Positions 1 to 64,000 of a stretch of 64,000 nucleotides of DNA are shown piece by piece. How positions within the stretch are numbered: the stretch's first letter is position 1; every line of letters begins with the position of its first letter. Under the pieces are notes generated by a model. It worked only from the letters and a program-made list of their open reading frames with translations, did not search any database and had not been told where the DNA came from. Where the stretch lies: the IMG/VR virus record IMGVR_UViG_3300035671_000001, positions 1-64,000 of that record. One strand, given 5' to 3'. Position numbers and translations under genes: made by a program. This DNA is from a virus.

Positions 1-1435
1 TGGTGGCTCCGGTACGGTGGCCAGCGATGCAATGACTGCTAACTTCGGGCAGTCGGCATACATTTATACCCGACCGATTGGGTTCGGCGACTGGCAAGCT
101 ACGATCACGACAGTTGTTGTGCCAACCTCGTTCAACGGCGTTCCCGTCAATACTGTATTGTCGAACAGTAATCTGACCGCGACGCATTCCAGCACCACTG
201 GCTCTTCGGGCGCGCGCAGCGCGATCAACAAGACCAATGGCAAATACTACTTCGAAGTCACGGTCGGGGAGACGAGGGGGCGCTTCGACTGCGTCGGACT
301 CATGTATTCTGGCGGCAACTTTTCCGGTATCGGTTCTGCCATCAATGTGACAGTTACCTATTGCTCCTTTGGGGGTGGCGGCATTTGGTATTACAGCAGT
401 GACACTGGAAAGAACGTCGAGGGCAACATCGTTGCCGGGGACATCATCGGCATTGCGACCGATTTGGACAACTTAAGAACTTGGTTTCGCAAGAACGGTG
501 GCCCCTGGAACGGGGACCCAACCGCTGATCCGGTGGTTGGAATCGGCTCAGTGGGCACGCCATCGAATCCCAGTCCATTCGTGGGGTTCGATGGTGTAGG
601 CACGGCGGTGGGAGACAACTTCACCGGCAACTTCGGGCAACTGCCCTTCACTTTTCCTGCACCGTCCGGTTACGGCATTTGGACAGTGCCTGCGATCCTG
701 CAGACGATAATTCCGAATATATGGATCGATAACGACGTGTTCTTTTTACCCACCTACGTCGCGGATCACGTGATACTTCAGGCGATCTCGGCCGTCATGA
801 GCAACGACGACGCTGTTTATGCGCCATCGGTAACGCAAGTGTCTGCTCCCGCTGTGTTCGCTAGTCCAGCAGCTACGGACATGGCGATAACGAACAACAG
901 TCTGACGGCGACTCGATCGGCGGTCACGATCGACGCCAGCGGTGCGGTTGGCAACGTCGTGCAGTCCACCGGCAAGTTCTACTGCGAGTTCGTCCGGGGT
1001 GCCTCGCACGGCGGCTCGGACAGCGTCGGACTCATGCTGAGCGGCCAGAGCGGGACCACCGGCTACACCAACATGCGCAACGGCCAGCTCTGCGCGACCT
1101 TCTTCACCAACTTCGGCCCCGGACAGATCTACGCCAACAACGGCAACCCGGGCTCGATCCCTGGAAGCCCGGTGGCTGGCGATGTCGTCGGTTGTGCCGT
1201 CGATCTCGGTGCGCACCTCGTCTGGTTCCGCAAGAACGGTGGGCTCTGGAACAACAGTGGCACGGCTAATCCCGCGACCGGTGTTGGTGGCTTCACTATC
1301 GCTGCCGGCAGTTACACCGCTGCCATCACCCTAGCGAACACGTCCACGATCGGCGACACGGTGACGGCAAATTTCGGGACAACGGCCTATCGCGACGCTG
1401 CGCCGAGCGGCTTCGCCAACTGGATGACACCATGA
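1..1435 (+). CDS. SPRY/concanavalin-like repeat virion (tail/receptor-binding) protein, 5'-truncated by the window edge
   Basis: Two copies of a G-K-[YF]-Y-x-E ... GD[IV][IV]G.A.DL...WFRKNGG.WN SPRY-like module; the frame is open upstream of position 17; a similar module sits inside 59583-62450. Confidence 0.65.
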   Translation, partial: GGSGTVASDAMTANFGQSAYIYTRPIGFGDWQATITTVVVPTSFNGVPVNTVLSNSNLTATHSSTTGSSGARSAINKTNGKYYFEVTVGETRGRFDCVGLMYSGGNFSGIGSAINVTVTYCSFGGGGIWYYSSDTGKNVEGNIVAGDIIGIATDLDNLRTWFRKNGGPWNGDPTADPVVGIGSVGTPSNPSPFVGFDGVGTAVGDNFTGNFGQLPFTFPAPSGYGIWTVPAILQTIIPNIWIDNDVFFLPTYVADHVILQAISAVMSNDDAVYAPSVTQVSAPAVFASPAATDMAITNNSLTATRSAVTIDASGAVGNVVQSTGKFYCEFVRGASHGGSDSVGLMLSGQSGTTGYTNMRNGQLCATFFTNFGPGQIYANNGNPGSIPGSPVAGDVVGCAVDLGAHLVWFRKNGGLWNNSGTANPATGVGGFTIAAGSYTAAITLANTSTIGDTVTANFGTTAYRDAAPSGFANWMTP

Positions 1436-2031
1436 CGGACGCGCCCATTATGACTGCGACGAGCGGCGACGATGGCCCCCCGATCGCGCCCGGCCGCTCG
1501 TGCGGTAAGTGCTCGATGTGTTGCAAGCTCCTGCACGTGATCGAACTTGATAAACCAGCGAACAAATGGTGCGAGCATTGTCGACCAGGATACGGCGGCT
1601 GCAAAATTTACGACACGCGCCCACATATCTGTCGAAGCTTTGCTTGCGGTTGGTTGATGTCACCGACGGTCGGGCCGGAATGGTATCCGCTGCTTTCGCA
1701 CATGATTCTCTCGCTGGGTGTGTTCAATGGCGTACAGACGGTGACAGTAACAGTCGACCCAAGATTTCCCTGGGTGTGGAAAGAATATCCGTACTACCAG
1801 CAACTCAAACAAATGGCGACTCGCGGCTTGCACGTTAAGTCACCCGACGACATTCTGATCGTGCATGTGCGGGTTGATAATCGCGTCTGGCTGGTATTGC
1901 CGAACGAAGATGTCGAGATCACAAATGGTTCGTACATCGTGAAGCTGGTTGCCGACAGTGCGTGGGGAATCGAACAGTTCACCTCGCCCGAGCAAGCTGC
2001 TGAGCGCGTCAACGAGTTGTTGAATTCCTGA
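1432..2031 (+). CDS. YkgJ-like CxxCxxCC cysteine-cluster protein
   Basis: RSCGKCSMCCK ... C.IYDTRPHICRSFAC motif. Confidence 0.7.
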   Translation: MTDAPIMTATSGDDGPPIAPGRSCGKCSMCCKLLHVIELDKPANKWCEHCRPGYGGCKIYDTRPHICRSFACGWLMSPTVGPEWYPLLSHMILSLGVFNGVQTVTVTVDPRFPWVWKEYPYYQQLKQMATRGLHVKSPDDILIVHVRVDNRVWLVLPNEDVEITNGSYIVKLVADSAWGIEQFTSPEQAAERVNELLNS

Positions 2032-2099
2032 TATTTCCGAGGTGCCTCAGCGCCATCCGGTCCCGGCATTGCGCTGAACACGAAGGCTCGCAGTTAGCT

Positions 2100-2136
2100 A
2101 AGGCCCTTACGGCTAGCTGCGGGCCTTTTCTATTTT
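2100..2136. terminator. Hairpin between convergent genes, probable intrinsic terminator
   Basis: AAGGCCC...GGGCCTTTTCTATTTT. Confidence 0.5.
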
Positions 2137-2642
2137 GGCGGCACCATCTCACGCACTTCGACGCGCAGCGCCGGCTTATCGGAATAGCGCTTGATGCAGC
2201 GTGCATCTATTACGCGGGCGTCGTCGCCCCAGACAATTCCCTTCACGGAATCCGCCGCGAGTTTGAGGAGGTTGTCGCAATCCGGTACTCCGATGGGAAG
2301 GATCACGCCAGCACGTGCGGCTTGCTTGCTCTTCCAATGCCAGCTCGGAGGGATCGGCAGGAAGGCGTGCACGAGCAATGCTACAGGCTGATCGGTAGGC
2401 TTGCGTCGATAACTGAGCATGGCGGCTTTTGCTGTCCAGGCGATTGCTTCGCGATATTGCGCCTCTTCCGATCTGACGTACCAATGAATGTAAGGCCCGT
2501 GCTTGCCTTTTCGGATCGTCGCACCTGCGCGCTCCCACGCCCGTGGCTCGCCGAGCAGCTCGAACACAACGAATGGATTGGTGGCCACCACCAGCGGTGC
2601 GGCCTCGGCAATCAGCGCGAGCTGGACGTCGGGCTCGGTCAG
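2130..2642 (-). CDS. rusA: RusA-family Holliday junction resolvase (start uncertain)
   Basis: PDCDNLLK...D...GIVWGDDARV matches the RusA catalytic motif. Confidence 0.85.
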   Translation of the reverse strand: MTEPDVQLALIAEAAPLVVATNPFVVFELLGEPRAWERAGATIRKGKHGPYIHWYVRSEEAQYREAIAWTAKAAMLSYRRKPTDQPVALLVHAFLPIPPSWHWKSKQAARAGVILPIGVPDCDNLLKLAADSVKGIVWGDDARVIDARCIKRYSDKPALRVEVREMVPPK

Positions 2643-3451
2643 AATAACGATCCTTGCGTTGGCTCCAGTGGTGCCGGTTCCTGCCGCTCGGGCTCCGGCT
2701 TCGGCGGCTCGGGCTGCGGCTTGTGGGCGGCACAGTACCAAGTACCGAGCTTGCCCCTCAATTGGCTGACGCCGAATCCAAACGCGCCCCATTCGCCGCA
2801 GTGGCAGTAATGGACGAAGTGGCCATCCTTGTCATAGCCGACGAAGCCAGCGCGATATCTCAAATCAATCAGCTCGGACATTGGTCGCAACTTGTCTTCG
2901 TGCATGACCCAATTGCCTTCTGTCATGTTCTCGTCTGAACTTACGACGCGGTGCTGCTCCTTGAACTGGCGCTTCGTCGCCCAGCCGGCAGGAAACCATT
3001 GATCGTCATGTGTGTGCTTCATCAATACGAGCGCGTCAAAAATCTTCTTGTCGTAGGTTCGCACTTTGTTGGCCGGCCAGAGCAAATGTCGTGAAGTGAA
3101 CTTCGTGGATTTTACATCGAGCACCCAACCGCGCCAAGGCACATCGCCTCCGTTATCTGGACCGGCAAGCCACTGCACATGATCTTCTGGGTTGCTGTAA
3201 CCGCACCAGACAGCGAAGGCGCATTCCGCCATCTTACTGTAGAACCAGCCCTCAAAATTTTTCTCGAAGTTGTGCGTCGAGTAGAATCGCGATTCCGGCC
3301 AATCGCCTTTTGCGTAGCCGTCGATCACTTGTTGAGCGTAATTACGGCAACGTTCTTTCAGCGCATCATTGAGCGCTATCAGCTTCGTAACCACGACAGG
3401 TCCATCCTTCGGTCGTTCCACGAGCGAACAATTCAAGACGTGTCTTTTCAT
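2639..3451 (-). CDS. Putative PD-(D/E)XK nuclease-like protein with C-terminal Zn finger (start uncertain)
   Basis: AE.AF ... PDNGGD ... LDVKS pattern; HYCHCG...WYCAAH. Confidence 0.5.
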   Translation of the reverse strand: MKRHVLNCSLVERPKDGPVVVTKLIALNDALKERCRNYAQQVIDGYAKGDWPESRFYSTHNFEKNFEGWFYSKMAECAFAVWCGYSNPEDHVQWLAGPDNGGDVPWRGWVLDVKSTKFTSRHLLWPANKVRTYDKKIFDALVLMKHTHDDQWFPAGWATKRQFKEQHRVVSSDENMTEGNWVMHEDKLRPMSELIDLRYRAGFVGYDKDGHFVHYCHCGEWGAFGFGVSQLRGKLGTWYCAAHKPQPEPPKPEPERQEPAPLEPTQGSLF

Positions 3452-4454
3452 TCTTGAAGTGCGGATACATCTTCTCGATCTCAGCGCGTATCTCTGGCGG
3501 CTTCACGCTGTGTTCGGTACGTGGAATGTGAAACAGCGATGGCGGCTTATAGAGCGGCCCAGGCATCTTGCCGCGCGTTCCGTAGAGAAGAATTTCGTGC
3601 CAGTTGATGAACACCAAGCCAAGCCCCGACTTCATCTTGTCCCACGCCGCACTTGCTCTGAATGTGAAGCCCCACGCTTCCATCACCTGCAATGCCTGCT
3701 CGATATTCGACGATGTGCACCAGAGCAGGAGCGCCGCATCCTTCGCTGCAAGCTCTAGGACGGATTGCTTGCCTACCTTGAACGATTTGATCTTGCCCAG
3801 ATCGAGCGTCGGATAGTGCATGTCGGGAGCACTGCCTTTGCCGGTCCAGTTGTAGGTGTCGAACGGCCACGGAGGATCGGCATAAATCAATGGGAATGGT
3901 CCGATCTTACCGGGTGGCTGTTGCTGTCCTGCTTTGGCGGCAATGTCCAAATGCTTGCGTTCTCGATTATCTAGTTGCCACCATGGTCGAGCGTGCCTCA
4001 GCAACCCGGAGATGGTCAGTGGTTCATCGGCCTTGTGCGCTGCTGTTACGGCCTTCTGCATTGCTGCATCTGGCATTGCACCAACACGTTGACGTTCCTT
4101 GGCGCTGGTCGCGGCAAGCGGCGGATTGAGAGCGGTGAGGAAGGCGCTGAACGTCGGGCGGGCTCCGCCCGACGTTAGATCGGTCTTCTTTATCCCCTTT
4201 AATCCTTGTGCTCGCTCGATGACTTTCAACAACTTACCGAGCTTCCAGAAGGCCCACATGCGAACTTCATTGATCTTCCTGAGCTGATCATTGGTATAGA
4301 GGCCGGATTCCCGCATTAGATTCTCGGCCTGTTCCAGTTTTGCCTCAAGCGGCCTGAGTGCTTCAGGCCGCTTGGCAGAGAAAATCGCCGTCTCCGCCTT
4401 GCTGATATTGATCGGCAACTTGGCAAGCGGCCGTCTCTTGACGATGTCGTGCAT
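3366..4454 (-). CDS. MT-A70-family N6-adenine methyltransferase
   Basis: IYADPPW, LLLWCT, HSVKP, RLELFARG..GW motifs. Confidence 0.9.
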   Translation of the reverse strand: MHDIVKRRPLAKLPINISKAETAIFSAKRPEALRPLEAKLEQAENLMRESGLYTNDQLRKINEVRMWAFWKLGKLLKVIERAQGLKGIKKTDLTSGGARPTFSAFLTALNPPLAATSAKERQRVGAMPDAAMQKAVTAAHKADEPLTISGLLRHARPWWQLDNRERKHLDIAAKAGQQQPPGKIGPFPLIYADPPWPFDTYNWTGKGSAPDMHYPTLDLGKIKSFKVGKQSVLELAAKDAALLLWCTSSNIEQALQVMEAWGFTFRASAAWDKMKSGLGLVFINWHEILLYGTRGKMPGPLYKPPSLFHIPRTEHSVKPPEIRAEIEKMYPHFKNEKTRLELFARGTTEGWTCRGYEADSAQ

Positions 4455-4909
4455 CAGGCGGCCCCGGCCTGCTCCTCGACTTCACGCGGATAGCTCACCA
4501 CGTTCTCCGATGATTCTCCGATCGGCCCGTCGTCCTCCTCGCTGATCGCCGGCAGGAGCTGTCCCTGTTCCTGTGCCAGCCGATCGAGTCCGGATTTCGC
4601 CCGCATGTCGTCAAAGTGTGCAAGCAATATCCAGAGCTTGCCCCGGTCCTTATTGCCGAGCCGATGGAGCCGTTTGATCAGGCCAAAGGCACCGGTGTGG
4701 AGATGCTTTTTATCGGCGTAATCCCGGATCAGTTCGCCCATGGAGCCGCTCGCGGTCGAGACTTTGTTTTGATAGATCAAACACTGTTCGAGCAGTCGGT
4801 TGAGATCGTTACGGGCGATCAAGGGGAAGGCTTTTTTAACCGCCTTGCCGCTCTTGCCGCCCTTGCTTGCCTTTGGTGCCGGTGCTCGCTTGATTGCCTT
4901 CTTCGCCAT
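4454..4909 (-). CDS. Hypothetical protein, possibly a distant GapR/DUF2312-like DNA-binding protein
   Basis: Basic N-terminus; helical core pattern resembles DUF2312; GGAGG-like RBS. Confidence 0.35.
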   Translation of the reverse strand: MAKKAIKRAPAPKASKGGKSGKAVKKAFPLIARNDLNRLLEQCLIYQNKVSTASGSMGELIRDYADKKHLHTGAFGLIKRLHRLGNKDRGKLWILLAHFDDMRAKSGLDRLAQEQGQLLPAISEEDDGPIGESSENVVSYPREVEEQAGAA

Positions 4910-4954
4910 AGGGGCCTCCTTTGCTTGGCCGAATCGGCCGCAGCGAGTAGGCGC

Positions 4955-5170
4955 CTATGGCGGTGGCGGTTCAAGGCGTCGGGACGTCCATTGCAAGAAG
5001 CCTGAGATGTGGGCGGCGAAATCCAAGGACGCTGCCAAGCGCAACCAGTGGCGCTCCAGGCGCCGATACTCGCGCTGCATTTGTGGAGTGGGGGCGGACA
5101 CGGCGCGGAGCCGTGCGAGCGACGCCTCCTCATGGCAGGCGACGATCTGATCACTGAGACGCGCTAACAT
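4955..5170 (-). CDS. Small hypothetical protein typical of Rhizobiales
   Basis: GAGGGA RBS before ATG; LERHWLRLAAS.DF pattern. Confidence 0.5.
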   Translation of the reverse strand: MLARLSDQIVACHEEASLARLRAVSAPTPQMQREYRRLERHWLRLAASLDFAAHISGFLQWTSRRLEPPPP

Positions 5171-5276
5171 TCCCTCGACCTCACGCACCCCGTCGGGACG
5201 TTAAGCGTGATTCGCAGATTTCGGCAAGAATAAAATGCGCCTTGTGCACTCGGACAATCTGGCCTACATACAGATG

Positions 5277-5352
5277 GCGAGCCTAGATCAGCGAGAGCAC
5301 CATATGCCGAGAGCGAGCCAGGAGACCTGAGAGCACCACGATCCGATAGCGC
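5277..5352 (+). ncRNA. TIGR mini-array, 2 units
   Basis: GCGAGCC-TAGATCAGC-GAGAGCACC-ATATGCCGA-GAGCGAGCC-AGGAGACCT-GAGAGCACC-ACGATCCGA. Confidence 0.85.
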
Positions 5353-5384
5353 CATTAACCCCAATAGACTGAAGAGGTAGAAAA

Positions 5385-6194
5385 ATGACAGACCCACGAA
5401 TGGGCGACAACGTCGACGCGCCCTACGCCGAAGGCATTGTTGATCGACTTGCGCAGGACTACGCCGAACTCATTACCAATAGCGCCGAAGCGATCCGAGA
5501 TGCTGAAGACCTGCCGCTGATCGTCGAGAGCACCATCGACGTAGCTACACTTTCCAGCATGGTCATCAAGCTGCGCGATCTTGCTGGCCGCATTGCCTCA
5601 CATCACAAGGCGGAAAAGGAGCCGTTTTTACGTGGCGGCACTGCCGTCGACAATTTCTTTCTGAAGCCGAAGGAGAAGCTCAACGGCAAGCGCAAAGAGC
5701 TGGAATCTCGCGTCGATGTTTTCCAGCAGCGCAAGCTGGCGGAGGAACGCGCTAAACGTGCGGCGGAGGCGGCGGCAGCTCGACAGCGACAGCTCGAAGC
5801 GGAGCGTGCCAGTCAGGCGGCAGAAGCGGCGGCACGGCGGGCGCGCTCGGCAGAGACTGCGGAGATTCGAAGGGCTGAGGCGGCACGTGCCAAGGTCGAG
5901 GAGGAGATGGCCACAGCCAAGGCGGACGAAACCAAGTTGGCCACCTTGGCAACAGGCGGCTCGCTGGTGCGCGAACGTTTTCAGGGCGACGATCGCTCTG
6001 GCATGGCCACGATGCGCAAGAAGAAAACGGCTATGGTGACTGACATTGCCGAACTCGATCTTGAGAAACTGCGCTTCTACTTCAAGCCCGAGCATCTTGA
6101 GCAAGCACTGCGTGCATGGGCGACTGCGACGGACTATAACGATCAGATGGCCGGCGCGATCGTCAGCAAGGGTGATACCACAATGATCCGTTGA
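5385..6194 (+). CDS. Coiled-coil phage protein of the recombination module
   Basis: GAGGT RBS; Ala/Glu/Arg-rich helix; EKEPFLRGG.AVD.FF motif. Confidence 0.6.
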   Translation: MTDPRMGDNVDAPYAEGIVDRLAQDYAELITNSAEAIRDAEDLPLIVESTIDVATLSSMVIKLRDLAGRIASHHKAEKEPFLRGGTAVDNFFLKPKEKLNGKRKELESRVDVFQQRKLAEERAKRAAEAAAARQRQLEAERASQAAEAAARRARSAETAEIRRAEAARAKVEEEMATAKADETKLATLATGGSLVRERFQGDDRSGMATMRKKKTAMVTDIAELDLEKLRFYFKPEHLEQALRAWATATDYNDQMAGAIVSKGDTTMIR

Positions 6195-6320
6195 GTTACC
6201 GGACGCGGGGCATTCTTCAGTCGGGCAGCGGCGGGCTCGACTTATCGAAAAATGGCCTGCGGGTCCTGCGTTCCGGTGCGTTATTTTCTCCGTTCAAGGC
6301 CATTGACCGCCGCTCTTTTC

Positions 6321-6460
6321 GAGCCACCCGCAGGGAGTGCACCAAAAGGCGAGAGCGAACCACGACAGTTGAGAGTACCAGATCATCCGAGTGAGCCACG
6401 ACACTAGAGAGCACCAGATCATTCGAGCGAGCCATAACTGAAGAGAGCACCACGACGAAG
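6321..6460 (+). ncRNA. TIGR mini-array, 4 units
   Basis: 36-nt period with alternating GAGCGAGCC and GAGAG[CT]ACC repeats and 9-nt spacers. Confidence 0.9.
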
Positions 6461-6560
6461 AATGAGCGCACAGCTCAAGTTTACAAAATGGTCGGGCGCG
6501 CTCAAGGTCGTCAACCGCCGCACCTTTTTCACTGAGATGATTAGAAAGGAGAAAACGCCT

Positions 6561-7559
6561 ATGCCGCGTTCAGCAGTATGGCCAACCCTACGATACGGCG
6601 ATCTAGAGCGGGTCCACTCAATTGTCGAACAGGTAACGCCGGAGATGGCCAACGCCAAGATTCCCGGCGCGCTGTTCGAACGACAGCGACCGCTGCGTAA
6701 AAGCAACATTCTCAGATTGACTAACGAGATGAGGGAGGACCGCTTCTTGCCGGGAACGCAGATCGTGTTCTGCGTCACGCCGGATAACAAGGAAAGACTG
6801 GTCAACGGGCAGCATACGCTGACGTGCATTATCGAATCCGATCGGCCGCAATGGCTCACGATCACCTACATGCGGGCCGACAATATCGAGGATGTGGCAC
6901 AAATCTACAGCGTCCTCGATACGCAAGCGGTTCGCACCGTAGGCGATGCTTGTCGCGCGCATGGAGAGGAGATCACCTCAATTCCATATTTCCGGCAGCT
7001 CGCTTCTGCTGTGGGCATCATCGAGAACAACATGGAGCAGAAGGTAAGTATCAAGGGGCCAGCCTCGCGCGCTGGCCGCATCGCGCTGATGAAAGAATAC
7101 GAGGTGGCGGCACGAATGTTCGCCGGCACGATTGAGAGCGGCGGGCATGAACCGAAAAGCCGTATTCTGCGTGCAGCCATTATGGCCGTTGCGTTGGTGA
7201 CATTTCAGTATCAACCGTCGCTTGCGGCAGAGTTTTGGTCGGGTGTTGCCGATGATGAGGGGCTGGAGCGAAGGTCACCTGAGAAGACTTTGCTCACATA
7301 CCTGCGGGATGCGGATCGAAAGAAGTACCAGCAAGCGGGCGGTTGGCTACAGCGACAGATGCGCGTGAAGGCTGCGACATTGTGCTGGAATGCCAAGTTT
7401 CGAAACGAAGAACTTGAATTCATCAAACTCAACGCTTTCAAGCGCTATCGCTTGCTGGGCACGCGCTTTCATCACGGACTCTTCGACGACGAAACCGAGA
7501 TGCCTGATCCCATCATGTCGGACGAAGACAGCGTCGCCGCTTATTCCACGGGGAGCTGA
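6561..7559 (+). CDS. ParB-like/DGQHR-like N-terminal domain protein (in-frame upstream ATG at 6462)
   Basis: RQRPL...LVNGQHTL motif; AAAGGAG RBS at 6546-6551. Confidence 0.55.
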   Translation: MPRSAVWPTLRYGDLERVHSIVEQVTPEMANAKIPGALFERQRPLRKSNILRLTNEMREDRFLPGTQIVFCVTPDNKERLVNGQHTLTCIIESDRPQWLTITYMRADNIEDVAQIYSVLDTQAVRTVGDACRAHGEEITSIPYFRQLASAVGIIENNMEQKVSIKGPASRAGRIALMKEYEVAARMFAGTIESGGHEPKSRILRAAIMAVALVTFQYQPSLAAEFWSGVADDEGLERRSPEKTLLTYLRDADRKKYQQAGGWLQRQMRVKAATLCWNAKFRNEELEFIKLNAFKRYRLLGTRFHHGLFDDETEMPDPIMSDEDSVAAYSTGS

Positions 7560-7569
7560 GAGGTGTGTG

Positions 7570-8532
7570 ATGACGGCGCAGCTCAAATTCACCAAGTGGT
7601 CGGGCGGCTCGGTGGGCCGCCCCGGCCTATACGAAGACATGAGACTTGATCACTACCATGGCCGCGATGTGTGCGACGGCGTCTCGATCAGCTCTAGCGG
7701 ACTTCGCACGATCTTTAATGAAAGCCCGGCGCATTATTGGTGCGGCAGCGTGTACAACAAGGAGCGTATCGAGGAAGAGCCGAGCCGAGAAATGGTGATT
7801 GGGCGGGCCATGCACCATCTGATGTTAGGTGAGCCGTATTTCGCTGAAATTTTCCGGCGCGCGCCCACCGAGGTGCCAGATGCCAAGGGCGTTCTCAAGC
7901 CGTGGAGCCTGCAGCTCAACTACGCCAAGGAGTGGCGAGACGCGCGCAAGCGGGAGGGCAAAGAGATTATCTTTCCGAAAGAGGTTGAGCTGATCGAGGG
8001 CATGGCGCGGGCGCTCGGTGCACACGAGATGGTGCAGGCGGGCGCTTTCGACGGCTATGTCGAGCGCTCCGGATTTTGGCGCGACAAGGAGACTGGGATA
8101 TGGCTCAAGATCAGGCCCGACGTGATCCCGTCCGATAGCGGTGACGTCTGCGATCTCAAGACCACAGCGAGTGTGCAATGGAAAGATTTGCAGCGCACCG
8201 TTGCCGAGCTGGGATACGTTCAACAATTTGCACTGATGCGAGAGGTGCTCCGAAATCTCGGATTTCCGTTTGCCAGTGCCACGTTGATCTTTGTGGAGCG
8301 CAAGCCGCCGCATTGCGTGCGTGTTGTCTCGCTGCGCTCTACCGATCTAGATCGTGGCCAGCAGATGAATCGGTATGCGCTGCGGACGTTTGTGCGCTGC
8401 TACAAGTCGAAGAAGTGGCCGGGGCCGGGCGGGACGCGCCGGGACGCCGAAGAAATTTGGCTGCCGGATTGGGCTCGTGAAAGCGTCGAGGCCAGATTGG
8501 CCTCTATGCAAGAGGATGAACAAGCCGCATAA
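7570..8532 (+). CDS. RecE/exonuclease VIII-like PD-(D/E)XK exonuclease
   Basis: YH....ISSSGLR, G.A.H..ML, K.RPD....DLKT, GY..QFA motifs. Confidence 0.85.
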   Translation: MTAQLKFTKWSGGSVGRPGLYEDMRLDHYHGRDVCDGVSISSSGLRTIFNESPAHYWCGSVYNKERIEEEPSREMVIGRAMHHLMLGEPYFAEIFRRAPTEVPDAKGVLKPWSLQLNYAKEWRDARKREGKEIIFPKEVELIEGMARALGAHEMVQAGAFDGYVERSGFWRDKETGIWLKIRPDVIPSDSGDVCDLKTTASVQWKDLQRTVAELGYVQQFALMREVLRNLGFPFASATLIFVERKPPHCVRVVSLRSTDLDRGQQMNRYALRTFVRCYKSKKWPGPGGTRRDAEEIWLPDWARESVEARLASMQEDEQAA

Positions 8533-8545
8533 TATGTTTGCGGAC

Positions 8546-8581
8546 AGCCATCTGGCATGAGTGCACCAAAATTTGGGAGCG
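8546..8581 (+). ncRNA. Solitary TIGR unit
   Basis: AGCC-ATCTGGCAT-GAGTGCACC-AAAATTTGG-GAGCG, followed by a hairpin at 8589-8618. Confidence 0.8.
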
Positions 8582-8588
8582 ACTACAG

Positions 8589-8618
8589 GCGAGCCCGGTG
8601 AAATGCCGGGCTCGCTTT
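8589..8618 (+). terminator. Intrinsic terminator-like hairpin
   Basis: GCGAGCCCGG-loop-CCGGGCTCGC-TTT. Confidence 0.55.
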
Positions 8619-8635
8619 AACCAAACGGAGAACAT

Positions 8636-8851
8636 ATGAAGAAGCCAGCAAAGCCGTCTCCCACGATGGCTCTGAGCAAGAAGGATAACGACGTGGTGAC
8701 TACCGAAGCGCGTGCACCGTTGTCGCTTGAGCATATCCGCTCGGACAGTTTGCGCGCGCGTGTTGATGCTGTGCGGACGATCTCGGAGCTGGAATCGTGG
8801 CGGGACGAGATCGAGGCAACCATCGCGTTCTTGAAGGCGCAAAAGAAATAA
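8636..8851 (+). CDS. Hypothetical protein
   Basis: GGAG RBS; fits the operon. Confidence 0.55.
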   Translation: MKKPAKPSPTMALSKKDNDVVTTEARAPLSLEHIRSDSLRARVDAVRTISELESWRDEIEATIAFLKAQKK

Positions 8852-8867
8852 GCAGCGGGGTGACGTC

Positions 8868-10145
8868 ATGGCTGACGAGCCGAGCGATATTCCTGAGGAC
8901 GTCACCGAGCCAGTGCAGCCGGAGCCGGAGCCCGCACCGAAGCCGCCGCCGTCGATGGAAGGCAACGGCAAGAGCGAAACCATCTCCGACAGTGTGCGCA
9001 GGGCGCGGGACGTTATCCCGGTTGGGGATCGCGGCGTCACTCCACAGACTTATGCCCAGTGGATCGATATCGCCAAGGACGTTTGCAAAGCGTACCTGAT
9101 GCTGCCGCAGCACCTGCACAACAACCCGCCGGTGATGGCGGGATTGTTGGAGATCGCTGCACGGTTTCAGCTCTCAGCCTATATGCTGGCCTCGCAGACC
9201 TACGTGCAGAATAACCGACTCTGTTTTCAGGCCCAGGCATTTGGCGCAATCCTTTACGCGTCCGGGCTATTGCGGGGGCGGCTGAAGTTCGAATTCTACG
9301 GCGAAGGCGAGGATATGACTTGCAGCGTCAGCGGGCGGTTCAAGGATGATCCGGACGCAATCTATAGCGCGACGACACCGCCAGTGAAGTTGATCCATCC
9401 CGGCCACACCCAGAAGGAGGGCAAAACCTTTGTTAAGGGCTCGCCACTTTGGGATCGCGATCCGGAGCAACAGCTTTCCTATTTCGCTGAGCGGCGTTGG
9501 ATCAGGCGCTATGCTCCGGATGCCTGCATGGGCATGTACACGCGGGAAGAGATTGACGAGATCGACGAATTCCGCGCCGGCCAGAAGGGGGCGATTCCGC
9601 TGACGGCCGATCGGCTCGGGCAGTTGGATACCGATGAGGGCTGGCGTGAGGGCGCTCATGTCGACATGGACTTGGCCGCCATTGCCCCGGAGCAGCCGGA
9701 GTCTCAGCCCGAGCCCGAGCCCGAGCCGCCTTCGCCGCCGCGAAAACCCCCACGCCGGCCAGCCAGGAAGACCACTGGTGGGCGCAAACCGGTGGCGAAG
9801 GCGAAGGCCACCCCAGCTCCGAAAGCCAGTCCAGGGAGGCCCGCAAAGCCCCGCCGGGGGCGGCCACCATCTCGCGCGGTGATCAAGGAAGTCGTCAAGC
9901 GGGCCGAGCTGCCGCCGCGCCGGGTGACGGCCATGCCTCCCAAGTGGCTGGACTACATCAGTGAGGCTGACGCCTGGATTGCGACCGTCACCAATGAGGA
10001 GAAGGCGGAGCTGAAGTGGGATGCCGAGCGTGAGGCCCGCGATAAACTGCAGGTGCCAATCGGGGAGCGTTCCAGATTGAGAGCCATGCTCGATCGTAAG
10101 ATAGCGCAGCTCCGTCCGAAGCCGAAGACGGAGGACGAGGCATGA
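8868..10145 (+). CDS. RecT-like single-strand annealing protein
   Basis: Follows the RecE-like gene; SPLWDRDPEQQL.Y...R.W.RRYAPD..MG.YT.EE motif. Confidence 0.75.
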   Translation: MADEPSDIPEDVTEPVQPEPEPAPKPPPSMEGNGKSETISDSVRRARDVIPVGDRGVTPQTYAQWIDIAKDVCKAYLMLPQHLHNNPPVMAGLLEIAARFQLSAYMLASQTYVQNNRLCFQAQAFGAILYASGLLRGRLKFEFYGEGEDMTCSVSGRFKDDPDAIYSATTPPVKLIHPGHTQKEGKTFVKGSPLWDRDPEQQLSYFAERRWIRRYAPDACMGMYTREEIDEIDEFRAGQKGAIPLTADRLGQLDTDEGWREGAHVDMDLAAIAPEQPESQPEPEPEPPSPPRKPPRRPARKTTGGRKPVAKAKATPAPKASPGRPAKPRRGRPPSRAVIKEVVKRAELPPRRVTAMPPKWLDYISEADAWIATVTNEEKAELKWDAEREARDKLQVPIGERSRLRAMLDRKIAQLRPKPKTEDEA

Positions 10146-10366
10146 GCATCGGCAAGCGGTATTGGGAATTCACTCATGGGGAGACGTCGCTGCACAAGTG
10201 GAGGAACAAGACGCTCTACATGCCCGACGGCCACGGCTTGTTCAAAGCTGGCGATGTTGTGGGCGTGGTGATTGATACCAGCGAGATGGTCATCGTCTGG
10301 AACCCAGCTAATTCCCCGGAGGGATTCGAGCCAATGGACCCAGAGGAGCCGAAAGGCGGAGAATGA
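10142..10366 (+). CDS. Hypothetical protein
   Basis: ATGA coupling to neighbouring genes. Confidence 0.5.
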   Translation: MSIGKRYWEFTHGETSLHKWRNKTLYMPDGHGLFKAGDVVGVVIDTSEMVIVWNPANSPEGFEPMDPEEPKGGE

Positions 10367-10585
10367 ATGATGCACCAGTCCACTTTCCAATATCTCATGC
10401 CGAACGACGAACAGAAAGAACAGATGGCAGAAGCGCGGCGGGCCGCATTGCAGTATGCCGACGTGCTCGACAAGGTGATCCCAGAGGGGCCGGACAAGAC
10501 TTTCATCATCCGGCAGCTCCGCACCGTCGCCATGTGGGTCAACGTAAGCATAACCAGGAATTCTGATGGAAGCCCACGAGCATGA
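10367..10585 (+). CDS. Acb2/Tad1-like helical hairpin protein (putative anti-defence nucleotide sponge)
   Basis: F.Y..P...Q...M...R......A..LD..IP.GPDK......L....MW.N.SI pattern, recalled as Acb2/Tad1-like. Confidence 0.55.
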   Translation: MMHQSTFQYLMPNDEQKEQMAEARRAALQYADVLDKVIPEGPDKTFIIRQLRTVAMWVNVSITRNSDGSPRA

Positions 10586-11016
10586 AGCTCGTCAGACCTC
10601 ACATTCCGCTCCGGGTGCGGCTTCATGTGATCGCGCAGCAATTGCATGAGCACGGCCAACTCATCGACGTGTTGGCAGCGATCTCTCTCCCGCAGGATAA
10701 AGATCGGCTCACCTTCATGCTCAAGCGGCTGTTTGGCGACGAGAAGGTGCATCTCGATCACGATCCGCCATTGTGCCTGCGAGAAATCATCGACGCCGAG
10801 TGCGGTCTCTACCGTCCCGATGCCAATGATGCGCGCTATCTGGCGTATCGCACCGAGGAAGAGCACCGGCTAAAGACCTTCGTGCGCGGTGATGGTGCGC
10901 AGCTCAGCGATGCGGGCAAGCGGCGCAAGGAGATCAGGCGCAAGCGGAGGGAGATACCGCGTCCATCTCGCTGGCCACCGCGCGGCTCGCGCCCGCTGCA
11001 ATGGAGGCCACGTTGA
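10582..11016 (+). CDS. HNH-like endonuclease
   Basis: HLDHDPPL ... N...YL......H..KT. Confidence 0.55.
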   Translation: MKLVRPHIPLRVRLHVIAQQLHEHGQLIDVLAAISLPQDKDRLTFMLKRLFGDEKVHLDHDPPLCLREIIDAECGLYRPDANDARYLAYRTEEEHRLKTFVRGDGAQLSDAGKRRKEIRRKRREIPRPSRWPPRGSRPLQWRPR

Positions 11017-11227
11017 GGGCGCCCGGCATCCCACCTCCGGTGCGTGGTTGGCGCATGCAGCAACATGAGATCGACGATAACAGTGAGTTCATTGCAGAAT
11101 GTCTGCGGCTATGGGATCAAGGATGCGATACCAAGGACATCGCGACGACCTTGTTCCAACCGGAATCCATTGTGGAAACTGCCGTTCGGCTTGGTCGTGA
11201 GCGACGTCGACGAATGGAGGACTAACA

Positions 11228-11503
11228 ATGGTGGTGAGGAAGAAGCGGCCCGTTTCAAAACGCAAGCGTGTCGCGAAGCCGCCGTATGTCAAGCGAGCGC
11301 GTGAATACCAAAAGCTGATGGAGCAGCTTGGGCTCAATCAGTTGGAAACCGGCCGGATGTTCGAATATTCCGGTCGCGCCTCGCGTCGCTATAAGCGCGG
11401 CGATGGCAAGGTGCCGATGACGGCATTGATCTTGATGCGACTGATGGCGAGCGGCGATCTGACCAAGCGCCAAGTGATGCAGGCGAGCGCGCTTCAGGCT
11501 TGA
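11228..11503 (+). CDS. XRE/Cro-like HTH protein
   Basis: LGLNQ....RMF..SGRASRRY; paralogous to 35388-35603. Confidence 0.65.
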   Translation: MVVRKKRPVSKRKRVAKPPYVKRAREYQKLMEQLGLNQLETGRMFEYSGRASRRYKRGDGKVPMTALILMRLMASGDLTKRQVMQASALQA

Positions 11504-11536
11504 CGACACCCGGACAATATGGCCTAGTCTGCCATC

Positions 11537-12148
11537 GTGTACAGCAGCCGCACCACGATCGTAGTACGCGCGCTGGTTTGCCTGGCGTTGCTCGCAGCCA
11601 TTCTTTTCATTCTCTTTGTGTTGGTGCGGCCAGTTATCGGCGCCGATGTTGTCACCCGGTGCAGTGCAACGCGAGGATCTGATCGCGGGCATTGGGCATG
11701 GCGTGAAGTTGCTGGCCGCAAGTGTTGGTACATAGGCGAGACAGGGCGGGCAAAGGAATTGCTGCGTTGGATCGATGTCGTATCCCCGTCGTCCAACACA
11801 GCGGTGGGACGGCCCGAGGTCGCGGAGAAAGACACCCCGCGTAGGAGTACTCCCGACTTCGTGGCCGAACCCACTATCGAATCGGAATCGAATACAGCGG
11901 AGGCTGTCCCATGGCAAGCGACACCCGAGGATCAGTTCCTAGCCTTCACGTGTTGCTGGCCCGAGCTAACGACGCCATCGGCGCTTTCAACGCCGTCACC
12001 GACGCCGTTAATGAAGAGTCAGGACCGTCTCGGCGTCCCGGAGCTGCCGCGAGCGACGCCGCCGAGTCAGACAATCTGGCCTCTTATATTCCTGCCCGTC
12101 ATCGTGATCGCGGTGTCGGTGTTGTTCGCGAAAAGGAGACTCACATGA
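11537..12148 (+). CDS. Membrane-anchored hypothetical protein
   Basis: Hydrophobic helices at both termini; HWAWR.V.GRKCWY. Confidence 0.55.
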   Translation: MYSSRTTIVVRALVCLALLAAILFILFVLVRPVIGADVVTRCSATRGSDRGHWAWREVAGRKCWYIGETGRAKELLRWIDVVSPSSNTAVGRPEVAEKDTPRRSTPDFVAEPTIESESNTAEAVPWQATPEDQFLAFTCCWPELTTPSALSTPSPTPLMKSQDRLGVPELPRATPPSQTIWPLIFLPVIVIAVSVLFAKRRLT

Positions 12149-12480
12149 GCATGGAAGAAGAATTCGAAAAGATAGTGCCAACATATCGTGCACCTGAACA
12201 ACGAAGCAACGGGCGCACTGACTTCGTGCATCTAGCTGAGCAAGTTGCACAAGCGATGATCCAATCCTGCGAGGAGCAGGTTGCTAAGGCGCAAACTACA
12301 TTGGAGCGGACCCGTAAGGATGCCGAGGAGCTTCTGGCAGCGGTCAAGAGCAAGGATCGTGAGATAGTCGACATGACGAATCGGATCGCAGCGTTAGGCG
12401 AGCAGGTACTTGAAGCAAACCGTGCCTTTCATGCTACGATAGACGCAAGCCAGGAAGATCGAGAGCACCATAAGAGTTGA
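12145..12480 (+). CDS. Coiled-coil hypothetical protein whose 3' end lies in a TIGR unit
   Basis: AAGGAG RBS; stop codon at 12478-12480 falls inside the array. Confidence 0.6.
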   Translation: MSMEEEFEKIVPTYRAPEQRSNGRTDFVHLAEQVAQAMIQSCEEQVAKAQTTLERTRKDAEELLAAVKSKDREIVDMTNRIAALGEQVLEANRAFHATIDASQEDREHHKS

Positions 12481-12809
12481 GCGAGTCATTCCCTCCGAGA
12501 GCACCAAACAAGCCGAGCGAGCCACGAGCGCTGAGTGTGCCCATACACCGGAGCGAGCCAAAGTAGAGGAGAGCACCATTTCCGAGGAGCGAGCCAAGAG
12601 CGGCTAGAGCACCACGCGAGAGGAGCGAGCCAAAAAGCAGAGAGCACCAAATAAGCTGAGCGTTAAGCCAGTGAACGGGTGAGCACCAAGTCGCGCGAGC
12701 GAGCCACGGGCTGGGAGAGCACCACCGAAACTGAGCGAGCCACTTCTACGGAGAGCACCAGACACGTTGAGCGAACCATGACTTCAGAGAGCACCCGAGA
12801 AATTGAGCG
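12445..12809 (+). ncRNA. TIGR array, 10 units
   Basis: 36-nt dual-repeat periodicity. Confidence 0.9.
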
Positions 12810-13122
12810 AGCGTTGCTTCTGTCAATCGAAGAAGATGACTGGAGTAAACGCTCGCTCACTGACGCCAGCGGCAAGGTGATTGGATTCTTCTTGCACCCG
12901 GAGGATCGCGATCTCGCAGTGAGCGCGCTCGAAGCGCAGAGCAACGTGCTCACTATGATGGACACATTCGTCGAGGCGCTATCCTACATTGCCAATCCAG
13001 ATACTGATCCGGAAGCGGCACGCGCGGTCGCTGCCAAGTGCGCTGACAATGCGAAGCGCTATGCCGACTTGTTCTGCAAGATTACGCCCGTCGAATTTAT
13101 AACAACCATAGTGCCATCATAA
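12778..13122 (+). CDS. Hypothetical protein, probably starting within the last TIGR unit
   Basis: In-frame ATG at 12778; a guide matches its DTFVE codons synonymously, supporting this frame. Confidence 0.5.
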   Translation: MTSESTREIERALLLSIEEDDWSKRSLTDASGKVIGFFLHPEDRDLAVSALEAQSNVLTMMDTFVEALSYIANPDTDPEAARAVAAKCADNAKRYADLFCKITPVEFITTIVPS

Positions 13123-13421
13123 GCATGAGCACGTACATGGCGCCGCCAAGCAGGGCGCCGTGCCAGTCTGTTGTCCACCAATAATAACCGACGCAAAAGA
13201 CACCAGCGAGCAAGAGCAGCACGTCGAGGCGGCGGACTTCGAAGCGTCCGAGCTTGTAGATCGGCACGTTGGCCCATTCGCCGAAGCCGTCCCACGCGGT
13301 TGTCACTACTCGCGGAATGCGGATTATCATGTTGCCCTCTGCCACGGCCATCTGCCGGTGAAGCCTCGGTACGCCAGCGTGAACAGTACCACGCCGATCG
13401 CGAACTCAGCCACGGTGTCCA

Positions 13422-13610
13422 TCACCATGGACGCGGTGGAAGTGGCCGCGCTACACCTTTGAAGATGCGGTAGGCGAGCTGCTTGCGTGCGTCCCGAACC
13501 ATCTGCTGAGCGCGTTGATTGGTGACTCCGAACTCTTGCGCGATGTCCGAGAGCAGCGCGCCGCTGAGCCGCATGTCGAGTGCGCGGGCGTAACGGGGCC
13601 AATCCTTCAC
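13422..13610 (-). CDS. Sigma70 region-4-like HTH protein
   Basis: G..LSDIAQEFGVT.QRAQQM. Confidence 0.55.
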   Translation of the reverse strand: MKDWPRYARALDMRLSGALLSDIAQEFGVTNQRAQQMVRDARKQLAYRIFKGVARPLPPRPW

Positions 13611-13930
13611 GACCCGGGCTCCGGTACTGCTATATTTGCTTCACCAAGCAATCCCTCCAGCGTGTCAATTCGCCGTTGCAGTCGCTCGATCTCGCGGCCG
13701 GCAGCGAGCATCACATCATGATTGATGATCATTTGCTTGTTGGCTGCCTCTAAGCGCATGACATCGTTTTCCAAGCGCCTCACATACTCGGAGTCAGAGA
13801 TCTCGGTCACAGCTTGCCCTCCCGTCAGGAACGTCACGATCTGCTCTGATGTTGCTTCAACCACGGCCTTGGGCCGCCTGCGCGGTTGATGGCGCGTGCG
13901 TTCGCTCGGCTTCCAATTGTCAGTAGTCAT
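13607..13930 (-). CDS. Hypothetical coiled-coil protein
   Basis: ORF coupled to 13422-13610. Confidence 0.45.
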   Translation of the reverse strand: MTTDNWKPSERTRHQPRRRPKAVVEATSEQIVTFLTGGQAVTEISDSEYVRRLENDVMRLEAANKQMIINHDVMLAAGREIERLQRRIDTLEGLLGEANIAVPEPGS

Positions 13931-14090
13931 GTCCCCCCACAAGATGGTCGCGGCAGTCAGCCGCGACCGTTGTTAGGTGGGGGCCGTGCCTACCGCGCGA
14001 ATAACGGTCACAGGCCGTGCCCCCTTGCTTTCCCTGATCGCTCCCACTGTCGCTCCATCCGGGGCTGACGTGGGCAGGTTCCGCAAGTGG

Positions 14091-14765
14091 TTAGGAAGCG
14101 AGCTGCTTACGCCGCCGCCAGAACTTAAAGCCGCCGAGGCCGAGCATTCCGAGCAAGCCCGGAAGACCAGCGCCGACGACAGGACCCGGTACCGCTACTG
14201 GCGTTGCCGAGACGACGATACCGAGATTGGTGTTACCGGCAACGCCGTTGGTCGTGATGTCCCAATGCGCCGACAGGTTGAACGGCGACGAGACGTTCCG
14301 CACGTCAAAGAAGTCAGCACCGATGGAGGTGCCGCCGGTGAATGGCCCGGCAGCGTGCAGTGTCACACCGTTGATGTCGGTGAACCCTGACGTCGACCAT
14401 TGCGGAGTCTGCCCGGTCACGTCGAAGTGTGACAGGAAGTCTTGTAGTCCCGTGATGCCGACGATACCCGTAGCATCCACCTCAAGATGCAGGGTATGGC
14501 TGGTGCCCACCGTCGACGACACAGTGACGTTCTGTGCGTTCAACAAGTCGGGGGGAGGCAGAAACCCCTGCGTCGATCCCGATACCAGGAACGAGAAGTC
14601 CGGGGTCAACGCCGGGTTGATGGGACCAACACTAGCCGAGCTTTGGCCGGTGTTGATCGTGGTCGAGCCGCCGCCATCTTCGCTCGCGGTGAACGAGATG
14701 GTTGCCGCCGAGGCGATGGCCGTGGTGGCCAACAGCGCGGCGGTAGCAAGAAGTGCTTTTCGCAT
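14091..14765 (-). CDS. Secreted protein with a PEP-CTERM/VPxP-CTERM-like sorting signal
   Basis: Signal peptide; C-terminal VPGPVVGAGLPGL-TM-RRRK. Confidence 0.85.
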   Translation of the reverse strand: MRKALLATAALLATTAIASAATISFTASEDGGGSTTINTGQSSASVGPINPALTPDFSFLVSGSTQGFLPPPDLLNAQNVTVSSTVGTSHTLHLEVDATGIVGITGLQDFLSHFDVTGQTPQWSTSGFTDINGVTLHAAGPFTGGTSIGADFFDVRNVSSPFNLSAHWDITTNGVAGNTNLGIVVSATPVAVPGPVVGAGLPGLLGMLGLGGFKFWRRRKQLAS

Positions 14766-14796
14766 GTGTGTTTTAGTCCTTTCCTATGAAGAGGAA

Positions 14797-14834
14797 CGCT
14801 CAACTTTCGATGGTACTCTCACCCCATGTGGCTC
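14797..14834 (-). ncRNA. Solitary TIGR unit on the minus strand
   Basis: Reverse complement reads GAGCC-ACATGGGGT-GAGAGTACC-ATCGAAAGTT-GAGCG. Confidence 0.8.
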
Positions 14835-14879
14835 CCACGGCGCGTGCGCCGTGGGGTAACTTTTATAGGGCCTTACGAG

Positions 14880-15623
14880 TTACGCAGGCAGAGCGCCGCC
14901 ATTGCGACGACGACGCCAGAAGTTGAGCCCGAACATGCCGCCACAAGCGGCGACCAATCCGGGAATGCCGGCACCGACGATCGGGCTGGGAACTGCCGAC
15001 ACTTGGGGCACGATGTAGAAAGACTCGCCACCGTCGGATGCGCCGGACCAATCCGCCCGAAACAATAAGCGATGACCGTCAGGGATGCCTGACAAATCAA
15101 AGCCGCTGATCAGATAGTCGGCCTTTCCATTCCCGTTATCAATGACCGGCATGTCCCTGTTACGGAGATCGAAGACGATCCGCGAGCCCGCAGCCGCATC
15201 CAGATCGATCAACTGGAAGAAGTTCAGGTGCTCGTTGTTGTGCGCGGTGTTGATGTCCACCGCGATACCGAACGTGAGGTTGAAGTCGTTAATGGTCGGA
15301 AGCTCCAAGAACGATCGCAAGAACCCTCTCGTATAGGGCGTGACGGTCGTATTATCGTTGTTCGCAAACGCGCCGGTGATCTGACTTGAGAACAAGTTGA
15401 ATGAGTCGTCGTTGCCTTGGCTGTTGAAGTTGTTGTAGCCGAACAGCACGCCGGCGATGGTGGGATTGTGAGCCTGCGTAGTGGCGCAGATCACGCAGGG
15501 GTCGCTGGCCGATTGCGGCACCGGGTTTGGCAATGCGCCAAACGTCAAGTTGTTGACCGCATCGGCCTTGGCTGGAAGTGCGAGCGCCGTCAGCATGCTC
15601 GCGGCAAGTAAGAACTTCTTCAT
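14880..15623 (-). CDS. Secreted protein with a PEP-CTERM/VPxP-CTERM-like sorting signal
   Basis: MKKFLLAA signal peptide; VPSPIVGAGIPGL-TM-RRRR; GAGGAG RBS. Confidence 0.85.
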   Translation of the reverse strand: MKKFLLAASMLTALALPAKADAVNNLTFGALPNPVPQSASDPCVICATTQAHNPTIAGVLFGYNNFNSQGNDDSFNLFSSQITGAFANNDNTTVTPYTRGFLRSFLELPTINDFNLTFGIAVDINTAHNNEHLNFFQLIDLDAAAGSRIVFDLRNRDMPVIDNGNGKADYLISGFDLSGIPDGHRLLFRADWSGASDGGESFYIVPQVSAVPSPIVGAGIPGLVAACGGMFGLNFWRRRRNGGALPA

Positions 15624-15982
15624 ACGTGCTCCTCTGGATGTGGGGGAATCCACCCATATCACCTTACCGAAAATTAAGGTGCCGGCTACAAGTCTTTTTT
15701 GGATTTCACATCTTGATAAAGTGGCAAGTTTGGCCGTCGGCCAAAATGGCCGTTGACGGGATGGCCCTCAAGGGCGGATGGTGCGGTGCTGCAACCGTGG
15801 AGGATGAATATGCAGAGCCTGGCCCCATTGATCGCCAAGTACACCAAGCCCCCGTATAACAACACGCCGGAAGACGTTGAGGAGTGGTGGAAATCGCACC
15901 GCAGTTTGGGCGCTGTGGCTGCGAACCACAAGAAGAAGACGAAAAAAATTCTGAAGCCAAAACCAACTACTGGTACGATGAA

Positions 15983-16059
15983 GTGCGAGCCAGCGAAAAC
16001 GAGAGCACCACAGCAGGAGAGCGAGCCATCGAGGCCGACAGTACCATAAACGACGAGCG
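15983..16059 (+). ncRNA. TIGR mini-array, 2 units
   Basis: GTGCGAGCC-AGCGAAAAC-GAGAGCACC-ACAGCAGGA-GAGCGAGCC-ATCGAGGCC-GACAGTACC-ATAAACGAC-GAGCG. Confidence 0.85.
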
Positions 16060-16365
16060 AAATTTATTTTCGTCGTGACGAACCCAAGCAACACGGGCAC
16101 TTATTGAATCGGAAGGCGGGATCGGTGCCGTACTTGTGCCGGTCCCGCCTAGAGTCAAGTCAGCGAATTGCCGCGAGAAAGCACTGTGCCGCAACGGCTT
16201 CTTGCATTCGACTCGCCGCAAGTCGCAAAAGTCGCGGACCCCATATGCTAGGATGTAAGCGTCGATCGGGAATGAGCCCGAGCGACGGGCTGTTTGATAG
16301 GTGAAGCCCGAATGAGGAAGGCGCGCCAGCCGCGAGCTGACGCGCCTTAGAGGAGAACCAATGCG

Positions 16366-16767
16366 ATGCTTAAGCTAACAGCACGTGAAAGACGTCACAA
16401 GGCCGTCCTTAACAAGATTGCTCGACTGACGCGGGCGCGCAACGAGGGCATCAGAGCCATCGTCGCCGCCGAGACCCAGCTCCCGAAGTTGGAGCGGCAG
16501 GCGCGCCGGAATGAATTGTCGGTGAAGTCAAGGAAGCCGAAGGAGCAGCCGACAAGCCCGGCCTTCGAACGGCACAAAGGTGAGGCGGCCACGATGGTGG
16601 CGATCAAACCGAAGCGGCAGCGCAAACCGAAGGCCAACTACGACGAGGCGCTTTCGCCGGATGCACACATCGCTGACATTCGGACGGCGGAGGCCGATCG
16701 CGAGAAGCGAATGGAGGCTCTCGGCTTCCGCAAGATCAAGCGGAAGAGTGCCTCACCCAGCCTCTAA
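16366..16767 (+). CDS. Basic hypothetical protein
   Basis: GAGGAG RBS; followed by a terminator. Confidence 0.6.
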   Translation: MLKLTARERRHKAVLNKIARLTRARNEGIRAIVAAETQLPKLERQARRNELSVKSRKPKEQPTSPAFERHKGEAATMVAIKPKRQRKPKANYDEALSPDAHIADIRTAEADREKRMEALGFRKIKRKSASPSL

Positions 16768-16776
16768 TTCAAAGTG

Positions 16777-16809
16777 AAGCCGCCGCCCTTAACGGGGCGG
16801 CGGTTTTTT
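16777..16809. terminator. Probable bidirectional terminator between 16366-16767 and the minus-strand array
   Basis: AAGCCGCCGCCC-TTAAC-GGGGCGGCGG-TTTTTT. Confidence 0.75.
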
Positions 16810-16812
16810 GTG

Positions 16813-17178
16813 GGCTCGCTCCTGCGCCTTGGTACTCTCTACAGCGCTGGCTCGCTCATGCAATGTGGTGCTGTCACTTCTTTTGGCTCGCTCTCAAAAC
16901 GTGGTGCTGTCTCTTGATGTGGCTCGCTCGTCCGACTTGGTGCTCTCCACCAATATGGCTCGCTCCGCCGATATGGTGCTCTCAGACTCCACGGCTCGCT
17001 CTCGACCTATGGCGCTCTCAACGGGCGTGGCTCGCTCCGGCGATCTGGTGCTCTCGCGCTGGTTGGCTCGCTCCGGATTTCTGGTGCTCACAGATCACGT
17101 GGCTCGCTCGCTAAGCGTGGTACTCTCGTCTCGTATGGCTCGCTCTCCCGGCTTGGTGCTCTCAGAGACTTTGGCTCG
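16813..17178 (-). ncRNA. TIGR array, 10 units, minus strand
   Basis: Plus strand shows GGCTCGCTC-N9-GGTGCTCTC-N9 repeated ten times. Confidence 0.9.
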
Positions 17179-17293
17179 TCAGCGCCCTCTTTACATTTGC
17201 GGCCATTATGGCCTATGGAGGGACAGCCGCCCCGGCTCGCCGCGCTAACGGACGAGCCAGGACTTGCAAAGGTGACCGTTGGAGGCGGTCGCA

Positions 17294-17797
17294 ATGCCGA
17301 AGCAATCTTTACCAGACTTCCCCTCAAAAGCCAGCATCGATCTAGCGCGCGAGCTGATCGCTGCGGCGAGGAAGTTGCTCGCCGAGGGTGAGGCGATCGT
17401 CCAGAGAGCGCGCGACGTCTACGGCATCACTGCCGAGCCCCGAAATCCGGGACGTGCATGGCCGGGGCCGCCGCCGCCCGAACCTGTGCCCGACTATTAC
17501 CTGAGCGAGCGCGACAAGGCGGACGTCGTTGCCGTCGTCACCATGCTGGGGCTGGCGCGGGTGACGAAGCGGCCGGGCACTCTTAATGCTGCGTTGCGGG
17601 ACGTGGGGGTTCATCTTCAGCGACTGCGGGACGGGGAAGGCCGCGACAAGGTGGCGTGGCTAGAGATCGTCAAATGCGAGTGCGGCTTGGGCAAAAACCG
17701 TGCTTACGAGATCATGGCGTTTTCGAGAAAAACTTTTGCAGAGAAATCAAATGCTTCGCCGGAAAACAGCTCCAAAACAGGGGGTAAGGAGGGCTAA
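17294..17797 (+). CDS. Hypothetical protein
   Basis: GGAGG RBS; C-terminal G..RAYEIM pattern. Confidence 0.5.
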   Translation: MPKQSLPDFPSKASIDLARELIAAARKLLAEGEAIVQRARDVYGITAEPRNPGRAWPGPPPPEPVPDYYLSERDKADVVAVVTMLGLARVTKRPGTLNAALRDVGVHLQRLRDGEGRDKVAWLEIVKCECGLGKNRAYEIMAFSRKTFAEKSNASPENSSKTGGKEG

Positions 17798-18148
17798 ACC
17801 ACTGAAAGAAAACCCAGCAGAATCAAGAGCCGAAAAGGCACCGGGACGGCTCCCTGGCTGCGACGTCGACTGGGAATTGGACCCGGAATTCGATGGCGAG
17901 CCCGAGCATCTCCTACGAGCCCGCGCCATGGAGTGGCAGCTCTCGGAGCTGCGTCGACTGGGCGGCCGCGATTGCGCTTTGCTGCGGCGCGGTACGCTGG
18001 CCGGCGAGATCAAGGACGAGCACCTGCGGGGGCTCAAGAAGGCCGCCGAGATCATCCTCGAAACCTACAATGAGCTTGCGCGCCGGAGCAAACGTGAGGC
18101 GGCGCGGAGAAGGCTGAAGATCGCAACTAAATAGAGGAGGACGCAACC

Positions 18149-18685
18149 ATGCCGAAGAAGACCAAGAAACTGTACACGGCCGACGATGGCAGTGACTTCA
18201 TTCACGTCGAGTTCACCGACGCGCGTTGGCCGGTGGACTTCACGCTCAAGCTTGACGATCACTTCGTGGGCACCGGCAGGAAGGGCCGGCCATGGGAATG
18301 CCTGCTCGTGGTTGGAGCGCAGCTCGCGGCGGCGGGCGATCCGAATCTGTTTCAGCATCCGGTGCTGTACGGCTACGCCGAGGGTTCTGATCTCTACATC
18401 ATGACGGCGAAGTCACGGCGGGCACGCGAGCTGCACCAGTGCGTGCGCTATCATCACAACTTCACCAAGCGACTACGTGCATTCGACACGTTCTCGAAGG
18501 CCAAGTTTCTGCAACAGTTCGGCGCCGATGGTGTGGAGATCAAGCTTACACCACCGCGTCAGCGACGTCCGGGACGTGTGGCTGATCGTGTGCCTGTGGC
18601 TCAGGGGCCGCGCGTGCGGCGAAAGCGGACTTATCGTGGCGCCCGTCGGCGCGCGATCGATGCTGGCTTAGTGGTTCCGGTTTAG
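18149..18685 (+). CDS. Hypothetical protein
   Basis: GAGGAGG RBS. Confidence 0.6.
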   Translation: MPKKTKKLYTADDGSDFIHVEFTDARWPVDFTLKLDDHFVGTGRKGRPWECLLVVGAQLAAAGDPNLFQHPVLYGYAEGSDLYIMTAKSRRARELHQCVRYHHNFTKRLRAFDTFSKAKFLQQFGADGVEIKLTPPRQRRPGRVADRVPVAQGPRVRRKRTYRGARRRAIDAGLVVPV

Positions 18686-18695
18686 GGAGGACGAC

Positions 18696-19424
18696 ATGAG
18701 TTTACATCAACAGATCGCCGAGAAGGGGCACAACATTATGCCGTCGCGTGCTGTCTTCGCTAAGCGCATCAAGGAGCTGATGCACGACTGGACGGAGAAC
18801 ACATTGGCGCTGGCGGCTGAGCTGAGCATGGCGGCGGAGACTTTCCCGCCCAATCCCAAGCGGCCAGATAGTCGGCCGGGTTTCGCTTTCTGGGCGCGAC
18901 AGCAGACTGGCCTCTCTACCGGCCAGATCATTTCTCTACTGCGAGTGCACAAGAAGCTTGCCCATCGCAGTCATGGACGCATCAAAATGAGCCAGCAGGT
19001 TATGCGACTGCTGATTGCCAAAGAGGTGCCGGAATCGGCTCGACAGGAAGTGTTCGGTAGAGCCGAACGTGGTGAGCACATTGCTCCTCCGGAAGCCAAG
19101 AAGATCATTGCCAAGCACAAGCTGCCGACGCCGAAGGCAGCTAATCAGCTAGCGAAGGAAGAAGGCCGTCCCGTCTTTGCCAGCGATGGCAACATCTATT
19201 TCGGCACTGATCCAGCTAGAGCCAAGGAAGGGCAGGAGCGTCGGGCCATGGTGTTCGGCGTGCGCGACGCGCTCAACCATCTCGGCAACATCCACCTCAC
19301 CGGACGGGAGTTTCTCGACTACGCATTCCCCCATCAATTGTGGAGCGAGGACGAAGCCTCGGTGATTAAGAAGGCGTTGCGTTGGTTGACTGATCTCGAC
19401 CGCGCCTGGGACGCGCGTTCATGA
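18696..19424 (+). CDS. Hypothetical protein
   Basis: GGAGG RBS; operonic. Confidence 0.6.
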   Translation: MSLHQQIAEKGHNIMPSRAVFAKRIKELMHDWTENTLALAAELSMAAETFPPNPKRPDSRPGFAFWARQQTGLSTGQIISLLRVHKKLAHRSHGRIKMSQQVMRLLIAKEVPESARQEVFGRAERGEHIAPPEAKKIIAKHKLPTPKAANQLAKEEGRPVFASDGNIYFGTDPARAKEGQERRAMVFGVRDALNHLGNIHLTGREFLDYAFPHQLWSEDEASVIKKALRWLTDLDRAWDARS

Positions 19425-19921
19425 CAGCACCCCAATTATTGATCGACGCCGTGCATCACGTGCTCAGCATCAAAGCAAGAGAAGGTAAGACAACGAAGCA
19501 TGACGCGACTTTGATGGTACATGGCAAGATCGAGAAGGCCGGCGGCCCGACCAAGTTCGGAATCGGCGCTGCCGCATTGCGCATGGCGCTTCTGCACGTC
19601 ATTGAGACCGAGGTGGCGCGGCAACTGAAGCAGATGCTGACTGAGCATGAGTATCTTCACCGGCTGCCGGCAGGCACGCCGATGGAGATCATTGCAGCCC
19701 TCGGTAAGACACCGCGATGGATCGCGGTTAGTGAAGGCACGGACGCGCAGTGGGTGTTCGCGTTGATGGCCTCACCGGAGCAGTGGATGGCGAATGCCCA
19801 GCTCAAATATAAGAAGGCAGCACAGACCAAGGACAGGGCGCGAGAGAGCGAGGAAATTAGTTTATTCCTGAAGGCACACAGGTTCGCTTCGTTGGCTGAG
19901 GCGATGTCATTGGGGGTTTGA
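19421..19921 (+). CDS. Hypothetical protein
   Basis: ATGA coupling. Confidence 0.6.
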   Translation: MTAPQLLIDAVHHVLSIKAREGKTTKHDATLMVHGKIEKAGGPTKFGIGAAALRMALLHVIETEVARQLKQMLTEHEYLHRLPAGTPMEIIAALGKTPRWIAVSEGTDAQWVFALMASPEQWMANAQLKYKKAAQTKDRARESEEISLFLKAHRFASLAEAMSLGV

Positions 19922-20419
19922 ATGGCGCACATGTTTCGCGTGGACTACATTACCAATCACGTCTCCGGCTTGGTGGAGACTGGCAAGGTTATCGTCGTGG
20001 CTGAGAGTCACGAGCAGGCGCATGATGTCGTCACCACGCAATTGAATCTGCCGCCCTCGCGGACGCGCTGCGAGAGTTCGAAGATCAAGCCGCCGTGCTT
20101 TGTAGCAGAGACGAGCCAGTATTATCCGCAGGCCAAAGTCTCGGTGCGCTCGCAGCGTGACGCACCGCTGGCGCCGACGCATCGCTTCCACATCACAGTG
20201 GACGCCAACACCCATGGCCAGTCGGAGCAACAGGTCCTGCGCAAGATCGGCGAGGAGCTGCAAGCACGCGGAGCGCAGACTAAGCTGCGGCACAACATCC
20301 CGATGTCGATCGCGTGTGAGACTATCAGCCCGTCGTCGAGTCCGCCGAGCGGGCTGGAGAAGATCGAGATGTACGGTGCGCGTGGCAAGGTGCAGGGCGG
20401 GCAAGTGCGAGGCAAGTGA
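19922..20419 (+). CDS. Hypothetical protein
   Basis: Abuts the previous stop codon. Confidence 0.55.
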   Translation: MAHMFRVDYITNHVSGLVETGKVIVVAESHEQAHDVVTTQLNLPPSRTRCESSKIKPPCFVAETSQYYPQAKVSVRSQRDAPLAPTHRFHITVDANTHGQSEQQVLRKIGEELQARGAQTKLRHNIPMSIACETISPSSSPPSGLEKIEMYGARGKVQGGQVRGK

Positions 20420-20617
20420 TGCGGACAATACGAAAAAACTTGCCCGTGCCTCTCGTCAAGAATTCGCTGGAATCTCTCGGCCGAGCCAGCGATCCGCATT
20501 GCCACGAATGGCAACATGGCACGCACATCGACAGCTTGCCGAGAGAACAGCCGCAAGATTACTCGTCGCAAGATTACTCGCTCGATCGCTGGCGGCTGAA
20601 GGTGCGAGGAAAGTGAG

Positions 20618-21709
20618 ATGGCAAAACGTCCTACTCATAAGAAGTGTCGGCAGTGCGGCGAATGGTTCATGCTCGGTAAGTACGAGCGCCTCACGCGGAA
20701 GTTCTGCACTTATAGCTGCGCGTCCACACATCGCAACGCGCAGCCGAAGTGGAAAAAGCGTCAGAGTAAACTGATGAAAAAGTTGGCGACGCCGGAAGTC
20801 ATGCGCGAACGCTCGCTCAAGATGTGGCGTGATCCTGCCATGCGTGCTCACCTGTCGGAGAAATCACGACAGCAGGCCAACACCAAAGAGCATCACGCCT
20901 GGATGATAGAGCACAATAAGAAACTGTGGACGGCTCCAGAGTACGCCGAATTTCGACAGCAGCACAGTGAGCGCACTCGCAAGACGGCCAAGAAACAATG
21001 GGATGATCCGGCGTTTCGCGAGAAGATTAGTGCCTTGACGACCGAGGCGAATAAGAAGCGCTGGGCCGATCCGGAATACAAAAAGCGAGTCGGCTTCAAG
21101 ATCCGTATCGCATTCGCTCAGCCGTTGTCAAAAGCAAAGCGTTCAAAGAGTTCACGCAAACAGATGATGAGACCGGAGCAGCGAACGCGGATAAGTAAGC
21201 TATCGAAAGAGCTGTGGCAGAATCCGGAGTACCGCGCCCTCGTAACCGAAAGCAGCCGAGCTGCAGCAATCAGGAATTATCGCAATCCATTTTACCGAGT
21301 AAAGAAACTTGCGGCGTTACGAAAATGGGTGCAGTCGCCAGAAGGCCGCGCACAGATGTCCGAACTCAATAAGAAACGTTGGGAGGACCCGGAATATCGT
21401 GCGCGGCAAAAAGCTCTATGGACGCCAGAAAAGAGCGCCGCGCTAAGTGAACTGAATAGAAAACGATGGGCTGATCCCAAGTTCAAAAAGCGCGTGGCAA
21501 AGAAGATTAGTAAGGCGAGACTCGAGAACACCAAGACACTCAGTGAGCAGAGCGAGCGAAGCAAAAAGCAATGGGCCGATCCAGAATTTAAGGCGCGTGT
21601 GAGTAAAAAAATCAGTAAGGGAAAGCGAGCCAAAAAAAAAAACGAGAACACCATCCAAGTTGAGCGAGCCACCAGAACTGAGAGTACCCGAAAAGGCGAG
21701 CGAGCCTAG
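20618..21709 (+). CDS. Zn-finger plus W-x-D-P-E-[YF]-R repeat (NUMOD3-like) basic nucleic-acid-binding protein
   Basis: KCRQCG...KFCTYSCA; about 10 K[KR]xWxDPE[YF][RK]-like repeats; C-terminus reads into the TIGR array. Confidence 0.65.
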   Translation: MAKRPTHKKCRQCGEWFMLGKYERLTRKFCTYSCASTHRNAQPKWKKRQSKLMKKLATPEVMRERSLKMWRDPAMRAHLSEKSRQQANTKEHHAWMIEHNKKLWTAPEYAEFRQQHSERTRKTAKKQWDDPAFREKISALTTEANKKRWADPEYKKRVGFKIRIAFAQPLSKAKRSKSSRKQMMRPEQRTRISKLSKELWQNPEYRALVTESSRAAAIRNYRNPFYRVKKLAALRKWVQSPEGRAQMSELNKKRWEDPEYRARQKALWTPEKSAALSELNRKRWADPKFKKRVAKKISKARLENTKTLSEQSERSKKQWADPEFKARVSKKISKGKRAKKKNENTIQVERATRTESTRKGERA

Positions 21710-22066
21710 CAGACGGACAGCATCATAATAGACGAGCGAGCCAAGATTAGTGAGAGCACCACGTCCGACGAGCGAGCCACGAAAGTTGAGAGCACCAAAG
21801 TGGCAGAGCGTAGCCAGAGAAAGTGAGAGCACCATTTTGAGCGAGCGAGCCATGTCCTGTGAGAGTACCAGACAAGACGAGCGTTAAGCCACTTGAAGCG
21901 AGAGTACCAAAACGAGTGAGCGAGCCAAGCGCGAAGAGAGCACCATGCAAGTTGAGCGAGCCATGTCCCATGAGAGTACCAAAAATCAGGAGCGAGCCAA
22001 GCGAGCCGAGAGCACCAATAGTCAAGAGCGAGCCATAACTACAGTGAGTACCAGAACAGGAGAGCG
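21623..22066 (+). ncRNA. TIGR array upstream of tas, about 12 units
   Basis: 36-nt dual-repeat periodicity ending 3 nt before the tas ATG. Confidence 0.9.
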
Positions 22067-22069
22067 AAA

Positions 22070-22858
22070 ATGACAGACGTTGCAGCAGTCCAAGCCTTAA
22101 CGCGTGATCTACGAAACGCCGCCGCGACAATGACGCGAGACGAAGCGCGATTCCTCGTTGATGCGTATTACATCATTCAAGACGATCGGAAGCGATCGGC
22201 CAACCAAGTGCGTTCTATGAAGGAGGAGCCACACGCCGTCCTTCAGTGGTTCTTCGATCAGAACGTCACGCTTGAAGGACAAATCAAGCGCGCCCTCGAT
22301 TCGTATTCCGACGCCAGCAAGATCGGCCTTTGGATGAAAGGAGTTTACGGAATCGGCCCGGTGATCGCGGCCGGGCTGCTCGCGCATATTGAGATCGACG
22401 ACAGCACTCCAACCGTGGGTCACATCTGGCGCTTTGCCGGACTTGATCCGACGGTGAAGTGGGAGAAGGGCCAGAAGCGGCCGTGGAATACTCAGCTCAA
22501 GACGCTGTGCTGGCACATCGGGCAGAGCTTCATGAAATTCTCAGGCCGCGACGAATGCCGCTATGGTAAGTTCTACCTTGCCCGGAAAAAGTTTGAAGTC
22601 GAGCGCAACGACTCAGGCGAGAACGCTGAGCTGGCGAAGACGCTGTTGCCGAAGTTCAACAAGAGCACCGACGCATACAAACATCTGCTCGGTGGGAAGC
22701 TGCCGCCGGCACAGATCGATGGGCGTGCACGTCGGTGGGCGGTGAAGCTTTTTCTCTCCCACATGCATGCTCAGTGGTTTAGATTGGAATTGGGCAAGGA
22801 GCCCCCCAAGCCATACGCGATTACGCAGCTCGGACATGGACACATGATTGAGCCATAG
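22070..22858 (+). CDS. tasA: TasA-like Nop-domain RNA-guided DNA-binding protein (IS110/IS116 Tnp_20-related; no RuvC or HNH domain)
   Basis: Coiled coil followed by GIGPVIAAGLL ... IWRFAGLDP ... WN..LKTLCW.IGQSF ... Y..RK ... ARRWAVKLFL; lacks a DEDD RuvC domain and the IS110 catalytic SG loop; embedded in dual-spacer arrays. Confidence 0.85.
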   Translation: MTDVAAVQALTRDLRNAAATMTRDEARFLVDAYYIIQDDRKRSANQVRSMKEEPHAVLQWFFDQNVTLEGQIKRALDSYSDASKIGLWMKGVYGIGPVIAAGLLAHIEIDDSTPTVGHIWRFAGLDPTVKWEKGQKRPWNTQLKTLCWHIGQSFMKFSGRDECRYGKFYLARKKFEVERNDSGENAELAKTLLPKFNKSTDAYKHLLGGKLPPAQIDGRARRWAVKLFLSHMHAQWFRLELGKEPPKPYAITQLGHGHMIEP

Positions 22859-24779
22859 GGTTTGAGAGCACCATCGAAGTCGAGCGAGCCACACGGACAG
22901 AGAGCACCACGATCATGGAGCGAGCCACGGACCTAGAGAGCACCACATAGGCGGAGCGAGCCAGAACACTTGAGAGCATCACGCGTGAGGAGCGAGCCAG
23001 ACGAGACGAGAGCATCATCCTCGATGAGCGAGCCACTGCGGCTGACTGTACCTATAGGAACGAGCGAGCCATTCTACACGAGAGTACCAAGCGAGCCGAG
23101 CGTTTCAGCCATGTAGAACGACAGCATCAGAGCCGAAGAGCGAGCCATGGGAGATGAGAGCACCACGTTGACAAAGCAAGCCATGATCTTTGAGAGCACC
23201 AAGCGAGCCGAGCGTTAAGCCAAGGAGCAAGAGTGCACCACATTGTGCGAGCGAGCCAGAAAACGCGAGAGTACCAAGGCTAGAGAGCGAGCCAAACCGT
23301 AAGAGAGCACCACAAAAAGCGAGCGAGCCGAGGGAGCTGAGAGTACCATATATGAGGAGCGAGCCATAAAGCGCGAGAGCACCATCCTCGACGTGCGAGC
23401 CATGCTCACTGAGAGTACCAAAATGAGCGAGCGAGCCAGAGCCCAAGAGAGCACCATCTGCTCAGAGCGTAGCCAAATGAGCAGAGTCGTACCAACATAG
23501 GAGAGCGTAGCCAAGATCGACGAGCGTACCCTGTCGGAGGAGCGAGCCAAAGACGATGAGAGCACCATGGTGAATGAGCGTAGCCACAAGACAGGACAGC
23601 ATCATGCGATTTGAGCGAGCCACTTCCCAAGAGAGTACCAAGCGAGCCGTGCGAGCCATGGGTAGCGACAGCACCATATGAAGAGAGCGAGCCACCGTTG
23701 ATGAGAGCGCCATGCCAAGCGAGCGAGCCACAGAACTTGCGAGTACCATGTCGTAGGAGCGAGCCAGCGGTAACGAGAGTACCATGGCGACGGAGCGAGT
23801 CATCGCCGCAGAGAGCACCACACGAAGTAAGCGAGCCAATGCGCGTCGAGAGTACCAAATAAGATGAGCGAGCCATGCAGGACGAGAGCACCATCACGCC
23901 AGAGCGCAGCCACAGCCACAGAGAGCACCATCGCTTAAGAGCGAGCCTTACCAGACGAGAGTACCCTACGATCAGAGCGAGCCAAGTCACAGGAGAGCAC
24001 CAAGCAAGGAGAGCGAGCCAGGGCGAGAGAGAGCACCACTACGCGCGAGCGAGCCACGGCGATTGTGAGTACCACGAAAAATGAGCGAGCCTTGTAAGAG
24101 GAGTGCACCAAATCATATGAGCGAGCCTTCGGCCGGGTGAGTACCATTGAACATGAGCGAGCCGGAAAACGCGAGAGTACCAAAAAGCGTGAGCGAACCA
24201 ATGACGAAGAGAGTACCAAAAGGAATAAGTGAGCCAGGGTGTGAGAGAGTACCAAGCGGGCCGAGCGTAGCCATCGGCAGGGAGCGTGCCATATGATCAG
24301 AGCGCTAGCCACGTATGATGAGAGCACCAAGCGCAGTGAGCGAGCCAGTAGCCAAGGGAGCACCAAGTCGGCCGAGCGTTTCAGCCATGCTGATGGAGTT
24401 GCACCACATCAGACGAGCGAGCCTTCCCGCCGGAGAGTACCAAGCAAGCTGAGTGAGCCGTGAAGTCTGAGAGCACCATATCGGCGGAGCGAGCCACGCC
24501 GAACGACAGTACCAAACCCGCCGAGCGAGCCAACGCGATCGAGAGTACCAAGCTGACCGCGCGAGCCATCGACCGCGAGAGCACCATTGCGCATGAGCGA
24601 GCCACGTCGATCGAGAGGACCAAACCACAAGAGCGAGCCAACCAGCGCGAGAGCACCAGATCGCCGGAGCGAGCCATACCGTTTGAGAGCACCACAGAAG
24701 CTGAGCGAGCCTGCGCAGTAGAGAGCACCAACGCAAGAGAGTGAGCCACCCACGATGAGAGTACCACGCCCCGTGAGCG
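22850..24779 (+). ncRNA. Main TIGR array, about 53 units
   Basis: GAGCGAGCC-N9-GAGAG[CT]ACC-N9, period 36 nt, with occasional 1-4 nt insertions in the GAGCG/AGCC repeat. Confidence 0.95.
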
Positions 24780-24849
24780 TCCTCCGAGAATAGCGGGGAG
24801 AACGTAAGCAATCGGACTCGACTCTAACGGCCGAATCGTTTTCAAAGAG

Positions 24850-24886
24850 AAGGCCCGCTCGGGCGGCGAACCCCGGCGGGCCTTTA
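24850..24886 (+). terminator. Hairpin closing the main array transcript
   Basis: AAGGCCCGC...GCGGGCCTTT. Confidence 0.5.
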
Positions 24887-25573
24887 ACGCGAGCAACCTA
24901 TTATTCTAAGGCGGGTTGCTGCGCTCCTCGAACACCTGTGAGGCAGGTGCCGATGCACAATACCTACATTGCGATTCGGTTCCGCGCAAGATTTTGTGCA
25001 CAGGGTTATGCCCTGTCCACAAAGTGTTGTGTCTGATTTGCGACATTAACGGGCTGCTAGCGAAAGCTGGTGGCCCTTTTTGCGTTTGCTGGAGCCTCGA
25101 ACGTGCCGCACGTCGGTAGAGAGGCGGCCAGCGCCCGGACCATCTAGGGCGATCTGAGGGATGCTGAGGCCGGTCAACAGATGGGCGATGAGCCCTGAGC
25201 AATACGGTCGGAGGCGCCTGGACCCTAGAGTCGCCGGGAAGGAGGCCGGGAGGCGGTGGTCTGGTGTTCGAACGCCCACTGCCGCCTCCTCGGTCCACTG
25301 CCCTGTGAGGCGGTGCGGAGCCGGGTGTGAGCGCCCTCTCGGAGGGAGTGCTGGCCGCAGGGCGCCGATAGCAAAATCATGTGGCCATGGACCGTGGCGG
25401 AGTGACGACCGTCATAGGTGCCCGTAAGGGCGGGACAGTCGTCCCCAGCACCGGATGACTTCTCAGCTCATGGTAGCTGAGCCTCATCCGGGTGTTGGAG
25501 GACTCTAGAAGGATTCGTAGCCGAGCAGAAAGCTCTCTTAGAGAACACTCTCTCAAAGGAAATGGATGGATTG

Positions 25574-27211
25574 ATGAAGACACTCCGCACCGATCAGACT
25601 GAGGCGATCGAGAACCTACGCGGTGCCATGCGGGAGACGCGGCGAGTCGTGGTTTCAGGCCCGACGGGCATGGGCAAGACGGTGATCCTCGCCGACATCG
25701 TCAGCCGGGCGCGGGAGAAGGATAAGAAAACGCTAATCACGGTGCCGGCGATCTCGCTGGTCGATCAGACGGTGATTGCGCTAGCGGCGCAGGGCATCAT
25801 GGATGTTGGCGTGATCCAAGCTCAACACCCGATGACGGATTGGAGCAGGCCCGTCCAGGTGGCGTCCATTCAGACGCTGCAACACCGCTGGAAAGAACGG
25901 AAGATGCCGAGCGCTGATCTGGTGTTGGTGGACGAAGTGCATCGATGGTTCAAGATATTTCCCGAGTGGATGCTGAGCCCGGACTGGCTGAAGGTGCCGT
26001 TCATTGGCTTCTCCGCGACGCCGTGGACGAAAGGACTGGGCAGGCTTTACGAACAGATGATCACTGCCAACAACATCAAGGCGCTGATCGACGCCAAGGT
26101 GTTGGTGTCGTTCCGAACGTTCGCACCTGACATGCCCGATCTTACTGGCGTGCGATCGGCAATCGACACCACGGGCGTGACTGACTTCGTGGCTGCCGAT
26201 CTTGACGAGATCATGCGGCCGAAGAAGCTGGTGGCGAACATCGTCAAGACATGGCTAGAGCTGGCGCAGGATCGGCCGACAGTGTGTTTCTGCTGCTCAC
26301 GCGCACATGCTGATCAGCTCACCAAGGAGTTCAATGAGGCGACTGTAGGGGCGGCGTATCTTGATTGCGACACACCGCTGAGCGAGCGCAACGAAGTGCG
26401 ACGACGGATGCTTGCTGGCGATGTGCAGGTGGTTTGTAATGTTGATGTGATCGGGCTCGGTGTTGATTGGCCTGAGGTGAGCTGCATCGTGTATGCGCGG
26501 CCGACTATGAGCGATATCCGTTTTGTGCAGAACGTGGGACGCGGACTGCGTGCGGCGGGCGGTAAGGAAGACTTGCTGATCCTGGATCACTCAACGACGA
26601 CGGCTCGGCTCGGATTCGTTGACGAGATATACGGCTATCATCCGACGCTCGACGACGGCAAGACGAAGGTGCCAGTGCAGGCAGTGCTACTGCCGAAGGA
26701 ATGCCCAGCGTGTCATCTGATGAAACCGCCGCGCGTTGCGGTCTGTCCGCACTGTGGGCACAAGGTCGAGCAGCATGTCGAGGCGGTTGCGGTCGAGCGC
26801 GGCACGTTGCGTGAGATCAAGCCGGGTGAGGACATGGCGCTGTTGCGCAAGCAGTTGCCGGGCAAGGAGTACGTGTTCGGGCAGCTCGTCTGGTACGGGC
26901 GCAAGAAGGGCTACAATCAATGGTGGCCCAACATGAAGTTCAAGGACATCTACGGCGTGACGTTTCCTCGGTTGCAATACGAGGACAAGATCACCTCGCC
27001 ATGTCCGGAGTTGATGACTTATATTTTTGACTCGACGGAGAAGTGGAAGAGCAAACAGAATTACGCGCGACGCAAGGCGCAACGGAAGACGAACGGCAAT
27101 GGCCATGGCAACGGCCACGACAGCGGCGCGTTGAGCGAGCGTGAGCAGGCGATCATCGATCGGGCACGTGACACCTTGATGAAAGACGAGGACTGGGAGG
27201 AGATGCGCTGA
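25574..27211 (+). CDS. SF2 DEAD/DEAH-box helicase (RadD/YejH-like) with Zn finger
   Basis: GPTGMGKT, DEVH, SATP, QNVGRGLR, CPAC...CPHC. Confidence 0.9.
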   Translation: MKTLRTDQTEAIENLRGAMRETRRVVVSGPTGMGKTVILADIVSRAREKDKKTLITVPAISLVDQTVIALAAQGIMDVGVIQAQHPMTDWSRPVQVASIQTLQHRWKERKMPSADLVLVDEVHRWFKIFPEWMLSPDWLKVPFIGFSATPWTKGLGRLYEQMITANNIKALIDAKVLVSFRTFAPDMPDLTGVRSAIDTTGVTDFVAADLDEIMRPKKLVANIVKTWLELAQDRPTVCFCCSRAHADQLTKEFNEATVGAAYLDCDTPLSERNEVRRRMLAGDVQVVCNVDVIGLGVDWPEVSCIVYARPTMSDIRFVQNVGRGLRAAGGKEDLLILDHSTTTARLGFVDEIYGYHPTLDDGKTKVPVQAVLLPKECPACHLMKPPRVAVCPHCGHKVEQHVEAVAVERGTLREIKPGEDMALLRKQLPGKEYVFGQLVWYGRKKGYNQWWPNMKFKDIYGVTFPRLQYEDKITSPCPELMTYIFDSTEKWKSKQNYARRKAQRKTNGNGHGNGHDSGALSEREQAIIDRARDTLMKDEDWEEMR

Positions 27212-27858
27212 TGTCCCAAAAGAAGCTCACGTGCGACATCTGTGGGAAGCTCTATGAGACGCTTGGCAGCTATGGGAATCATACTGATGACGAATGGTGG
27301 ATGTGTCTGAAATGCTTTGGGAAGGCGGATGAGTTGGCCGCAAAGGAGGACAGGTGGCCTGATGCGCGCGACTTTAAGACGGTGAAGGAGGAGATGCGCT
27401 GATGATGGGTGACTTCGACATCAAATGGATTGATCGCAAGCACGAACCGCAGTGCGCGCCGAATCCGGCCTATCCTCTCGGCATTGACATCGATCTATCC
27501 CAAGGCGCGACGAAGGCGTGCAAGTCGGAGTTGCCCTATCCGGCGAAGCGGATCGGATTTTATATGGTCAAGTGCAATATCTGCGGTCTCACGACGGTGA
27601 TTACCACGGCTGGGCGGAGTGACGATCCGCGCAGCATTACCTTGGCTTGCGGGGAGAAGACGCAATGAGTGACGAACCTGAATTTCATCTCGACTTCTCA
27701 GAGCAAGATCCTGAACTTCCCGAGGTTCATCCCGACGAGTGCCCGGATTGCAAAGTGCCTGCCGAGGTGGCCTACGGCATGGCGGGAGGCGGCATCGGCG
27801 CATATTCCTATTGTCCGCAATGCTACAAAATCCTCGCGAAGACACAGGACGAACAGTG

Positions 27859-28131
27859 ATGGCAGAGCGATTAGGTGATGCACCAATTGAGCCGGCCTAC
27901 ATCAAACAGATGAAAGCCATAGCGAGCGTTATCGACGAGACGTTCAACGGAGGGGCGAAAGGCAAGGATCGCAAGACGGGGTTCGTGCTGATGGTGTTTC
28001 CGTTCAACGAAGTAACCGAAGGCGGCCGCGCCAACTACATCAGCAACGCTGATCGCAAGGACATCGTGGTGATGTTGAAGGAGCAGCTCAAGCGCTTCGA
28101 AGGCCAACCCGATGTGACGGGGCACGCATGA
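27859..28131 (+). CDS. Hypothetical phage protein
   Basis: GFVLMVFPF...NYISNA.R.D motif. Confidence 0.55.
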   Translation: MAERLGDAPIEPAYIKQMKAIASVIDETFNGGAKGKDRKTGFVLMVFPFNEVTEGGRANYISNADRKDIVVMLKEQLKRFEGQPDVTGHA

Positions 28132-28297
28132 GCTTTACCGCTGAGGAGAAATACATCGAAGCCATGCGCGAGGTGAAGATGCGCAGGACGGTTTACGCGC
28201 GCACCGGCATTGATCCAAGCGAGGCCAAGCGCAGGATTGCGATAATGGAGGCCATCGCCGAAGATTATGAAAAGCTGGCGGAATCCGAGCGGCTGCT

Positions 28298-28576
28298 ATG
28301 ACTGTCCACACATTGAAATCGTGGCCCGAATTTTTTGAGCCTGTGTTGTCGGGCCAGAAGCAATTCGAGCTTCGGAAAAATGATCGCGACTTTCAAGTTG
28401 GTGATCATGTGGTGTTGCGCGAGTGGGAGCCGAATGGGGATCGCTACACCGGGCGCGAGATCAACAAGCGGGTGACGTATGTGCTGCGCGGCCTTGGCAG
28501 TGTCGGCACCATCGCGCCCTATAAGGGACTCTCGATGGGGTACGCCATCCTCGGGCTCGCGGATACTGACTGGTGA
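28298..28576 (+). CDS. DUF3850/ASCH (PUA-like) domain protein
   Basis: H.LKSWPEFF..V.SG.K.FELRKNDRDFQVGD...LREW. Confidence 0.85.
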   Translation: MTVHTLKSWPEFFEPVLSGQKQFELRKNDRDFQVGDHVVLREWEPNGDRYTGREINKRVTYVLRGLGSVGTIAPYKGLSMGYAILGLADTDW

Positions 28577-29988
28577 AGTGTAGAGGTTGCTTATGACAGC
28601 CGAAGAGTTGGGTACGCTGATTGCCACATTGCGGGCTGATGCCCAGAGTTTGCAACAGATCGAAAAGACGCTGGTTGAAATGAAGGATCAGATGCTCTGT
28701 GTGCATCTGAAGCTCAATGATTTAGCCACAGCCCTTGCAAGGGCCTTAGAGAAAAAGAAAAAGAAGTGACGCCAGACAAGCTGCAGGCATTTCGGATCAA
28801 GCTCACCAACGAGCTGTGGAAGTCCTTTCCACGTGCCGATGCGGCGTCGATCTGGAAAGCTGCAAACGTGTTGCTGCCTTTGATCATGCGCGAGAGCTTC
28901 AATCTTGTGGACATGCCACACGAAGCCGACTGCGTCTGTTGGAATTGCGTCATGGCGTTGCATAGTGATGCAGCGCGGCGACTCGCCGAGTGGCGGACGG
29001 CGCAGGAGGCGGCCGATGAGCATGACTGAATTGCAGCTCAAATTGTTTCGGATACCAGCCAGCAAGCGGATCAAGTTGACGCCCACGCAGCGTGAAGTGT
29101 TGGCGTGGGTGGAGTACAGCGGCGGCCGGTTCGCGGCATGGCCGCGCAGGTTTCAGGCGCGCACGCTGCGGGTGCTGATGCAGCATCGGCTCGTGCAATG
29201 CACAGGCCATTCGCCGGCGCGCTACGTGGTGACGCCGCTCGGGCGCGCAGTCCGAGGACGTCATGAGTCGGGCCGGCCGGGGGCAGCTCCGAAGATCACT
29301 AGCCAATTTTTGCCGGATACGGCGGAGGAGTAGGGAATTCGGCCTTCTGGCGGGGCTGGGGAGGCCACCGGTGAGGCGCAGCGGCGCCCCGCTAGTCCAG
29401 CCCCGAGCAGGCTCGAAAATGACGCCCACGGGCTCCCCACGGGCTCGCCAAAGCAGCGGAGTTAACCTGCCAAAATAATTAAAATGGCGTTGATATTGCT
29501 GGTGTTTTCGTTGCCAATTATTGCTTTCAAGCTTGATATTTAGGAAGCAGTTTCCTATACTACTTGGACTGCCCCATCGCATGCGGCCGCAAATGGCCCC
29601 CGAGACGGGCGGGAAAGGACCGGGAGCGGCCCTGTCGGCATCGATCGCCAGATCAGCCTTATTTCGAAATGCTCCCGCAGCCTGACGGCAGACTTCCAGG
29701 GGCCGTGTATCGCAGAATAACCCGAGGTGCGACGCGTCGCGCCCTGGTGGCTATCAGTCGATCAAGTTGCCGGCGAGTGCCCTTTGCGGCCGCTGTAGTT
29801 GGCCCTGATTTGATCGCGTGCTGCTGACGCGCTTGTGCCTCGGGACAAAAAACATCTGCGCACGACTCCAATAACGAAATTGCACCGCTTGCAAGGCGGT
29901 GCATTCCCAAGCGGCGGCTCGCTCCGCCGTTTCGGAATTCAGTGCACGTCGCTGCAACGGCGTTTCTCAAACCAACGGAGTCCCCATC

Positions 29989-30270
29989 ATGACTACTACC
30001 AATCTCACCACGACTATCGATCGGCTCGGCGTCATTCTAGCGCAAAAGGCCGAGTTGATAGCCGAAGAAAAGTTGCTCAAGGGCGTGCTCGTCGACAACG
30101 GCGCGGGCGCTTACGAGGGCGACTTCTACCGCGCCACCGTCAGCATCGCTGAGCGTGGCACGCTCGACATGAAAGCGGTACGCGAGAAGCTTACCGCGCA
30201 GTTCATTCGCGCCCACACCAACGTCACCGAAGTTACGACAGTGAAAGTCGTGGCTCGAAACGGAAAGTGA
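29989..30270 (+). CDS. Hypothetical early protein
   Basis: GGAG RBS within the repeated module. Confidence 0.6.
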   Translation: MTTTNLTTTIDRLGVILAQKAELIAEEKLLKGVLVDNGAGAYEGDFYRATVSIAERGTLDMKAVREKLTAQFIRAHTNVTEVTTVKVVARNGK

Positions 30271-30552
30271 ATGGGCCATGTACTGCACAGTCGTTTGCGT
30301 GGGGCTCGTATGCTCTGCGCTCTGCTCCACTCCCGATCCGTTGACTCGGCAAATTCAAACCGAGCAATATCTACAGCGGTTCGGGCCGTGCTCGCTGGGT
30401 ACATGTCCGCCGTTCAATCCTGGCGATCACATCCGCACCAACCCTTATACGAAGTGAATGCCGTCGGGCCGCGCTTTCGAGCGCGGTCCCGCAGTGTTCA
30501 TCTCTGAATGCTCGCCGCTTGCAACGGTGTCCCTCTCTAACGGAGTCACTCA

Positions 30553-31569
30553 ATGTCTCTTATTCTAGAGCATGAAATCACCATCGCTGACGCGGCGGTG
30601 ATGTTGGAAATCCTCACTGATGCCGGTGATCCGGTCATGATGTGGGGCAAGCCCGGTATCGGCAAGTCTGACATCGTGCACCAACTCGGCGCCAAGAAGC
30701 AGCGCAAGGTAATCGAGTTTCACGCGGCGTTGCGTGAGACTGTCGACTTGCGCGGTATTCCAATCGCTGATCCGGCGACGGGCACAACGAAGTGGTTGGT
30801 GCCCGCCGAGCTTCCGCAGGCAGAACGTGATGGCGAATTCGGCTATTTGTTCTGCGACGAGATCAACCAAGCGTCTCCCCAGATGCAAGGCGTTCTCGGT
30901 GGTTTGATACTTTACGGCGTCATCGGCGACTATCGCTTGCCTCCGGGCTGGCGCGTCATCGCTGCCGGCAACCGGGTATCCGATCGGGCGGCCGCTCAGC
31001 GTATGCCGACGCACATGCGAAACCGGTTCGCGCACTTGTTCATCATGCCTGATGTAAACGCATGGTGCGTGTGGGCGAACGCTAACAAGGTTGCGCCCGA
31101 GGTTGTCGCTTTCGTTCGGCTGCGGCGCGAGTTGCTGCACATGATGCCGAAGGGCGACGAGAACGCGTTCCCGACACCGCGCTCGCTGACGAAAGCTGCA
31201 AAGTATGTCAACGCGCCGACAGAACATCGGCTGCGTTTGTTTGCTGCTCACGTTGGTGACGCAGTTGCGGCGGAGCTGGACGGCTTTATCGAGCTTTACC
31301 GGTCACTCGGTTCGCTCGACGATATCGTCGCTGATCCAGACGGCGCTAAGGTTCCCACCGAACCGAGCTGCCGTTACGCGGTCTGCACCGGGCTCGGCCG
31401 CATCGCCACGCGCAAGAATTTCCCGAATATCATCCGGTATGCCAAACGGCTCAACCGGGAGTCGGAAGTGCTTGTCGTGACTGATGCGACTGGCCGCGAT
31501 GCCAGCCTCAAGGACACCACTGCCTATGGAAAGTGGGCGGTAGCCAACCAGGACTTAACGGTCCAGTGA
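30553..31569 (+). CDS. MoxR-like AAA+ ATPase
   Basis: GKPGIGKS, LFCDEINQA, AAGNR, RNRF, FPTPRS. Confidence 0.9.
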   Translation: MSLILEHEITIADAAVMLEILTDAGDPVMMWGKPGIGKSDIVHQLGAKKQRKVIEFHAALRETVDLRGIPIADPATGTTKWLVPAELPQAERDGEFGYLFCDEINQASPQMQGVLGGLILYGVIGDYRLPPGWRVIAAGNRVSDRAAAQRMPTHMRNRFAHLFIMPDVNAWCVWANANKVAPEVVAFVRLRRELLHMMPKGDENAFPTPRSLTKAAKYVNAPTEHRLRLFAAHVGDAVAAELDGFIELYRSLGSLDDIVADPDGAKVPTEPSCRYAVCTGLGRIATRKNFPNIIRYAKRLNRESEVLVVTDATGRDASLKDTTAYGKWAVANQDLTVQ

Positions 31570-31658
31570 GTACTGCAGAGGGCCGCGCGTTGCGGCCCTC
31601 GACAGTGTTTATCCGAACGCTCCTGCCTTGCAAGCGGGCACTCTTAGGAGTCACCACC

Positions 31659-31832
31659 ATGTCACTCAACGAAGCAATCGCCGTTGTAAAGGCGAATGGC
31701 TACCGCGTGAGCAAGCCGAAGGCGACGAAGAAAGTTGCCCCGCGCTTGAACGCAGTCGGTCGGCCGTTCTCGTCGTCCTACGATCCCAACTACAAAATGA
31801 AATACAAGCCAAAGCGCTACGCCTACCCGTGA
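31659..31832 (+). CDS. Small hypothetical protein
   Basis: GGAG RBS within the repeated module. Confidence 0.5.
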   Translation: MSLNEAIAVVKANGYRVSKPKATKKVAPRLNAVGRPFSSSYDPNYKMKYKPKRYAYP

Positions 31833-31925
31833 ACAGCGCAGAAGGCAGCCGCGTGCTGCCTTCGACAGTGTTCATTCGAACGCTACGCCTCTTGCAAATT
31901 GGCGTCCCTCACTGGAGTCACTACA

Positions 31926-32822
31926 ATGAATAAACCAATCAAAATCGCAACGCCGCTCTCTCGAAAGGCGGTGCTTGTCTCTGTGAATATCTCGCAGTGG
32001 ACGGCGCGAAAGTTGGATCGCAAGGTCACCGACGAAGTTAACCGCGCGCACAACGCGGCCAAGGACGCCGGGCGATACAACAAGCTCTTGATCGAGGCCG
32101 AGCACTTGGCCGAAGTCAACAAGCTGGTTTCGAGTGCCAGGAGCTTGCACTACAGCATGACGCGGCCGTGGGCGGACGAGGGTCCGCGCATTCTGCCAAA
32201 CGCGCTCTACTCGAAGTTCACTGACGCATTCCGTAACTTGAAGCGTGAGTTTCAGATTGCGGCTGATGCGTTCTGCGCCGGCTATCCGAGCTTCGTTGAA
32301 GAGCGGAAGAAATCTTTGAACGGCTTGTTCAAAGAAGCGGACTATCCGTCAGCGAACGACATCCGCAACAAGTTCAAGCTTGAATTGAACGTGTTGCCAT
32401 TGCCAGACGCAGAGGACTTCCGCACCGATCTTGATCCCGACACGCTCGCGGACATCAAACGCGAGATGAGCGAGACTTCCGGCAAGGTGCTTGACGATGC
32501 AATGAAACAAACATTCGTTGAGATCACCGAGCTGGTCGGCCACATGGCCAAGAAGTTGAACGAGCAAACGGCCAAGACCAAGCAGAAAGGCGAGCGCAAA
32601 TTCTATCTCGACTCGCTCGTCAACAACGTGCGCGACTTGGCTGACTTGTTGCCTGCCTTCAATCTGACTGACGATCCGAAGCTCACCGCTATCACCAACC
32701 GCATTGCTAAGGAGCTATGCGTGGAAGATGCGAAGGAGCTGCGGAAGAATGACGAAGCTGCCAAGACAGTCGCCAAAAGCGCTGACGAGATCGTGGCCGA
32801 GGTGGCCAAATTCCTCGGCTGA
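31926..32822 (+). CDS. DUF3150-like protein
   Basis: KAVLVSVNISQW.ARKLD ... T.PW...G.RILP ... LF...DYPS; typical partner of the AAA and vWA genes. Confidence 0.65.
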   Translation: MNKPIKIATPLSRKAVLVSVNISQWTARKLDRKVTDEVNRAHNAAKDAGRYNKLLIEAEHLAEVNKLVSSARSLHYSMTRPWADEGPRILPNALYSKFTDAFRNLKREFQIAADAFCAGYPSFVEERKKSLNGLFKEADYPSANDIRNKFKLELNVLPLPDAEDFRTDLDPDTLADIKREMSETSGKVLDDAMKQTFVEITELVGHMAKKLNEQTAKTKQKGERKFYLDSLVNNVRDLADLLPAFNLTDDPKLTAITNRIAKELCVEDAKELRKNDEAAKTVAKSADEIVAEVAKFLG

Positions 32823-32840
32823 TGATACTCTGGTGCTCGC

Positions 32841-32877
32841 GAGCCACTGCCTCGGAGAGTACCAAAGAACGAGAGCG
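32841..32877 (+). ncRNA. Solitary TIGR unit
   Basis: GAGCC-ACTGCCTCG-GAGAGTACC-AAAGAACGA-GAGCG. Confidence 0.85.
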
Positions 32878-32972
32878 ATACTAAGTGGGCCGTCCGAAAG
32901 CGCGGCCCATCATAGTGTTGCGGACTGCAACATTCCCCGCTGCAACGGGGCAATTTAATACGGAGTCACCAA

Positions 32973-34436
32973 ATGCATAACGACAAACATGCGATGGATC
33001 GTGTCCTAAAGGCGCGCTCCGCGCTGATATTGGCCCGCCGTTTTTACGGCGTACTGGTGTCGAATGTTGAGCCCGTTCTTTCGCATGACGTTCCGACGGC
33101 CGCGACGAACGGCAAGAAGCATTTCTGGAATCCCGATTTCATCGCTGAACTGACGCAGGCACGTCTTGAGTTTGTGCAAGCGCATGAGAGCGAACACGAT
33201 GCGCGCCACCATGGTACGCGTCGCGGCGATCGCGATCCGAAAAAGTGGAATGAGGCCACCGACTTTGGGATCAATATCGATCTCAAGGACGAGGGCTTTG
33301 ATGTTCCGCCATGGGCGTTGCTTGACGAGCGATTCCGAGGCATGAGCGCCGAGGATATCTACCGCATGCGCGAGCTTGACGAACAGAACAACAAGCCGCA
33401 GCCGCAGCCCGAGCCTGAGCCCGAACAGGGTGAGGATGAGGGCGACGACGCCGACACCGACGAGGACAAGGGCGACGAGCCTGAAGCTTCCGACGAGGAA
33501 GGTGACGAGGAAGGCGACGAGGGCCAAGGCGACGACGGTGAAGACGGCGACGAAGAAGGCAAGGGTGAAGGCCCGGCCGACGACGGCGATGAGGAAACCG
33601 ACGGCGGCCAAGGCGCTGGCGACAGCGAAGCGGAAGGCGACGGCACGGGCGAAGGCACGGGCAGCGCTGACGGCGACGCTGATGGTGAGCCCGGCGAGGG
33701 CCAGCCGCAATCGTCCGGTGATCCCGGCCGCTGCGGTGAGGTGCTCGACGCGGCTGAAGACGCTGGCGATCTCGCTGAGATCGATCAGAAGTGGGAACGC
33801 ACGGTACGGCAGGCGGCTTCGATGGCGAAAGCGATCGGGCAGCTTCCGGGTCATGTCTCCCGCGACATCGAACGGGCCAACAATCCTGGCCAGGACTGGC
33901 GCGAAGTTCTCCGCGCTTGGTTCGATCAAGGCTCGCTGCAAGTCGAGACTTGGAACCGGCCGAACCGACGCTTTGTCGGGGCTGGCTTGTTCCTTCCCGG
34001 CAAGCGGCGGGACGGTATCAACCGGGTTGCGTTTCTGATCGATACGAGCGGATCGATGGACACCATCGCGCTGGCTTGTATCAGGAACGAAGCGCAGGCC
34101 GCGCTTGATGACGGTGCGATTGATGAGGTGATCGCCGTGTACGGTGACACGCAAGTCACTCGCGTCGACACTTGGCGCACGGGCGACGAGATCGAGTTCG
34201 ATCCCCGTGGTGGTGGCGGCACGCGCTTGCGTCCGCTGTTCGATTATGTGGCCGAGCAGGCTGACGATTGCTCTCTGATCGTTTGCTTTACGGATATGGA
34301 ATTCGAAGATTTGAATTCCACCGAGCCTCCGGCTTGTCCGGTGCTGTTCGCAGCGACGGGCTATCCCGACAAGGTTCGCAGATATCTTGCCGATGCTCCT
34401 TGGGGAGCGGCTGGCATTGATGTCGGCGCCCACTGA
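32973..34436 (+). CDS. DUF2201-type metallopeptidase plus vWA-like domain protein
   Basis: TAATNG...NP.F, HESEH, acidic linker, DWR.VL, IDTSGSM, GGGGT, FTD. Confidence 0.85.
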   Translation: MHNDKHAMDRVLKARSALILARRFYGVLVSNVEPVLSHDVPTAATNGKKHFWNPDFIAELTQARLEFVQAHESEHDARHHGTRRGDRDPKKWNEATDFGINIDLKDEGFDVPPWALLDERFRGMSAEDIYRMRELDEQNNKPQPQPEPEPEQGEDEGDDADTDEDKGDEPEASDEEGDEEGDEGQGDDGEDGDEEGKGEGPADDGDEETDGGQGAGDSEAEGDGTGEGTGSADGDADGEPGEGQPQSSGDPGRCGEVLDAAEDAGDLAEIDQKWERTVRQAASMAKAIGQLPGHVSRDIERANNPGQDWREVLRAWFDQGSLQVETWNRPNRRFVGAGLFLPGKRRDGINRVAFLIDTSGSMDTIALACIRNEAQAALDDGAIDEVIAVYGDTQVTRVDTWRTGDEIEFDPRGGGGTRLRPLFDYVAEQADDCSLIVCFTDMEFEDLNSTEPPACPVLFAATGYPDKVRRYLADAPWGAAGIDVGAH

Positions 34437-34535
34437 ATACTGAGCACGGCGGTAAGTCCCGCCGTGTCACAGTGTTCACGACGAACACACCCGCGCGGGC
34501 TTGCACCGCACGGCACTCAAATGGGAGTCACTCAA

Positions 34536-34733
34536 ATGAACAACGATGAAGTTCTCGCAACCATTAAAGGGCTGCGCAAGAACAAGGCCGAAGCCTATAA
34601 ATACTGGCAAACGAGCAAGAAGCAGATTCGCCCCAGTGAACGGGCGATGACACTTGCGAGCTACGCCCGCGAGATCGAGGCACTCGATCGCGTCATTATC
34701 AAGCTGCTGAATGAGCAGGCGGTGCAATCATGA
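34536..34733 (+). CDS. Hypothetical protein
   Basis: GGAGTCAC RBS module. Confidence 0.55.
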   Translation: MNNDEVLATIKGLRKNKAEAYKYWQTSKKQIRPSERAMTLASYAREIEALDRVIIKLLNEQAVQS

Positions 34734-35181
34734 ACCGACATGTAAAGCTAACCATCGCCACGCCGGAGGGCGTGGTGCTGGGCACGTTGTTCGTGTCTGT
34801 GCCTGCGAGCAAGCTTAGTGCAGCGGACGAGATTATCGATGTCATCCGCGAGAGCTTCGACAACTGCGCTGAGACGTTGCAAATCCTGCTCAAGCTTGAC
34901 GCAATTGACGACAAGGCCAGACGTTTACAGAAACAGGAGAAGTAGAAAATGAACTTGTTAGCCCATGCCCTGCGCGCCGAAACGCTCGACGTCGCGCTGA
35001 CACCCATCATGCGGGCGCTCGGCATCAAGACCGGCGACACCGCCGCCAACATCTTTAGCGGTATGGGCGACGATGAATGGCCCGAACTAACGCTCGAAGC
35101 TCGGCGTGACTGGCTGCTTCACTGGCTCAAATTCGAACTAATCGATGCCCAGGAAGAAGTGATGGAATGCCCATAACCACC

Positions 35182-35221
35182 AAGGCCCCGCGAGCTTCTG
35201 GCTCAGCGGGGCCTTTTTTTT
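35182..35221 (+). terminator. Intrinsic terminator ending the early cassette operon
   Basis: AGGCCCCGC...GCGGGGCC-T8. Confidence 0.8.
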
Positions 35222-35387
35222 GGCCTGCTTGCAACAAGCCAAATGTGGAGTCACCCACAAGCGGAATCTAACCACCTCGGATGGCCGGCGCAAGCGAAGA
35301 TGGCCAGTCACGCGCTGCGCCAACCTGCGCAAGTGCGGCACGAACTGCGACAACCAATAATTCTATGCACAGGAAAACGGTTCCGGT

Positions 35388-35603
35388 ATGCTGCCCGGCA
35401 TGACGAGCACCGGTTACCGAAAAGCAATCGCTGCGCTCGGCCTTAACCAGAGGCAGGCGGGGGAATTCTTGAACCTCACCGACCGCACCTCGCGGAGCTA
35501 CGCCGCTTATGGCCCGCCGGTGGTGGTGGCGATGTTGCTGCTCACGATGATCAAGCACGGCATCAGCGTCGATGACGTGAACGAACTAATGAAGAGGAAA
35601 TGA
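35388..35603 (+). CDS. XRE/Cro-like HTH protein
   Basis: LGLNQRQAGEFL..TDRTSRSY. Confidence 0.65.
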   Translation: MLPGMTSTGYRKAIAALGLNQRQAGEFLNLTDRTSRSYAAYGPPVVVAMLLLTMIKHGISVDDVNELMKRK

Positions 35604-36763
35604 CCATGGCAAAGCATTCAGGGATAACCGTGCACCTCGGGGAACTAGCCCAAGCCGTGCTCCTCGACTTGCTCGACAACATTGCGCGCCAGCTTGAGAG
35701 TGGTGTCGATCCGCTGCGAGTCGCGCAGCAAATTCGTGCCTTCACTGCGGCTGAGAAGTCTGATGTTCGCGAGGAGTTGCTGAGATGAAGCCGCTTATGG
35801 TCTGCGTCGCAACACTGTTTGCTTTCGGTGCATTGGGCGGCACCAAGGCCGAGAACGATCTTCAGGGAATAGCGGCGATGGTGGTGTACGATGCCAATTG
35901 CGTGGGCTATGCGCTCGTGCCAATTGAAGTCAAGTTATGGGTAAAGGCGTACAGCGAACTGTACCCGCGCGAGCTTCCGATGGCGGTCACCGAGATCAAG
36001 AGAACCATTTTTGATAAGATCGGCAAGGCCGAGTTCTGCACGTCCTTCGCCATGCCATTTTCGAGATGAGCGCTGTCATGAACTGGTTAGAACGGATCGT
36101 GGTGTGGTCGCTTGTGCTGGCGATCGGCATATCGATCTTCACCATCACAGCGTGTCAGGTGCCTGTGCGATGAAGCGAACCGTTGCTATTTTGGAGGCCA
36201 TGTGGCGTTCGTCCGATCAGGAGTGTGCTCGATTGGAAGCTGAAAACGAACGGCTGCTGGCTCTGGTCATGGAAGTCTGCAACGAGATTGATGAGTTGGG
36301 CTTTCCTGGGAAAGCAGATCAGTTCAAGCGCCGCGCGCTGGAGTCGAAGCCATGACCAGTCCGCTCCAAGCCGCTTACAACGAAGTTACTCTAACGAATA
36401 GCCGTCTGCGCGCGGCGCTAGAAATGAGCGAGCTTGCGCGGGATCGCGCGCTTGCCGAGGTCGAGCGGCTGAACGCTGAGCGTGCGGGTGACCAACAACG
36501 GCTCTTTCATTATGAGGCCGAGATCGAGCGGCTGAATCGCTATACTGAGCGATTGCGTGCCAATGCAGAGCGCGATGCTAATGAGATCGAGCGGCTGACG
36601 GCGCTGGTAGTGCAGCTAGAGTTCCGGCCCACCGACGGCGAAATCCGAGATGCCGTCAAGGCCGTCCAAGCGCTATTTCCTGGCATAAAGCCTTGACGCC
36701 GCCGGCCGAATCGAGGACCACCTCCTCCACCGGGACCGACCTCCGGGTAGGAGATCGGGTTGC

Positions 36764-37264
36764 ATGGATGCCAAATGGTACGTGGCTCAGCTCAAGAATG
36801 GGCGCGAACGGGTAGCGATACGCGGGCTTGGTGACCAGGGATTCGAGAGCTACTACCCGCAAATGCAGGTGACGCGAGCCCGCAATGGGCGCGTGATCGA
36901 TGACACTGAGCCGGTATTCCCCTGCTATTTATTCCTGCGATCACAGCCTGACGCCTACTCTTGGCGCTCCATCAACAACACCCGAGGCGTGATCCGGCTG
37001 CTGGGCAATGACCAGCCGTGCTCGCTCCCGGATCGCGACGTCGAGCACCTCAAACTGCGCGAGAAAACGGGACAACTGCGGCATCCGCACCGCCGCCAGA
37101 TCAGGGCTGGTGACGTGGTGGAGTTCAAGCTCGGCACCTTCGTCGGGCTCCAGGGCATCTGCCAGTGGACGCGGAGAGAGCGCATTTCCGTGTTGCTTCA
37201 AATTCTTGGCGGCAGTAGCGTCACCATCGCGCCACGCGATTGGCTCAAGCTCGCTGTTGCCTGA
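36764..37264 (+). CDS. NusG/RfaH-like antiterminator
   Basis: WYVAQ.K...E......L..QG.E.YYP ... FPCYLF ... I.NTRGV..L, and a KOW motif G.F.GLQG. Confidence 0.9.
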   Translation: MDAKWYVAQLKNGRERVAIRGLGDQGFESYYPQMQVTRARNGRVIDDTEPVFPCYLFLRSQPDAYSWRSINNTRGVIRLLGNDQPCSLPDRDVEHLKLREKTGQLRHPHRRQIRAGDVVEFKLGTFVGLQGICQWTRRERISVLLQILGGSSVTIAPRDWLKLAVA

Positions 37265-37348
37265 GGGATCTTGCCAAAGCTGGTCTGTCTGGAGCCTTCG
37301 GGGACAAAATCCGATTCAGCGTCAGTGCGGAAGCCGGGGAATAATCCC

Positions 37349-37726
37349 ATGCTCTACGATCCCAAAATAGACAAGCGCAATCAGCGTTTGGCCACCGTGC
37401 TTGACATCATGGCCGAGCGCATCGGCAAGAACGAACACGCTTGGTGCCAGGATTCGTTCCTAAAGTACGTTAAAGGCAATGACGACTTCGCCGTCTGTCT
37501 GGTCGAGGCGGTGTCACAGAGCACTGACAAAGGCGAGCGCAGAGAGCCATTCTACAATGCACTGGCGCGTGAGTTGCCTACCCGGATGGCCGGACTTCTC
37601 AGCCATAAGTCCATGAGTGCGCGTGACAAGCTAATTTTCTTCAACGACTACAAAAGCACCGATCTTCCCCAAGTGCTCGATCTGATTGCACGAGCACGCG
37701 CCAAAGTGCCGGTGCCATGCGATTAG
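37349..37726 (+). CDS. Hypothetical protein
   Basis: W.Q.......CLV.A ... FND pattern. Confidence 0.5.
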   Translation: MLYDPKIDKRNQRLATVLDIMAERIGKNEHAWCQDSFLKYVKGNDDFAVCLVEAVSQSTDKGERREPFYNALARELPTRMAGLLSHKSMSARDKLIFFNDYKSTDLPQVLDLIARARAKVPVPCD

Positions 37727-37776
37727 GGAATTATTGCCAGCCCAGAGTCTAAAGCAGGACGCGGATTTGGAAATCT

Positions 37777-38247
37777 ATGGATAGCGGCTACAAGAAACAA
37801 CACCGAAAGCCGGGTCCTAAAAAGAAGCGCGGAAGGCCCAAAGGCCGCCTAGATAAGCTTACCATCTACAAGCAGATCACCGCCCAACGCAACATGCTCG
37901 CGGCCGCTAACTACAAAGTCGCCACCGAGCATATGGATGAGCAAATCGGCTGGCTCGAAGGGCTAACCGCAGTGCTCAATCCATTCGACGACAAGGGCCA
38001 CGTGCTCAAGGGCATGAGCCCACAGCTCTACTTCAAAGCAGTCGAACTGTACCGCGATTTCCTCGGCCTGCGGGCGCCGTACCAATCGCCACGGCTGTCG
38101 GCAGTGCAGATTTCCCCACCGCAGCGACAGCGCGAAACAACGGTTAATGTCACCATTCTCAACGATCGCGGCGAGCAGGTGTATTCCGATGCGCCCGAGG
38201 ACATTAAGCAGATCGAGCACGTGCCCGGCGACGAGGAGGCAGCGTGA
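37777..38247 (+). CDS. Putative terminase small subunit
   Basis: RGRPKG N-terminus, APYQSPRL; lies upstream of TerL. Confidence 0.5.
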   Translation: MDSGYKKQHRKPGPKKKRGRPKGRLDKLTIYKQITAQRNMLAAANYKVATEHMDEQIGWLEGLTAVLNPFDDKGHVLKGMSPQLYFKAVELYRDFLGLRAPYQSPRLSAVQISPPQRQRETTVNVTILNDRGEQVYSDAPEDIKQIEHVPGDEEAA

Positions 38248-38987
38248 TGGAAACCACTGGCCTGTGCGATCTTTGCGGCATGGGTTGGTGTGGGCGCCCG
38301 TGTTTCCGCGATGCAAAGAAGCGTAACGGGCTGCTGTTTCATGCTGATGGGCGGGCCAAGACGCTCAAGGAGCGCGGGCTCGCTTGGGACAGCCCACCTC
38401 TAATTCAGACCGCGCCTAATCCGAAGCGGCGCGCGATTACTCCGCACCTCAAGTTGCTCTTAGGCAAGAAGGGCGTTGCAAAGGATGTCCCGAAAGTCGG
38501 GGCGGATGTCTCGAAAGTCCCAAATGTCTCGAAAGTCGAGAAGCCTGTCTCGAAAGTCGAGGAGCGTAAGATGGGCCGCCCTGCCTCGGGGCTCTCGCCT
38601 GCTGAGCGCAAGCGCCGGCAGCGCGAGGCGAAAAAGGGCAAGCCGCTCGACTTCAAGGGCTGAACCGTGCGTGATCCCCAGTCCGAACTCACAGCCATCA
38701 AGCTGCAGCTCATGCGCAGTGCGCTCACGCGAGTGACTTCACCTTATTCAATGGGCGGGCGGCCGAAGAGCTTACGTCCTGTCACGTTGCCGGAGTTGAA
38801 CGGTGCAGCAAGTCGAATGTCCATGTTGCCACGGCGAGCGCATGCTGTGGCTGTACCAGGAAGATGCTGAGCTGGGGCAGCTTGAGCCTGCGCGGGTGCA
38901 GTGCTGTCACTGCGAAGGCATCGGCACCGTTGAGGCTGAAGTTTCTGGTGCGCCTCCACCGCTGCGATCGTGGTGGCAGTGGCGGCT

Positions 38988-40265
38988 ATGATCGAGCCTG
39001 CTCAGCATAAGCTCAAGTACCAGAGGCCGAAGCTTTACGCCAAGCAGAGCGCGGCTATGTTCGATCCGCGCCGGATCTCGCTGATCGAGGCGTCGACTAA
39101 GAGCGGCAAGACAGTCAGCGGCATTGCGTGGCTGTACGAGCAAGCGATTAAAGGCAAGCCTGGACAGAATTATTGGTGGGTTGCGCCGGTGTCGATGCAA
39201 GCGCGCATCGCGTTCAATCGTATGCAGCGACACTTCACTGCCAAGGACACCGGGCTCTCGGTGTTCGGCGTCAACCGTACCGATCACACTCTCACTACGC
39301 ACAAGGAAACGGTGATTGCGTTTCGCTCGGGTGATCACCCTGACACGCTTTACGGTGAAGACGTCTATGCTTGTGTGATTGACGAGGCGTCGCGCTTCAA
39401 GGAAGAGAGCTGGCATGCGATCCGCTCAACGCTCACTGCTACGCGCGGGCCGATTCGAATAATTGGAAATGTCAAAGGCAGAAAAAATTGGTTCTACCAG
39501 CTTGCGCGTAGAGCTGAGCAGGGCTTTCCGAATCTCGGCTACCACAAGCTCACGGCCTATGACGCGATCGCGGCTGGTGTGCTCGACAAGAATGAGATCA
39601 GCGCGGCCAAGGCGACGCTGCCTGATCATGTGTTCCGCGAGCTGTACCTTGCCGAGCCGAGCGACGATGAGGGTAATCCGTTCGGTGCACAGCACGTGCG
39701 CAATTGCTTTGCGCCGCTGTCCAAGCGTCCTGCTGTAGCGTGGGGTTGGGATCTTGCGCGTAAGATGGATTGGACTGTGGGTATTGGGCTTGATGCCGAC
39801 GGCCGTGTGTGCGAAGCGCTACGGTTTCAGAAGCCGTGGCACGAGCAGGTAGATATCATCAAGAAGTTCGTGCAGAACACACCCGCGCTTGTGGACGAGA
39901 CGGGTGTTGGTGATCCGATTATCGAAGCCATCAAGCAGCCTGTGAAGAAGGGCGGCAATGGTGCTGAGGTGATTGAGCTGAGCTGCCCGAGGCTTGAGGG
40001 CTACCGGTTCACGATGGCCAGCAAGCAGATGTTGATGGAAGGGTTGGCGCTGGCGATCCACGAGCGCAAGATACGTTTTCCTGAGGGGCCGATCAGCATC
40101 GAGCTGCTGAACTTCGAGTATGAGTTCACGCGGCTCGGCATTCGTTACTCGGCGCCGTCTGGAATGCACGACGATTGTGTGTGTGCATTGGCTCTGGCAT
40201 GGCGATGCTTCGACAACAAGAAGCTGAATTACGATCTCGATCTGTCATGGATTGGCGGGGACTGA
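38988..40265 (+). CDS. terL: Terminase large subunit
   Basis: STKSGKT Walker A, VIDEAS Walker B, GWDLAR..D, DETGVG, HDDCV.ALALA. Confidence 0.92.
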   Translation: MIEPAQHKLKYQRPKLYAKQSAAMFDPRRISLIEASTKSGKTVSGIAWLYEQAIKGKPGQNYWWVAPVSMQARIAFNRMQRHFTAKDTGLSVFGVNRTDHTLTTHKETVIAFRSGDHPDTLYGEDVYACVIDEASRFKEESWHAIRSTLTATRGPIRIIGNVKGRKNWFYQLARRAEQGFPNLGYHKLTAYDAIAAGVLDKNEISAAKATLPDHVFRELYLAEPSDDEGNPFGAQHVRNCFAPLSKRPAVAWGWDLARKMDWTVGIGLDADGRVCEALRFQKPWHEQVDIIKKFVQNTPALVDETGVGDPIIEAIKQPVKKGGNGAEVIELSCPRLEGYRFTMASKQMLMEGLALAIHERKIRFPEGPISIELLNFEYEFTRLGIRYSAPSGMHDDCVCALALAWRCFDNKKLNYDLDLSWIGGD

Positions 40266-41270
40266 ATCCATTTGGACCGAGGAAGGTAGGGAGTTTGATG
40301 TGATTACATTACGAGAGTTTGTATGCAAGGAATGTGGCCACAAAGTTGTGGTGCATCCTCGTTTGCCCCTCGATTATACGCCTAACATTTGTTGTGAGTG
40401 CTACGAGCACGGCCAGCCAAAACGCCGAGATGCTGAGGCTAGGATTTTCAATAAGGCGGTAGAGATTATGCGTTTATGTGGGGAGGTGACTGACATGACA
40501 AAGGACTGTCAGCACGGGTTCAGCTCGCAAGCGCTGTGCCCGGTGTGTCAGCATTTCGGGAAGATTGCAGCCGCAGAGGCGGCTGAGCGTGAGCAGCGAG
40601 ATTTCAGCACTATCGTCGACGCGTCCCGGCCTCGCACGAATCCCGGCGCGCCCGACGAGGCCAGCAGCTCCGGCTGACAATTCCTCCTCAGCTCGGAGCC
40701 GTTCGGGCGATTAGACAGATAGCACGAATTGACGTGCTTCAAACTATCGGGGCGACTGTAAGCGCCCGCCTGTCTTGGTGATCAACAAAGAGGAGAAAGA
40801 CGGAGTAATGCCCGAAGAGACTCAGCTCGATCGTATCGAGGCGCTGTTGCGTCAGCTACTTGCGGCGCTGATCAAGATGAACATGCGCCTCGACGTTGTG
40901 TGCGGGCACGAGCTGAAGGAGCCCGAACAGCAGCTCCGCTTCTTCGGCGAGGTCCCGCTTTAGAAAGACATGAGAGCACGTGCGGGGACCTTCGGGGGAG
41001 GCGGGGACACATGCTCTCACGATCAAGCCGAGCTGTTACCGCTGTGGCGGTTGCTGCGGCTGATTGGGTGGTCTCGGTGCTCCGCCCGGAGGCGGCTTCT
41101 GTTCGGGTTGCGGGTTCTGCGTCGGGTTCGGGTTCTGCACCGGATCGTTCGGATTCGGATCAATTGGATTGTTGGGCATTTCGCTCCGTTACCTGTTCTT
41201 GACCCACCTGCCGCACAACAACACCGCGACAAGCTACTTCGTTCCTTGAGGGAAATGATGGGCGCTTAAG

Positions 41271-43469
41271 ATGGCGATGCAGTTCAGCACATGGATGACG
41301 CGTTGGGACCCGAACGAGTACACCTTGTTCCGGCATCGCCTGCGCGGCGTGCAGTTCATCGGCCCCGACGTCATGCGGCGCTGGGACGTCACGCTGGCGA
41401 CGAACAGCATCGACCTCAACGATCCGATTATTCCTGCCTTCAAGGACGCGCTGATCAAGGAGGGCATCCTCCTGCCCGCGCGCGCGGAGTTGATCTTCGC
41501 GGCGGAGACAGGAGGCGAGCCTCCAGCCGAAGGGCAAGGGCCGCAAGGTCCGGCGGGACCGCCCGGCGCGACTGGGCCAGCGGGGCCAGCAGGGCCAGCA
41601 GGGCCAGCAGGGCCAGCGGGTCCACCGGGCAGCGGAGCTGGTGGTGGAATCGAAGAGGCGCCGATCGACGGCCAGCTCTACGGCCGCAAGGATGCGGCGT
41701 GGTCGCAGGTCACTGGAACGGGCGGACAGCCGGGGCCGGCAGGGCCTCCGGGACCGGCAGGCGCGGACGGCAAGGACGGCAAGGACGGTAAGGACGGCAA
41801 AGACGGTGCGCAGGGGCCGCAAGGTGATCAGGGTCCGCAGGGCACGCAGGGACCGGCAGGACCGGCCGGGGCCGAGGGCGTGCAGGGTCCGGCAGGTCAA
41901 GGTGGCGTGCAGGGCGTGCAGGGTGAGCCGGGACCGCAGGGATCGCCTGGGCTGAATGGTGCGCCGGGGTTGCCGGGATCACCGGGTGCGCAAGGCCCGA
42001 CGGGCGCGGACGGCGCGCCAGGAGTTGGACTGCCGGGCGCGGCAGGGCCGCAAGGTTTACAGGGACCGGCGGGCGTGGACGGTGCGCAGGGTCCGGCTGG
42101 TCCCGAGGGCGCGGTCGGCCCGCAGGGCGTCGCGGGCGGAGTTGGTCCGCAGGGAATCCAAGGACCCGGAGGCCCGCAAGGCGTGCAAGGCGAGCCGGGG
42201 TCGATCGGCCCCGCCGGCGCGCAGGGTGCGCAGGGCATGCAGGGGCCGTCCGGTGACACTGTCACGATCATCGGCAGCTTCAGTAACAAAGCGATCGCTG
42301 ATCTACCGCCGTCAGGCTACGTGCCTGCGGATTGGGATTCGCCCGGCGTGCCGCCTCTGGGCAACCAGATGGCGAACGGCCAGGGCTTGTTGCACACGCC
42401 GACGCAAACGGTTTGCTTGTGGGTTGGTCCAACGCTCACGCCCTCGGGTTGGGTCGAGCTGGGGAATGTGCAAGGTCCGATTGGGCCGACTGGTGCGGCG
42501 GGGCCAGCAGGCGCGCAAGGTCCACAAGGTGTGCAAGGTCCGCCGGGAGCTGATGCTGCGCCGGGTCCAACGGGAGCAACCGGCGCGGCTGGTCCACAAG
42601 GGCCGCAAGGTGATCCGGGTGCGCAGGGTATTCAGGGCATACCGGGATCACCGGGCGCTGCCGGAGCGCAGGGCGCGCAAGGCCCGCAAGGCATCGCTGG
42701 TCCGCAGGGCGCCAAGGGCGATCCTGGAACGCCGGGCCTGACTGGCGCGCAGGGTCCGAAGGGCGATACCGGTGCGCAGGGAACGCCGGGATCGACGGGC
42801 GCGCAGGGTCCGGCCGGAACGCAAGGCGTGCAAGGCGTGCAGGGCGTGCCGGGTCCGACTGCGGTGTCGGCGAATGCAGGCAACACCGCGACGCTCGGCA
42901 CCGACAATCTGATCTATGTGCCGACGCTGCCTCCGGCCTCTAACGCTACGCCGACGATGGACGGCACGGCGACGGTTGGTGTTGCGACGGCCTGGGCGCG
43001 CGGCGACCATGTGCATCCGAGCGACACCTCGCGCATGGCGAAGGTCGGTACGACAGCCGTTGGCAACGCGGCGGCCGGCGAGATCGGCGAGGTGCTCTCG
43101 ACCAGCGTCACCACCGGCGTCACGCTGGCCAGCGGCACGGCGGCGAACGTCGGGACGCTGAGCCTGACCCCGGGCGACTGGGACGTGAGCGCGCAGCTCG
43201 TGTTCAACCCCGGCACCAACCTCACCATCATGGCGGCGGCGATCTCGCTGACCTCGGCGACACTGCCAACAGCAGCGCAGCTCGCAGCGGGCACCGGGGC
43301 GATGCAGCAGTTGCGCGCATCGTTCGCGGCCTCGGCGGCCGAGATGCTGCAGAGCGGGTCGTGCCGCGTGAACGTCAGCACGACCACGACCGTCTACATG
43401 GTGGCGATGGTGACCGGCACGGGGACGTGGACGGGGACCGGCTTCATCAGTGCGCGCAGGCGGCGCTGA
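41271..43469 (+). CDS. Collagen-like (G-X-Y repeat) fibre protein
   Basis: Long GPAGPQG repeats; EAP.DG..YGRKD..W; ARGDHVHP. Confidence 0.85.
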
Positions 43470-43491
43470 GCAATTTAGAAGGTTCTAAACT

Positions 43492-45078
43492 ATGACACGC
43501 CCAACAATCCGCAGAGGCGATCAGGGCTCGCTCGTGATTGATGTGCAGAATTGTCTACTGGAGACGGCCGACGTCGACGGCGATTTCGGTGCGCAGACCG
43601 AGCAGGCGGTGCGCGACTATCAGGAGTACGAACACATCAGTGTCGATGGTGTTGTTGGCCCAATGACGTGGGAGCACCTCGACACGGATTATGAGCTGTC
43701 GCCATACCCCCCAGCACTGCTACCGCCGCTTGAGCCGGCGACTGCAAAGAAAATCACTGATCTGGCCATGCAGTCGCCGGTCGCGGATTACAATTGGAGC
43801 GACAGAGGCATGTCGCCTCCGGGCTACACCAAGGGCATGGCGCTCGGTTATGCCACGTTGGTGCGTAAGTTGTATGTGGGAGACAGCGCTGCGCTCGACA
43901 TGGCGCAGGCCGACACCGGCGATGACGATAAGGATGCGCTCGCTTGGTATGCGGACGTGTACGAAGACCTTGAGATGGACAACGACGAGGACGGGCTGCC
44001 GACGTTGCGCCACTTGTATTGCCTGCTCTGGGGTCTCGGCATGCGCGAGAGCAGCGGGCGCCATTGCGAGGGTCGCGATCAAAGCGCTGAGAACACGAGC
44101 AGCACGACGGCAGAGGCGGGATTATTTCAGCAGAGCCAAAATTCGAGTTCGTGCTCGACTGAGATCCAGAAGCTACTCGACGAGTACATGTCCAACATTG
44201 GCTCCCAGCAATGCGCGCTTGATGTTTTCAAGGAAGGTGTTGGCTGCTCGTCGAGTGAGTGGGCTTGCTATGGCAGCGATGTTGGCTACGACTTTCAGGA
44301 CACCTGCAAGAAGTGCCCACAGTACGCCGTCGAGGCGTGCTTGATCGGGCTGCGCCATTTGCGTCAGCACTGGGGGCCAATCAACGAGCACGCCGCCGAG
44401 GTCAATCCGTATGTGGACGATCTTTTGATAGAGATCGAGCGCGTTCTTGCTGTATCGCCTGATGTGCCGATCGAGCCTGATGAGCCGGACGATCCGCTGC
44501 ATCATCCTGCGCCGAAGCCGCCCGAGGTGGAAGAAGTGCCGGAGCTGCCCAACCTACGCGCTATTTGCATTTCCAGTGGGCACGGTTTGAAGGTGCGCGG
44601 CGCGGCTGGGCCATCGCCGTGGGGCCTCGACGAGGTTGACGAAGCGAGGCGGGTAGTCTCGCGCGTTGTTGAATTGTTGGAGGAGGCTGGCGGTTCGGTG
44701 GTGGAATTCCACGACAACACTTCTACCACGCAGAGTCAGAATCTCTCGACCATTACAACGTTCCACAACAAGCAGCAGAGAGACCTGGACGTAAGCATTC
44801 ATTTCAACTGCTACGATCAGACGGCGCATGGGGTCGAGGTTCTCTATCTCACGCAGGAGAAACTTGCAGACAAGATTTCGAAAGCGATAGCCGATGCCGC
44901 CGGGCTCACCAACAGAGGTCCGAAGTATCGTGGCGATTTGGCTTTTCTAAACAACACGACCAAGCCGGCGGTGCTAATCGAGACCCTGTTCTGCGACAAC
45001 CAGGGGGACACGGACGCGTACCGTTCTGAGTTCAACGCGATCTGCGAAGCGATCGCGAGAAGCATCGCAGTCATCTGA
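43492..45078 (+). CDS. Modular endolysin: peptidoglycan-binding domain, uncharacterised central domain, Amidase_3
   Basis: DGDFG..TE.AV..YQ....VDGVVGP.TW; ISSGHG...E...DVSIHFN...AVLIE. Confidence 0.85.
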   Translation: MTRPTIRRGDQGSLVIDVQNCLLETADVDGDFGAQTEQAVRDYQEYEHISVDGVVGPMTWEHLDTDYELSPYPPALLPPLEPATAKKITDLAMQSPVADYNWSDRGMSPPGYTKGMALGYATLVRKLYVGDSAALDMAQADTGDDDKDALAWYADVYEDLEMDNDEDGLPTLRHLYCLLWGLGMRESSGRHCEGRDQSAENTSSTTAEAGLFQQSQNSSSCSTEIQKLLDEYMSNIGSQQCALDVFKEGVGCSSSEWACYGSDVGYDFQDTCKKCPQYAVEACLIGLRHLRQHWGPINEHAAEVNPYVDDLLIEIERVLAVSPDVPIEPDEPDDPLHHPAPKPPEVEEVPELPNLRAICISSGHGLKVRGAAGPSPWGLDEVDEARRVVSRVVELLEEAGGSVVEFHDNTSTTQSQNLSTITTFHNKQQRDLDVSIHFNCYDQTAHGVEVLYLTQEKLADKISKAIADAAGLTNRGPKYRGDLAFLNNTTKPAVLIETLFCDNQGDTDAYRSEFNAICEAIARSIAVI

Positions 45079-45102
45079 AGCAGCAAACTGGAGGTAAGTG
45101 TA

Positions 45103-45792
45103 ATGAATGGACAACCGTTTCTAGCTTTGATCACTCCCATTAGTGGAGGTGGAGGGCAGCCGCCTCCGTTGCAGCCGGGTTATCCGACGCATCCGTGGGT
45201 GCCGCCTTATGGACCGTCGCATCCGATCGCGCCGGGTGGCCCACCTCCGCAAATCTGGGGACCGATCGGTCCTTACCCGGACGCCGGCTTCCCGGGTCCG
45301 CAGCCCGGTGGCCCGACCTATCCTTCGCACCCGATCTATTATCCGGGCGCGCGCCCAGACCAAGGTCTGCCGGGACAGCAGCCGCGTCCCGACCAGAGCT
45401 TGCCGTGGCCGCAGCCGCATCCGTCGCACCCGATTGCGCCGGGAGGACAGCCGCCGTCACCAAGCCATCCTATCGTCTACCCGCCTTATGTTGACATCGG
45501 CTTCCCTGGACCGCAGCCGCATCCGTCGCACCCGATCGTGCTGCCGCCGATCCAGCCGGGCGGGCCACCGCTCGTTATTTGGGGAGGCCCGTTCCTGCCG
45601 CCTTACGTTGATATCGGATTCCCTCTTCCACAGCCGCATCCGGAGCATCCGATTGTGATCCCGCCGCTGCCGCCGGAGCCGCCCGGTGAGGCAGTCAAGC
45701 CGCCGCCTCCGGGTGGTGGTTGGGCTTATGCCCCTGGTTATGGCTGGGGCTATTTCCCTGGCACCGGAGGTGTAGCGGGGCCGAAGACCTAG
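45103..45792 (+). CDS. Pro/Gly-rich PxHPI-repeat protein
   Basis: Repeated HPSHPI and PPYVDIGFP; GGAGG RBS. Confidence 0.7.
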   Translation: MNGQPFLALITPISGGGGQPPPLQPGYPTHPWVPPYGPSHPIAPGGPPPQIWGPIGPYPDAGFPGPQPGGPTYPSHPIYYPGARPDQGLPGQQPRPDQSLPWPQPHPSHPIAPGGQPPSPSHPIVYPPYVDIGFPGPQPHPSHPIVLPPIQPGGPPLVIWGGPFLPPYVDIGFPLPQPHPEHPIVIPPLPPEPPGEAVKPPPPGGGWAYAPGYGWGYFPGTGGVAGPKT

Positions 45793-45871
45793 TGTAACGG
45801 CATGGACTTGTGACTTCGGGTGCCAATGCCGTCCCTGACCGTTGAGACCAGTCCGAAGGGGATGGCAACCA

Positions 45872-46231
45872 ATGTCTACGTGGGTCAACCGTAATCCGTT
45901 TATCTTTCTCGGCGGGTTATTGGCTCTGTGGCTCGGCGTTTTCTCGATCAGCTTTTATGCTTCGAGTGTTGGAGCACCGGCGCCTTCGTATCCGGCGCCG
46001 TTGCCACCGTCACAACACGACGAGCACTTGCTTGCGCTCGATCGCGCTGGCATCGAGGCCGCCTATCGCGAGCAGGTGACGTTGCTGTTTAAGAATTGGA
46101 TGAATGACCCGAGCACACATCAGCCAAATCGCGCACTGACAGGATTACGCAACGCCGCGAAGGCTTACGTCGAGGCCATGGACGGGGCCAATCGTCGGGA
46201 AGAGCAACTGAGGACCAGACAACAGAGATGA
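45872..46231 (+). CDS. Membrane protein with one N-terminal TM helix (possible lysis accessory)
   Basis: Hydrophobic N-terminal helix next to the endolysin. Confidence 0.45.
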   Translation: MSTWVNRNPFIFLGGLLALWLGVFSISFYASSVGAPAPSYPAPLPPSQHDEHLLALDRAGIEAAYREQVTLLFKNWMNDPSTHQPNRALTGLRNAAKAYVEAMDGANRREEQLRTRQQR

Positions 46232-48765
46232 CCGATAGCAACGTCGTGAACATGCCGACCACGGAAGTGCGTTGGTACGACAGCTTCATCAACTTGCTCG
46301 CGGGCCTCGGCGTGATGGGGCGCGATAAGTTCGCGCATCAGCAATACTCATTCTCGTTGATGACGGTGTTGGAGCAGGAGAACGCCTATCGTGGTGATTG
46401 GCTCGCGCGCAAGGCGGTGCAGATTCCGGCTTGGGACATGACCCGCGAGTGGCGCAATTGGCAGGCTGATCCCGATCAGATCAAGCTGCTGGAGGCGATG
46501 GAGCGCAAGCTGTTTCTACAGCAGAGGGTACAAGAAGCACTGATCAAATCACGGCTCTACGGTGGTGCGGTGATGATCATCGGCGTTGATGCCGGTAAGC
46601 CAGAGGAAGAGCTTGACCTTGAAACCGTGACGTTGGACTCGTTGAAGTTCCTGCACGTGGTGTCGAAGAACAATATCGGCGTCGGCCCGATCATCTATGA
46701 CATTACCTCGAAGTATTACGGTCAGCCTGAATATTACGAGGCGCGCACGCAGCCGGTCGGCAAGGACTTCGACCAGAAGGAGAGCCTGTCGAAGAGTTCT
46801 GCTTTCAACAAGGTCAATGTGAAATTACACCCGTCACGCGTGGTCAAGCTCATTGGCGTTGATACGGCCGACCAGCTTATAGCTAACGTGTGGGGCGATA
46901 GCGTGCTGCAGCCGGTCAATGATGCGATCAAGGCTTGCGGCTTGGTCAGCGGTTCGCTCGCCACGCTGTGCTCGGAGCTGAAGATTGACGTCATCAAGAT
47001 ACCCGAGCTGAAGTCGATCCTGTCGACCGATGTTGGCACGCGCAAGATGTTGGGCCGGTTCGAGGCTGCCAACGTGGCCAAGAGCACGGTCAACACCATC
47101 TTGATCGATGGCAACGAAGAATGGCAACGCATTCAGGCGTCGCTCGCGGGCGTACCGGAGATCATCGCGACTTATATGCAGGTGGTTTCTGGTGCGGTTG
47201 ATATACCTGCCGGAAGGTTTCTCGGCTTACCGCATAGGGGTTTGAATGTCACGGGAGAGGCCGATTTTCGCAACTACTACGATCGATTAGCCTCGGAGCA
47301 GAGCGTCACGCTGCAGCCAGCGATTAGCGTGCTCGACGAGGTACTGATCCGCTCGGCATTAGGTGATCGGCCGGAAGAGATTTTTTATGAGTGGAATTCG
47401 CTCTGGCAATTGAGCGATGGCGACAAGGCTGACATCGCGCTCAAGAAAGCACAGGCGTACCAAATCGACGTCAACGCTGCGCAGATTCCGCCGGTGGCGC
47501 TCGGCAACGCGCGCGCGAACCAGCTCATAGAGGATGGTTTCTATCCCGGCTTGGAGCAGGCGTTGGAGGACGCGGCGGCCGAGGGCGATACGATTGAGGA
47601 GCAAAACGTGCCCGCGCCGATGCCGATGATGCAGCCCGGTGTTGATCCCAACACTGGCCAGCCGCTCGATCCGAATGCGCCGCCTCCCAAGGGCGGAAAA
47701 GGCGGTGCGGTGGTGCCGTTCGGCAAGAAGCCCAAGTCGCCGCAGCCCGGTCAGACCGGACAACTTCCCGCTAACGCACGCAAGAGCACAGCGCCCGGCA
47801 TGAGGGGGTCCGGTGACAGTGACCCTTTTGATGATGAGGAGGACGCTGGCAACGAGTGTCACGATCCGAAGACAGGCGAGTTCTGTGGCGAGGGCGGTGG
47901 CGTTGGTGCTGGTGCGAGCGAGGGTGGTGCGGCCAAGGGTGAGGCCGGCGGCCATCCAGGCGAGGGTTATTCCAAGAGCGCCTACGTCGACAAGAATGGC
48001 GTGATCCAAACCACGAAAGTTGAGGATGCGCTGCGCGCGCTATACCAGAACCGCAGAGTCAATTTAGATCAGCCGCGCAAGGTCTCGACGCTGATCAAGC
48101 GGCTTGGTCAAGATGTGATCGCAGCAGTTGAGAAGGGCGATAAGGCGCCTAATCTCAACATGTGCAACGTGTCGGTTTCCGGCACGAACTTGTTTTGTGC
48201 TGAGAGCAAAGGCATTCCGCGCATCAAGATGCCGCAGCTCGACGAGGTGCAGACCAAGGCGCTACTCAAGAGCTTGAAGGACGACGGCTACACGGTCACC
48301 AAGGAGAAGGAAGAGGCATCGCACTTAAAGGCGACGCAGGACGAGCTGTCGGGTGTCAAGGTGTGGCAGCAAGTGCAGAAGGCTAAGCTCGATCCCAAGC
48401 GGTTGGACAAGCGGCTAGTGGTGTCGAAGGACGGTTATATCTTGGACGGCCATCATCACTGGGCGGCTAAGATTGGGATCGACGCCAAGGACAACAAGCT
48501 CACCGGTAAGATGCGGATCTCGCGGGTGAACATCAGCATCACGGATTTGCTGCAGCGGGCCAAGGCGTTCTCCGGGCCGGCCAAGTCGGCGACGCAAGAG
48601 GTGAAGATTTATTTCAAGAAGAAGAAGGACGGCGCTCCCGAAGTCAGTGACGGCATCTTCGATCTTGATGATCACTTCGATCGACTAGGCGATTTCCATT
48701 TTGATGCAGCATCGGCGGCCGAGGAGGACGCCGATCTCGCTCCCTTTCGACTTCGAGCCCGCTGA
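46228..48765 (+). CDS. Portal protein (DUF1073 type) with C-terminal extension and ParB-like domain
   Basis: AYRGDWLARK.V..PA.DMTREWR, SRLYGGA, HPSRV, DFRNYYD; tail contains ILDGHHHWAA. Confidence 0.85.
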   Translation: MTDSNVVNMPTTEVRWYDSFINLLAGLGVMGRDKFAHQQYSFSLMTVLEQENAYRGDWLARKAVQIPAWDMTREWRNWQADPDQIKLLEAMERKLFLQQRVQEALIKSRLYGGAVMIIGVDAGKPEEELDLETVTLDSLKFLHVVSKNNIGVGPIIYDITSKYYGQPEYYEARTQPVGKDFDQKESLSKSSAFNKVNVKLHPSRVVKLIGVDTADQLIANVWGDSVLQPVNDAIKACGLVSGSLATLCSELKIDVIKIPELKSILSTDVGTRKMLGRFEAANVAKSTVNTILIDGNEEWQRIQASLAGVPEIIATYMQVVSGAVDIPAGRFLGLPHRGLNVTGEADFRNYYDRLASEQSVTLQPAISVLDEVLIRSALGDRPEEIFYEWNSLWQLSDGDKADIALKKAQAYQIDVNAAQIPPVALGNARANQLIEDGFYPGLEQALEDAAAEGDTIEEQNVPAPMPMMQPGVDPNTGQPLDPNAPPPKGGKGGAVVPFGKKPKSPQPGQTGQLPANARKSTAPGMRGSGDSDPFDDEEDAGNECHDPKTGEFCGEGGGVGAGASEGGAAKGEAGGHPGEGYSKSAYVDKNGVIQTTKVEDALRALYQNRRVNLDQPRKVSTLIKRLGQDVIAAVEKGDKAPNLNMCNVSVSGTNLFCAESKGIPRIKMPQLDEVQTKALLKSLKDDGYTVTKEKEEASHLKATQDELSGVKVWQQVQKAKLDPKRLDKRLVVSKDGYILDGHHHWAAKIGIDAKDNKLTGKMRISRVNISITDLLQRAKAFSGPAKSATQEVKIYFKKKKDGAPEVSDGIFDLDDHFDRLGDFHFDAASAAEEDADLAPFRLRAR

Positions 48766-50080
48766 CTTCAATCCCAGTCACGATCCGCATAGCGGTGAGT
48801 TCACTAGCGAAGGCGGTGGCAGTGGCGGCGGTGCTGCTGTCGAGCATGGCATGCATGAGGCGTCGGCACGGGCGTTTGTCGAGTCGCGCGATGTGTCAAC
48901 TCGTCAGCAGTTTCTGTCCCCACATCCGGCTGAGGAGATGGGCGGGCATACGATGCTCACCAACAAGGATGGCACAGTCGGTGTCTCAGTTGATCCGCAC
49001 GGCGATATTCAGAATGTTTTCAACAATGGCGGCCCGAAAGGCGGCGCTGCGAAGGCGATGGTGGCTGCGATCGAGCACGGCGGAAAGACGTTGGATTGTT
49101 ACGACGGCTTCTTGCCGAGCTACTACCACCAGTTCGGATTTCAAGAAGATCAGCGGATGAAATTTAATCGCGACTTTGCTCCGAAAAACTGGGATTATGC
49201 CAAGCACAACGAACCTGACATCGTATTCATGTCGTGGCGTGGATACGGTGCAGGTGGCGCCAAGGGTGCGCTGACACAAGTGGCCAATCGCAAGGACTGG
49301 TCGAAGCCAACAAGGGCAACAAAATATGGTGACAACTGGGATGCCGCCAAAGCCGCCAGCAGAACAGCAGCGCACAGCGGAAGAGCAAGAGATCATCGAC
49401 TTGCTGACGACAACTACTGGGCACGAATTGAGCGAGCAGGAGATCGAATTGGCGTTGGAGCAGGCGCGCGCTCTGGGCGAACTTTAATTGACGAGAACGA
49501 ATGCCACGATCCAGGTAGCGGGGAGTTTTGCAGCACGGGTGGTGGTGGCGCGAGCACCGAAGTCGATCCGGCCAAGCCCATCGATCCCGGCACCAGCGAT
49601 GTCATTAGTCCGAACGAAAAGAAGTCCCTCGACAAGTATCAGAGCAAGAATGGGTTCAAGAAGTTCAACAAGCCGTTGCGCGAGGGGGCTGCTCCTAGTG
49701 CGGACGCCAACAACCTGAGCAGCGCGATTGCTAAGCACAGTCTAGCGAAGGATGTGACGGTGTACCGTGGGATGGGCAACACCGTGTCGGCCCAGCTCGC
49801 GACCGCGTGGGACAACAAGAAGTCGGGCGAGTCGGTCACGTTCACGGAGAAGGGTTTCCTCAGCACGTCGCGAAGCAGAGGGGCAGCCGCGACGTTTAGC
49901 AACCAACTGCTCGAACTCAAGGTCCCGAAGGGGTACAGGGCGCTGCCGATGGCGCGAGCGAAAGGTATGGGTGGTGAAGCAGAAATCCTGCTCGATCGGA
50001 ATACCAAGTTCAAGGTGATCGGCGTCGGCCCTGGTGTCACGAAGGGCAGTAGGCTTTTTAGGGTGGAGCTGGTGCAATGA
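48701..50080 (+). CDS. Head-associated polyvalent protein: GNAT-like domain plus VIP2-like ADP-ribosyltransferase; possibly made as a frameshift fusion to portal
   Basis: LDCYDGFLP.YY.QFGF; ART triad VYRG / FLSTS / EAEILL. Confidence 0.75.
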   Translation: MMQHRRPRRTPISLPFDFEPADFNPSHDPHSGEFTSEGGGSGGGAAVEHGMHEASARAFVESRDVSTRQQFLSPHPAEEMGGHTMLTNKDGTVGVSVDPHGDIQNVFNNGGPKGGAAKAMVAAIEHGGKTLDCYDGFLPSYYHQFGFQEDQRMKFNRDFAPKNWDYAKHNEPDIVFMSWRGYGAGGAKGALTQVANRKDWSKPTRATKYGDNWDAAKAASRTAAHSGRARDHRLADDNYWARIERAGDRIGVGAGARSGRTLIDENECHDPGSGEFCSTGGGGASTEVDPAKPIDPGTSDVISPNEKKSLDKYQSKNGFKKFNKPLREGAAPSADANNLSSAIAKHSLAKDVTVYRGMGNTVSAQLATAWDNKKSGESVTFTEKGFLSTSRSRGAAATFSNQLLELKVPKGYRALPMARAKGMGGEAEILLDRNTKFKVIGVGPGVTKGSRLFRVELVQ

Positions 50081-50216
50081 TCGACAAGAAGCCAGAGCCA
50101 GGGCGCTTCAACTGGGAGGAGGGCGACAAGGTGGAGGTTGTCGTCGAGTCCGAGCACAGTAAGACGAGCAAGACTACCAAAGACACCACCGACACCCATC
50201 GCAGGCGGGACGAGGA

Positions 50217-51059
50217 GTGAGCGATCCAACGGGCACCGCTAGACTGCGGCGCTCGTTTCAGGCTGAGGGCAATCGCCGTCTCGCGCGCGTGCGCTCGTTG
50301 ACGCACACCGTCTTGGTCGAGCACGATCTGATGGCGGCGCGTAACGATCCGTTGGTGGCGCTGCTACCTCCTCCTGGCCATCGACTGGCGACGTTCACTC
50401 AGTGGTTCGAGCGCACGATTAACGAGCAGCTCGTCAACACGCCGTGGTGGGAGAAGTTTCTCGAACGCGCCTACGAGTCTGGGGTCGCTGCTGGCGGTGA
50501 GCTGACGCGGAGCCCTCCTCGCAGCTACACACCAGTTCCGGCGGTGTACCGCGAGTTTGCCAAACGCGAATTCGCGGGCATCGCTGCCGCCACGATGCAA
50601 CAGGTGAGCAGGCAGGCGGCGGCTGCAGCGATTGGCAGGCGCAAGCCGCTCCCGATGTATCAGCGGGTGCTCGCTGTGCTGCGCAAGATCGGGCATACGC
50701 GCATGAAGGCGGCGGCCAATACGATGGCGGTGCAACTGCACAATGCGGGACGGTTGGCGGCGTTTCGTGAGGCTGGGATTACGCAGGTTGGTATCGATCC
50801 GGAGCGGTTAGAGCCAGCACGGCCGTCACGTTTCATCAAGCACGATCATCGCCTGCACGATCAAACGGAAGAGGAAGAAGTTGACTGGGTGACTGCCGGT
50901 GATGAGCTGGTGTGTCCGATCTGTGAATCGTTGGCGGAGCAAAGCCCTTACAAGATCGATCTCGCGGAGGCGCTGCTACCAGCTCACATCAATTGCAGAT
51001 GCAGTCTACTTCCCGCTGGGCTGCTGTCGCTGGAGGAGCGCCTTGGAGAGTCGGAATGA
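50217..51059 (+). CDS. MuF/SPP1 gp7-like minor head protein
   Basis: W.TAGDE.VCPIC ... PAHINCRC. Confidence 0.75.
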   Translation: MSDPTGTARLRRSFQAEGNRRLARVRSLTHTVLVEHDLMAARNDPLVALLPPPGHRLATFTQWFERTINEQLVNTPWWEKFLERAYESGVAAGGELTRSPPRSYTPVPAVYREFAKREFAGIAAATMQQVSRQAAAAAIGRRKPLPMYQRVLAVLRKIGHTRMKAAANTMAVQLHNAGRLAAFREAGITQVGIDPERLEPARPSRFIKHDHRLHDQTEEEEVDWVTAGDELVCPICESLAEQSPYKIDLAEALLPAHINCRCSLLPAGLLSLEERLGESE

Positions 51060-51745
51060 TCGTCGAGTTCAACATCATGCGGATCGATGATCGCTTCTTC
51101 GCGGTCGCGATCATGAATGATGGCCCGGTGATCGAGATCGGCTTGTTCGACGAGTTCGATGATGCCGAGCTGGCCTGCGCGCGCTTCCGATTGGAGTACG
51201 ACAGGCGGCTGCACTGAGGGAGGAAACCATGACGCTCGGGCTTTGCTTCTGGATCATCATGCTGATCTGGTTCGTGTTCGGATTGGCAATCCACTTCGCC
51301 TTCGTGGCCGGCACGTACGGCGCGATCGGCGGCACGCTGCTGTTGTTCATCTTGTTCTTGATCCTCGGTTGGCAGGTCTTCGGGCCGCCGCTGCGCCGGG
51401 GATCGTGATGGACCGCTCGACCAAGGCAGCCATCGTCATCTTCGTGGTCGTGGTGGTTTTCGTCCTGGCTCTCGCCACCTACGGCTATTGGAGCGGGGCG
51501 TGGGACACCGAGCTGTCGCCGCCATGAGCTGGAACAACCACGACGCCATCCACCGCCACGCCTGCCACGCGCACGAGGACTTCCGCGCGCTGCGCCACGA
51601 CCGCGACAACGAGGCGCTCTGGCACTCGATGTCGCATCATTTACGCCACGTTGTCTTCCGCTCCGGCCATGAGGTCGATCAACCCAGGCGTCGTCACGTC
51701 CGCCGCGCGCACGTAGACAAATCGCACAGATAGGAGAGCTGCCCC

Positions 51746-53572
51746 ATGCCCTACAGCTCGACGAAGAGTCTGCCGTCTGCGGCTAAGAATCTGCCCGAGG
51801 CTGCCAAGAAAATTTGGCTTTCAGCGTTCAACGCTGCAAGCAAAAGCGGAAAGTACACCGAGGAACAAGCCTTCGCTATAGCGATGGCGGCAGTGAAAAA
51901 TCGGTATAAGCAGGTGCAGGGCAAGTGGGTGGCGAAGACCGACAGCGAGCCGCTGTTGCCGCTGTCAGACGAGGAGTTTCCGCTTGAAGTCAAATCCATG
52001 CCTGCGGCTGCCAAGAGCATTTTCAAGGCAGCATTCCGCAAGGCGCGAAAGGAGAAGCCCGACAGTCTGGCTGCCATTCTCGCTCTCACAGCGGTGAAGA
52101 AGCATTTCACGCGGATCGAGGGTGAAGAGGGCGAGGAGTGGGTGAAGAAGGAGGAGGCCGAATCCGCGCGGGAGGAAGAGATTGCTTCGATTCTTGCTGC
52201 CGTCGAGAGCGCAGGAGGAAACGAAGGTGAGGGCGAAGGCGACGACGAGGGCGGAGGTGAGGGCGGCGGAGGTGGTGGCAGTGAGAGCGCTGATCCTAAG
52301 AAGAAGCGCACAGGCGAGACTGCTGAGCCCGGATACACCAAGACCACCAAGACGACAGAGACGACGGAGAGTAGGGCCGCTGGCGCGACGGACAGTATTC
52401 AGCTCACCGAGATGTTCACGCTCGATGCCGATACGTCCAAGCGCTTCGGGATGCACGTCACACCGAACGGTTATCTCGTTGCCGAGCCGCGCGTCGCGCG
52501 CACTGGCATTCAGCTTTACAAGGGCTTCGAAGTCGGTCTTCCGAACATCGATGTGATCCGGATTTATCGGCCCGATGCTGAGGTGTTCGACAAGCGCGCT
52601 ATGGCGTCGCTCGCGCACCGGCCGATCACGCTCGATCATCCCAACGAGAGCGTCGATCCTTCGAATTGGAAAAAGTATGCCGTCGGGCATTCGACTGGCG
52701 ACATCGCGCGCGATGGCGAATTCATTCGAGTGCCGCTGACGCTGATGGATGCAACCGCCATCAATGCGGTGAAGTCCGGCACCACGCAGCTCTCTGTTGG
52801 CTACGGCGCCAAGCTGGTCTGGGGCCAAGGCGAGACCAGCGACGGCCAGCTCTACGACGCAATGCAGACGGACATCAGAGCGAATCACATTGCTCTAGTG
52901 CGAGCCGCACGTGGCGGCGACAAGCTCCGAATGGGAGACAGTCATGAAAGGAGAAAACCTATGACTGAGCGAACATTGAACCTCGATGGCGTTAACATCG
53001 CCCTTGAGGATAAAGACGGACAAATTCTGGAGCGTCATCTTAAGACGCTCAACGATAGTACGGCTGATTTGCGTAAGCTGCTCACCGACGCTCAAGCCGA
53101 GAAAGTCTCGCTCGACGCCAAGGTAGCGGAGCTGACCAAGTCAGTCGGGCTGAAGGACGGTGAGATCGAGGCGCTCAAGCAGAAGCTTGAGGACAACAAG
53201 ATCACGCCGCAGAAGGTCGACGAGGAGATCAACATCCGGATGGATGTGGTTGATCGCGCCACGAGCTTTTTCTCTGACACTAAGTACGTGTGGAAGGGCA
53301 AGAGCAACGAGCAAATCCGGCGTGACGTTGTTGCAGCTCGTATGGGCGACCAGCGGGCCAAGGCAATGGACGATCCGCGCGTCGAGGGTGCATTCCTGAG
53401 CATCACCGATCAGCCGGGTGAGCAGGACGGTTTCCGTCGTATGGCGGACTCGTTCTCGGGGCGGCCAGCCAATGGCGGCTACAACGACAAGGCGGCGGCG
53501 GCCTACGACAAGCGCAACGAAGAGCTTTCGACTCGTTGGATGCGCAACAAGGGCAAGGCCGCTTCCGTCTAA
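51746..53572 (+). CDS. ChaB-like domains fused to a DUF2213 prohead protease/scaffold
   Basis: MPYSS...LP ... LPE.A..IW..AFN ... A.AAVK..Y; ARTGIQ.Y, T.DHP, LSVGY, NHIALV..ARGG. Confidence 0.85.
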   Translation: MPYSSTKSLPSAAKNLPEAAKKIWLSAFNAASKSGKYTEEQAFAIAMAAVKNRYKQVQGKWVAKTDSEPLLPLSDEEFPLEVKSMPAAAKSIFKAAFRKARKEKPDSLAAILALTAVKKHFTRIEGEEGEEWVKKEEAESAREEEIASILAAVESAGGNEGEGEGDDEGGGEGGGGGGSESADPKKKRTGETAEPGYTKTTKTTETTESRAAGATDSIQLTEMFTLDADTSKRFGMHVTPNGYLVAEPRVARTGIQLYKGFEVGLPNIDVIRIYRPDAEVFDKRAMASLAHRPITLDHPNESVDPSNWKKYAVGHSTGDIARDGEFIRVPLTLMDATAINAVKSGTTQLSVGYGAKLVWGQGETSDGQLYDAMQTDIRANHIALVRAARGGDKLRMGDSHERRKPMTERTLNLDGVNIALEDKDGQILERHLKTLNDSTADLRKLLTDAQAEKVSLDAKVAELTKSVGLKDGEIEALKQKLEDNKITPQKVDEEINIRMDVVDRATSFFSDTKYVWKGKSNEQIRRDVVAARMGDQRAKAMDDPRVEGAFLSITDQPGEQDGFRRMADSFSGRPANGGYNDKAAAAYDKRNEELSTRWMRNKGKAASV

Positions 53573-53636
53573 TCCCTTTCCGACGTTCTCCTGACTTCCC
53601 CAAACATTCGTAGCTACTAGCAAAGGAGGCATAACA

Positions 53637-54107
53637 ATGCCTGCTGTTCAGACGACTTATGCAGCCACGATGCAGCCGGGCCTTGAGGGTCAGATTGCAA
53701 CGATGCTCGACGACGATGATGTGGAAACCCGCATTGTCGAAACGGCGGCCGGAATCGCCTTTGGCCGCGCAGTCTCGGAGGGCGCCAACGCGCGCGGCGC
53801 CATCCTCGGCGGGGCCACGAAGTTCATCGGCCTCTCTGCACGTAGCGTCACCGAGGTCATCACGGCCGTGCAGACGGTCGATATGTACCAACGCTACCAG
53901 AACATGGGCGTGATGCTGGAAGGTGACATGTGGGTGCGGCCAGTCGCGGCCGTCACGCACGGTGCACCGGCAACTTACGACTCGACCACCGGGCAGCTCA
54001 ACCCGGCCTCCGCTGGCGTGGCCATCGCGAACTCACGCTACCTCACCTCGGCGGGCGCGGGTGCGTTGGCCCTGCTCCGGCTGACGGCGACTGCGGCGGG
54101 CGCGTAA
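53637..54107 (+). CDS. Capsid decoration/cement protein
   Basis: Lies between scaffold and MCP; I.FG.AV ... V...G..WV. Confidence 0.7.
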   Translation: MPAVQTTYAATMQPGLEGQIATMLDDDDVETRIVETAAGIAFGRAVSEGANARGAILGGATKFIGLSARSVTEVITAVQTVDMYQRYQNMGVMLEGDMWVRPVAAVTHGAPATYDSTTGQLNPASAGVAIANSRYLTSAGAGALALLRLTATAAGA

Positions 54108-54146
54108 GTCGTTCGCTTCCCCACGCACACGCAAGGAGATATCACG

Positions 54147-55103
54147 ATGAACTATCACGCCTCATTCCATGATGCTCAGTCGGCTCTGAGTTTCATGCAG
54201 CAACAGGCTTCCTACATAGAGCCGGTTGTTTACGCCACGCAGTACCCCGAGATTCAATATCCGGACCTCGTGCCCGTAGACACCTCTGGCAACGAGTGGG
54301 CGAAATCCAAAACGTTTTACAGCTCCGACAAAGTCGGGCAGGCGGCTTGGTTTCATCACTTGGCCAATGACGTTCCGATGGCCGACATCGTGCGAAGCAA
54401 GTTCGAGATGGGCCTCGAAATGGCGGCGATCGGCTACTATTACACGCTCGAAGAGATCGGTGTAGCGCAGCAAATTCCCAACATGAACCTCACCACCGAA
54501 CGTGCTGATGCGGCACGGCGGGCCTACGAGGAGTTCATGGAGCGGATCGTCTTCACCGGTGACACGACCAAGAACTGGACCGGGTTGACCAACGACACCA
54601 CCGTCACCGCCGGCAACGCCATCGCAGATGGCACTGGTTCGTCGGCGCTGTGGACGGCCAAGGTGGCCAACCCCGATCTGATTATTCGGGACGTCAACTC
54701 GATCCTGACCGGCATCTACACCGCATCGAACACGGTGGAAATGGCGGACACGCTGCTGTTGCCGATCAACAGCTTCACTCTGCTAGCGAACACACGCTTG
54801 CCTAACACGACGGCGAACGTGCTCGGTTGGCTCCAGCAATACAATACCTACACCGCGATCACGAACCAGCAGCTCACCATCCGCGCGGTGCGGGGCCTCG
54901 ATACGGCAGGCGCCGGCGCCACCGCGCGCATTGTGGCGTATCGCAACGACCCGTCGATCCTCAAGCTGCATCTGCCGATGCCGCACAAGTTCCTCGGTGT
55001 CATGCAAGTGACGGCACTGCGCTATGACATCCCCGGAATCTTCCGCACTGGTGGACTTGAGATCAGGCGGCCGGGGAGCGTTCGCTACCTAGACGGAATC
55101 TAG
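54147..55103 (+). CDS. Major capsid protein (DUF2184 type)
   Basis: IE..VY...YP.I.Y..LVPV, GY.Y.LEE, R.GG.EIRRP....YLDGI. Confidence 0.9.
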   Translation: MNYHASFHDAQSALSFMQQQASYIEPVVYATQYPEIQYPDLVPVDTSGNEWAKSKTFYSSDKVGQAAWFHHLANDVPMADIVRSKFEMGLEMAAIGYYYTLEEIGVAQQIPNMNLTTERADAARRAYEEFMERIVFTGDTTKNWTGLTNDTTVTAGNAIADGTGSSALWTAKVANPDLIIRDVNSILTGIYTASNTVEMADTLLLPINSFTLLANTRLPNTTANVLGWLQQYNTYTAITNQQLTIRAVRGLDTAGAGATARIVAYRNDPSILKLHLPMPHKFLGVMQVTALRYDIPGIFRTGGLEIRRPGSVRYLDGI

Positions 55104-55163
55104 CGCCCGCGAAAACAGTAAGGGCAAAGCTGATCGTTTCGGTTTTTCACAAGGAGCACAGCC

Positions 55164-55616
55164 ATGGCTGAGCAAGAAGTTGCAAAGCGTAAGATCAAGG
55201 TGAAGAACGTCAGTCCGAATGGGCAGCGTTTCCTATTCGACGCGACCGGCAAGCAGCATCTGCTTGGCCCCGGTCAAGAGGCCGAAGTCGAAGTTGCGGA
55301 GCCGGTGGCAAAGCAGATGGAGGAGCAATCCAAAGCTGGCTCCGATCTCCGCATTGATGGTCATGATCCTGAGGAGCCGCCGAAGAACGAGGCAGCGCCA
55401 GAGGTGCCGAAGGAGCACGAGAGCCGCGTTGCTCTGGCGGAAAAGGAGCGCGATCTGATGGAGGCTGGCCAGGAGGCCGATAAGGATCGGCGCGAGAAGG
55501 ACGCCAAGAAGTCCGGCCCGCAGCGTAGGGCCGAGACCGGCATCCACATGTACGCGGATGGGGTTGAGCCAGAAGTCATTGCTTCCCCGCCGGACGCTCC
55601 TCCGAAAAAGAAGTAA
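55164..55616 (+). CDS. Hypothetical virion-associated protein
   Basis: AAGGAG RBS; follows the MCP. Confidence 0.6.
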   Translation: MAEQEVAKRKIKVKNVSPNGQRFLFDATGKQHLLGPGQEAEVEVAEPVAKQMEEQSKAGSDLRIDGHDPEEPPKNEAAPEVPKEHESRVALAEKERDLMEAGQEADKDRREKDAKKSGPQRRAETGIHMYADGVEPEVIASPPDAPPKKK

Positions 55617-55640
55617 GCGCCGCCCAGGCGTTTTCGTTGA

Positions 55641-55666
55641 GGGGCGGCTACCTCGCCCCGTTTTTC
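55641..55666 (+). terminator. Intrinsic terminator after the head genes
   Basis: GGGGCG-loop-CGCCCCG-TTTTT. Confidence 0.6.
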
Positions 55667-55694
55667 TATTCCTAACGCACAGGAGGCCATCCCC

Positions 55695-56372
55695 ATGGCT
55701 AATGCGGTCTATCCACGTTGGAAACAAAGTCTCATGACCGAGGCAGACACCAACAAGTCGCTCGATCAGAGCAGCACCAGCGCGCCGTTCGCGGCACTCG
55801 TCACCACGTCGGGCGGCTACACCTACAGTGCCTCGCACCAGTTCTACAACTCACTCACCAATATCGTCGGCACCGACGTCGCCATTACTACACCCACCGT
55901 GTTGAACGGACTGTTCGATGGCGACGACGTCACCTTTACTTCGGTGACCGGCACGGTGGTCGGTGCGATTGTGATCTATCGCAAGAACGCTGGCGCCAAC
56001 ACGACGTGGCGGCTGGTGCTGTACGAGGACACGAGCGTCACTGGGTTGCCGGTCACGCCGAATGGAGGAAACATAGTTATTACCTGGAATGCGAGTGGTA
56101 TCTTCCAACTTAGCGACAAAGTTGTAAAAGAAAACATTCATAGTCTCGGCTTCTTCGGTCCTGCCGAGCTTGTCGCATACAAGTATCGTGATCACGACGA
56201 GTTGCAGATTGGCTTCATCGCGCAACAGGTAGAGACCTTCGCTCCGCATGCCGTGCGTGAGTTGGGCGGCCTGCGCCACGTGGACTATGCTTCCGCCTTC
56301 GCGGCCGCTGCCGCGTTGGGAGGGATGCATGATCGCGACGGAATGGCTGTACTGGATCGCCGGGTTGCTTGA
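55695..56372 (+). CDS. Virion structural protein with C-terminal peptidase S74-like chaperone domain
   Basis: LPVTPNGG.I.I.W...GIF followed by SD...KENI ... GFIAQ.VE ... VDY. Confidence 0.7.
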   Translation: MANAVYPRWKQSLMTEADTNKSLDQSSTSAPFAALVTTSGGYTYSASHQFYNSLTNIVGTDVAITTPTVLNGLFDGDDVTFTSVTGTVVGAIVIYRKNAGANTTWRLVLYEDTSVTGLPVTPNGGNIVITWNASGIFQLSDKVVKENIHSLGFFGPAELVAYKYRDHDELQIGFIAQQVETFAPHAVRELGGLRHVDYASAFAAAAALGGMHDRDGMAVLDRRVA

Positions 56373-56802
56373 AGGCGAGGGCTGCTTTCAACATCGACGC
56401 AACGGTGACTTGCTTGTTCAAGTCGTCATGACCGATGGCGACATCATCGGTCGTCTACAGACGCTTCTCGGCTTTGGTACATTGAGACAGTCGCGTCTGC
56501 CGTCAGGTAAGACCGGCTTTCGATGGACCTCCACGCATCAGGCAAACACCGCTGGCTTGCTGATGACGGTGCTTCCTTTGATGGGAGCGCGTCGCGCCGA
56601 CAAGATCAGAGAGTGCCTCAAGGCTTGGGGAGCGAAGCCGCTTCGCAAGGCGATGTGGACGCACTGCAAGAACGGTCACGAGCTTTCTGGTGACAACTTG
56701 TGGCTCATTCATGAAGGCAAGTATGAGAAACGTCGTTGCCGTGAATGCGCGCGGCTGCGTCAGATCAAATACAAACAATCGAAACGACCGGAGACCGCAT
56801 GA
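56329..56802 (+). CDS. Free-standing LAGLIDADG-like homing endonuclease with C-terminal Zn finger
   Basis: WIAGLLEGEGCF; THCKNGH...NL...R.CREC. Confidence 0.75.
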   Translation: MIATEWLYWIAGLLEGEGCFQHRRNGDLLVQVVMTDGDIIGRLQTLLGFGTLRQSRLPSGKTGFRWTSTHQANTAGLLMTVLPLMGARRADKIRECLKAWGAKPLRKAMWTHCKNGHELSGDNLWLIHEGKYEKRRCRECARLRQIKYKQSKRPETA

Positions 56803-57116
56803 TTCCTGGTGATCCATTCCGAGGCCTGCCGGAGCAGGAGCGGGCGCTGTTTGAAATCTTCAAGCAGGCGTCCGCCGGCAAGAATGTCGATGCCGTGATC
56901 GGGGCGTCGCTCAATCTTCTGATCAATGTGTTGCGGCAGATGGAGCCGACGCGGGCGGAGGCCGAAGCGCGCTTCGACATGCTGTTCGGCCGCGCCAAGT
57001 CGCTACTGCTCGATCGGCACTACGACAGCGTGACCGGAAAACGCAAGACCGTGTTTCCTTTCACCCAGCAGGTTCGCCTGCCGTTGCACTGGGAAGACGA
57101 CAAGGTGCACGGCTAG
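56799..57116 (+). CDS. Hypothetical protein
   Basis: ATGA coupling. Confidence 0.55.
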   Translation: MIPGDPFRGLPEQERALFEIFKQASAGKNVDAVIGASLNLLINVLRQMEPTRAEAEARFDMLFGRAKSLLLDRHYDSVTGKRKTVFPFTQQVRLPLHWEDDKVHG

Positions 57117-57150
57117 AGACTTTCCTTCTCACGACAAAAGGACAGAAGCC

Positions 57151-57588
57151 ATGGCAATCGCCGGCACGACAGAACAGGCAATCCTCGCTCTCATCTACAA
57201 CGCGACGGCCTGGGCCAATTACGCGGACAATGCCGTCACTTCTCCGCAGGCCAGTATCGCGGTGGCGCTGCATACGGCTGACCCCGGGACCGGCGGCTCG
57301 CAGTCAACCAGCGAGGTCGTCTACACCAGCTATGCCAGGGCCAGCGTCGCTCGCACGACTGGTGGATGGACGATCTCGGGGACGGGTCCGGCGAGCTGCT
57401 CGCCGGTCAGCAACATCACGTTCCCGGCGGGTACCGGCGGCTCCGGCACGGTGACCAACTTCAGCACCGGCAAGACCGGGGGCGGCACCACTCCTATCCT
57501 CTGGTCCGGCACCGTGACGCCGTCGATCGCGGTCGGCAGTGGGGTGACACCGGTTCTCACCAACGCCACGACCATCACGCTGTCATGA
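57151..57588 (+). CDS. Virion structural protein
   Basis: VALHTADPG...E..Y..YAR..V.R ... ITFP motif common in phage tail-associated proteins. Confidence 0.7.
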   Translation: MAIAGTTEQAILALIYNATAWANYADNAVTSPQASIAVALHTADPGTGGSQSTSEVVYTSYARASVARTTGGWTISGTGPASCSPVSNITFPAGTGGSGTVTNFSTGKTGGGTTPILWSGTVTPSIAVGSGVTPVLTNATTITLS

Positions 57589-58016
57589 ACCATGCCGCAG
57601 CGTTCCGGCGCTGCCTCGTCGACCTCGACGTGGTCGGGGTCTGTGAACTGTGGTTTCACGTCGCGCCAGGACTGCCGCAGCCGAGGAACAACGAGGAGGC
57701 GCTCGTCACCCTGCACCACGCGCGCACGCAGGCTCACTCAATACCGCACAGGCTGCGTTGCTACTCGCACGCGTGGCTGCGTGAGCGCGGCCTGCCGTCG
57801 GGGCTGCCCGATGGGCTGAGGGCGAAAGCGGATCGCATGTACCCGCGCCGGGTAGAGGCGGTGGGTATCGCGGTGAAGGCGCTGTCGGGCGACCATGAGC
57901 GGGCGCGCGCGGTCGAGCGGGCGATGTCCGACGCCGTGGCCGAGTGCTACGCGGCCGGCGTCACCGATCCCGTTGTCGTCAAGGCTCGAATGGACGCGGC
58001 GCGGCGCGGCATGTGA
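57585..58016 (+). CDS. Hypothetical protein
   Basis: ATGA coupling. Confidence 0.55.
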   Translation: MNHAAAFRRCLVDLDVVGVCELWFHVAPGLPQPRNNEEALVTLHHARTQAHSIPHRLRCYSHAWLRERGLPSGLPDGLRAKADRMYPRRVEAVGIAVKALSGDHERARAVERAMSDAVAECYAAGVTDPVVVKARMDAARRGM

Positions 58017-58022
58017 GCGGAC

Positions 58023-59582
58023 ATGGCAGACTGGTACGTCAGCTCCGCCGCTTATGCCGCCGTCCCGGCTTGGCAGGCGACGCACGCGTACACCGTCGGG
58101 CAGTTCGTCAGGCCAACGGCGGGGGCTATTGGAACGTCGTGGGTGTACCGCTGCACGACGGCTGGGACGTCCAGTGGGACAGAGCCGGTTTGGGGCACGG
58201 TAGCTGGCGCCAACAACGATCCTTTCACCGACGGCACGGCAGGCTTCACCAACGTCACCGGGCAGTCCGCCTACGGCTGGAGCGCGGCGGCTGGCACGCT
58301 CTACACCTTGACTGGCGGCAACGCGCGAGTACGACTGACCACGCCGACGGAACGAGTCTTCCTCTCCAGCGACCACAGCGAGAGCAGCGTCAGCCCGGGC
58401 AGCTCGTACACCCAAAACAACGGTGGGTTCATCGCTTTCGGTCTTACGCAATTTATCTCGGTGAACCGCGCAGGCTCGGTACCGCCGGTCGCGGCCGACG
58501 TCCAGTCCGGCGCCTCGATCACGGTGACCGGCGCGAGCCTTGTGATAGACGCCTGCACCGAAGTTTTTTGGCAAGGCATAACCTTCACCGTTGCCGGTGG
58601 AGCGACGAACTACAACCTTTATTTCTGCGGGGGCAGCACCGGGTACAAGCAGCACTACTTCAAGAACTGCGCGCTCGTGATCTCGAACACGAACGTCAAC
58701 TCGCGCATGGGGCCGAATGGCACCGCTCCCAAGGTGGTGTTCGACAATACAACCGTTCAGTTCGGCAACGCCAGCCAATCCATCACGGTCGGCTTTTCAA
58801 TAGAGTACATTTGGATTAACACGCCGTCCGCGATCCAGGGCGCGACGTTGCCGACCTCGTTGTTCACTACTTCATCAAACACCTTCTTGTTGGTGACTGC
58901 TCGTGGCGTTGACTTCAGTGCACTTACTGGGAGCTTCGTGACCGGCAGCACCGTCAGCGGTGGCACCCCCTACAAAATCCTGCTGGATAGCTGCAGAATC
59001 AATTCGGCGCTCAATCGTGCGGGCACGAACGTCGCGTTGGTCTCTGACGAGATCGAACTGGTGAATTGCTTCGACGGCACCAACGTCCTCAACGAGCGTT
59101 ACACGCCAGCGGGTGTCGTCATCACCGACCGCAGCACCACGCTGAGCGGCGGGGCGCAGGACGATGCCGGTGCATACAGCATTAAACTGGTATCGAGCAC
59201 CCGCTCCGAGAAGCAGGTCATGCTCCTGGACAGCTTCTGGCTGGACGTCGAGAACGCGCTGGTCGGCTCCGCGCGCACGGCAACGGTGGAGATCATCTCG
59301 TCGGCGTCGCTCAACAACGACGACATCCGGTTGTTCCTGGAATACATGGGGACGGGTGGATCGGCCGTCGCGTCGTTCGCCGACAGCCTCGCGTCGGTGC
59401 TGACCGCGTCGGCGGCGCTGACCACCTCCGCCAACACCTGGAACAACCCGCCGAGCACGCCGGTCAAGCAGCTCCTGCAGATGACGTTCACCCCGCAGGC
59501 GGCCGGGCGGGTGCGCGGGCTGGTGCGACTAGGTAAGGTCTCGGCCACGGTCTGGGTCAACCCGCAGCTCACGATCACCTAG
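58023..59582 (+). CDS. Tail-associated protein, paralog 1
   Basis: Begins MADWYVSS; shared ELVNCFDGTN and GRVRGLVRLGK motifs. Confidence 0.7.
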   Translation: MADWYVSSAAYAAVPAWQATHAYTVGQFVRPTAGAIGTSWVYRCTTAGTSSGTEPVWGTVAGANNDPFTDGTAGFTNVTGQSAYGWSAAAGTLYTLTGGNARVRLTTPTERVFLSSDHSESSVSPGSSYTQNNGGFIAFGLTQFISVNRAGSVPPVAADVQSGASITVTGASLVIDACTEVFWQGITFTVAGGATNYNLYFCGGSTGYKQHYFKNCALVISNTNVNSRMGPNGTAPKVVFDNTTVQFGNASQSITVGFSIEYIWINTPSAIQGATLPTSLFTTSSNTFLLVTARGVDFSALTGSFVTGSTVSGGTPYKILLDSCRINSALNRAGTNVALVSDEIELVNCFDGTNVLNERYTPAGVVITDRSTTLSGGAQDDAGAYSIKLVSSTRSEKQVMLLDSFWLDVENALVGSARTATVEIISSASLNNDDIRLFLEYMGTGGSAVASFADSLASVLTASAALTTSANTWNNPPSTPVKQLLQMTFTPQAAGRVRGLVRLGKVSATVWVNPQLTIT

Positions 59583-62450
59583 ATGGCCGACTGGTACGTC
59601 TCCAGCGCCGTCTACGCGACGATCCCGGTCTGGGCTGCGACGACGGCTTATAACGTGGGTCAGTTCGTCAAGCCGACGGTATCCGCTTTTGACACGCAAT
59701 ATGTGTTCCGCTGCACGGTGGCGGGCACCTCGGGTGCGACAGAACCAACCTGGAGCGGTGCGGCTACCAACAATTCGACCATCGCTTCGGGTGGTGCGAC
59801 GTTCGCCAACGTTACTGGGCAGTCGACCTATGGTTGGAGTGCGTCGTCCGGAACTCTCTACACTGTTGCCAATCGTCGTGTGCTTGTTGGCGACCGTGTG
59901 TTTGCGTCGAGTGATCATGCCGAGAGTTCGTCAGCAGCGGTAGCATACGATTTCAATAACGGCACGGTCGCATTTGGCTTGGTTCAAATTGTTTCGGTCA
60001 GTCGTGCCGGATCGGTGCCTCCTACGGCAAGCGACACCCAATCTGGTGCCAGCATCACCAACACAAGTGGTTCCAGTGTGGCTCTGAATGCTTGGTGCAA
60101 TTTGTTTTGGCAAGGAATCACAATCACGATTGGTGGCAGCAGTGCGATCAATCTGTTTTTCAACGTTGGAGCTGGTGCGCGGAAGTCGCATTATTTGAAA
60201 AACTGCGCGATAGTTTTTACTACTGCACAGGCTGCTTCAAGAATAAGTACCAACAACGTGGCGAAGGTTACGCTCGACAACACGACGGTCAAGTTTGCCA
60301 ACGTCGCGCAGGCCATTGATGGTCAGGCGCCGTTCGACTTCAACTGGATCAACACGCCGTCCGCCATCCAGGGCGCCACAATCCCGACGACGCTGTTCAA
60401 GTGCGGGACCAACGCGCCGCCATTGTCCATGATCTGTCGCGGCGTCGACCTCAGCGCCATCACCGGGACGCTGTGCAGCGGCACTACCGGCTCGAACGGC
60501 GGCAGCATGAAAGCGCTGTTCGATAGCTGCAAGATCGCTCCCGGCGTCACGCGATTGGCCGCGCCCGCGACCATCACCAACGCGGGCGATGAAGTCGAGC
60601 TGATGAACTGCTTCGATGGGACCAACATTATCAACGAACGCTACGCCTACGGCGGCTCGGTAGTCATCGACCGCAGCACGACGCTGAGCGGTGGCGCTCA
60701 GGACGATGTGGGAGCCTATAGCCTCAAGCTGGCGTCGAGCACGCGCGCCGATTTCCAGACCATGCCGCTAGATGCGTTCTGGCTCGACGTCGAGAATATC
60801 GCGATCGGCGTGGCGAAGACGGCAACGGTGGAGATCATCGGCTCGGCCTCGCTCAACAACACCGACATTCGGCTACAGCTTGAATACACGGGAACTTCTA
60901 TCCAGAGTTGGAATCCTGCCGATAAAAATGACGTCACGTTTAGCAACGGGAATTTAACTGCTACTGGAGTTACATCCTCACAAGGAGGAGTGCGAGCTTA
61001 TCCTTATTTCAGCTCTGGTAAGTATTACTGGGAGTGCAAGGTTGACGTGATTAGTTCGAACAATTGGGGTGTGGGTGTGGCTATTGCATCTTGCGATTTG
61101 GATGCGGTGGGAAACACTCCAAACAATGCTGCGGTGATTTTTAAGAGCGGCAATATCTATGTCAACAACGTCTATACGGGTACTTCACTTGGGGCACGCG
61201 CAGCCAACGATATTTTCAGTGTTGCGGTAGATGCAACCGCTCGATTGATTTGGTTCCGGGTTGCGCCATCAGGAAACTGGAACGCTAGTGGTACGGCCGA
61301 TCCGGCAACTGGAGTAGGTGGCATCAGCATTAGCGCCCTGAGTGGTGCTCTTTTTCCAGTGTTTAGTTCAATTGGCGCAGACCAAACGACGATCAATCTT
61401 GGTGCTACTACTTTCAGTGGAAGCATTCCTTCCGGCTTCGTGACAACTGCGCTTTTGATTAACTATGGCTCATTCATCGAAAGCCTGGCTTCGGTGTTGA
61501 CGCCGGCGGCGGCGTTGCCGACATCGCTCGTCACTTGGCTCAACCCGCCGAGCACGCCGGTCAAACAACAGTTGCAAGCCACGTTCACGCCGCGCACAGT
61601 CGGTCGCGTGCGCGGCCTCGTTCGACTCGGGAAGACTTCGGCCACGGCCTGGGTCAACCCGCAGATCGCCATCACCATTCCTCCGCTTTCCGCAGAAGCC
61701 TCGCAATTCTTGGCGCGGACGTCTTCGCTTGATGCGACGCACACCAATGCTTACACGGCTTTGATCGATGGGCTAGTGACTGACGGCATTTGGTCGAAGC
61801 TGGACGTGCTTCATGTCTACGCGACGCAGAACAGCACTACGGCGCTGCTGAATTTGAAATCGAATAGTTACACCGGCACAGCCAATGGCTCACCGGCATT
61901 CGTGGCGGATCGTGGCTTTACCGGCGTCGATGCCAGTGCGACGGTTTACATCGATACCGGGTTTAATCCGGCAACTGCCGGCGGCAATTATTCGCAGGAT
62001 TCCGCGCATATCTCGGCATGGAGTAATACCACTCCAGCAAATTCTGGCCCTTCGGGCGGCGTCGTCATTGGTTCTGAAATTTCGGCATCTCATACTGCTG
62101 TTTACTCGCGATATAACGACGGGTTTAGTTATTTCGGTGTCAACGCAAGCGCCACCAACTTTACTTCTACTGGTACTCCATCCAATGGTCATTTCCTTGC
62201 CAACCGTTCGTCTAGTAGCGCCCTTCAAGGTTACAAGAATGGGACTTCTGTTTTAACGTGGACTAATACGTCGGTCGCTCCGGCATCGCAAAATATTTAT
62301 GCATTAGCAAACCATGGTCCTTCTGGTGCTAATCTTGGTACCGCGTTTCAGCTACCCGCGATAAGTATTGGCTCATCGTTGAGTTCGACTGATGTCACCA
62401 ACTTCTACAATCGCCTGCGAACCTACATGACTGCCGTTGGGGTGCCCTGA
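59583..62450 (+). CDS. Tail-associated protein, paralog 2, with SPRY insertion and lectin-like C-terminal extension
   Basis: Same core; SPRY-like GKYYWE insertion; extra C-terminal domain. Confidence 0.7.
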   Translation: MADWYVSSAVYATIPVWAATTAYNVGQFVKPTVSAFDTQYVFRCTVAGTSGATEPTWSGAATNNSTIASGGATFANVTGQSTYGWSASSGTLYTVANRRVLVGDRVFASSDHAESSSAAVAYDFNNGTVAFGLVQIVSVSRAGSVPPTASDTQSGASITNTSGSSVALNAWCNLFWQGITITIGGSSAINLFFNVGAGARKSHYLKNCAIVFTTAQAASRISTNNVAKVTLDNTTVKFANVAQAIDGQAPFDFNWINTPSAIQGATIPTTLFKCGTNAPPLSMICRGVDLSAITGTLCSGTTGSNGGSMKALFDSCKIAPGVTRLAAPATITNAGDEVELMNCFDGTNIINERYAYGGSVVIDRSTTLSGGAQDDVGAYSLKLASSTRADFQTMPLDAFWLDVENIAIGVAKTATVEIIGSASLNNTDIRLQLEYTGTSIQSWNPADKNDVTFSNGNLTATGVTSSQGGVRAYPYFSSGKYYWECKVDVISSNNWGVGVAIASCDLDAVGNTPNNAAVIFKSGNIYVNNVYTGTSLGARAANDIFSVAVDATARLIWFRVAPSGNWNASGTADPATGVGGISISALSGALFPVFSSIGADQTTINLGATTFSGSIPSGFVTTALLINYGSFIESLASVLTPAAALPTSLVTWLNPPSTPVKQQLQATFTPRTVGRVRGLVRLGKTSATAWVNPQIAITIPPLSAEASQFLARTSSLDATHTNAYTALIDGLVTDGIWSKLDVLHVYATQNSTTALLNLKSNSYTGTANGSPAFVADRGFTGVDASATVYIDTGFNPATAGGNYSQDSAHISAWSNTTPANSGPSGGVVIGSEISASHTAVYSRYNDGFSYFGVNASATNFTSTGTPSNGHFLANRSSSSALQGYKNGTSVLTWTNTSVAPASQNIYALANHGPSGANLGTAFQLPAISIGSSLSSTDVTNFYNRLRTYMTAVGVP

Positions 62451-64000
62451 TGGCTGACTGGTACGTCTCGTCCGTCGCCTACGCCGCCCTCCCGGCCTGG
62501 GCGGCGACGACGGCGTACACGGTCGGGCAGATCATCCGGCCGACTACAGCCGCGATCGGTACGCACCATGTACTTCGGTGCACTACAGCAGGAACGAGCG
62601 CAGCGTCTGAGCCGACATGGGCGGTTGGAAATAATGCGACGACCACATCCAACACTGCTGTTTTTACCAATGTTGGTGGTCAATCCGCCTATGGCTGGGG
62701 CGCCGCCTCTGGCTCTTTGTTGACCATTGGCCGGAGCCGTGTCGTAGTTGGTGATCGGGTGTTTCTGTCGAGCGATCACAGCGAAAGTGGCAACGCAAGT
62801 TGGGACTTCAACAATCTCACGAGTGCCTTTGGATTGATCCAGCTTATCTCAGTCAACCGGGCTGGTTCGGTGCCGCCGGTCGCTGCCGATATTTTGAATG
62901 GGGCCAGCATTACCAATGCCGCGGGCGCTAACTTCCAAGTAGATGCTCATTGCAATTTGCTCTGGCAGGGAATTACATTCACCAGTGTAAATGGTTTTGC
63001 CTTCAATACAAGCGCAACCAAGTCATACTATTTCAAAAACTGTGCTTTCGTGTTAAGCGCCGTTTCAAACGCTACTTTCAGAACTGCTGCGCCCTGTAAG
63101 ATCATTCTTGATAACACGACGATACAGTTTGGTCATATTGGTCAGGTTATTACTGCTGGTACCTTCGGCCAAGGTGAACTTTCTTGGATCAACACGCCAA
63201 ACGCCATTATTGGAGCTACGCTGCCAACCTTCTTATTTAGTAACGGTGGTACATCTCTGACGGTTACCTGTCGCGGTGTCGACCTCAGCGCCATCGTCGG
63301 GACGTTGCTAAAAACCGCGTCTGCCGGCGTGATTACAAAGGTGTTGCTCGACAGCTGCAAGATCGCTCCCGGCGTGACGCGCTACGCCTTGACCTCGACC
63401 ACGGGCGATCCTGCCTACGACGAGATCGAGCTGGTGAATTGTTTCGATGGAACGAACATCATCAACGAGCGGCACACTGCGGCCGGCGACGTCATCACCG
63501 ACGCCACTACCACGCTGAGCGGAGGGACGCGGGACAACGTCGGCGGCTACAGCCACAAGCTCGTTTCCAGCGCGCGCTCCGACGTCTGCACCATGCCGCT
63601 CGACGGCTTTTGGCTCGATGTCGGGAACACCGGGGTAGGTGTGGCGAAGACCGCGACGGTGGAGATCGTCTCGTCCGCCGTGCTCAACAACAACGACATC
63701 AAGCTCCAACTCGAATACATGGGCATATCTGGTTCGGCGCTGGCGTCGTTTGGCGAGAGCTTGGCATCGATGTTAACCGCTGCAGCAGCGTTGCCGTCGT
63801 CGTCGGCGAGTTGGAATAATCCGCCCAGCACGCCGCAAAAGCAGTTCTTGCAGGTGTCGTTCACTCCGCAGACTGCTGGTCGCGTCAAAGGTCTGGTGCG
63901 GTTGGGCAAACCCTCGACGACGGTGTGGGTCAATCCGCAAGTTGCTGTCGCTGCGGTGCCACAGCCAACGTCGCTGACGGCCGCGTTGTTTGACGACAGT
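62450..64000 (+). CDS. Tail-associated protein, paralog 3 (runs off the window; absent from the ORF track)
   Basis: TGATG coupling; ATGGCTGACTGGTACGTCTCG = MADWYVS; same motifs through WVNPQ. Confidence 0.75.
   Translation, partial: MADWYVSSVAYAALPAWAATTAYTVGQIIRPTTAAIGTHHVLRCTTAGTSAASEPTWAVGNNATTTSNTAVFTNVGGQSAYGWGAASGSLLTIGRSRVVVGDRVFLSSDHSESGNASWDFNNLTSAFGLIQLISVNRAGSVPPVAADILNGASITNAAGANFQVDAHCNLLWQGITFTSVNGFAFNTSATKSYYFKNCAFVLSAVSNATFRTAAPCKIILDNTTIQFGHIGQVITAGTFGQGELSWINTPNAIIGATLPTFLFSNGGTSLTVTCRGVDLSAIVGTLLKTASAGVITKVLLDSCKIAPGVTRYALTSTTGDPAYDEIELVNCFDGTNIINERHTAAGDVITDATTTLSGGTRDNVGGYSHKLVSSARSDVCTMPLDGFWLDVGNTGVGVAKTATVEIVSSAVLNNNDIKLQLEYMGISGSALASFGESLASMLTAAAALPSSSASWNNPPSTPQKQFLQVSFTPQTAGRVKGLVRLGKPSTTVWVNPQVAVAAVPQPTSLTAALFDDS

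Follow-up and report, generated by a model that had tools for sequence, protein, structure and literature searches.

Both papers that defined the TIGR-Tas systems state that the natural targets of the guides, as well as the way in which the arrays gain spacers, are unknown (PMC12045711; bioRxiv 10.64898/2026.09.09.750476). The TIGR units of a soil phage, scattered among the genes of the virus, raise the question of what such guides are aimed at. With guides of only 16 nt, database searches return too many spurious hits, but at this locus the question becomes tractable without a database, since a near-cognate site adjoins the guide, obeys the two-strand geometry of the system and departs from the guide sequence nearly exclusively at silent positions. 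These features provide a first sequence-based hint at the natural aim of TIGR guides, most likely competing alleles of genes that the phage itself carries.

The window analyzed here comprises the first 64 kb of the 82.5-kb phage genome. It contains about 90 dual-repeat TIGR units in ten separate arrays dispersed across 28 kb, of which four are large, three are mini-arrays and three are solo units. As in other TIGR-Tas loci, two alternating repeats of 8-12 nt are separated by spacers of about 9 nt, with a period of 36 nt. The edge repeat is GAGCGAGCCA and the loop repeat GAGAGYACCA; both end in CCA (box C) and begin with GAG, in keeping with a box C and a shared box D. The published TasR consensus begins with UG, and edge and loop repeats are reported to vary together in these motifs. 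The apparent spacer opens with a conserved A that belongs to box C, so that the variable spacers have 8 nt and the informative core of a guide 16 nt.

Two of the large arrays border the tasA gene, one with about 12 units upstream (21623..22070, +) and the main array with about 50 units downstream (22846..24783, +); in the latter, sub-arrays are linked via variant edge repeats and unit 23438 'targets' the junction adjoining it. The third has 10 units on the minus strand (16813..17181), is followed by a terminator-like hairpin (16780-16803) and has two guides in common with the main array. About 9 units form the fourth (12443..12813, +), between ORF 11911-12480 and a small ORF ending at 13122. 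Gene 5385-6194 lies between a mini-array of two units upstream (5275..5346, +) and one of four units downstream (6317..6460, +), in which units 6362 and 6398 are 13/16 identical. A further two-unit mini-array occurs at 15983..16063 (+), and a search for local matches to its guides gave none that was convincing.

This phage shares with the described TIGR-TasA systems (Faure et al., 2025, PMC12045711; Xu et al., 2026, bioRxiv 10.64898/2026.09.09.750476) a phage-borne, nuclease-free Nop-domain Tas protein, two alternating repeats of about 10 nt ending in CCA, short spacers with the 36-nt period, truncated edge repeats with a terminator at array ends and a tandem-spacer geometry in which both DNA strands are read. 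Solo units 8550 and 32846 and the minus-strand array end as published arrays do, with a truncated edge and then a hairpin. The differences are in layout and content: published arrays are described as flanking or lying within tas, whereas the ten seen here extend across 28 kb, and for four guides or more the neighboring gene contains a near-cognate site.

The tasA gene (22070..22858, +) encodes a 262-aa TIGR-associated protein whose RNA-binding domain is of the Nop (IS110 C-terminal-like) type, as assigned by profile and PDB hits, and its final codons (ATG ATT GAG CCA TAG) serve also as the first, 5'-truncated edge repeat of the main array. The protein matches the profile phrog_4285 (E 2.5e-44), with a weak hit to PF02371 (20.6 bits, slightly below the cut-off); among structures, it matches 9mty (E 1.5e-10), an entry described as IS116/IS110/IS902 C-terminal domain protein, and TasH (E 5.8e-7). 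The PDB alignment begins at query residue 37 as against residue 125 of the 9mty chain, which indicates that the N-terminal nuclease domain is missing from TasA. The comparison with Pfam gave no nuclease family, and the absence of HNH and RuvC domains places the protein in the TasA subtype. No partner nuclease was found among neighboring genes; for one nearby gene with a PHROGs label of HNH, Pfam gives DUF2201/vWA instead.

The guides were read as spacer A followed by the reverse complement of spacer B, which describes the same duplex as B plus the reverse complement of A and gives the published 8-nt 3' overhangs (PMC12045711). Read in this way, four guides have a site matching at 13-14 of 16 positions only 57-219 nt away, in the recE-like gene, the small ORF, the DUF3150-like gene and tasA. 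One of these guides belongs to the solo unit at 8541..8612 (+), which starts 9 nt past the stop of the recE-like reading frame (7390-8532; 320 aa in the database gene call; phrog_412 and PF12684) and precedes a gene for a RecT-like annealing protein (8868..10145, +; phrog_561 and PF03837), so that a recombination module lies on either side of it. It consists of a truncated edge (..AGCCA), spacer A, the loop GAGTGCACCA, spacer B and a truncated edge (GAGCGA), and a 10-bp hairpin follows at 8583-8612. Guide 8550 matches 8453..8468 (+) at 14/16, within the conserved EEIW[L/M]PDW motif of the recE-like product; spacer B pairs at 8/8 positions and spacer A is mismatched at its positions 3 and 8.

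The solo unit at 32837..32881 (+) is inserted after the stop codon of the DUF3150-like gene (31899-32822), ahead of the conserved terminator region of that gene, which has the form ACTAAG-hairpin-TCATAGTGT. Guide 32846 matches 32745..32760 (+) in that gene (KNDEA) at 13/16, with all three mismatches at codon position 3; the same holds for guide 12742 (unit 12742-12768) and its 13/16 site at 12961..12976 (+) in ORF 12679/12835-13122 (DTFVE). Guide 22891 (unit 22891-22917), in the main array, matches the end of tasA (22835..22850, +; HGHMI) at 14/16, and both differences are silent (CAT/CAC, ATT/ATC). Two weaker pairs score 11-12/16 and involve gene 5385-6194: guide 5284 with 5460..5475 (+; YAELI; 11/16, four of five mismatches at codon position 3), which is weak alone, and guide 6398 with 6173..6188 (+; 12/16, three of four) at the 3' end of the gene. 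All five pairs quoted in an earlier note on this DNA are present in the sequence at the coordinates given there; those of guides 22891 and 6398 were added by the present analysis. In agreement with that note, no guide has a perfect self-match in the genome, the best being 14/16, and the resident sites carry 2-5 mismatches each.

The local near-matches are a real property of this genome. When guides were permuted among unit positions and sites of at least 13/16 within 300 nt were counted, 3 were observed against 0.16 expected (P about 5e-4). With a tighter mask there were 5 against 0.38, a number reached in 0/5000 permutations, one of the five being an array-internal junction rather than a gene. 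A wobble-aware test (at most one non-wobble mismatch and at least 11/16) gave 5 against 0.43 (P < 0.001). Three wrong geometries yielded 0, 0 and 1 local sites, which bears out the reading rule assumed at the outset and offers an independent natural check of A plus reverse-complemented B targeting for a TasA system. The proximity thus exceeds its controls (P <= 5e-4), and the earlier claim that resident sites differ mainly at synonymous positions holds: in the four score-selected pairs, codon position 3 holds 9/10 mismatches (P = 3.6e-4). This bias indicates that the divergence arose in coding sequence under purifying selection and that it is not random decay of the guides. For array guides, the excess of synonymous near-matches at other places in the genome was weak and non-significant.

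These observations suggest, with a probability that we consider about even, that the guides are aimed at sibling alleles of the adjacent genes and that the resident allele is spared. Small guide cassettes, solo units or mini-arrays, would have been inserted in untranslated gaps beside conserved genes, each guide reproducing, in TIGR geometry, 16 bp of the gene next to it, though in another, mostly synonymous version. Once expressed and processed, such guides could direct TasA to the matching allele of co-infecting or superinfecting sibling phages, where the bound protein would block transcription or replication of the sibling, with a presumed effect on fitness; a block is proposed because TasA is a DNA binder and an RNA-guided repressor, not a cutter (bioRxiv 10.64898/2026.09.09.750476). 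The resident allele is assumed to escape through its 2-5 mismatches. For SpTasH, most single mismatches strongly impair cleavage, and two adjacent ones abolish it, results that refer to cleavage and not to TasA binding (bioRxiv 10.64898/2026.08.11.744272). Guide and immune allele lie within about 200 nt, and recombination between siblings would rarely join a guide with a sensitive allele. The concrete hypothesis gained is discrimination between phage and sibling phage with a linked immune allele.

Comparison with siblings supports part of this interpretation. The one non-silent difference in the recE-like pair has the guide encoding M and the resident gene L, and across 30 sibling proteins the consensus residue is M (IWMPD); the sibling G001 has ATG at this site, as in guide 8550. 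Solo unit 32846 is a clean insertion of about 47 nt relative to G001, upstream of the conserved terminator. G001 has neither unit 32846 nor unit 8550, but it is devoid of TIGR entirely and its sites are not perfect targets. The sibling-allele interpretation of the earlier note is thus strengthened by the link to the neighboring gene in the true geometry, the silent differences, the M consensus and the 32846 insertion, whereas the perfect hits that it predicts in orthologous genes of unit-less relatives were not found in the collections searched, which contained no close siblings (>80% nt). Five sibling recE loci had none (best 14/16), nor did the whole genome of G001, and the best orthologous sibling sites reached 14/16 and 13/16. 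Exact scans of IMG/VR gave zero hits for the tasA and recE targets and, for the other two, matches only in unrelated genes; guides of this repeat family gave no hits above control geometries in the related phages examined. Also counting against the sibling-allele reading, the local pairing of guide and site did not recur among 80 loci with these repeats (1348 units) or in three other whole phage genomes with scattered units of this repeat family. The phage itself is present, as contigs, in only one DNA run. That soil run also contains pieces 80-90% alike to it, close to the divergence expected from the guides, which show 10 differences in 64 nt.

The arrangement has a precedent, and the notion that a locus-linked layout of this kind was undescribed is untrue in general. 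The Sulfolobus portogloboviruses SPV1 and SPV2 also carry one- or two-spacer arrays in intergenic regions, with spacers aimed at close kin viruses and the orthologous site of the carrier mutated, preventing self-targeting; the targets lie close to the mini-array, a proximity that the authors remarked without explanation (Medvedeva et al., 2019, PMC6858448). Those are CRISPR arrays that borrow host Cas proteins, whereas the effector here is the phage-encoded TasA, a binder, and the 16-nt guides are split over two strands. Perfect targets were shown in co-occurring kin for SPV1/SPV2; for this phage the kin targets are inferred, none having been found.

The same guide and site could instead act in cis, TasA with a local guide forming a tunable roadblock on an imperfect nearby site and thereby controlling the phage's own genes, an explanation that we regard as somewhat unlikely. 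Repressor activity of TasA has been demonstrated (bioRxiv 10.64898/2026.09.09.750476), and guide and site share one transcription unit at a spacing of 57-225 nt. The sites of guides 8550, 32846, 22891 and 6398 are located directly before the guide, at the 3' end of the upstream gene, where a roadblock would throttle read-through into the guide and later genes as a feedback; those of 5284 and 12742 are early in the downstream gene. However, a selected pair should stay complementary, and these pairs carry 2-5 mismatches in 16, one of them, for the recE-like gene, at position 3 of spacer A. That codon position 3, to which the protein is blind, accounts for 9/10 of the mismatches speaks for escape or allelic divergence and not for co-evolution, and the strong impairment of SpTasH by most single mismatches, though measured for cleavage and not for TasA binding, points the same way.

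The pairs might also be footprints of guide birth. Units would have been made by a cis-acting adaptation step from DNA beside the insertion point, the guide first matching the resident gene, silent escape following, and the present pairs being relics with no current target. This is an unlikely account, even if it addresses a proximity otherwise hard to explain and a spacer gain that the literature leaves unexplained. Unit 23438, which 'targets' its adjoining junction, would be consistent with it. The lack of the pattern in the other genomes is likewise what fading traces would predict. Yet a randomly decaying relic predicts 2/3 of the differences at codon positions 1-2, where 1/10 was seen, and the recE-like guide is the sibling consensus, not a random variant. 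Moreover, this account overlaps with kin discrimination, since a self-derived guide followed by resident escape would still arm the phage against siblings with the old allele.

A third alternative, which we judge quite unlikely, regards the 36-nt guide cassette as a selfish mobile element for which TasA, supplied in trans from one locus, marks the sibling allele. Binding would lead to a break or a stalled fork, or recruit a host nuclease, and RecE/RecT repair would copy the cassette and the linked immune allele. The clean 47-nt presence/absence relative to G001 and the recE/recT module around one solo guide fit this proposal. So does the layout, which resembles the free-standing homing endonuclease genes seg and mob of T-even phages, agents of intronless homing and marker exclusion: these are small intergenic insertions beside conserved genes with a target in the neighboring gene, and many are promoter-less cassettes read off upstream transcripts (Edgell et al., 2010, PMC2988022). 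The seg and mob genes, however, encode a protein nuclease that makes double-strand breaks, whereas here a 36-nt RNA confers the specificity, one locus provides the protein in trans, and neither TasA nor the neighboring genes show a nuclease; a cleavage-based homing drive therefore lacks its enzyme. The searches among relatives yielded none that lacks the unit and has a perfect site, and the pattern did not turn up in the other genomes examined. If homing were true, the units would match free-standing homing endonucleases and T-even marker exclusion in an RNA-guided form and, if mobile, would be the smallest homing-type elements known. Accidental near-matches are very improbable, as scans with permutation and geometry controls (P <= 5e-4), in which the controls fail to reproduce the signal, and the independent codon-position bias (P = 3.6e-4) outweigh the shortness of the guides (16 nt), the testing of about 90 of them, the first choice of pairs by eye and the individually unremarkable 11/16 and 12/16 pairs.

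Six defined guide-site pairs are thus open to direct tests of binding, repression and marker inheritance. The remaining solo unit (14793..14838, -), in which spacer B has 9 nt, differs from them: 12 contiguous nt of the target predicted for unit 14803(-) match 14852-14863 only with spacer B taken as 9 nt, and this match falls in non-coding DNA, on the arm and tail of a hairpin.

The window covers positions 1-64000 of an 82.5-kb virus record, which comes from soil and is complete according to CheckV. Among its gene products are a recE-like exonuclease, a RecT-like annealing protein, a helicase, an MT-A70 methyltransferase, a terminase and an AAA/DUF3150-like/DUF2201-vWA cassette. The tasA gene (22070-22858) codes for a protein of 262 aa that matches phrog_4285 and, weakly, the IS110 C-terminal family PF02371; its PDB matches are 9mty_A (IS116/IS110/IS902 C-terminal domain protein, E 1.5e-10) and TasH (E 5.8e-7). 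Since the PDB alignment begins at residue 37 of the query and residue 125 of the chain, the protein is a Nop-only TasA devoid of the nuclease domain, and the phage system is a member of TIGR-TasA. At the C-terminus of TasA, GHGH lines up with the C-terminal GGH..Y stretch of the 9mty chain. The final tasA codons, ATG ATT GAG CCA TAG (22843-22858), also serve as the opening edge repeat of the main array, truncated at its 5' end, so that the end of the protein and the start of the array are one sequence.

About 90 TIGR units occur in ten separate arrays in the window. According to the published repeat rules (PMC12045711), each unit has a 36-nt period and consists of the edge repeat GAGCGAGCCA, an 8-nt spacer A, the loop GAGAGYACCA and an 8-nt spacer B. 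The first base that the earlier note assigned to a spacer belongs to box C (CCA), being its conserved A. The targeting rule of the note, spacer A followed by the reverse complement of spacer B, is correct, as it is the only one that fits the published 8-nt 3' overhangs (PMC12045711), and R2 (GAGAGYACC) is the loop; the duplex is the same as that of B plus the reverse complement of A. Two large arrays flank tasA. A 10-unit array lies at 16.8-17.2 kb on the minus strand, and a further one, at 12.4-12.8 kb, has about 9 units. Mini-arrays are found at 5.3, 6.3-6.5 and 16.0 kb. The solo units, at 8.55, 14.8 (minus strand) and 32.85 kb, show truncated edges followed by a hairpin, as described for array ends.

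Guides are named by the start of their unit and matches are scored over the 16-nt core of the target. The five guide-site pairs quoted previously are all present in the sequence. Guide 8550, with the core AAATTTGGATGCCAGA, matches site 8453 in the recE-like gene (14/16); guide 12742 matches site 12961 in a small ORF ending at 13122 (13/16), guide 32846 site 32745 in the DUF3150-like gene (13/16) and guide 5284 site 5460 in the gene at 5385-6194 (11/16), while guide 14803 shares 12 contiguous nt with non-coding positions 14852-14863, for which a 9-nt spacer B is required. Two further pairs were detected: guide 6398 with site 6173 (12/16) and guide 22891, in the second unit past tasA, with the last tasA codons at 22835-22850 (14/16, both differences silent). 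The claim that no perfect self-match exists held in a systematic scan of all guides, where the best match was 14/16.

The proximity of guides and sites exceeds that of shuffled-guide controls. When all guides were scanned for sites of at least 13/16 within 300 nt, three were observed against 0.16 with guides permuted among unit positions (P about 5e-4); with a tighter mask the figures were five, one of them an array-internal junction, and 0.38, and 0 of 5000 permutations reached as high. A wobble-aware criterion gave five against 0.43, and three wrong geometries yielded 0, 0 and 1 sites. The near-matches are real and are explained neither by chance nor by simple duplication. To turn a site into a guide, it has to be cut in two, one half inverted and the loop placed between them. 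Genome-wide, array guides have 10 synonymous-only near-matches, compared with about 5 (range 1-8) in controls, an excess that is weak and, without the local pairs, unconvincing.

As had been anticipated, mismatches are enriched at codon position 3 (9/10, P = 3.6e-4, in four pairs picked by score alone). The differences thus arose in coding sequence under purifying selection and not by random decay of the guides. This silent-site bias leaves two origins for a pair: a guide copied from a different allele of the gene, or silent changes by which the resident gene diverged from the guide. The sole non-silent difference is that the guide encodes IWMPD and the resident gene IWLPD; 30 sibling RecE-like proteins (69-79% identity) have IWMPD as their consensus, and the ATG of the guide is also present in the sibling phage G001. 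The longer motif EEIWMPDW is encoded by the sibling recE genes P0002, P0004, P0007, P0012, P0022 and P0026. The divergence implied by the guides, 10 differences in 64 nt, resembles that of many pieces 80-90% alike from the same soil run; G001 is more distant (65-80% identical across shared genes).

No TIGR units occur in G001. Between its DUF3150-like and vWA genes lie ACTAAG, a hairpin and then TCATAGTGT; the phage under study has the same three elements, with the hairpin compensated, plus about 47 nt upstream that are exactly the solo unit at 32.85 kb. The position of this extra sequence upstream of the common terminator elements places the unit in the 3' untranslated region, ahead of an ancestral terminator.

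Perfect guide hits in orthologous genes of relatives, expected by the earlier note, were not found in five recE loci, in G001 or in exact IMG/VR scans. RecE-alignment scans of IMG/VR, JGI metagenomes and GTDB genomes retrieved few close siblings (L011, which is G001, L050, L051, L052 and L112); none of their recE loci carries a perfect site, the best being 14/16, and the other orthologous sites in G001 are more distant. Exact-pattern IMG/VR scans with four guide targets returned 0, 0, 22 and 4 hits, none in an orthologous gene, and a DNA search of INPHARED phages gave no match. The contigs of one run, the probable source, show no target-site variant over 5200-25150 among the matches listed; since contigs drop rare variants, this weighs neither for nor against the reading. 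The peptides of guides 6362 and 6398 (DSWMI, DTRMI) are absent from 26 homologues of the gene at 5385-6194, the closest of which is only 60% identical. A 15/16 match of guide 22891 in G002, a phage with the same repeats, was discarded because it falls within a zinc-finger gene that is unrelated, rather than within tasA.

The same two repeats were found in about 65 IMG/VR contigs (L138-L217), some with scattered arrays. Local near-matches were not above controls in 80 loci with 1348 units of this repeat family, nor in the whole phage genomes G002, G004 and G005. Family guides compared with 2.4 Mb of related phage DNA gave 1 exact and 87 one-mismatch matches, no excess over the control geometries (2-3 and 67-89). 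TasA is only 46-58% identical in these three soil phages (L239-L254); scattered and solo units are common in same-repeat phages, with 10-11 clusters in G002 and G004, and one guide of G002 is repeated at three distant places.

The best reading of the arrangement is kin discrimination, to which we give an even chance. TasA is a binder and repressor (bioRxiv 10.64898/2026.09.09.750476), and the TIGR effectors assayed to date are mismatch-sensitive (PMC12045711; bioRxiv 10.64898/2026.08.11.744272). Guide-loaded TasA would leave the resident allele alone and bind that of siblings, and with guide and immune allele closely linked, self-targeting recombinants would be avoided. The sibling-allele interpretation put forward earlier is partly supported: the silent-site bias and the IWMPD consensus favor it, but the searches above found no perfect target, the pattern did not recur in the phages with the same repeats, and for a drive TasA has no nuclease domain. 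The nearest functional precedent is provided by the mini-CRISPR arrays of the Sulfolobus viruses SPV1 and SPV2, whose spacers target kin near the array and whose carrier has its own site mutated; the authors noted this proximity and left it unexplained (PMC6858448). The statement that no dispersed, locus-linked arrangement had been described must therefore be revised: dispersed units with near-cognate neighbouring sites are new for TIGR and precedented in kind. The arrangement bears directly on the stated open questions of the TIGR field, natural targets and spacer origin.

Imperfect cis-regulation is a possible but rather improbable alternative to kin discrimination: where the sites lie is compatible with a roadblock, yet complementarity should have been retained in a pair under selection. 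It is doubtful that the pairs are relics of cis-acting guide birth followed by escape, an explanation that overlaps kin discrimination. True homing is unlikely too, for although the layout mirrors that of free-standing homing endonucleases (PMC2988022), a nuclease is absent. Chance has hardly any probability.

Other matches concern the array guides. Guide 22999-23025 and the guide at 12139-12165 of L010, a phage with a 68%-identical TasA, are alike at 13/16 positions once spacers A and B are exchanged, which means that both address the same duplex; a single reading frame (DETS R/K) accommodates the three differences, and the implied DETS[RK] peptide was not found in the genomes compared. The target of guide 24712-24738 matches the initial codons of a gene on the minus strand at L010:6333-6348 (15/16; chance expectation for such a match in that locus, about 0.04) and window position 24984 (12/16). 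The DUF2201/vWA gene at 32973-34436 holds six array-guide sites of at least 13/16, of which two score 14/16 and have wobble mismatches only, whereas 28 controls gave 0-3; this cluster was rejected, its scan statistic being ordinary. The same gene is annotated as an HNH endonuclease in PHROGs and as a metallopeptidase-like plus vWA domain protein in Pfam.

Several array units (21999, 23071, 23183, 23622 and 23438; 21999-23666) have a spacer with the sequence of the edge repeat (AAGCGAGCC). For unit 23438, the predicted target matches, at 14/16, the junction where a variant edge (GAGCGTAGCC) meets the next spacer (23468-23485), and spacer B of this unit is the inverted repeat of spacer A of the following one. 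Expanded edges (GAGCGTAGCC, GAGCGTTAAGCC and GAGCGTTTCAGCC) join sub-arrays. The minus-strand array and the end of the main array have guides in common (17038 and 24640 identical; 16966 and 24460 alike at 15/16), the sharing extending over 16966-17064 (-) and 24460-24666 (+). The solo minus-strand unit at 14.8 kb (14822-14866) overlaps a strong hairpin (14833-14856), the 3' flank of which is complementary to spacer A of the unit, so that unit and terminator-like structure interlock.

What the first reader, a model, noticed from the sequence alone, without database searches (positions are those of the whole stretch)
6172..6460. One mini-array holds two variant guides against the same site plus a guide against the adjacent intergenic DNA
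Seen: units 6362-6388 (ACGACAGTT/AGATCATCC) and 6398-6424 (ACGACACTA/AGATCATTC) are near-duplicates. Their targets (..GAC AGT TGG ATG ATC and ..GAC ACT AGA ATG ATC) resemble the upstream gene's 3' end GAT ACC ACA ATG ATC at 6172-6189 (9/18 and 12/18). Unit 6326-6352 has spacer A perfectly complementary to CCTGCGGGT at 6256-6264, and its other half differs only by transitions. Inferred: guides diversify by duplication and mutation, or by repeated acquisition, to chase escape alleles.
Basis: partly seen in the sequence, partly recalled or inferred. Interest (0 to 1): 0.75.

Follow-up and report, generated by a model that had tools for sequence, protein, structure and literature searches.

The report
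Phage TIGR mini-array with duplicated guide
This is a four-unit guide-RNA mini-array of a known RNA-guided system (TIGR-TasA) in a soil phage; two neighbouring guides are real near-copies made by tandem duplication, but the targets proposed for them next door are no better than chance.

Summary
Window 6317-6469 is a dual-repeat TIGR array of four 36-nt units. It is one of at least 10 arrays (92 units) in an 82.5-kb soil phage. The phage's tasA gene lies at 22070-22858 (NCBIfam TIGR_Tas_endo, E 3.5e-58).

Units 2 and 3 are true near-duplicates (15/18). That is the third closest of 4,186 unit pairs, and the bulk stops at 13/18. Repeats and spacers of the two units have diverged equally (3/18 each), which fits tandem duplication followed by drift. 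Across 2,191 units from 124 phage loci with the same repeats, such duplicates recur. Off-register duplications that create chimeric guides also occur.

The proposed targets do not hold. Matches of 9/18 and 12/18 to the upstream gene's 3' end are what about 22% of guides reach locally by chance. None of 25 orthologs carries D-S-W-M-I or D-T-R-M-I. Both predicted alleles would replace a nearly invariant Thr. IMG/VR holds no exact target.

The perfect 9-nt complement of unit 1 at 6256-6264 is real but statistically ambiguous.

This genome does show a significant excess of guides lying beside near-cognate sequence (5 observed versus 0.4 expected). The units of this finding are not among those five. 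Earlier notes of this scan on this same genome had already described the system.

The parts
5284..5346 (+). Upstream two-unit TIGR mini-array in the 5' leader of ORF 5385 (context; same transcription direction)
   Evidence: Pattern search and unit table
5385..6194 (+). Conserved phage gene of unknown function (269 aa, coiled-coil/Ala-Glu-rich).
   Evidence: 71 homologs; 25 aligned orthologs at 49-60% identity. No Pfam or PHROG family.
6172..6189 (+). Claimed target of units 2 and 3 (9/18 and 12/18 match): similarity at chance level
6195..6316 (+). Unique intergenic leader between ORF 5385 and the array. No sigma-70-like promoter, no terminator and no unusually stable fold were detected.
6247..6264 (+). 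Near-cognate site for unit 1 in spacerB + revcomp(spacerA) order. The spacer A half matches 9/9. The spacer B half matches 4/9, and all 5 mismatches are transitions.
6317..6325 (+). 5'-truncated first edge repeat (TTTCGAGCC)
   Evidence: Matches the array-start rule in Faure 2025.
6326..6352 (+). Unit 1: spacer A ACCCGCAGG, loop repeat GAGTGCACC, spacer B AAAAGGCGA
6362..6388 (+). Unit 2: ACGACAGTT / GAGAGTACC / AGATCATCC. Near-duplicate of unit 3.
6398..6424 (+). Unit 3: ACGACACTA / GAGAGCACC / AGATCATTC
6434..6460 (+). Unit 4: ATAACTGAA / GAGAGCACC / ACGACGAAG. Terminal unit whose 3' edge repeat is displaced by 3 nt and truncated (GAGCG at 6464-6468).
6561..7559 (+). Downstream gene (phrog_5931, unknown function; weak ParB_N lead). 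The likely true start is ATG 6561, which has a strong AAGGAG ribosome-binding site, rather than ATG 6462 inside the array end.
22070..22858 (+). tasA: nuclease-less Nop-domain effector that would use these guides
   Evidence: NCBIfam NF052498 TIGR_Tas_endo, E 3.5e-58, 197 bits against a cut-off of 100. PDB TasR 9mty E 1.5e-10; TasH E 5.8e-7.

Best explanation
Region 6317-6469 is a four-unit dual-repeat TIGR array. It lies inside an early operon (ORF 5385, the array, gene 6561, then RecE-like and RecT-like genes) of an uncultivated 82.5-kb soil phage.

Inferred from published TIGR biology: the transcript is cut into 36-nt tigRNAs that load dimers of the phage's nuclease-less TasA (22070-22858). 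[quoted passage not shown] The bound complex blocks transcription or another DNA transaction and does not cut.

Shown here: units 2 and 3 are products of an in-register tandem duplication of one 36-nt unit, followed by six point changes (3 in repeats, 3 in spacers). This is an ordinary mode of array growth in this TIGR family.

The natural targets of the four guides are unknown.
For: - Array anatomy: two alternating 9-nt repeats, 9-nt spacers with an invariant first A (box C 'CCA'), a 36-nt period and a 5'-truncated first edge repeat.
- There are 80 pattern matches in the window against 0.15 expected.
- TasA was identified by NCBIfam and by PDB TasR/TasH hits.
- The repeat variants in this mini-array are among the commonest tolerated variants in 2,191 units.
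- Duplication: 15/18 identity is an outlier. Adjacent and distant near-duplicates recur in 124 loci. A clean off-register 36-nt duplication is visible in L044.
- Targets: real guides find no better match in the phage genome than control guides. The local matches of units 1-4 lie within the permutation null. The orthologs lack the predicted alleles. IMG/VR holds no exact target.
- TasA acting as a repressor, and the spacer geometry, come from the literature.
Against: - No expression or processing data exist for this phage.
- The array has no detectable terminator or promoter of its own, and its last unit lacks a proper 3' edge repeat.
- This genome has a significant excess of guides lying next to near-cognate sequence in the same geometry: 5 at 13/16 or more against 0.38 expected. 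Local targeting is therefore a real phenomenon here, and units 1 and 3 (12/16 each) could be weak members of it. Getting two of four guides at 12/16 or more has an uncorrected probability of about 0.01.
Confidence: 0.7

Rival explanations
1. Units 2 and 3 are two versions of one guide aimed at allelic variants of the last codons of ORF 5385 in competing related phages. They were diversified to follow escape alleles, and the resident allele is protected by mismatches.
For: - Unit 3's 16-nt core matches 6173-6188 at 12/16, and 3 of the 4 mismatches fall at third codon positions.
- Elsewhere in this genome, three guides match the adjacent gene far better than chance: 8550 to the RecE-like gene (15/18), 22891 to the tasA 3' end (15/18) and 32846 (13/16). 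At 22891 and 32846 the differences are mostly synonymous, but at 8550 two of the three are amino-acid changes.
- The RecE-like ortholog in L001 carries the Met codon that guide 8550 specifies.
Against: - 12/16 is at null frequency (4 observed, 3.9 expected) and unit 2 reaches only 9/18.
- None of 25 orthologs has DSWMI or DTRMI, and both alleles would replace the nearly invariant Thr266.
- The differences between the two guides (target positions 7, 9 and 11) occupy all three codon phases.
- IMG/VR has no exact target.
- In 124 other loci, guides show no local near-target excess.
Confidence: 0.08
2. Unit 1 is a self-directed regulator. Its tigRNA-TasA complex binds the imperfect site 6247-6264, 62 nt upstream of its own array, and damps transcription running from ORF 5385 into the array and the recombination genes.
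For: - Spacer A pairs 9/9 and the geometry is correct with no gap. The other half has only transition mismatches, giving 6/9 if G:T pairs count.
- Sites of this quality occur about 0.9 times per guide in the whole genome, so one falling within 100 nt has a probability of roughly 0.0025 per guide. Three such cases are observed against 0.15 expected.
- TaTasR acted on a natural site with 9/9 plus 6/9 pairing.
- TasA proteins repress transcription.
Against: - The statistic was chosen after seeing the case.
- By plain match count the site is unremarkable.
- Perfect half-site matches near arrays are not clearly enriched in 983 units of other loci (4 non-artefact against 1.8 expected; 1 against 0.6).
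- No promoter was found in the leader.
- Three A:C or C:A mismatches remain in the spacer B half.
Confidence: 0.12
3. Unit 2 targets a foreign phage. Its 16-nt variable core is identical to L083:6946-6961, inside a 69-aa YdaS/Cro-like helix-turn-helix gene of another TIGR-carrying phage, so the mini-array serves inter-phage competition.
For: - The match is 16/16 in the spacerA + revcomp(spacerB) geometry.
- The hit lies in a small regulator gene beside Gp157-like and VRR-NUC genes.
- Chance for this one guide in 1.25 Mb is about 1e-3.
Against: - Over all 2,014 guides, perfect 16-mer hits number 2 for the true geometry, 0-3 for the three control geometries and 0-4 for re-paired guides.
- There is no excess at 13-15/16 either.
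- The gene has no homolog in any fetched locus or in the protein database, so the unit 3 variant cannot be checked.
Confidence: 0.07
4. The mini-array is a decaying, non-functional remnant of a larger array.
For: - Four of the seven internal repeats carry a substitution.
- The terminal edge repeat is displaced and no terminator follows.
Against: - Every substitution is one of the most frequent tolerated variants in the family: GAGAGTACC 256 times, GAGTGAGCC 54, GAGCGAACC 37, GAGTGCACC 16.
- The 36-nt register is perfectly kept across all four units.
Confidence: 0.08

Closest known systems
Dual-repeat TIGR-TasA systems (Faure et al. 2025, Science, PMC12045711), especially the tasParB-associated class with 10-nt repeats
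   Same: - Two alternating short repeats, an edge - spacer A - loop - spacer B unit, a 36-nt period and a 5'-truncated first edge repeat.
- A solo Nop-domain Tas protein in a phage genome.
- Arrays lie upstream of, downstream of and between genes.
- The effective layout of 10-nt repeats (ending in CCA) with 8 variable nt matches the description of the tasParB class.
   Different: - This array lies 16 kb from tasA. It is one of many small arrays and solitary units scattered through an operon, whereas published arrays flank tas.
- It has only four units and no terminator.
- It contains an adjacent near-duplicate pair.
- The ParB-like nature of neighbouring genes is not established.
TasA and dead-TasR RNA-guided transcriptional repressors (Xu et al. 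2026, bioRxiv 10.64898/2026.09.09.750476)
   Same: A nuclease-less effector, so DNA binding or repression is the expected output.
   Different: The tested TasA (MbTasA) and the dead TasR proteins came from other lineages, stem-loop systems among them. No natural targets were identified there or here.
Virus-borne mini-CRISPR arrays used in inter-viral conflict
   Same: Short guide arrays carried by a virus. The targets are presumed to be competing mobile elements. Guides can match relatives of the carrier.
   Different: - The guide architecture is different (split 8-9-nt spacers that read both strands, no PAM).
- No adaptation genes are present.
- No cognate target was found.

Membership tests
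Dual-repeat TIGR array | Two distinct alternating 8-12-nt repeats separated by spacers of about 9 nt | tested here: met
   GAGCGAGCC (edge) and GAGAGCACC (loop) alternate with 9-nt spacers across 6317-6469.
Dual-repeat TIGR array | Unit length of 36 nt in strict register | tested here: met
   Tandem Repeats Finder reports period 36 with 0% indels at 6353-6452. Unit starts are 6326, 6362, 6398 and 6434.
Dual-repeat TIGR array | A Tas protein (Nop/IS110-type RNA-binding domain) encoded in the same element | tested here: met
   ORF 22070-22858: NCBIfam NF052498 E 3.5e-58; PDB TasR 9mty E 1.5e-10. It lies 16 kb from this array and is not adjacent to it.
Dual-repeat TIGR array | Box C (CCA) immediately 5' of each spacer and a box D-like GA immediately 3' | tested here: met
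   Spacer position 1 is A in 81/92 and 86/92 units, after ..CC. Every repeat starts with GAG.
Dual-repeat TIGR array | [quoted passage not shown] | tested here: inconclusive
   The start is met (TTTCGAGCC). At the end, GAGCG is displaced by 3 nt, and no + strand terminator lies between 6460 and 6560. Solitary units 8550 and 32846 do have hairpins after them.
Dual-repeat TIGR array | Transcribed and processed into 36-nt tigRNAs bound by Tas | not testable with these tools
   Only the source soil DNA run holds the sequence, and no RNA holder is listed.
   25 orthologs lack DSWMI and DTRMI. The IMG/VR degenerate scan gave 2 unrelated hits. No ortholog closer than 60% identity is available.

The most novel reading that the evidence does not exclude
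In this phage, TIGR guides are deliberately placed beside the genes they nearly match. Each small array or solitary unit would then form a linked 'guide plus immune allele' cassette that acts against the corresponding allele of closely related phages: RNA-guided allelic exclusion, or homing-like spread, by a nuclease-less TasA. Under this reading, units 1 and 3 of this mini-array are weak examples, and the duplicated pair is a guide being diversified against variant alleles.
Probability: 0.12. Interest if true: 0.8.

Novelty: new member of a known kind. Interest (0 to 1): 0.38.

Why it matters
TIGR-Tas systems were described in 2025. Their natural targets and the way arrays gain guides are explicitly open questions.

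This mini-array does not reveal a target. The duplicated pair, together with the survey it prompted, shows that arrays of this family change by tandem 36-nt duplication. The survey found:
- recurrent near-duplicates;
- units that share one half, about 50 times more often within a locus than between loci;
- a clean off-register duplication that makes a chimeric guide.

Duplication can therefore create new spacer combinations without any adaptation machinery.

The genome-wide excess of guides lying beside near-cognate genes is the more promising lead on natural targets. It rests on other units, not on those of this finding.

Tried and rejected
The DNA of the 25 orthologs, and of the closest one (60% identity), could not be fetched, so the allele test is at protein level only.
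- The search for related loci with the single proteins found nothing in IMG/VR.
- The alignment query found 10 loci. The best, L001 (54% identity), has no array after the ortholog.
- The metagenome scan with the alignment found nothing.
- GenBank phages gave no DNA or protein match for this region, for ORF 5385 or for TasA.
- No RNA holder is listed. Only the source soil DNA run holds the region, and its contigs show no length or sequence variants of the array.
- Folding of the leader (z = 0.31) and of the 3' flank (z = -0.46) is unremarkable. The minimum-energy fold does not use the 6256-6264/6326-6334 pairing.
- No sigma-70-like promoter was found.
- The leader has no repeats elsewhere.
- No unit in 124 other loci resembles any of the four units.
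- Target searches in 1.25 Mb of related phage DNA gave no excess for any geometry.
- The L083 HTH gene has no homologs, so the unit 3 variant could not be checked.
- The ParB identity of the neighbouring genes is not established.

Full report
**What is there**

Reading 5200-7200 shows a strictly periodic structure downstream of ORF 5385-6194. A 5'-truncated edge repeat (TTTCGAGCC, 6317-6325) is followed by four 27-nt blocks at 6326, 6362, 6398 and 6434. Each block is spacer A (9 nt), a loop repeat (GAGAGCACC or a one-base variant) and spacer B (9 nt). The blocks are separated by edge repeats (GAGCGAGCC or one-base variants). Tandem Repeats Finder gives period 36 with no indels.

The combined repeat pattern occurs 80 times in the window against 0.15 expected. 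A curated list holds 92 units in at least 10 arrays or solitary units across the 82,505-bp single-contig virus genome.

This is the dual-repeat TIGR architecture of Faure et al. 2025. The effector is ORF 22070-22858 (262 aa):
- NCBIfam NF052498 'TIGR-Tas system RNA-guided endonuclease', E 3.5e-58, 197 bits against a cut-off of 100, covering the whole 215-position profile;
- PDB TasR 9mty E 1.5e-10, TasH E 5.8e-7, IS621 transposase E 0.017;
- no N-terminal nuclease domain, so it is a TasA.

Spacer position 1 is almost always A (81/92 and 86/92). This A completes the box C 'CCA'. The variable information is therefore 8+8 nt, as in the 10-nt-repeat class described with tasParB.

**Local anatomy**

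The array lies 131 nt after the stop of ORF 5385. That gene encodes a conserved phage protein of unknown function.

The downstream gene is listed from ATG 6462, which sits inside the degenerate terminal repeat. However, an AAGGAG ribosome-binding site precedes ATG 6561, and the PHROG match (phrog_5931) begins about ten residues after that Met. I therefore place the gene at 6561-7559.

I found no sigma-70-like promoter and no + strand terminator around the array. The flanks do not fold better than shuffled sequence. The array is most simply read as co-transcribed with its neighbours, which are followed by RecE-like and RecT-like genes.

Four of its seven internal repeats carry a substitution. 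All of these are among the most frequent tolerated variants in 2,191 units of the family, so decay is not indicated.

**Checking the near-duplicate**

Units 2 and 3 share 15 of 18 spacer positions. Among 4,186 unit pairs in the genome, only two pairs are closer (18/18 and 17/18, both between the arrays at 16822-17172 and 24424-24774). The remainder peaks at 6/18 and ends at 13/18.

The two 36-nt copies differ at 3 of 18 repeat positions and 3 of 18 spacer positions. Spacers have therefore not diverged faster than repeats, which fits duplication followed by drift at tolerated positions.

The three spacer differences sit at A7, A9 and B8. These are the 3' parts of the spacers, at the centre of the target and away from the seed positions defined for TaTasR. 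The two guides may therefore recognise the same site and not distinguish alleles. This last point is an inference.

**Is duplication usual in this family?**

The exact repeat pair occurs in at least 114 IMG/VR contigs and in 12 MAG contigs. I extracted 2,191 units from 124 loci (1.15 Mb).
- Adjacent units reach 14/18 or more in 7 of 1,703 pairs. Non-adjacent units in the same locus do so in 42 of about 25,500 pairs. The chance distribution ends near 13/18.
- Pairs that share one 8-nt spacer exactly while the other half is unrelated number 43 of 27,607 within loci, against 4 of 136,504 between loci.
- L044:1594-1710 shows the mechanism directly. A perfect 36-nt tandem duplication with breakpoints in the loop repeat produces a chimeric unit that combines spacer A of one guide with spacer B of its neighbour.

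In-register duplication (the present pair) and off-register duplication are thus recurrent ways in which these arrays change. The literature still lists array growth as an unknown.

**Checking the proposed targets**

I derived the target geometry from the reported 3' overhangs. It is also the only one of four configurations that shows any local signal in this genome.

- *Whole phage genome.* Real guides reach best matches of 13-16/18. Re-paired and reversed control guides reach the same range. There is no high-stringency self-target.
- *Within 400 nt of each unit.* Placing guides at other array locations gives a best match of 12/18 or better for about 22% of guides, and of 13/18 or better for about 3%.
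- *16-nt core.* Units 1 and 3 each reach 12/16. That class holds 4 guides against 3.9 expected.
In 25 orthologs (49-60% identity) the C-termini read D-[TANSV]-T-[VMN]-[VI]. None is D-S-W-M-I or D-T-R-M-I, and the residue that both predicted alleles change (Thr266) is nearly invariant. The caveat is that no ortholog closer than 60% identity exists in the searched collections.
- *Codon phase.* The differences between the two guides (target positions 7, 9 and 11) fall in all three codon phases, so they cannot be synonymous variants of one reading frame.
- *IMG/VR scan.* An eight-fold degenerate scan covering both targets and their recombinants returned two hits, in a giant protein of an unrelated low-GC phage and in an RNA-virus-like replicase. 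Neither equals either target.

**The unit 1 site**

CCTGCGGGT (6256-6264) is the exact complement of spacer A, 62 nt upstream. The adjoining 9 nt lie in the correct geometry with no gap and differ from spacer B only by transitions.

Sites with one perfect 8-nt half and at least 4/8 in the other occur about 0.9 times per guide in the whole genome. Three guides have one within 100 nt, against 0.15 expected. However:
- I chose this statistic after seeing the case;
- one of the three cases (23438) is array-internal, and another (8550) is already known to be significant;
- the same statistic shows nothing in 124 other loci (1 against 0.6);
- perfect 9-mers near arrays are not clearly enriched.

I rate self-regulation at about 12%.

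**A real effect elsewhere in the genome**

A note from this scan (e1-6077638) prompted a local test. Five guides have a core match of 13/16 or better within 400 nt, against 0.38 expected and 0-1 for the other three geometries. Two reach 15/18, where 2,760 permuted trials gave none:
- solitary unit 8550 against the adjacent RecE-like gene (8452-8469);
- unit 22891 against the last codons of tasA (22834-22851).

Unit 32846 matches 32745-32760 at 13/16 with third-position differences. The RecE-like ortholog in L001 carries the Met codon that guide 8550 specifies where the resident gene has Leu.

Guides beside near-cognate genes are therefore a genuine feature of this phage, although not of the family at large.

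**Other target leads**

The 16-nt core of unit 2 is identical to L083:6946-6961, inside a 69-aa YdaS/Cro-like gene of another TIGR phage. At the dataset level, perfect 16-mer hits are as frequent for control constructions as for the true geometry. There is no excess at 13-15/16, and the gene has no homologs for checking the unit 3 variant. I keep this as an untested lead.

**Verdict**

This is a TIGR mini-array of a known kind in a new, uncultivated soil phage. The near-duplicate pair is real and is best explained by tandem duplication plus drift. The proposed same-site, escape-chasing and intergenic targets are not supported beyond chance, and the intergenic site remains open. Function as TasA guides for DNA binding or repression is inferred from the literature and is not shown here.

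Noticed in passing
window 8550-8576 and 8452-8469: Solitary TIGR unit in the 3' UTR of the RecE-like gene, followed by a clear hairpin terminator. Its predicted target matches that gene 100 nt upstream at 15/18 (none in 2,760 permuted trials). The ortholog in L001 carries the Met codon that the guide specifies where the resident gene has Leu.
   Followed up: partly
window 22891-22917 and 22834-22851: The second unit of the main array matches the last codons of tasA (HGHMI) at 15/18, and the two mismatches inside that coding segment are synonymous. Other tasA genes (L101, L038) match the same guide at 13-14/16 at what looks like the homologous C-terminal motif.
   Followed up: partly
window 16966-17064 (-) and 24460-24666 (+): Two guides are shared (18/18 and 17/18) between two ten-unit arrays on opposite strands. 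They appear in a different order and at a different spacing, so single units, not array segments, have been copied or shuffled.
   Followed up: partly
L044:1594-1710: Perfect 36-nt tandem duplication with breakpoints in the loop repeat, creating a chimeric guide (spacer A of one unit with spacer B of the previous one). Family-wide, units that share one half are about 50 times more frequent within loci than between loci.
   Followed up: yes
window 21870-24420: The long arrays are broken by expanded edge repeats (GAGCG+TTA+AGCC, GAGCG+TTTC+AGCC, GAGCG+T+AGCC). These often follow units whose spacer B equals the edge repeat itself (AAGCGAGCC).
   Followed up: no
L083:6946-6961: Exact 16-nt match to the variable core of unit 2, inside a 69-aa YdaS/Cro-like HTH gene of another TIGR-carrying phage, beside Gp157-like and VRR-NUC genes. 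Compatible with chance at the dataset level.
   Followed up: partly
loci L011-L136: The identical repeat pair GAGCGAGCC/GAGAGCACC occurs in at least 114 IMG/VR contigs and in MAG contigs labelled as six or more phyla. This TIGR-TasA subtype is widespread in environmental metagenome phages and proviruses. The spacers are almost entirely unshared between contigs.
   Followed up: partly
window 6462-6561: The listed ORF start at 6462 lies inside the terminal repeat of the array. A strong ribosome-binding site before ATG 6561 and the PHROG alignment suggest the gene starts at 6561.
   Followed up: partly
window 12742-12768 and 12961-12976: Another guide with a 13/16 near-match, about 190 nt away and just past the end of its array.
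   Followed up: no

Follow-up and report, generated by a model that had tools for sequence, protein, structure and literature searches.

In this study, we characterised a locus at 21623-24779 of a 64,000-nt window, the whole stretch of viral DNA analysed (positions 1 to 64,000 of IMG/VR record IMGVR_UViG_3300035671_000001), and we conclude that it very probably encodes an intact TIGR-TasA system of the dual-repeat type, belonging to a tailed phage from soil, with guides whose likely purpose is conflict with other mobile elements. The locus belongs to a known kind, TIGR-TasA (published 2025-2026), and is in other respects a typical representative of a large, already catalogued family. A first-pass annotation of this DNA had proposed an intact, phage-encoded TasA system, and the protein, its predicted fold, the array anatomy and the phage genome all support that proposal. 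The source genome, from a soil metagenome, is a complete tailed-phage genome of 82.5 kb in which phage hallmark genes were found. A search for tRNA genes, done for host inference, found none, Rfam families had zero matches across the whole window, and megablast and tblastn against a phage collection matched nothing. Since none of the guides had an exact target in any search, we infer the biological purpose of the guides from the evidence set out below.

At the centre of the locus lies tasA (22070-22858, + strand), which encodes, at the length first annotated, a 262-aa nuclease-free protein with a coiled coil and a Nop domain. We favour this start over the 242-aa database call because homologues align from residue 1. 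Sequence comparison with solved structures matched TasR (9mty, E 1.5e-10), TasH (E 5.8e-7) and, more weakly, IS621, and a family-profile search gave E 7.9e-20 for TasR 9mty, E 7.5e-13 for TasH and E 3e-4 for IS621; the protein is also a full-length match to phrog_4285 (E 2.5e-44). It has 5867 homologues of about 265 aa each, and related loci number 371 in IMG/VR and 34 in GTDB. AlphaFold, the check that had been suggested for 22070-22858, returned a confident model (pLDDT 86.4, pTM 0.83) that is all-helical except for a short C-terminal hairpin, and the ten best Foldseek matches in the PDB were all TIGR-Tas, namely TasH/TasR complexes (probability 1.00, TM 0.52-0.69), followed by IS621/ISCro4. 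By sequence and predicted fold, the protein is of the Tas type with a coiled coil and a Nop domain, in keeping with the IS110/Nop motifs first noted at its C-terminus. The reported lack of RuvC and HNH also held, with no Pfam match to either domain and an alignment to TasR that begins at about residue 124 of 331, such that the N-terminal ~120 residues bearing RuvC have no counterpart in TasA. Pfam otherwise gave Transposase_20 (PF02371) below threshold, with PF01548 absent, and comparison with IS110 aligned only the C-terminal RNA-binding part, equivalent to IS621 residues 166-240.

The C-terminal loop of TasA (residues 250-257) is modelled at low confidence, as a flexible segment. It includes the invariant H256. 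H258 is shared by at least 90% of sequences, and several relatives have F in place of Y249. Y249 stands seven residues before H256, as Y289 does before H296 in SpTasH, a likeness of spacing in a region where the profile comparison gave no residue-level alignment to SpTasH. A Y/H C-terminal loop self-processes guides in dual-repeat systems (PMC13421893). TasA may do the same, given its conserved His-containing loop, yet this is not assured because its family has either Y or F at the position of the dyad Tyr.

Two same-strand arrays of 36-nt units flank tasA, an upstream array of 12 units (21623-22069, + strand) and a downstream array of 53 (22846-24779, + strand), 65 units together. These are the numbers first estimated, and anchoring on the loop repeat recovered both (upstream loops 21644-22044; downstream 50 clean and three degenerate units, loops 22864-24757). 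Tandem Repeats Finder reported period 36 and multiples of it, and on the + strand of 21600-24800 we counted 42 exact copies of GAGCGAGCC and 43 of GAGAG[CT]ACC, the edge and loop repeats alternating at 18-nt steps, whereas the - strand held none of either. A full-unit pattern of 20 fixed positions, with up to three mismatches tolerated, found 88 units in the 82.5-kb genome and none in five shuffles. The unit of two alternating repeats and two spacers described by the first-pass annotation therefore stands, but its 9-nt repeats and 9-nt spacers do not: a conserved A follows every repeat, so that the unit reads as two 10-nt repeats, edge GAGCGAGCCA and loop GAGAGYACCA, each followed by an 8-nt spacer (consensus GAGCGAGCCA n8 GAGAGCACCA n8), a 10+8+10+8 layout also seen in about 55 related loci. 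Both repeats start with GAG and end in CCA (box C), and the equivalent of box D in this phage is GA(G), not UG. The last base of box C co-varies in both repeats of relatives, with CCC/CCC in loci L046-48 and TCG/CCG in L107.

A truncated edge repeat, GAGCG, corresponding to the 5' half of the full repeat, closes both main arrays (22062-22066 and 24775-24779). The first of these lies 3 nt 5' of the tasA ATG, and the AGGAG ribosome site of tasA falls in the last spacer/edge of the upstream array. At its other end, the first ~2.4 units of this array overlap the 3' end of ORF 20618-21709, which matches no ParB family and is without a homologue in the 114 related loci. The first edge repeat of the downstream array is degenerate and shares sequence with the tasA stop codon. 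About 12 edge repeats of this array carry central insertions of 1-4 nt (GAGCG-T-AGCC, GAGCG-TTA-AGCC, GAGCG-TTTC-AGCC); some units measure 37-40 nt. Beyond its 3' end are a GC-rich, terminator-like hairpin with a weak U tract (UUU) at 24849-24885 (+ strand) and a canonical terminator-like site at 25051-25086. A promoter scan found no convincing sigma-70-like site upstream of the array, and a search for RNA runs containing this DNA listed none.

Outside the main arrays, the genome carries five satellite arrays and two solitary complete units. The satellites comprise two units at 5280-5351 (+), in the divergent intergenic stretch that precedes gene 5385-6194; four at 6322-6465 (+), downstream of the same gene; ten at 12448-12826 (+), including a guide with its loop at 12751; two at 15988-16059 (+); and ten at 16817-17176 (-), inverted between + strand genes. 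The inverted array shares two guides with the main array, one identical (17055 and 24649) and one differing by a single base (16983 and 24469). The solitary units lie directly 3' of genes, at 8546-8581 (+) after the RecE-like exonuclease gene 7390-8532, and at 32842-32877 (+), without a mismatch in the 20 fixed positions, after gene 31899-32822. The genome-wide total is 92 clean and three degenerate units, the figure of 95 first suggested and the largest repertoire among the 115 loci compared, as its description as unusually large had implied. Spacer pairs are unique in 90 of 92 cases, and the arrays of relatives keep their repeats and change their spacers.

From this layout and published work, tasA and its two flanking arrays would form one + strand transcription unit, closed by the hairpin at ~24849-24885, and the transcript would be cut in the middle of the edge repeat (GAGCG|AGCCA) to give 36-nt tigRNAs in the order edge half, 8-nt spacer A, loop repeat, 8-nt spacer B, edge half. 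TigRNAs of 36 nt, and a targeting geometry in which the target reads spacer A followed by the reverse complement of spacer B, have been described (PMC12045711), and TasA acts as an RNA-guided repressor (bioRxiv 10.64898/2026.09.09.750476). By analogy with published work on TasA, TasR and TasH, a TasA dimer would grip the tigRNA through the CCA/GAG box motifs and bind double-stranded DNA with one strand of that sequence; lacking a nuclease, it would act as a programmable roadblock or repressor. The main arrays could supply about 90 distinct guides together with satellite and solitary units located after other genes and presumably processed in trans, and conflict with other mobile elements is their likely purpose.

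Evidence on what the guides recognise comes from near-matches within the phage itself. In the published geometry, five guides have a near-match within 500 nt, compared with 0.28 expected: three with at most two mismatches (0.019 expected) and two with three mismatches (0.26 expected). Three control geometries gave 0-1. The second downstream guide (loop 22900) matches 14 of 16 positions at 22835-22850 (+) in the 3' end of tasA itself, codons H256-E261, and both mismatches are synonymous third positions. Guide 8546-8581 predicts a target that matches 8453-8468 in the RecE-like exonuclease gene at 14/16; the guide with loop 12751 matches 12961-12976 in the next gene at 13/16, with all three mismatches synonymous; and guide 32842-32877 matches 32745-32760 in gene 31899-32822 at 13/16, again with all three synonymous (KNDEA either way). 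Nine of the ten mismatches in these four gene-adjacent cases are thus at synonymous third positions, the exception being one in RecE (L to M), and genome-wide there are six all-synonymous near-matches, compared with 0.87 expected from shuffled spacer pairs. Two adjacent guides also match gene 32973-34436, where both mismatches of each are non-synonymous. Within the downstream array, three self-referential units (23071-23666, + strand; loops 23080, 23192 and 23631) have the edge-repeat core AGCGAGCC as spacer B and a spacer A complementary to that of the next unit at 7/8, 6/8 and 6/8 positions, and in all three the edge repeat between the unit and the next is non-canonical. Distances from guide to target are 65-210 nt for the four near-targets in genes and ~20 nt for the three at array junctions; three or four further near-matches lie 12-55 kb away. 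In all, about ten of 92 guides are close variants of sequences in the phage's genes or at its array junctions, and about 80 have no near-match in the phage.

Exact targets were sought more widely. Exact or one-mismatch self-targets in the 82.5-kb genome did not exceed shuffled-pair controls, exact matches of guides (859 unique unit windows from 82 loci) to 1.6 Mb of related loci equalled shuffled controls, and no guide matched the arrays themselves with one mismatch or fewer. The excess of near-self-matches was absent from 759 guides of 55 related loci. In IMG/VR, the exact predicted tasA target had six matches and the 32855 target 22, none in homologous genes; flank-constrained target patterns had no match in JGI metagenomes or IMG/VR, and a looser tasA-target pattern had 34 matches in JGI metagenomes, none in a tas gene. 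In a separate comparison with contigs of three soil runs, X1 was identical and is the probable source, X2 and X3 contained distant relatives only, and none of the variants listed fell at the target sites.

On one reading, possible but less likely than not, the recognisable guides form an RNA-guided kin-discrimination set, directed at versions of the phage's genes, tasA included, and array junctions that differ from the resident copies only silently or by a repeat insertion, and placed beside those immune copies. As an account of guide purpose and origin more generally, it is possible, if doubtful, that guides aim at alleles of phage genes (tasA, the RecE-like exonuclease, an antiterminator and others) and of array junctions that the phage itself does not carry, such that TasA would block a related phage on co-infection while resident copies are immune through silent differences or edge-repeat insertions, and guide and adjoining immune allele are inherited together. 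The excess of near-matches beside guides in the correct geometry, and the synonymous character of their mismatches, support this. So does the guide at the tasA site, which carries CAC and ATC, the codons common in relatives, where the resident gene has CAT and ATT; likewise, the three AGCGAGCC guides point at a next unit whose edge repeat is altered. VIPR, a different phage RNA-guided repressor, is reported to serve conflict between phages and to be evaded through synonymous swaps (bioRxiv 10.64898/2026.04.26.720920). Against kin discrimination are the failure to find a homologous gene with the exact predicted target in IMG/VR or JGI metagenomes, from which very close relatives may be missing, the absence of the pattern in the 55 related loci, the ~80 guides that it does not explain, and the non-synonymous mismatches in RecE and at gene 32973-34436.

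Those ~80 guides lend some weight to another possibility, that most guides target the host chromosome, or phage promoters through imperfect pairing, and so reprogram transcription during infection. Retargeted TasA does silence chromosomal genes (bioRxiv 10.64898/2026.09.09.750476), yet we consider this somewhat unlikely. Regulation of the phage by itself is opposed by the absence of exact self-targets, and since double mismatches abolish TasH activity (bioRxiv 10.64898/2026.08.11.744272), sites with two or three mismatches are unlikely to be bound.

Alternatively, the near-matches could record array growth, not aim, if new units are made from nearby phage DNA and the source site then escapes self-binding or drifts silently. 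The short distances between guides and near-targets, and the rival alleles not found in IMG/VR or JGI metagenomes, would fit such an origin, and the lack of adaptation genes beside tasA in 114 loci makes a local mechanism possible. We nonetheless judge it unlikely. An unknown mechanism would be needed to derive both spacers of a guide, spacer B inverted, from a single contiguous stretch of 16 bp, three or four near-matches are 12-55 kb distant, and the guides, with perfect repeats, are undrifted while mismatches fall almost only at the silent positions of the genes, which argues for selection on guides. It is highly improbable that the locus pairs the decayed remnant of an IS110-type transposase with a plain tandem repeat or repetitive coding region and has no guide function, as the sub-threshold Transposase_20 match and the long - strand ORFs crossing the array might suggest, given thousands of same-size full-length homologues, a confidently modelled Tas fold, relatives that keep repeats and change spacers, 37-40-nt units that break any reading frame and the near-uniqueness of spacer pairs.

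TIGR-Tas was described in 2025, and published papers leave natural spacer targets and array growth open, in part owing to the short metagenomic contigs on which most loci are found. The present locus belongs to a complete phage genome that has one of the largest repertoires seen, with guides also outside the tas neighbourhood scanned by published surveys, and the ~10 guides tied statistically to its own genes and array junctions provide pairs of predicted target and resident variant that bear on a possible use of nuclease-free TasA as a weapon among related phages. If kin discrimination is correct, these would be natural targets for a TIGR-Tas system, nuclease-free TasA would exclude close relatives and synonymous recoding would be a mechanism of immunity; in a weaker form, the near-matches would reveal TIGR spacers born from neighbouring DNA.

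Among known systems, the locus resembles FpTIGR of Flavonifractor plautii (PMC12045711) in its solo Nop-domain Tas protein and box C CCA, and dual-repeat TIGR-TasA of that type in the terminator that follows a truncated last edge repeat and in the lack of adaptation genes. It differs in its spacers (8+8 with 10-nt repeats, compared with 9+9 in FpTIGR), in having arrays on both sides of tasA with five satellites and two solitary units at distances of up to 17 kb, and in its 95 units, where the published mean is ~16 per array (65,635 tigRNAs in 4,126 arrays; PMC12045711). SpTIGR-TasH of Salicola phage CGphi29 (PDB 9w03, 9w04, 21kl; PMC13421893) is likewise phage-encoded, with 16 variable nt per guide, and SpTasH is the best structural match of the TasA model (TM up to 0.69), with a flexible C-terminal His loop in both. 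At ~21% identity, however, SpTasH cuts DNA and carries an HNH nuclease at its N-terminus, whereas the phage TasA has no such domain, and the catalytic Tyr of SpTasH is not strictly conserved in the phage TasA family. MbTasA and PlTasA are nuclease-free dimers shown to be RNA-guided DNA binders or repressors (bioRxiv 10.64898/2026.09.09.750476, 10.64898/2026.08.11.744272), and by analogy the phage TasA would be expected to work by binding and steric repression; the guides of PlTasA are stem-loops and its C-terminus has no processing loop, whereas the phage arrays are of the dual-repeat type. TasParB-associated TasA loci (Faure et al. 2025, fig. S14) share 10-nt repeats and arrays on both sides of tasA. 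They carry a ParB-like gene in the tasA operon, whereas no ParB-like gene or family was found among the ten proteins neighbouring tasA here, and no partner gene is conserved across the 114 related loci, so we rejected this assignment. The RNA-binding C-terminal domain of IS110/IS621 (PDB 8wt6) is homologous to that of TasA (profile E 3e-4; Foldseek probability 1.0). We also rejected an IS110-family transposase, since only IS621 residues 166-240 align: TasA lacks the N-terminal DEDD/RuvC domain, the catalytic Ser domain and transposon ends, and is accompanied by arrays of short guides, not one bridge RNA. A further parallel comes from T-even phages, where free-standing homing endonucleases lie next to recoded targets and sequence differences protect the resident copies. 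VIPR (bioRxiv 10.64898/2026.04.26.720920) has proteins and guide codes unrelated to those of the phage TIGR-TasA, which is without cleavage and has a putative role, yet the two may share a part in conflict between related phages, in which sequence differences shield the residents. Certain VIPR guides are directed at other VIPR systems, much as one guide of this phage points at tasA.

The guide arrays of the main locus (21623-24779, plus strand) are built from two repeats that alternate every 18 nt; on the plus strand of the locus, we counted 42 exact copies of GAGCGAGCC and 43 of GAGAG[CT]ACC, with zero copies of either on the minus strand, and Tandem Repeats Finder returned a period of 36 and its multiples. 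A full-unit pattern of 20 fixed positions matched 88 units in the genome and 0 in five shuffles. Anchoring on the loop repeat placed 12 units upstream of the 262-aa ORF at 22070-22858 and 53 downstream (50 clean and 3 degenerate), in agreement with the first-pass annotation, which had described a 262-aa protein gene preceded by about 12 units and followed by about 53. The same annotation had proposed two alternating 9-nt repeats; the alternation and the 36-nt period hold, and the lengths do not. Since a conserved A directly follows the 3' end of each repeat, the true unit consists of a 10-nt repeat, an 8-nt spacer, a 10-nt repeat and an 8-nt spacer, a layout common to the arrays of the window and about 55 related loci. 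Both main arrays terminate in GAGCG, the 5' half of GAGCGAGCCA, which identifies GAGCGAGCCA as the edge repeat; the terminal GAGCG of the upstream array stops 3 nt short of the tasA ATG, and that of the downstream array (24775-24779) lies ~70 nt before a strong hairpin. The loop repeat is GAGAGYACCA, the A-richer of the two. CCA, the published box C, closes both edge and loop repeats, and in relatives with a different box C the change is present in both repeats together. About a dozen edge repeats, scattered across 21806-24390, have 1-4 extra nucleotides precisely where the cut is presumed to fall (GAGCG-T-AGCC, GAGCG-TTA-AGCC, GAGCG-TTTC-AGCC and GAGCG-C-AGCC). Spacers of all arrays, read on the array strand, are T-poor (A 30%, C 25%, G 27%, T 18%), with a G+C of 52% against 59% for the genome.

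The protein encoded between these arrays had been described as IS110/Nop-type and lacking RuvC, and comparison with solved Tas structures bears this out. Pfam yields only an IS110 C-terminal match, below threshold, while TasR (9mty) is matched at E 1.5e-10 by sequence and 7.9e-20 by profile, and TasH at E 5.8e-7 and 7.5e-13; the sequence match to IS621 is weaker than both. TasR enters the alignment only at residue ~124, which leaves its RuvC part without a counterpart. A structural check of 22070-22858 had also been proposed: the AlphaFold model, with 34 homologues as input, is of high confidence (pLDDT 86.4, pTM 0.83) and helical, and its best ten PDB matches are all TasH and TasR complexes (probability 1.00, TM 0.52-0.69), with IS621 and ISCro4 ranking next. 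The protein matches phrog_4285 over its whole extent and has 5867 homologues of similar size; IMG/VR contains 371 loci with relatives, and species-representative genomes, drawn from many phyla, contain 34. In its flexible C-terminal loop, H256 is invariant, H258 is near-invariant, and Y249 lies seven residues upstream of H256, a spacing equal to that of the catalytic residues Y289/H296 of SpTasH (PMC13421893). Because Y249 is replaced by Phe in several relatives, self-processing of tigRNAs by this loop is likely, yet not assured.

As a member of TIGR-TasA, the system would be expected to act as published: a precursor RNA would be processed into 36-nt tigRNAs, and a TasA dimer would bind DNA reading spacerA+revcomp(spacerB), leaving it uncut and repressing transcription. 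Our own derivation, which started from the C-5 rule and from 3' overhangs reported to be 8 nt long, arrived at this geometry too. The layout further suggests that a cut in the last upstream edge repeat would remove the ribosome site from the tasA message, a loss through which processing may exert negative feedback.

The 64 kb considered here open a single genome of 82,505 bp (G+C 58.9%) that encodes a large terminase, portal, head protease, endolysin and collagen-like tail fibre, along with a RecE-like exonuclease, a helicase and an antiterminator, and is therefore that of a tailed phage. The whole sequence is present in one soil metagenome, from which it probably derives. The tail fibre gene (41271-43469, 732 aa) contains long runs of 9-nt (Gly-X-Y) repeats. 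Upstream of the main locus, an ORF at 20618-21709 (363 aa; phrog_22215, function not assigned) encodes repeated lysine-rich motifs of the form K..WADP.FK.RV.KKISK; its stop comes ~2.4 units into the upstream array, and a homologue is absent from 114 related tasA loci. Plus-strand satellite arrays occur at 5280-5351, 6322-6465, 12448-12826 and 15988-16059, and a ten-unit satellite at 16817-17176 lies on the minus strand, opposite to the flanking plus-strand genes, and would have to be transcribed from a promoter of its own. Guide duplication is limited to two cases, each pairing a guide of this inverted satellite with one near the distal end of the main array; the two copies are identical in one case (24649) and have a single difference in the other (24469). 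Solitary complete units, of which none is expected by chance, lie at 8546-8581 and 32842-32877, and each near-matches the 3' end of the preceding gene, 106 and 110 nt upstream, respectively. Altogether the genome holds 92 clean and 3 degenerate units, matching the earlier estimate of about 95.

Neither the phage genome nor related loci totalling 1.6 Mb contained exact or 1-mismatch targets in excess of shuffled controls. When all 92 guides were searched in the published geometry within 500 nt of each guide, we found 3 sites with up to 2 mismatches against 0.019 expected, and 2 with 3 mismatches against 0.26 expected; three control geometries gave 0-1. Four of these sites lie within adjacent genes. 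Guide 22900 (guides are named by loop-repeat position) near-matches the tasA 3' end (22835-22850) with 2 mismatches, both synonymous; guides 32855 and 12751 near-match, with 3 mismatches each, all synonymous, the gene at 31899-32822 (32745-32760) and the gene next to the 12448-12826 array (12961-12976), respectively; and guide 8559 near-matches the RecE-like exonuclease gene (8453-8468) with one synonymous and one Leu/Met mismatch. Across the genome, 6 near-matches (up to 3 mismatches each) differ from their guides at synonymous positions alone, where 0.87 would be expected; among them are those of main-array guides to the antiterminator gene (36800) and to genome positions 73632 and 80256. 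In three main-array guides (23071-23666), spacer B equals the edge-repeat core AGCGAGCC; only in these is spacer A complementary, at no fewer than 6/8 positions, to spacer A of the unit that follows, and the intervening edge repeat is altered in 3/3. Such units may act against array junctions or may form precursor-RNA hairpins. About ten guides thus correspond to resident sequence in variant form, and none of them is matched in full by the resident copy. Separately, the adjacent main-array guides 24541 and 24577 (24541-24612) each match 14/16 positions within 33358-33844 of the gene at 32973-34436 (phrog_1314, annotated HNH endonuclease); the mismatches are non-synonymous, and chance is an unlikely source of two neighbouring guides matching one gene.

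What the guides are for can be read in three ways. The guides may be aimed at rival alleles (kin-targeting); searches of IMG/VR and JGI metagenomes, collections possibly without close relatives, yielded no allele with an exact target, and the near-match pattern is absent from 55 related loci. The near-matches may otherwise record that spacers arose from nearby DNA whose sequence later escaped, and the majority of guides, which the near-matches leave unexplained, may target the host. We therefore keep all three readings as hypotheses; the locus adds a set of candidate targets open to testing.

Among 114 related loci, no gene neighbours are kept with tasA, and a ParB-like partner gene is absent from its neighbourhood; many relatives have arrays downstream of tasA or flanking both sides. 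Related tas genes, corresponding to 22238-22904, occur in two 2024 soil metagenomes (X2 and X3) at contig depths of 232 and 132, far above those of the flanks (under 10). Both metagenomes also contain arrays with identical repeats and other spacers, so that soils commonly harbour relatives of this system. The analysis confirms the first-pass observation and supports the initial interpretation as a TIGR-TasA system. Dual-repeat arrays average about 16 tigRNAs (10.64898/2026.09.09.750476); among the 115 loci compared, the 53 downstream units form the longest uninterrupted array, and the total repertoire, rightly called unusually large, is the largest, followed by a locus of 72 units (L035) that also has dispersed and inverted arrays. 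The locus is an unusually large new case of the already catalogued TIGR-TasA systems.

Follow-up and report, generated by a model that had tools for sequence, protein, structure and literature searches.

A phage TIGR-TasA guide matching a silent variant of its own tas gene, possibly directed at the tas allele of close relatives

The second guide of the main TIGR array in this soil phage specifies a silent variant of the last codons of tas, the gene for the effector of the same system, and this relation between guide 2 and tas is real and not the product of chance. As a tentative reading, which we regard as plausible though short of probable, guide 2 would be aimed at a variant tas allele of close relatives while being linked to an immune resident allele. 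The window, i.e., the whole stretch of DNA that was analyzed, comprises the first 64 kb of an 82.5-kb single-contig soil virus record.

The locus is a phage dual-repeat TIGR-TasA system. Its tas gene (22070-22858, plus strand) encodes a 262-aa TasA-type protein with a Nop domain and a coiled coil and without a nuclease domain. A profile of 38 tas family members matches TaTasR (PDB 9mty; E 4e-18, chain residues 124-321) as well as SpTasH (E 1e-12), with the IS621 transposase as a weaker match; the alignment with TasR omits the N-terminal region of the latter, which holds RuvC and the D11 active site. In Pfam, the tas product gives only a weak, sub-threshold match to Transposase_20 and no match to a nuclease family; it also matches PHROG 4285, and its family contains 5867 homologues, the closest being ~70% identical. 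As the protein is too short to include a RuvC or HNH domain and matches neither, it was assigned to TasA. Both H256 and H258 are invariant in the family alignment, and Y249 and H256 are spaced 7 residues apart, the same as in the processing dyad of SpTasH (Y289/H296); judged by sequence, a C-terminal Y/H loop for pre-tigRNA processing is predicted to be present in this TasA.

For comparison, 118 loci with tas orthologs were gathered from viral, metagenome, and genome collections. Most of these display the same two repeats and the same overlap between the tas stop codon and the first truncated edge repeat as are found here. No conserved nuclease gene neighbors tas in the 118 related loci, and a promoter scan of the present locus yielded no convincing promoter for either tas or the arrays. 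Upstream of tas, ORF 20618-21709 encodes an N-terminal zinc ribbon followed by approximately ten basic W-x-DPE-[YF] repeats, falls into no Pfam family, and overlaps with its 3′ end the first units of the upstream TIGR array. This zinc-ribbon repeat ORF was ruled out as a conserved partner of the system, being absent from the 118 related loci.

Arrays flank tas on both sides and are built from two alternating 10-nt repeats, GAGCGAGCCA (edge) and GAGAG[CT]ACCA (loop), with 8+8-nt spacers and a 36-nt period. At least 83 regular units were parsed, with ~12 upstream of tas, ~53 downstream, and the remainder in five other arrays or standing alone (at 8541 and 32837); in all, the seven arrays and two solitary units span 30 kb. 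The upstream array (21623-22053, plus strand) stops 17 nt before the tas start codon, while the main array (22846-24779, plus strand) ends in a 3′-truncated edge repeat, GAGCG, at 24775-24779. The first edge repeat of the main array (22846-22855, plus strand) is 5′-truncated (GAGCCA, 22850-22855) and shares sequence with the last tas codons, E-P. That GAGCGAGCCA is the edge repeat follows from the main array opening with its 3′ part and closing with its 5′ part, as well as from the tolerance of insertions in mid-repeat. Both repeats contain CCA, and both begin with GAG instead of the UG of box D; divergent box C/D motifs are allowed if they covary between edge and loop (PMC12045711). Downstream of the main array lie a terminator-like hairpin with a T-run (25051-25086, plus strand) and, as read directly from the sequence, a further GC-rich hairpin (~24851-24886).

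This architecture agrees with that of the described dual-repeat TIGR-TasA systems (Faure et al. 2025, PMC12045711; Xu et al. 2026, 10.64898/2026.09.09.750476) with respect to (i) a solo-Nop Tas protein homologous to TasR/TasH, (ii) CCA repeat ends, (iii) truncated edges at both array ends, (iv) an array on both sides of tas, and (v) carriage by a phage element. The present phage differs from them in distributing its at least 83 units over seven arrays plus two solitary units, in its 8+8-nt spacers, and in that guides at its array boundaries come close to matching the adjoining genes, with differences that are silent.

Unit 2 of the main array consists of spacer A, CACGGACA (22892-22899), the loop repeat (22900-22909), and spacer B, CGATCATG (22910-22917). 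By the published TIGR rules, the two spacers pair with opposite strands of the target, spacer B next to the stretch paired by spacer A; the 16-mer specified by unit 2 is CACGGACA followed by CATGATCG, i.e., CACGGACACATGATCG. This A+rc(B) construction, already used in the preliminary description of the locus, is the correct geometry, as no other arrangement accounts for both the 8-nt 3′ overhang and the C-5 rule described in PMC12045711. At 22835-22850 (plus strand), tas reads CATGGACA followed by CATGATTG, i.e., CATGGACACATGATTG, which covers codons H256-G-H258-M-I and the first base of E261 and agrees with guide 2 at 14/16 positions. The match between unit 2 and the tas 3′ end had been reported earlier as 15/18; its coordinates and letters hold, and the match is real, but that figure takes in one repeat base at each end (22891 is the last base of the edge repeat preceding spacer A, and tas 22834-22851 is ACATGGACACATGATTGA), and the true 8+8-nt spacers give 14/16.

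The near-target starts on a codon boundary, and in the tas frame both the guide and the resident version encode HGHMI(E), as previously proposed. Both mismatches (CAT/CAC and ATT/ATC) are synonymous third-position C/T transitions; in pairing terms, spacer A has an rC:dA mismatch at its position 3, and spacer B an rG:dT wobble at its position 2. Located 32 nt upstream of unit 2 at the tas/array junction, the near-target lies 8 nt before the tas stop codon and shares 5 nt with the first truncated edge repeat. The predicted 36-nt tigRNA 2 (22887-22922, plus strand) would comprise a half edge (AGCCA), spacer A, the loop GAGAGCACCA, spacer B, and a second half edge (GAGCG); its processing in mid-edge is one that we infer from published work (PMC12045711) together with the tolerance of insertions at mid-edge. 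Folding of the RNA from 22815-22935 gave a z of -0.98, with no structure worth claiming.

By itself, a 14/16 match at some place in the genome is unremarkable and expected by chance. Guide matches with ≤2 mismatches in the 82.5-kb genome numbered 10-11, relative to 5.2 ± 2.8 in re-paired controls, and no match in this genome was better than 14/16. For a match with ≤2 mismatches to fall inside tas, the controls gave P ~0.04; a tas match with synonymous differences only was encountered in 0 of 5000 control sets. Adjacency was also non-random. Within 300 nt of their own units, two guide matches with ≤2 mismatches were seen against 0.03 expected genome-wide (in non-array DNA), and four guides had near-targets at ≤3 mismatches against ~0.3 expected, two of them at 2 mismatches and two at 3 (0.03 and 0.26, respectively, in re-paired controls). 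Three such local near-targets were reached by none of 300 re-paired controls, which err on the conservative side because every shuffle restores about one genuine guide pair. All four local near-targets occur in the A+rc(B) geometry, with none at ≤3 mismatches in rc(A)+B.

The differences are all synonymous in three of the four local pairs, i.e., for tas (2/2), a DUF3150-like gene (3/3), and ORF 12829-13119 (3/3); in the fourth, an exonuclease VIII-like gene, one of two differences is silent. Genome-wide, and with one frame per gene, synonymous-only matches at ≤3 mismatches numbered six as compared to 1.1 in controls (P ~0.02), with none at all in the rc(A)+B geometry. The silent near-match pattern of the other guides hints that they, too, aim at the gene variants of relatives while sparing the phage.

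Each of these sibling guides sits close to its site. The solitary unit at 32837-32882, directly 3′ of the stop codon of the DUF3150-like gene (31923-32819), matches the KNDEAA codons of that gene 77 nt upstream (32745-32760) at 13/16. The solitary unit at 8541-8586 comes after the exonuclease VIII-like gene (7369-8529), the 3′ end of which carries its site (8453-8468; 14/16, the non-silent difference being L to M). Unit 12733-12778, the second-last of the 12.4-kb array, has its site (12961-12976; 13/16) in ORF 12829-13119, ~150 nt downstream of the array. For the perfect target of the solitary unit at 32837, 22 exact matches were retrieved, none in homologues of the neighboring gene. Separately, two consecutive main-array units (24523-24604) each match a DUF2201 metallopeptidase/VWA gene (32916-34433) at 14/16, and at its sites (33358 and 33829) the differences change amino acids.

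The reading that fits best is that of a guide against a competitor's allele, given that all tas differences are silent, that the match is in the functional geometry, and that double mismatches have been published to cause a loss of activity. Retention of a coding-allele sequence in the guide, silent differences in its neighbor, and adjacency of the two are what would be expected of a guide directed against the alleles of relatives. The target of tigRNA 2 would thus be a synonymous variant of resident tas codons H256-E261, present in a non-resident allele carried by closely related, co-infecting phages. TasA would bind this sensitive version, in which 22837 and 22849 are both C, while the resident allele would escape via its two third-position transitions, with guide 2 staying tightly linked to it. 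In SpTasH, which uses 8+8-nt spacers, single mismatches are tolerated at positions 2 and 8 only, and adjacent double mismatches abolish cleavage; in ParTasR, two edge mismatches that are individually tolerated together abolish editing. As two mismatches abolish TasR/TasH nuclease activity, the resident tas site should be spared.

TasA represses transcription at matched sites without cutting (preprint 10.64898/2026.09.09.750476). On binding a rival's tas/array junction, the nuclease-less TasA of this phage would obstruct the passage of transcription or replication across that rival's TIGR locus and stop read-through into its main array; binding might also favor recombinational replacement of the rival's tas/array region. 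We infer from the above that a sensitive allele exists and that TasA would discriminate between the two versions, potentially with an effect on competitors and a gene-conversion advantage. A parallel is found in virus-borne mini-CRISPR arrays, the guides of which are thought to exclude close relatives and spare the carrier (Medvedeva et al. 2019, PMC6858448); there, as here, the guides borne by a virus are related to that virus's own genes. In those viruses, however, protospacers are found in related viruses and a host Cas nuclease acts; for the present phage, the search for a matching relative was negative, and its own genome encodes the effector, which lacks a nuclease.

The competitor's tas allele had already been put forward in the preliminary description; the silent differences and the functional geometry suit that proposal, but our searches yielded no sensitive allele. 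A perfect guide 2 site is absent from 87 tas orthologs, the best of which reach 14/16 at the homologous motif (HVHMIE), with none at 15 or 16. The exact guide 2 16-mer has six matches in IMG/VR, none of them in tas or near TIGR repeats. In a C-terminal-region search of Tas-length proteins among 5.8 billion proteins, HGHMI was unique to this phage, the second member of the HGHMI protein cluster being the same DNA. A single-protein search of genome contigs returned no relative, a metagenome scan returned six loci only, and the sole sequencing run with the locus, a soil DNA metagenome that is probably its source and is available as contigs only, which would hide rare variants, contained no variant at the site. 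Absence of the allele from these sources is weak evidence and no refutation, since the collections may omit very near records.

Anti-tas guides as a general trait of the family were ruled out. Across 995 guides and 88 tas genes, counts were equal to those in re-paired controls and in the non-functional geometry, and the same held for synonymous-only counts. Per 71 loci, synonymous-only self-matches to tas numbered two (this phage and L106) against 0.05 expected. In L106, a Pyrinomonadaceae MAG, unit 2895-2940 lies just upstream of tas and its site (3095-3110) covers the VDAYY codons of that locus's own tas with three silent mismatches; the L106 guide also matches five other tas genes with 1 mismatch. 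When the flanks of the 77 other loci were considered, L106 provided the sole synonymous-only near-target against 0.28 expected, which alone is not significant. As a side observation, a guide of another phage (L015, 3173-3218) matches the AITQLG codons of this phage's tas (22819-22834) at 14/16 with silent differences, and none of its matches to its own tas, which is 69% identical to that of this phage, exceeds 9/16; for a family-wide screen, this L015 match is within the chance range.

A broader version of the kin-directed reading, which we hold to be somewhat unlikely, treats TIGR units as RNA-guided poison-antidote or homing-like cassettes, with each boundary or solitary unit placed next to an immune version of its target that has been recoded silently. 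When relatives infect together, TasA would bind the allele that lacks this recoding, also at the relative's tas/array junction, and the linked region would gain an inheritance advantage. The free-standing homing endonuclease genes of T-even phages (seg/mob) are intergenic and lie tens to hundreds of bases from their recognition site in a neighboring gene, with the resident site immune through protein-preserving substitutions. The units in the present phage resemble them in that the unit adjoins its site and the resident site is altered with the protein unchanged. They differ from seg/mob in that recognition would be carried out by a 36-nt RNA with TasA, and in that no DNA cut is expected, the nuclease domain being absent.

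Among the rival explanations, that of a relic of spacer birth survives best, though we judge it rather unlikely. According to it, units were made from array-flanking DNA or from the ancestral tas end, were once perfect, have since drifted, and have no current target. The local nature of the signal is in keeping with such an origin, as a distance of 30-180 nt separates each of the four significant near-targets from a boundary or solitary unit, the three non-adjacent synonymous-only matches are near chance level, and no external target was found; spacer gain by TIGR arrays is moreover an open question in the literature. However, a split arrangement with one half inverted cannot arise by simple duplication, and the repeats of unit 2 are fully canonical. 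Were the spacers drifting neutrally, non-silent changes would be expected as well, whereas nine of the ten mismatches in the four pairs are silent, an outcome with a probability of ~0.06 under two-sided drift by a rough calculation.

Weak autoregulation, the other proposal of the preliminary description, is disfavored, and we find it quite improbable. By this account, the imperfect resident site is occupied by TasA-tigRNA 2, which would weaken the transcription that runs on from tas into the array, and the position of the site exactly at the tas/array junction, on the transcribed strand path, is consistent with such a role. An imperfect match of a locus-encoded guide to its own locus has a counterpart in the Cas9 long tracrRNA, through which a partly matching guide autoregulates the CRISPR locus; those sites are in promoters, and the partial match avoids cleavage. 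The site here is instead at the 3′ end of a gene, neither in nor near a promoter, and there is no nuclease to restrain: mismatches are useless to a nuclease-less effector, for which a perfect spacer could evolve freely. In terms of binding, one of the two mismatches is an rG:dT wobble, TasR partly tolerates gaps and edge mismatches, and repression of transcription is possible for TasA (preprint 10.64898/2026.09.09.750476); against this, spacer A position 3 adjoins the seed and is not among the positions at which SpTasH tolerates single mismatches, and ParTasR editing is lost with pairs of edge mismatches. Furthermore, a comparable self-match occurs in only one (L106) of the 70 other loci among the 71, i.e., the feature is not conserved, and the same silent-mismatch pattern is found beside unrelated genes.

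Chance resemblance between the genome and one of ~83 short guides is very improbable, for although 16-nt targets yield many false matches, as the literature warns (~5 at 14/16 expected per genome), the P for a match inside tas is ~0.04, and the hypothesis was framed after the match was seen, this explanation is opposed by the adjacency of the site to its own unit, the silent-only differences, the restriction to the functional geometry, and the three sibling cases in the genome.

The TIGR-TasA system itself is of an already known kind. The novelty lies in a guide that has a silent variant of the gene for its own effector as its sole near-target, set within a genome-wide silent-neighbor pattern; in the literature searched, no TIGR paper was found that links a tigRNA to self-targeting, synonymous variants, homing, or superinfection. 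Natural TIGR targets and spacer origin are open questions in both PMC12045711 and preprint 10.64898/2026.09.09.750476. For each guide considered here, a perfect and a resident site are defined, and the candidate rule that guides adjoin silent variants of neighboring genes can be checked over thousands of arrays. Should this rule hold, TasA systems without a nuclease would serve related phages in competing with one another, with tas among the targets; if the cassette reading were true, it would provide a first natural target class as well as a first hint as to the spread of TIGR units.

Several minor features of the window complete the description. In units 23062, 23174, and 23613 (spacer B) and 21990 (spacer A), the spacer is the edge repeat itself (AGCGAGCC), which also serves as spacer B in units of two related loci (L049 and L055). 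The edge following units 23062 and 23174 is expanded (GAGCGTTTCAGCCA and GAGCGTTAAGCCA, respectively), and that following 23613 is a substituted 10-mer (GTGCGAGCCA); in units with an edge-repeat spacer, spacer A approximates the reverse complement of spacer A in the next unit. Guide units are also held in common between the main array (24451-24676) and the minus-strand array at 16812-17181, with the ACCAGCGC/GATCGCCG unit identical in both, and with TGAAGTCT/TATCGGCG and TGGAGTCT/TATCGGCG differing by one base between main-array and minus-strand units. Finally, at 41574-42849, tandem repeats of 9, 18, and 27 nt (GGN-rich, collagen-like) lie within a long ORF region that probably encodes a tail-fiber-type protein.
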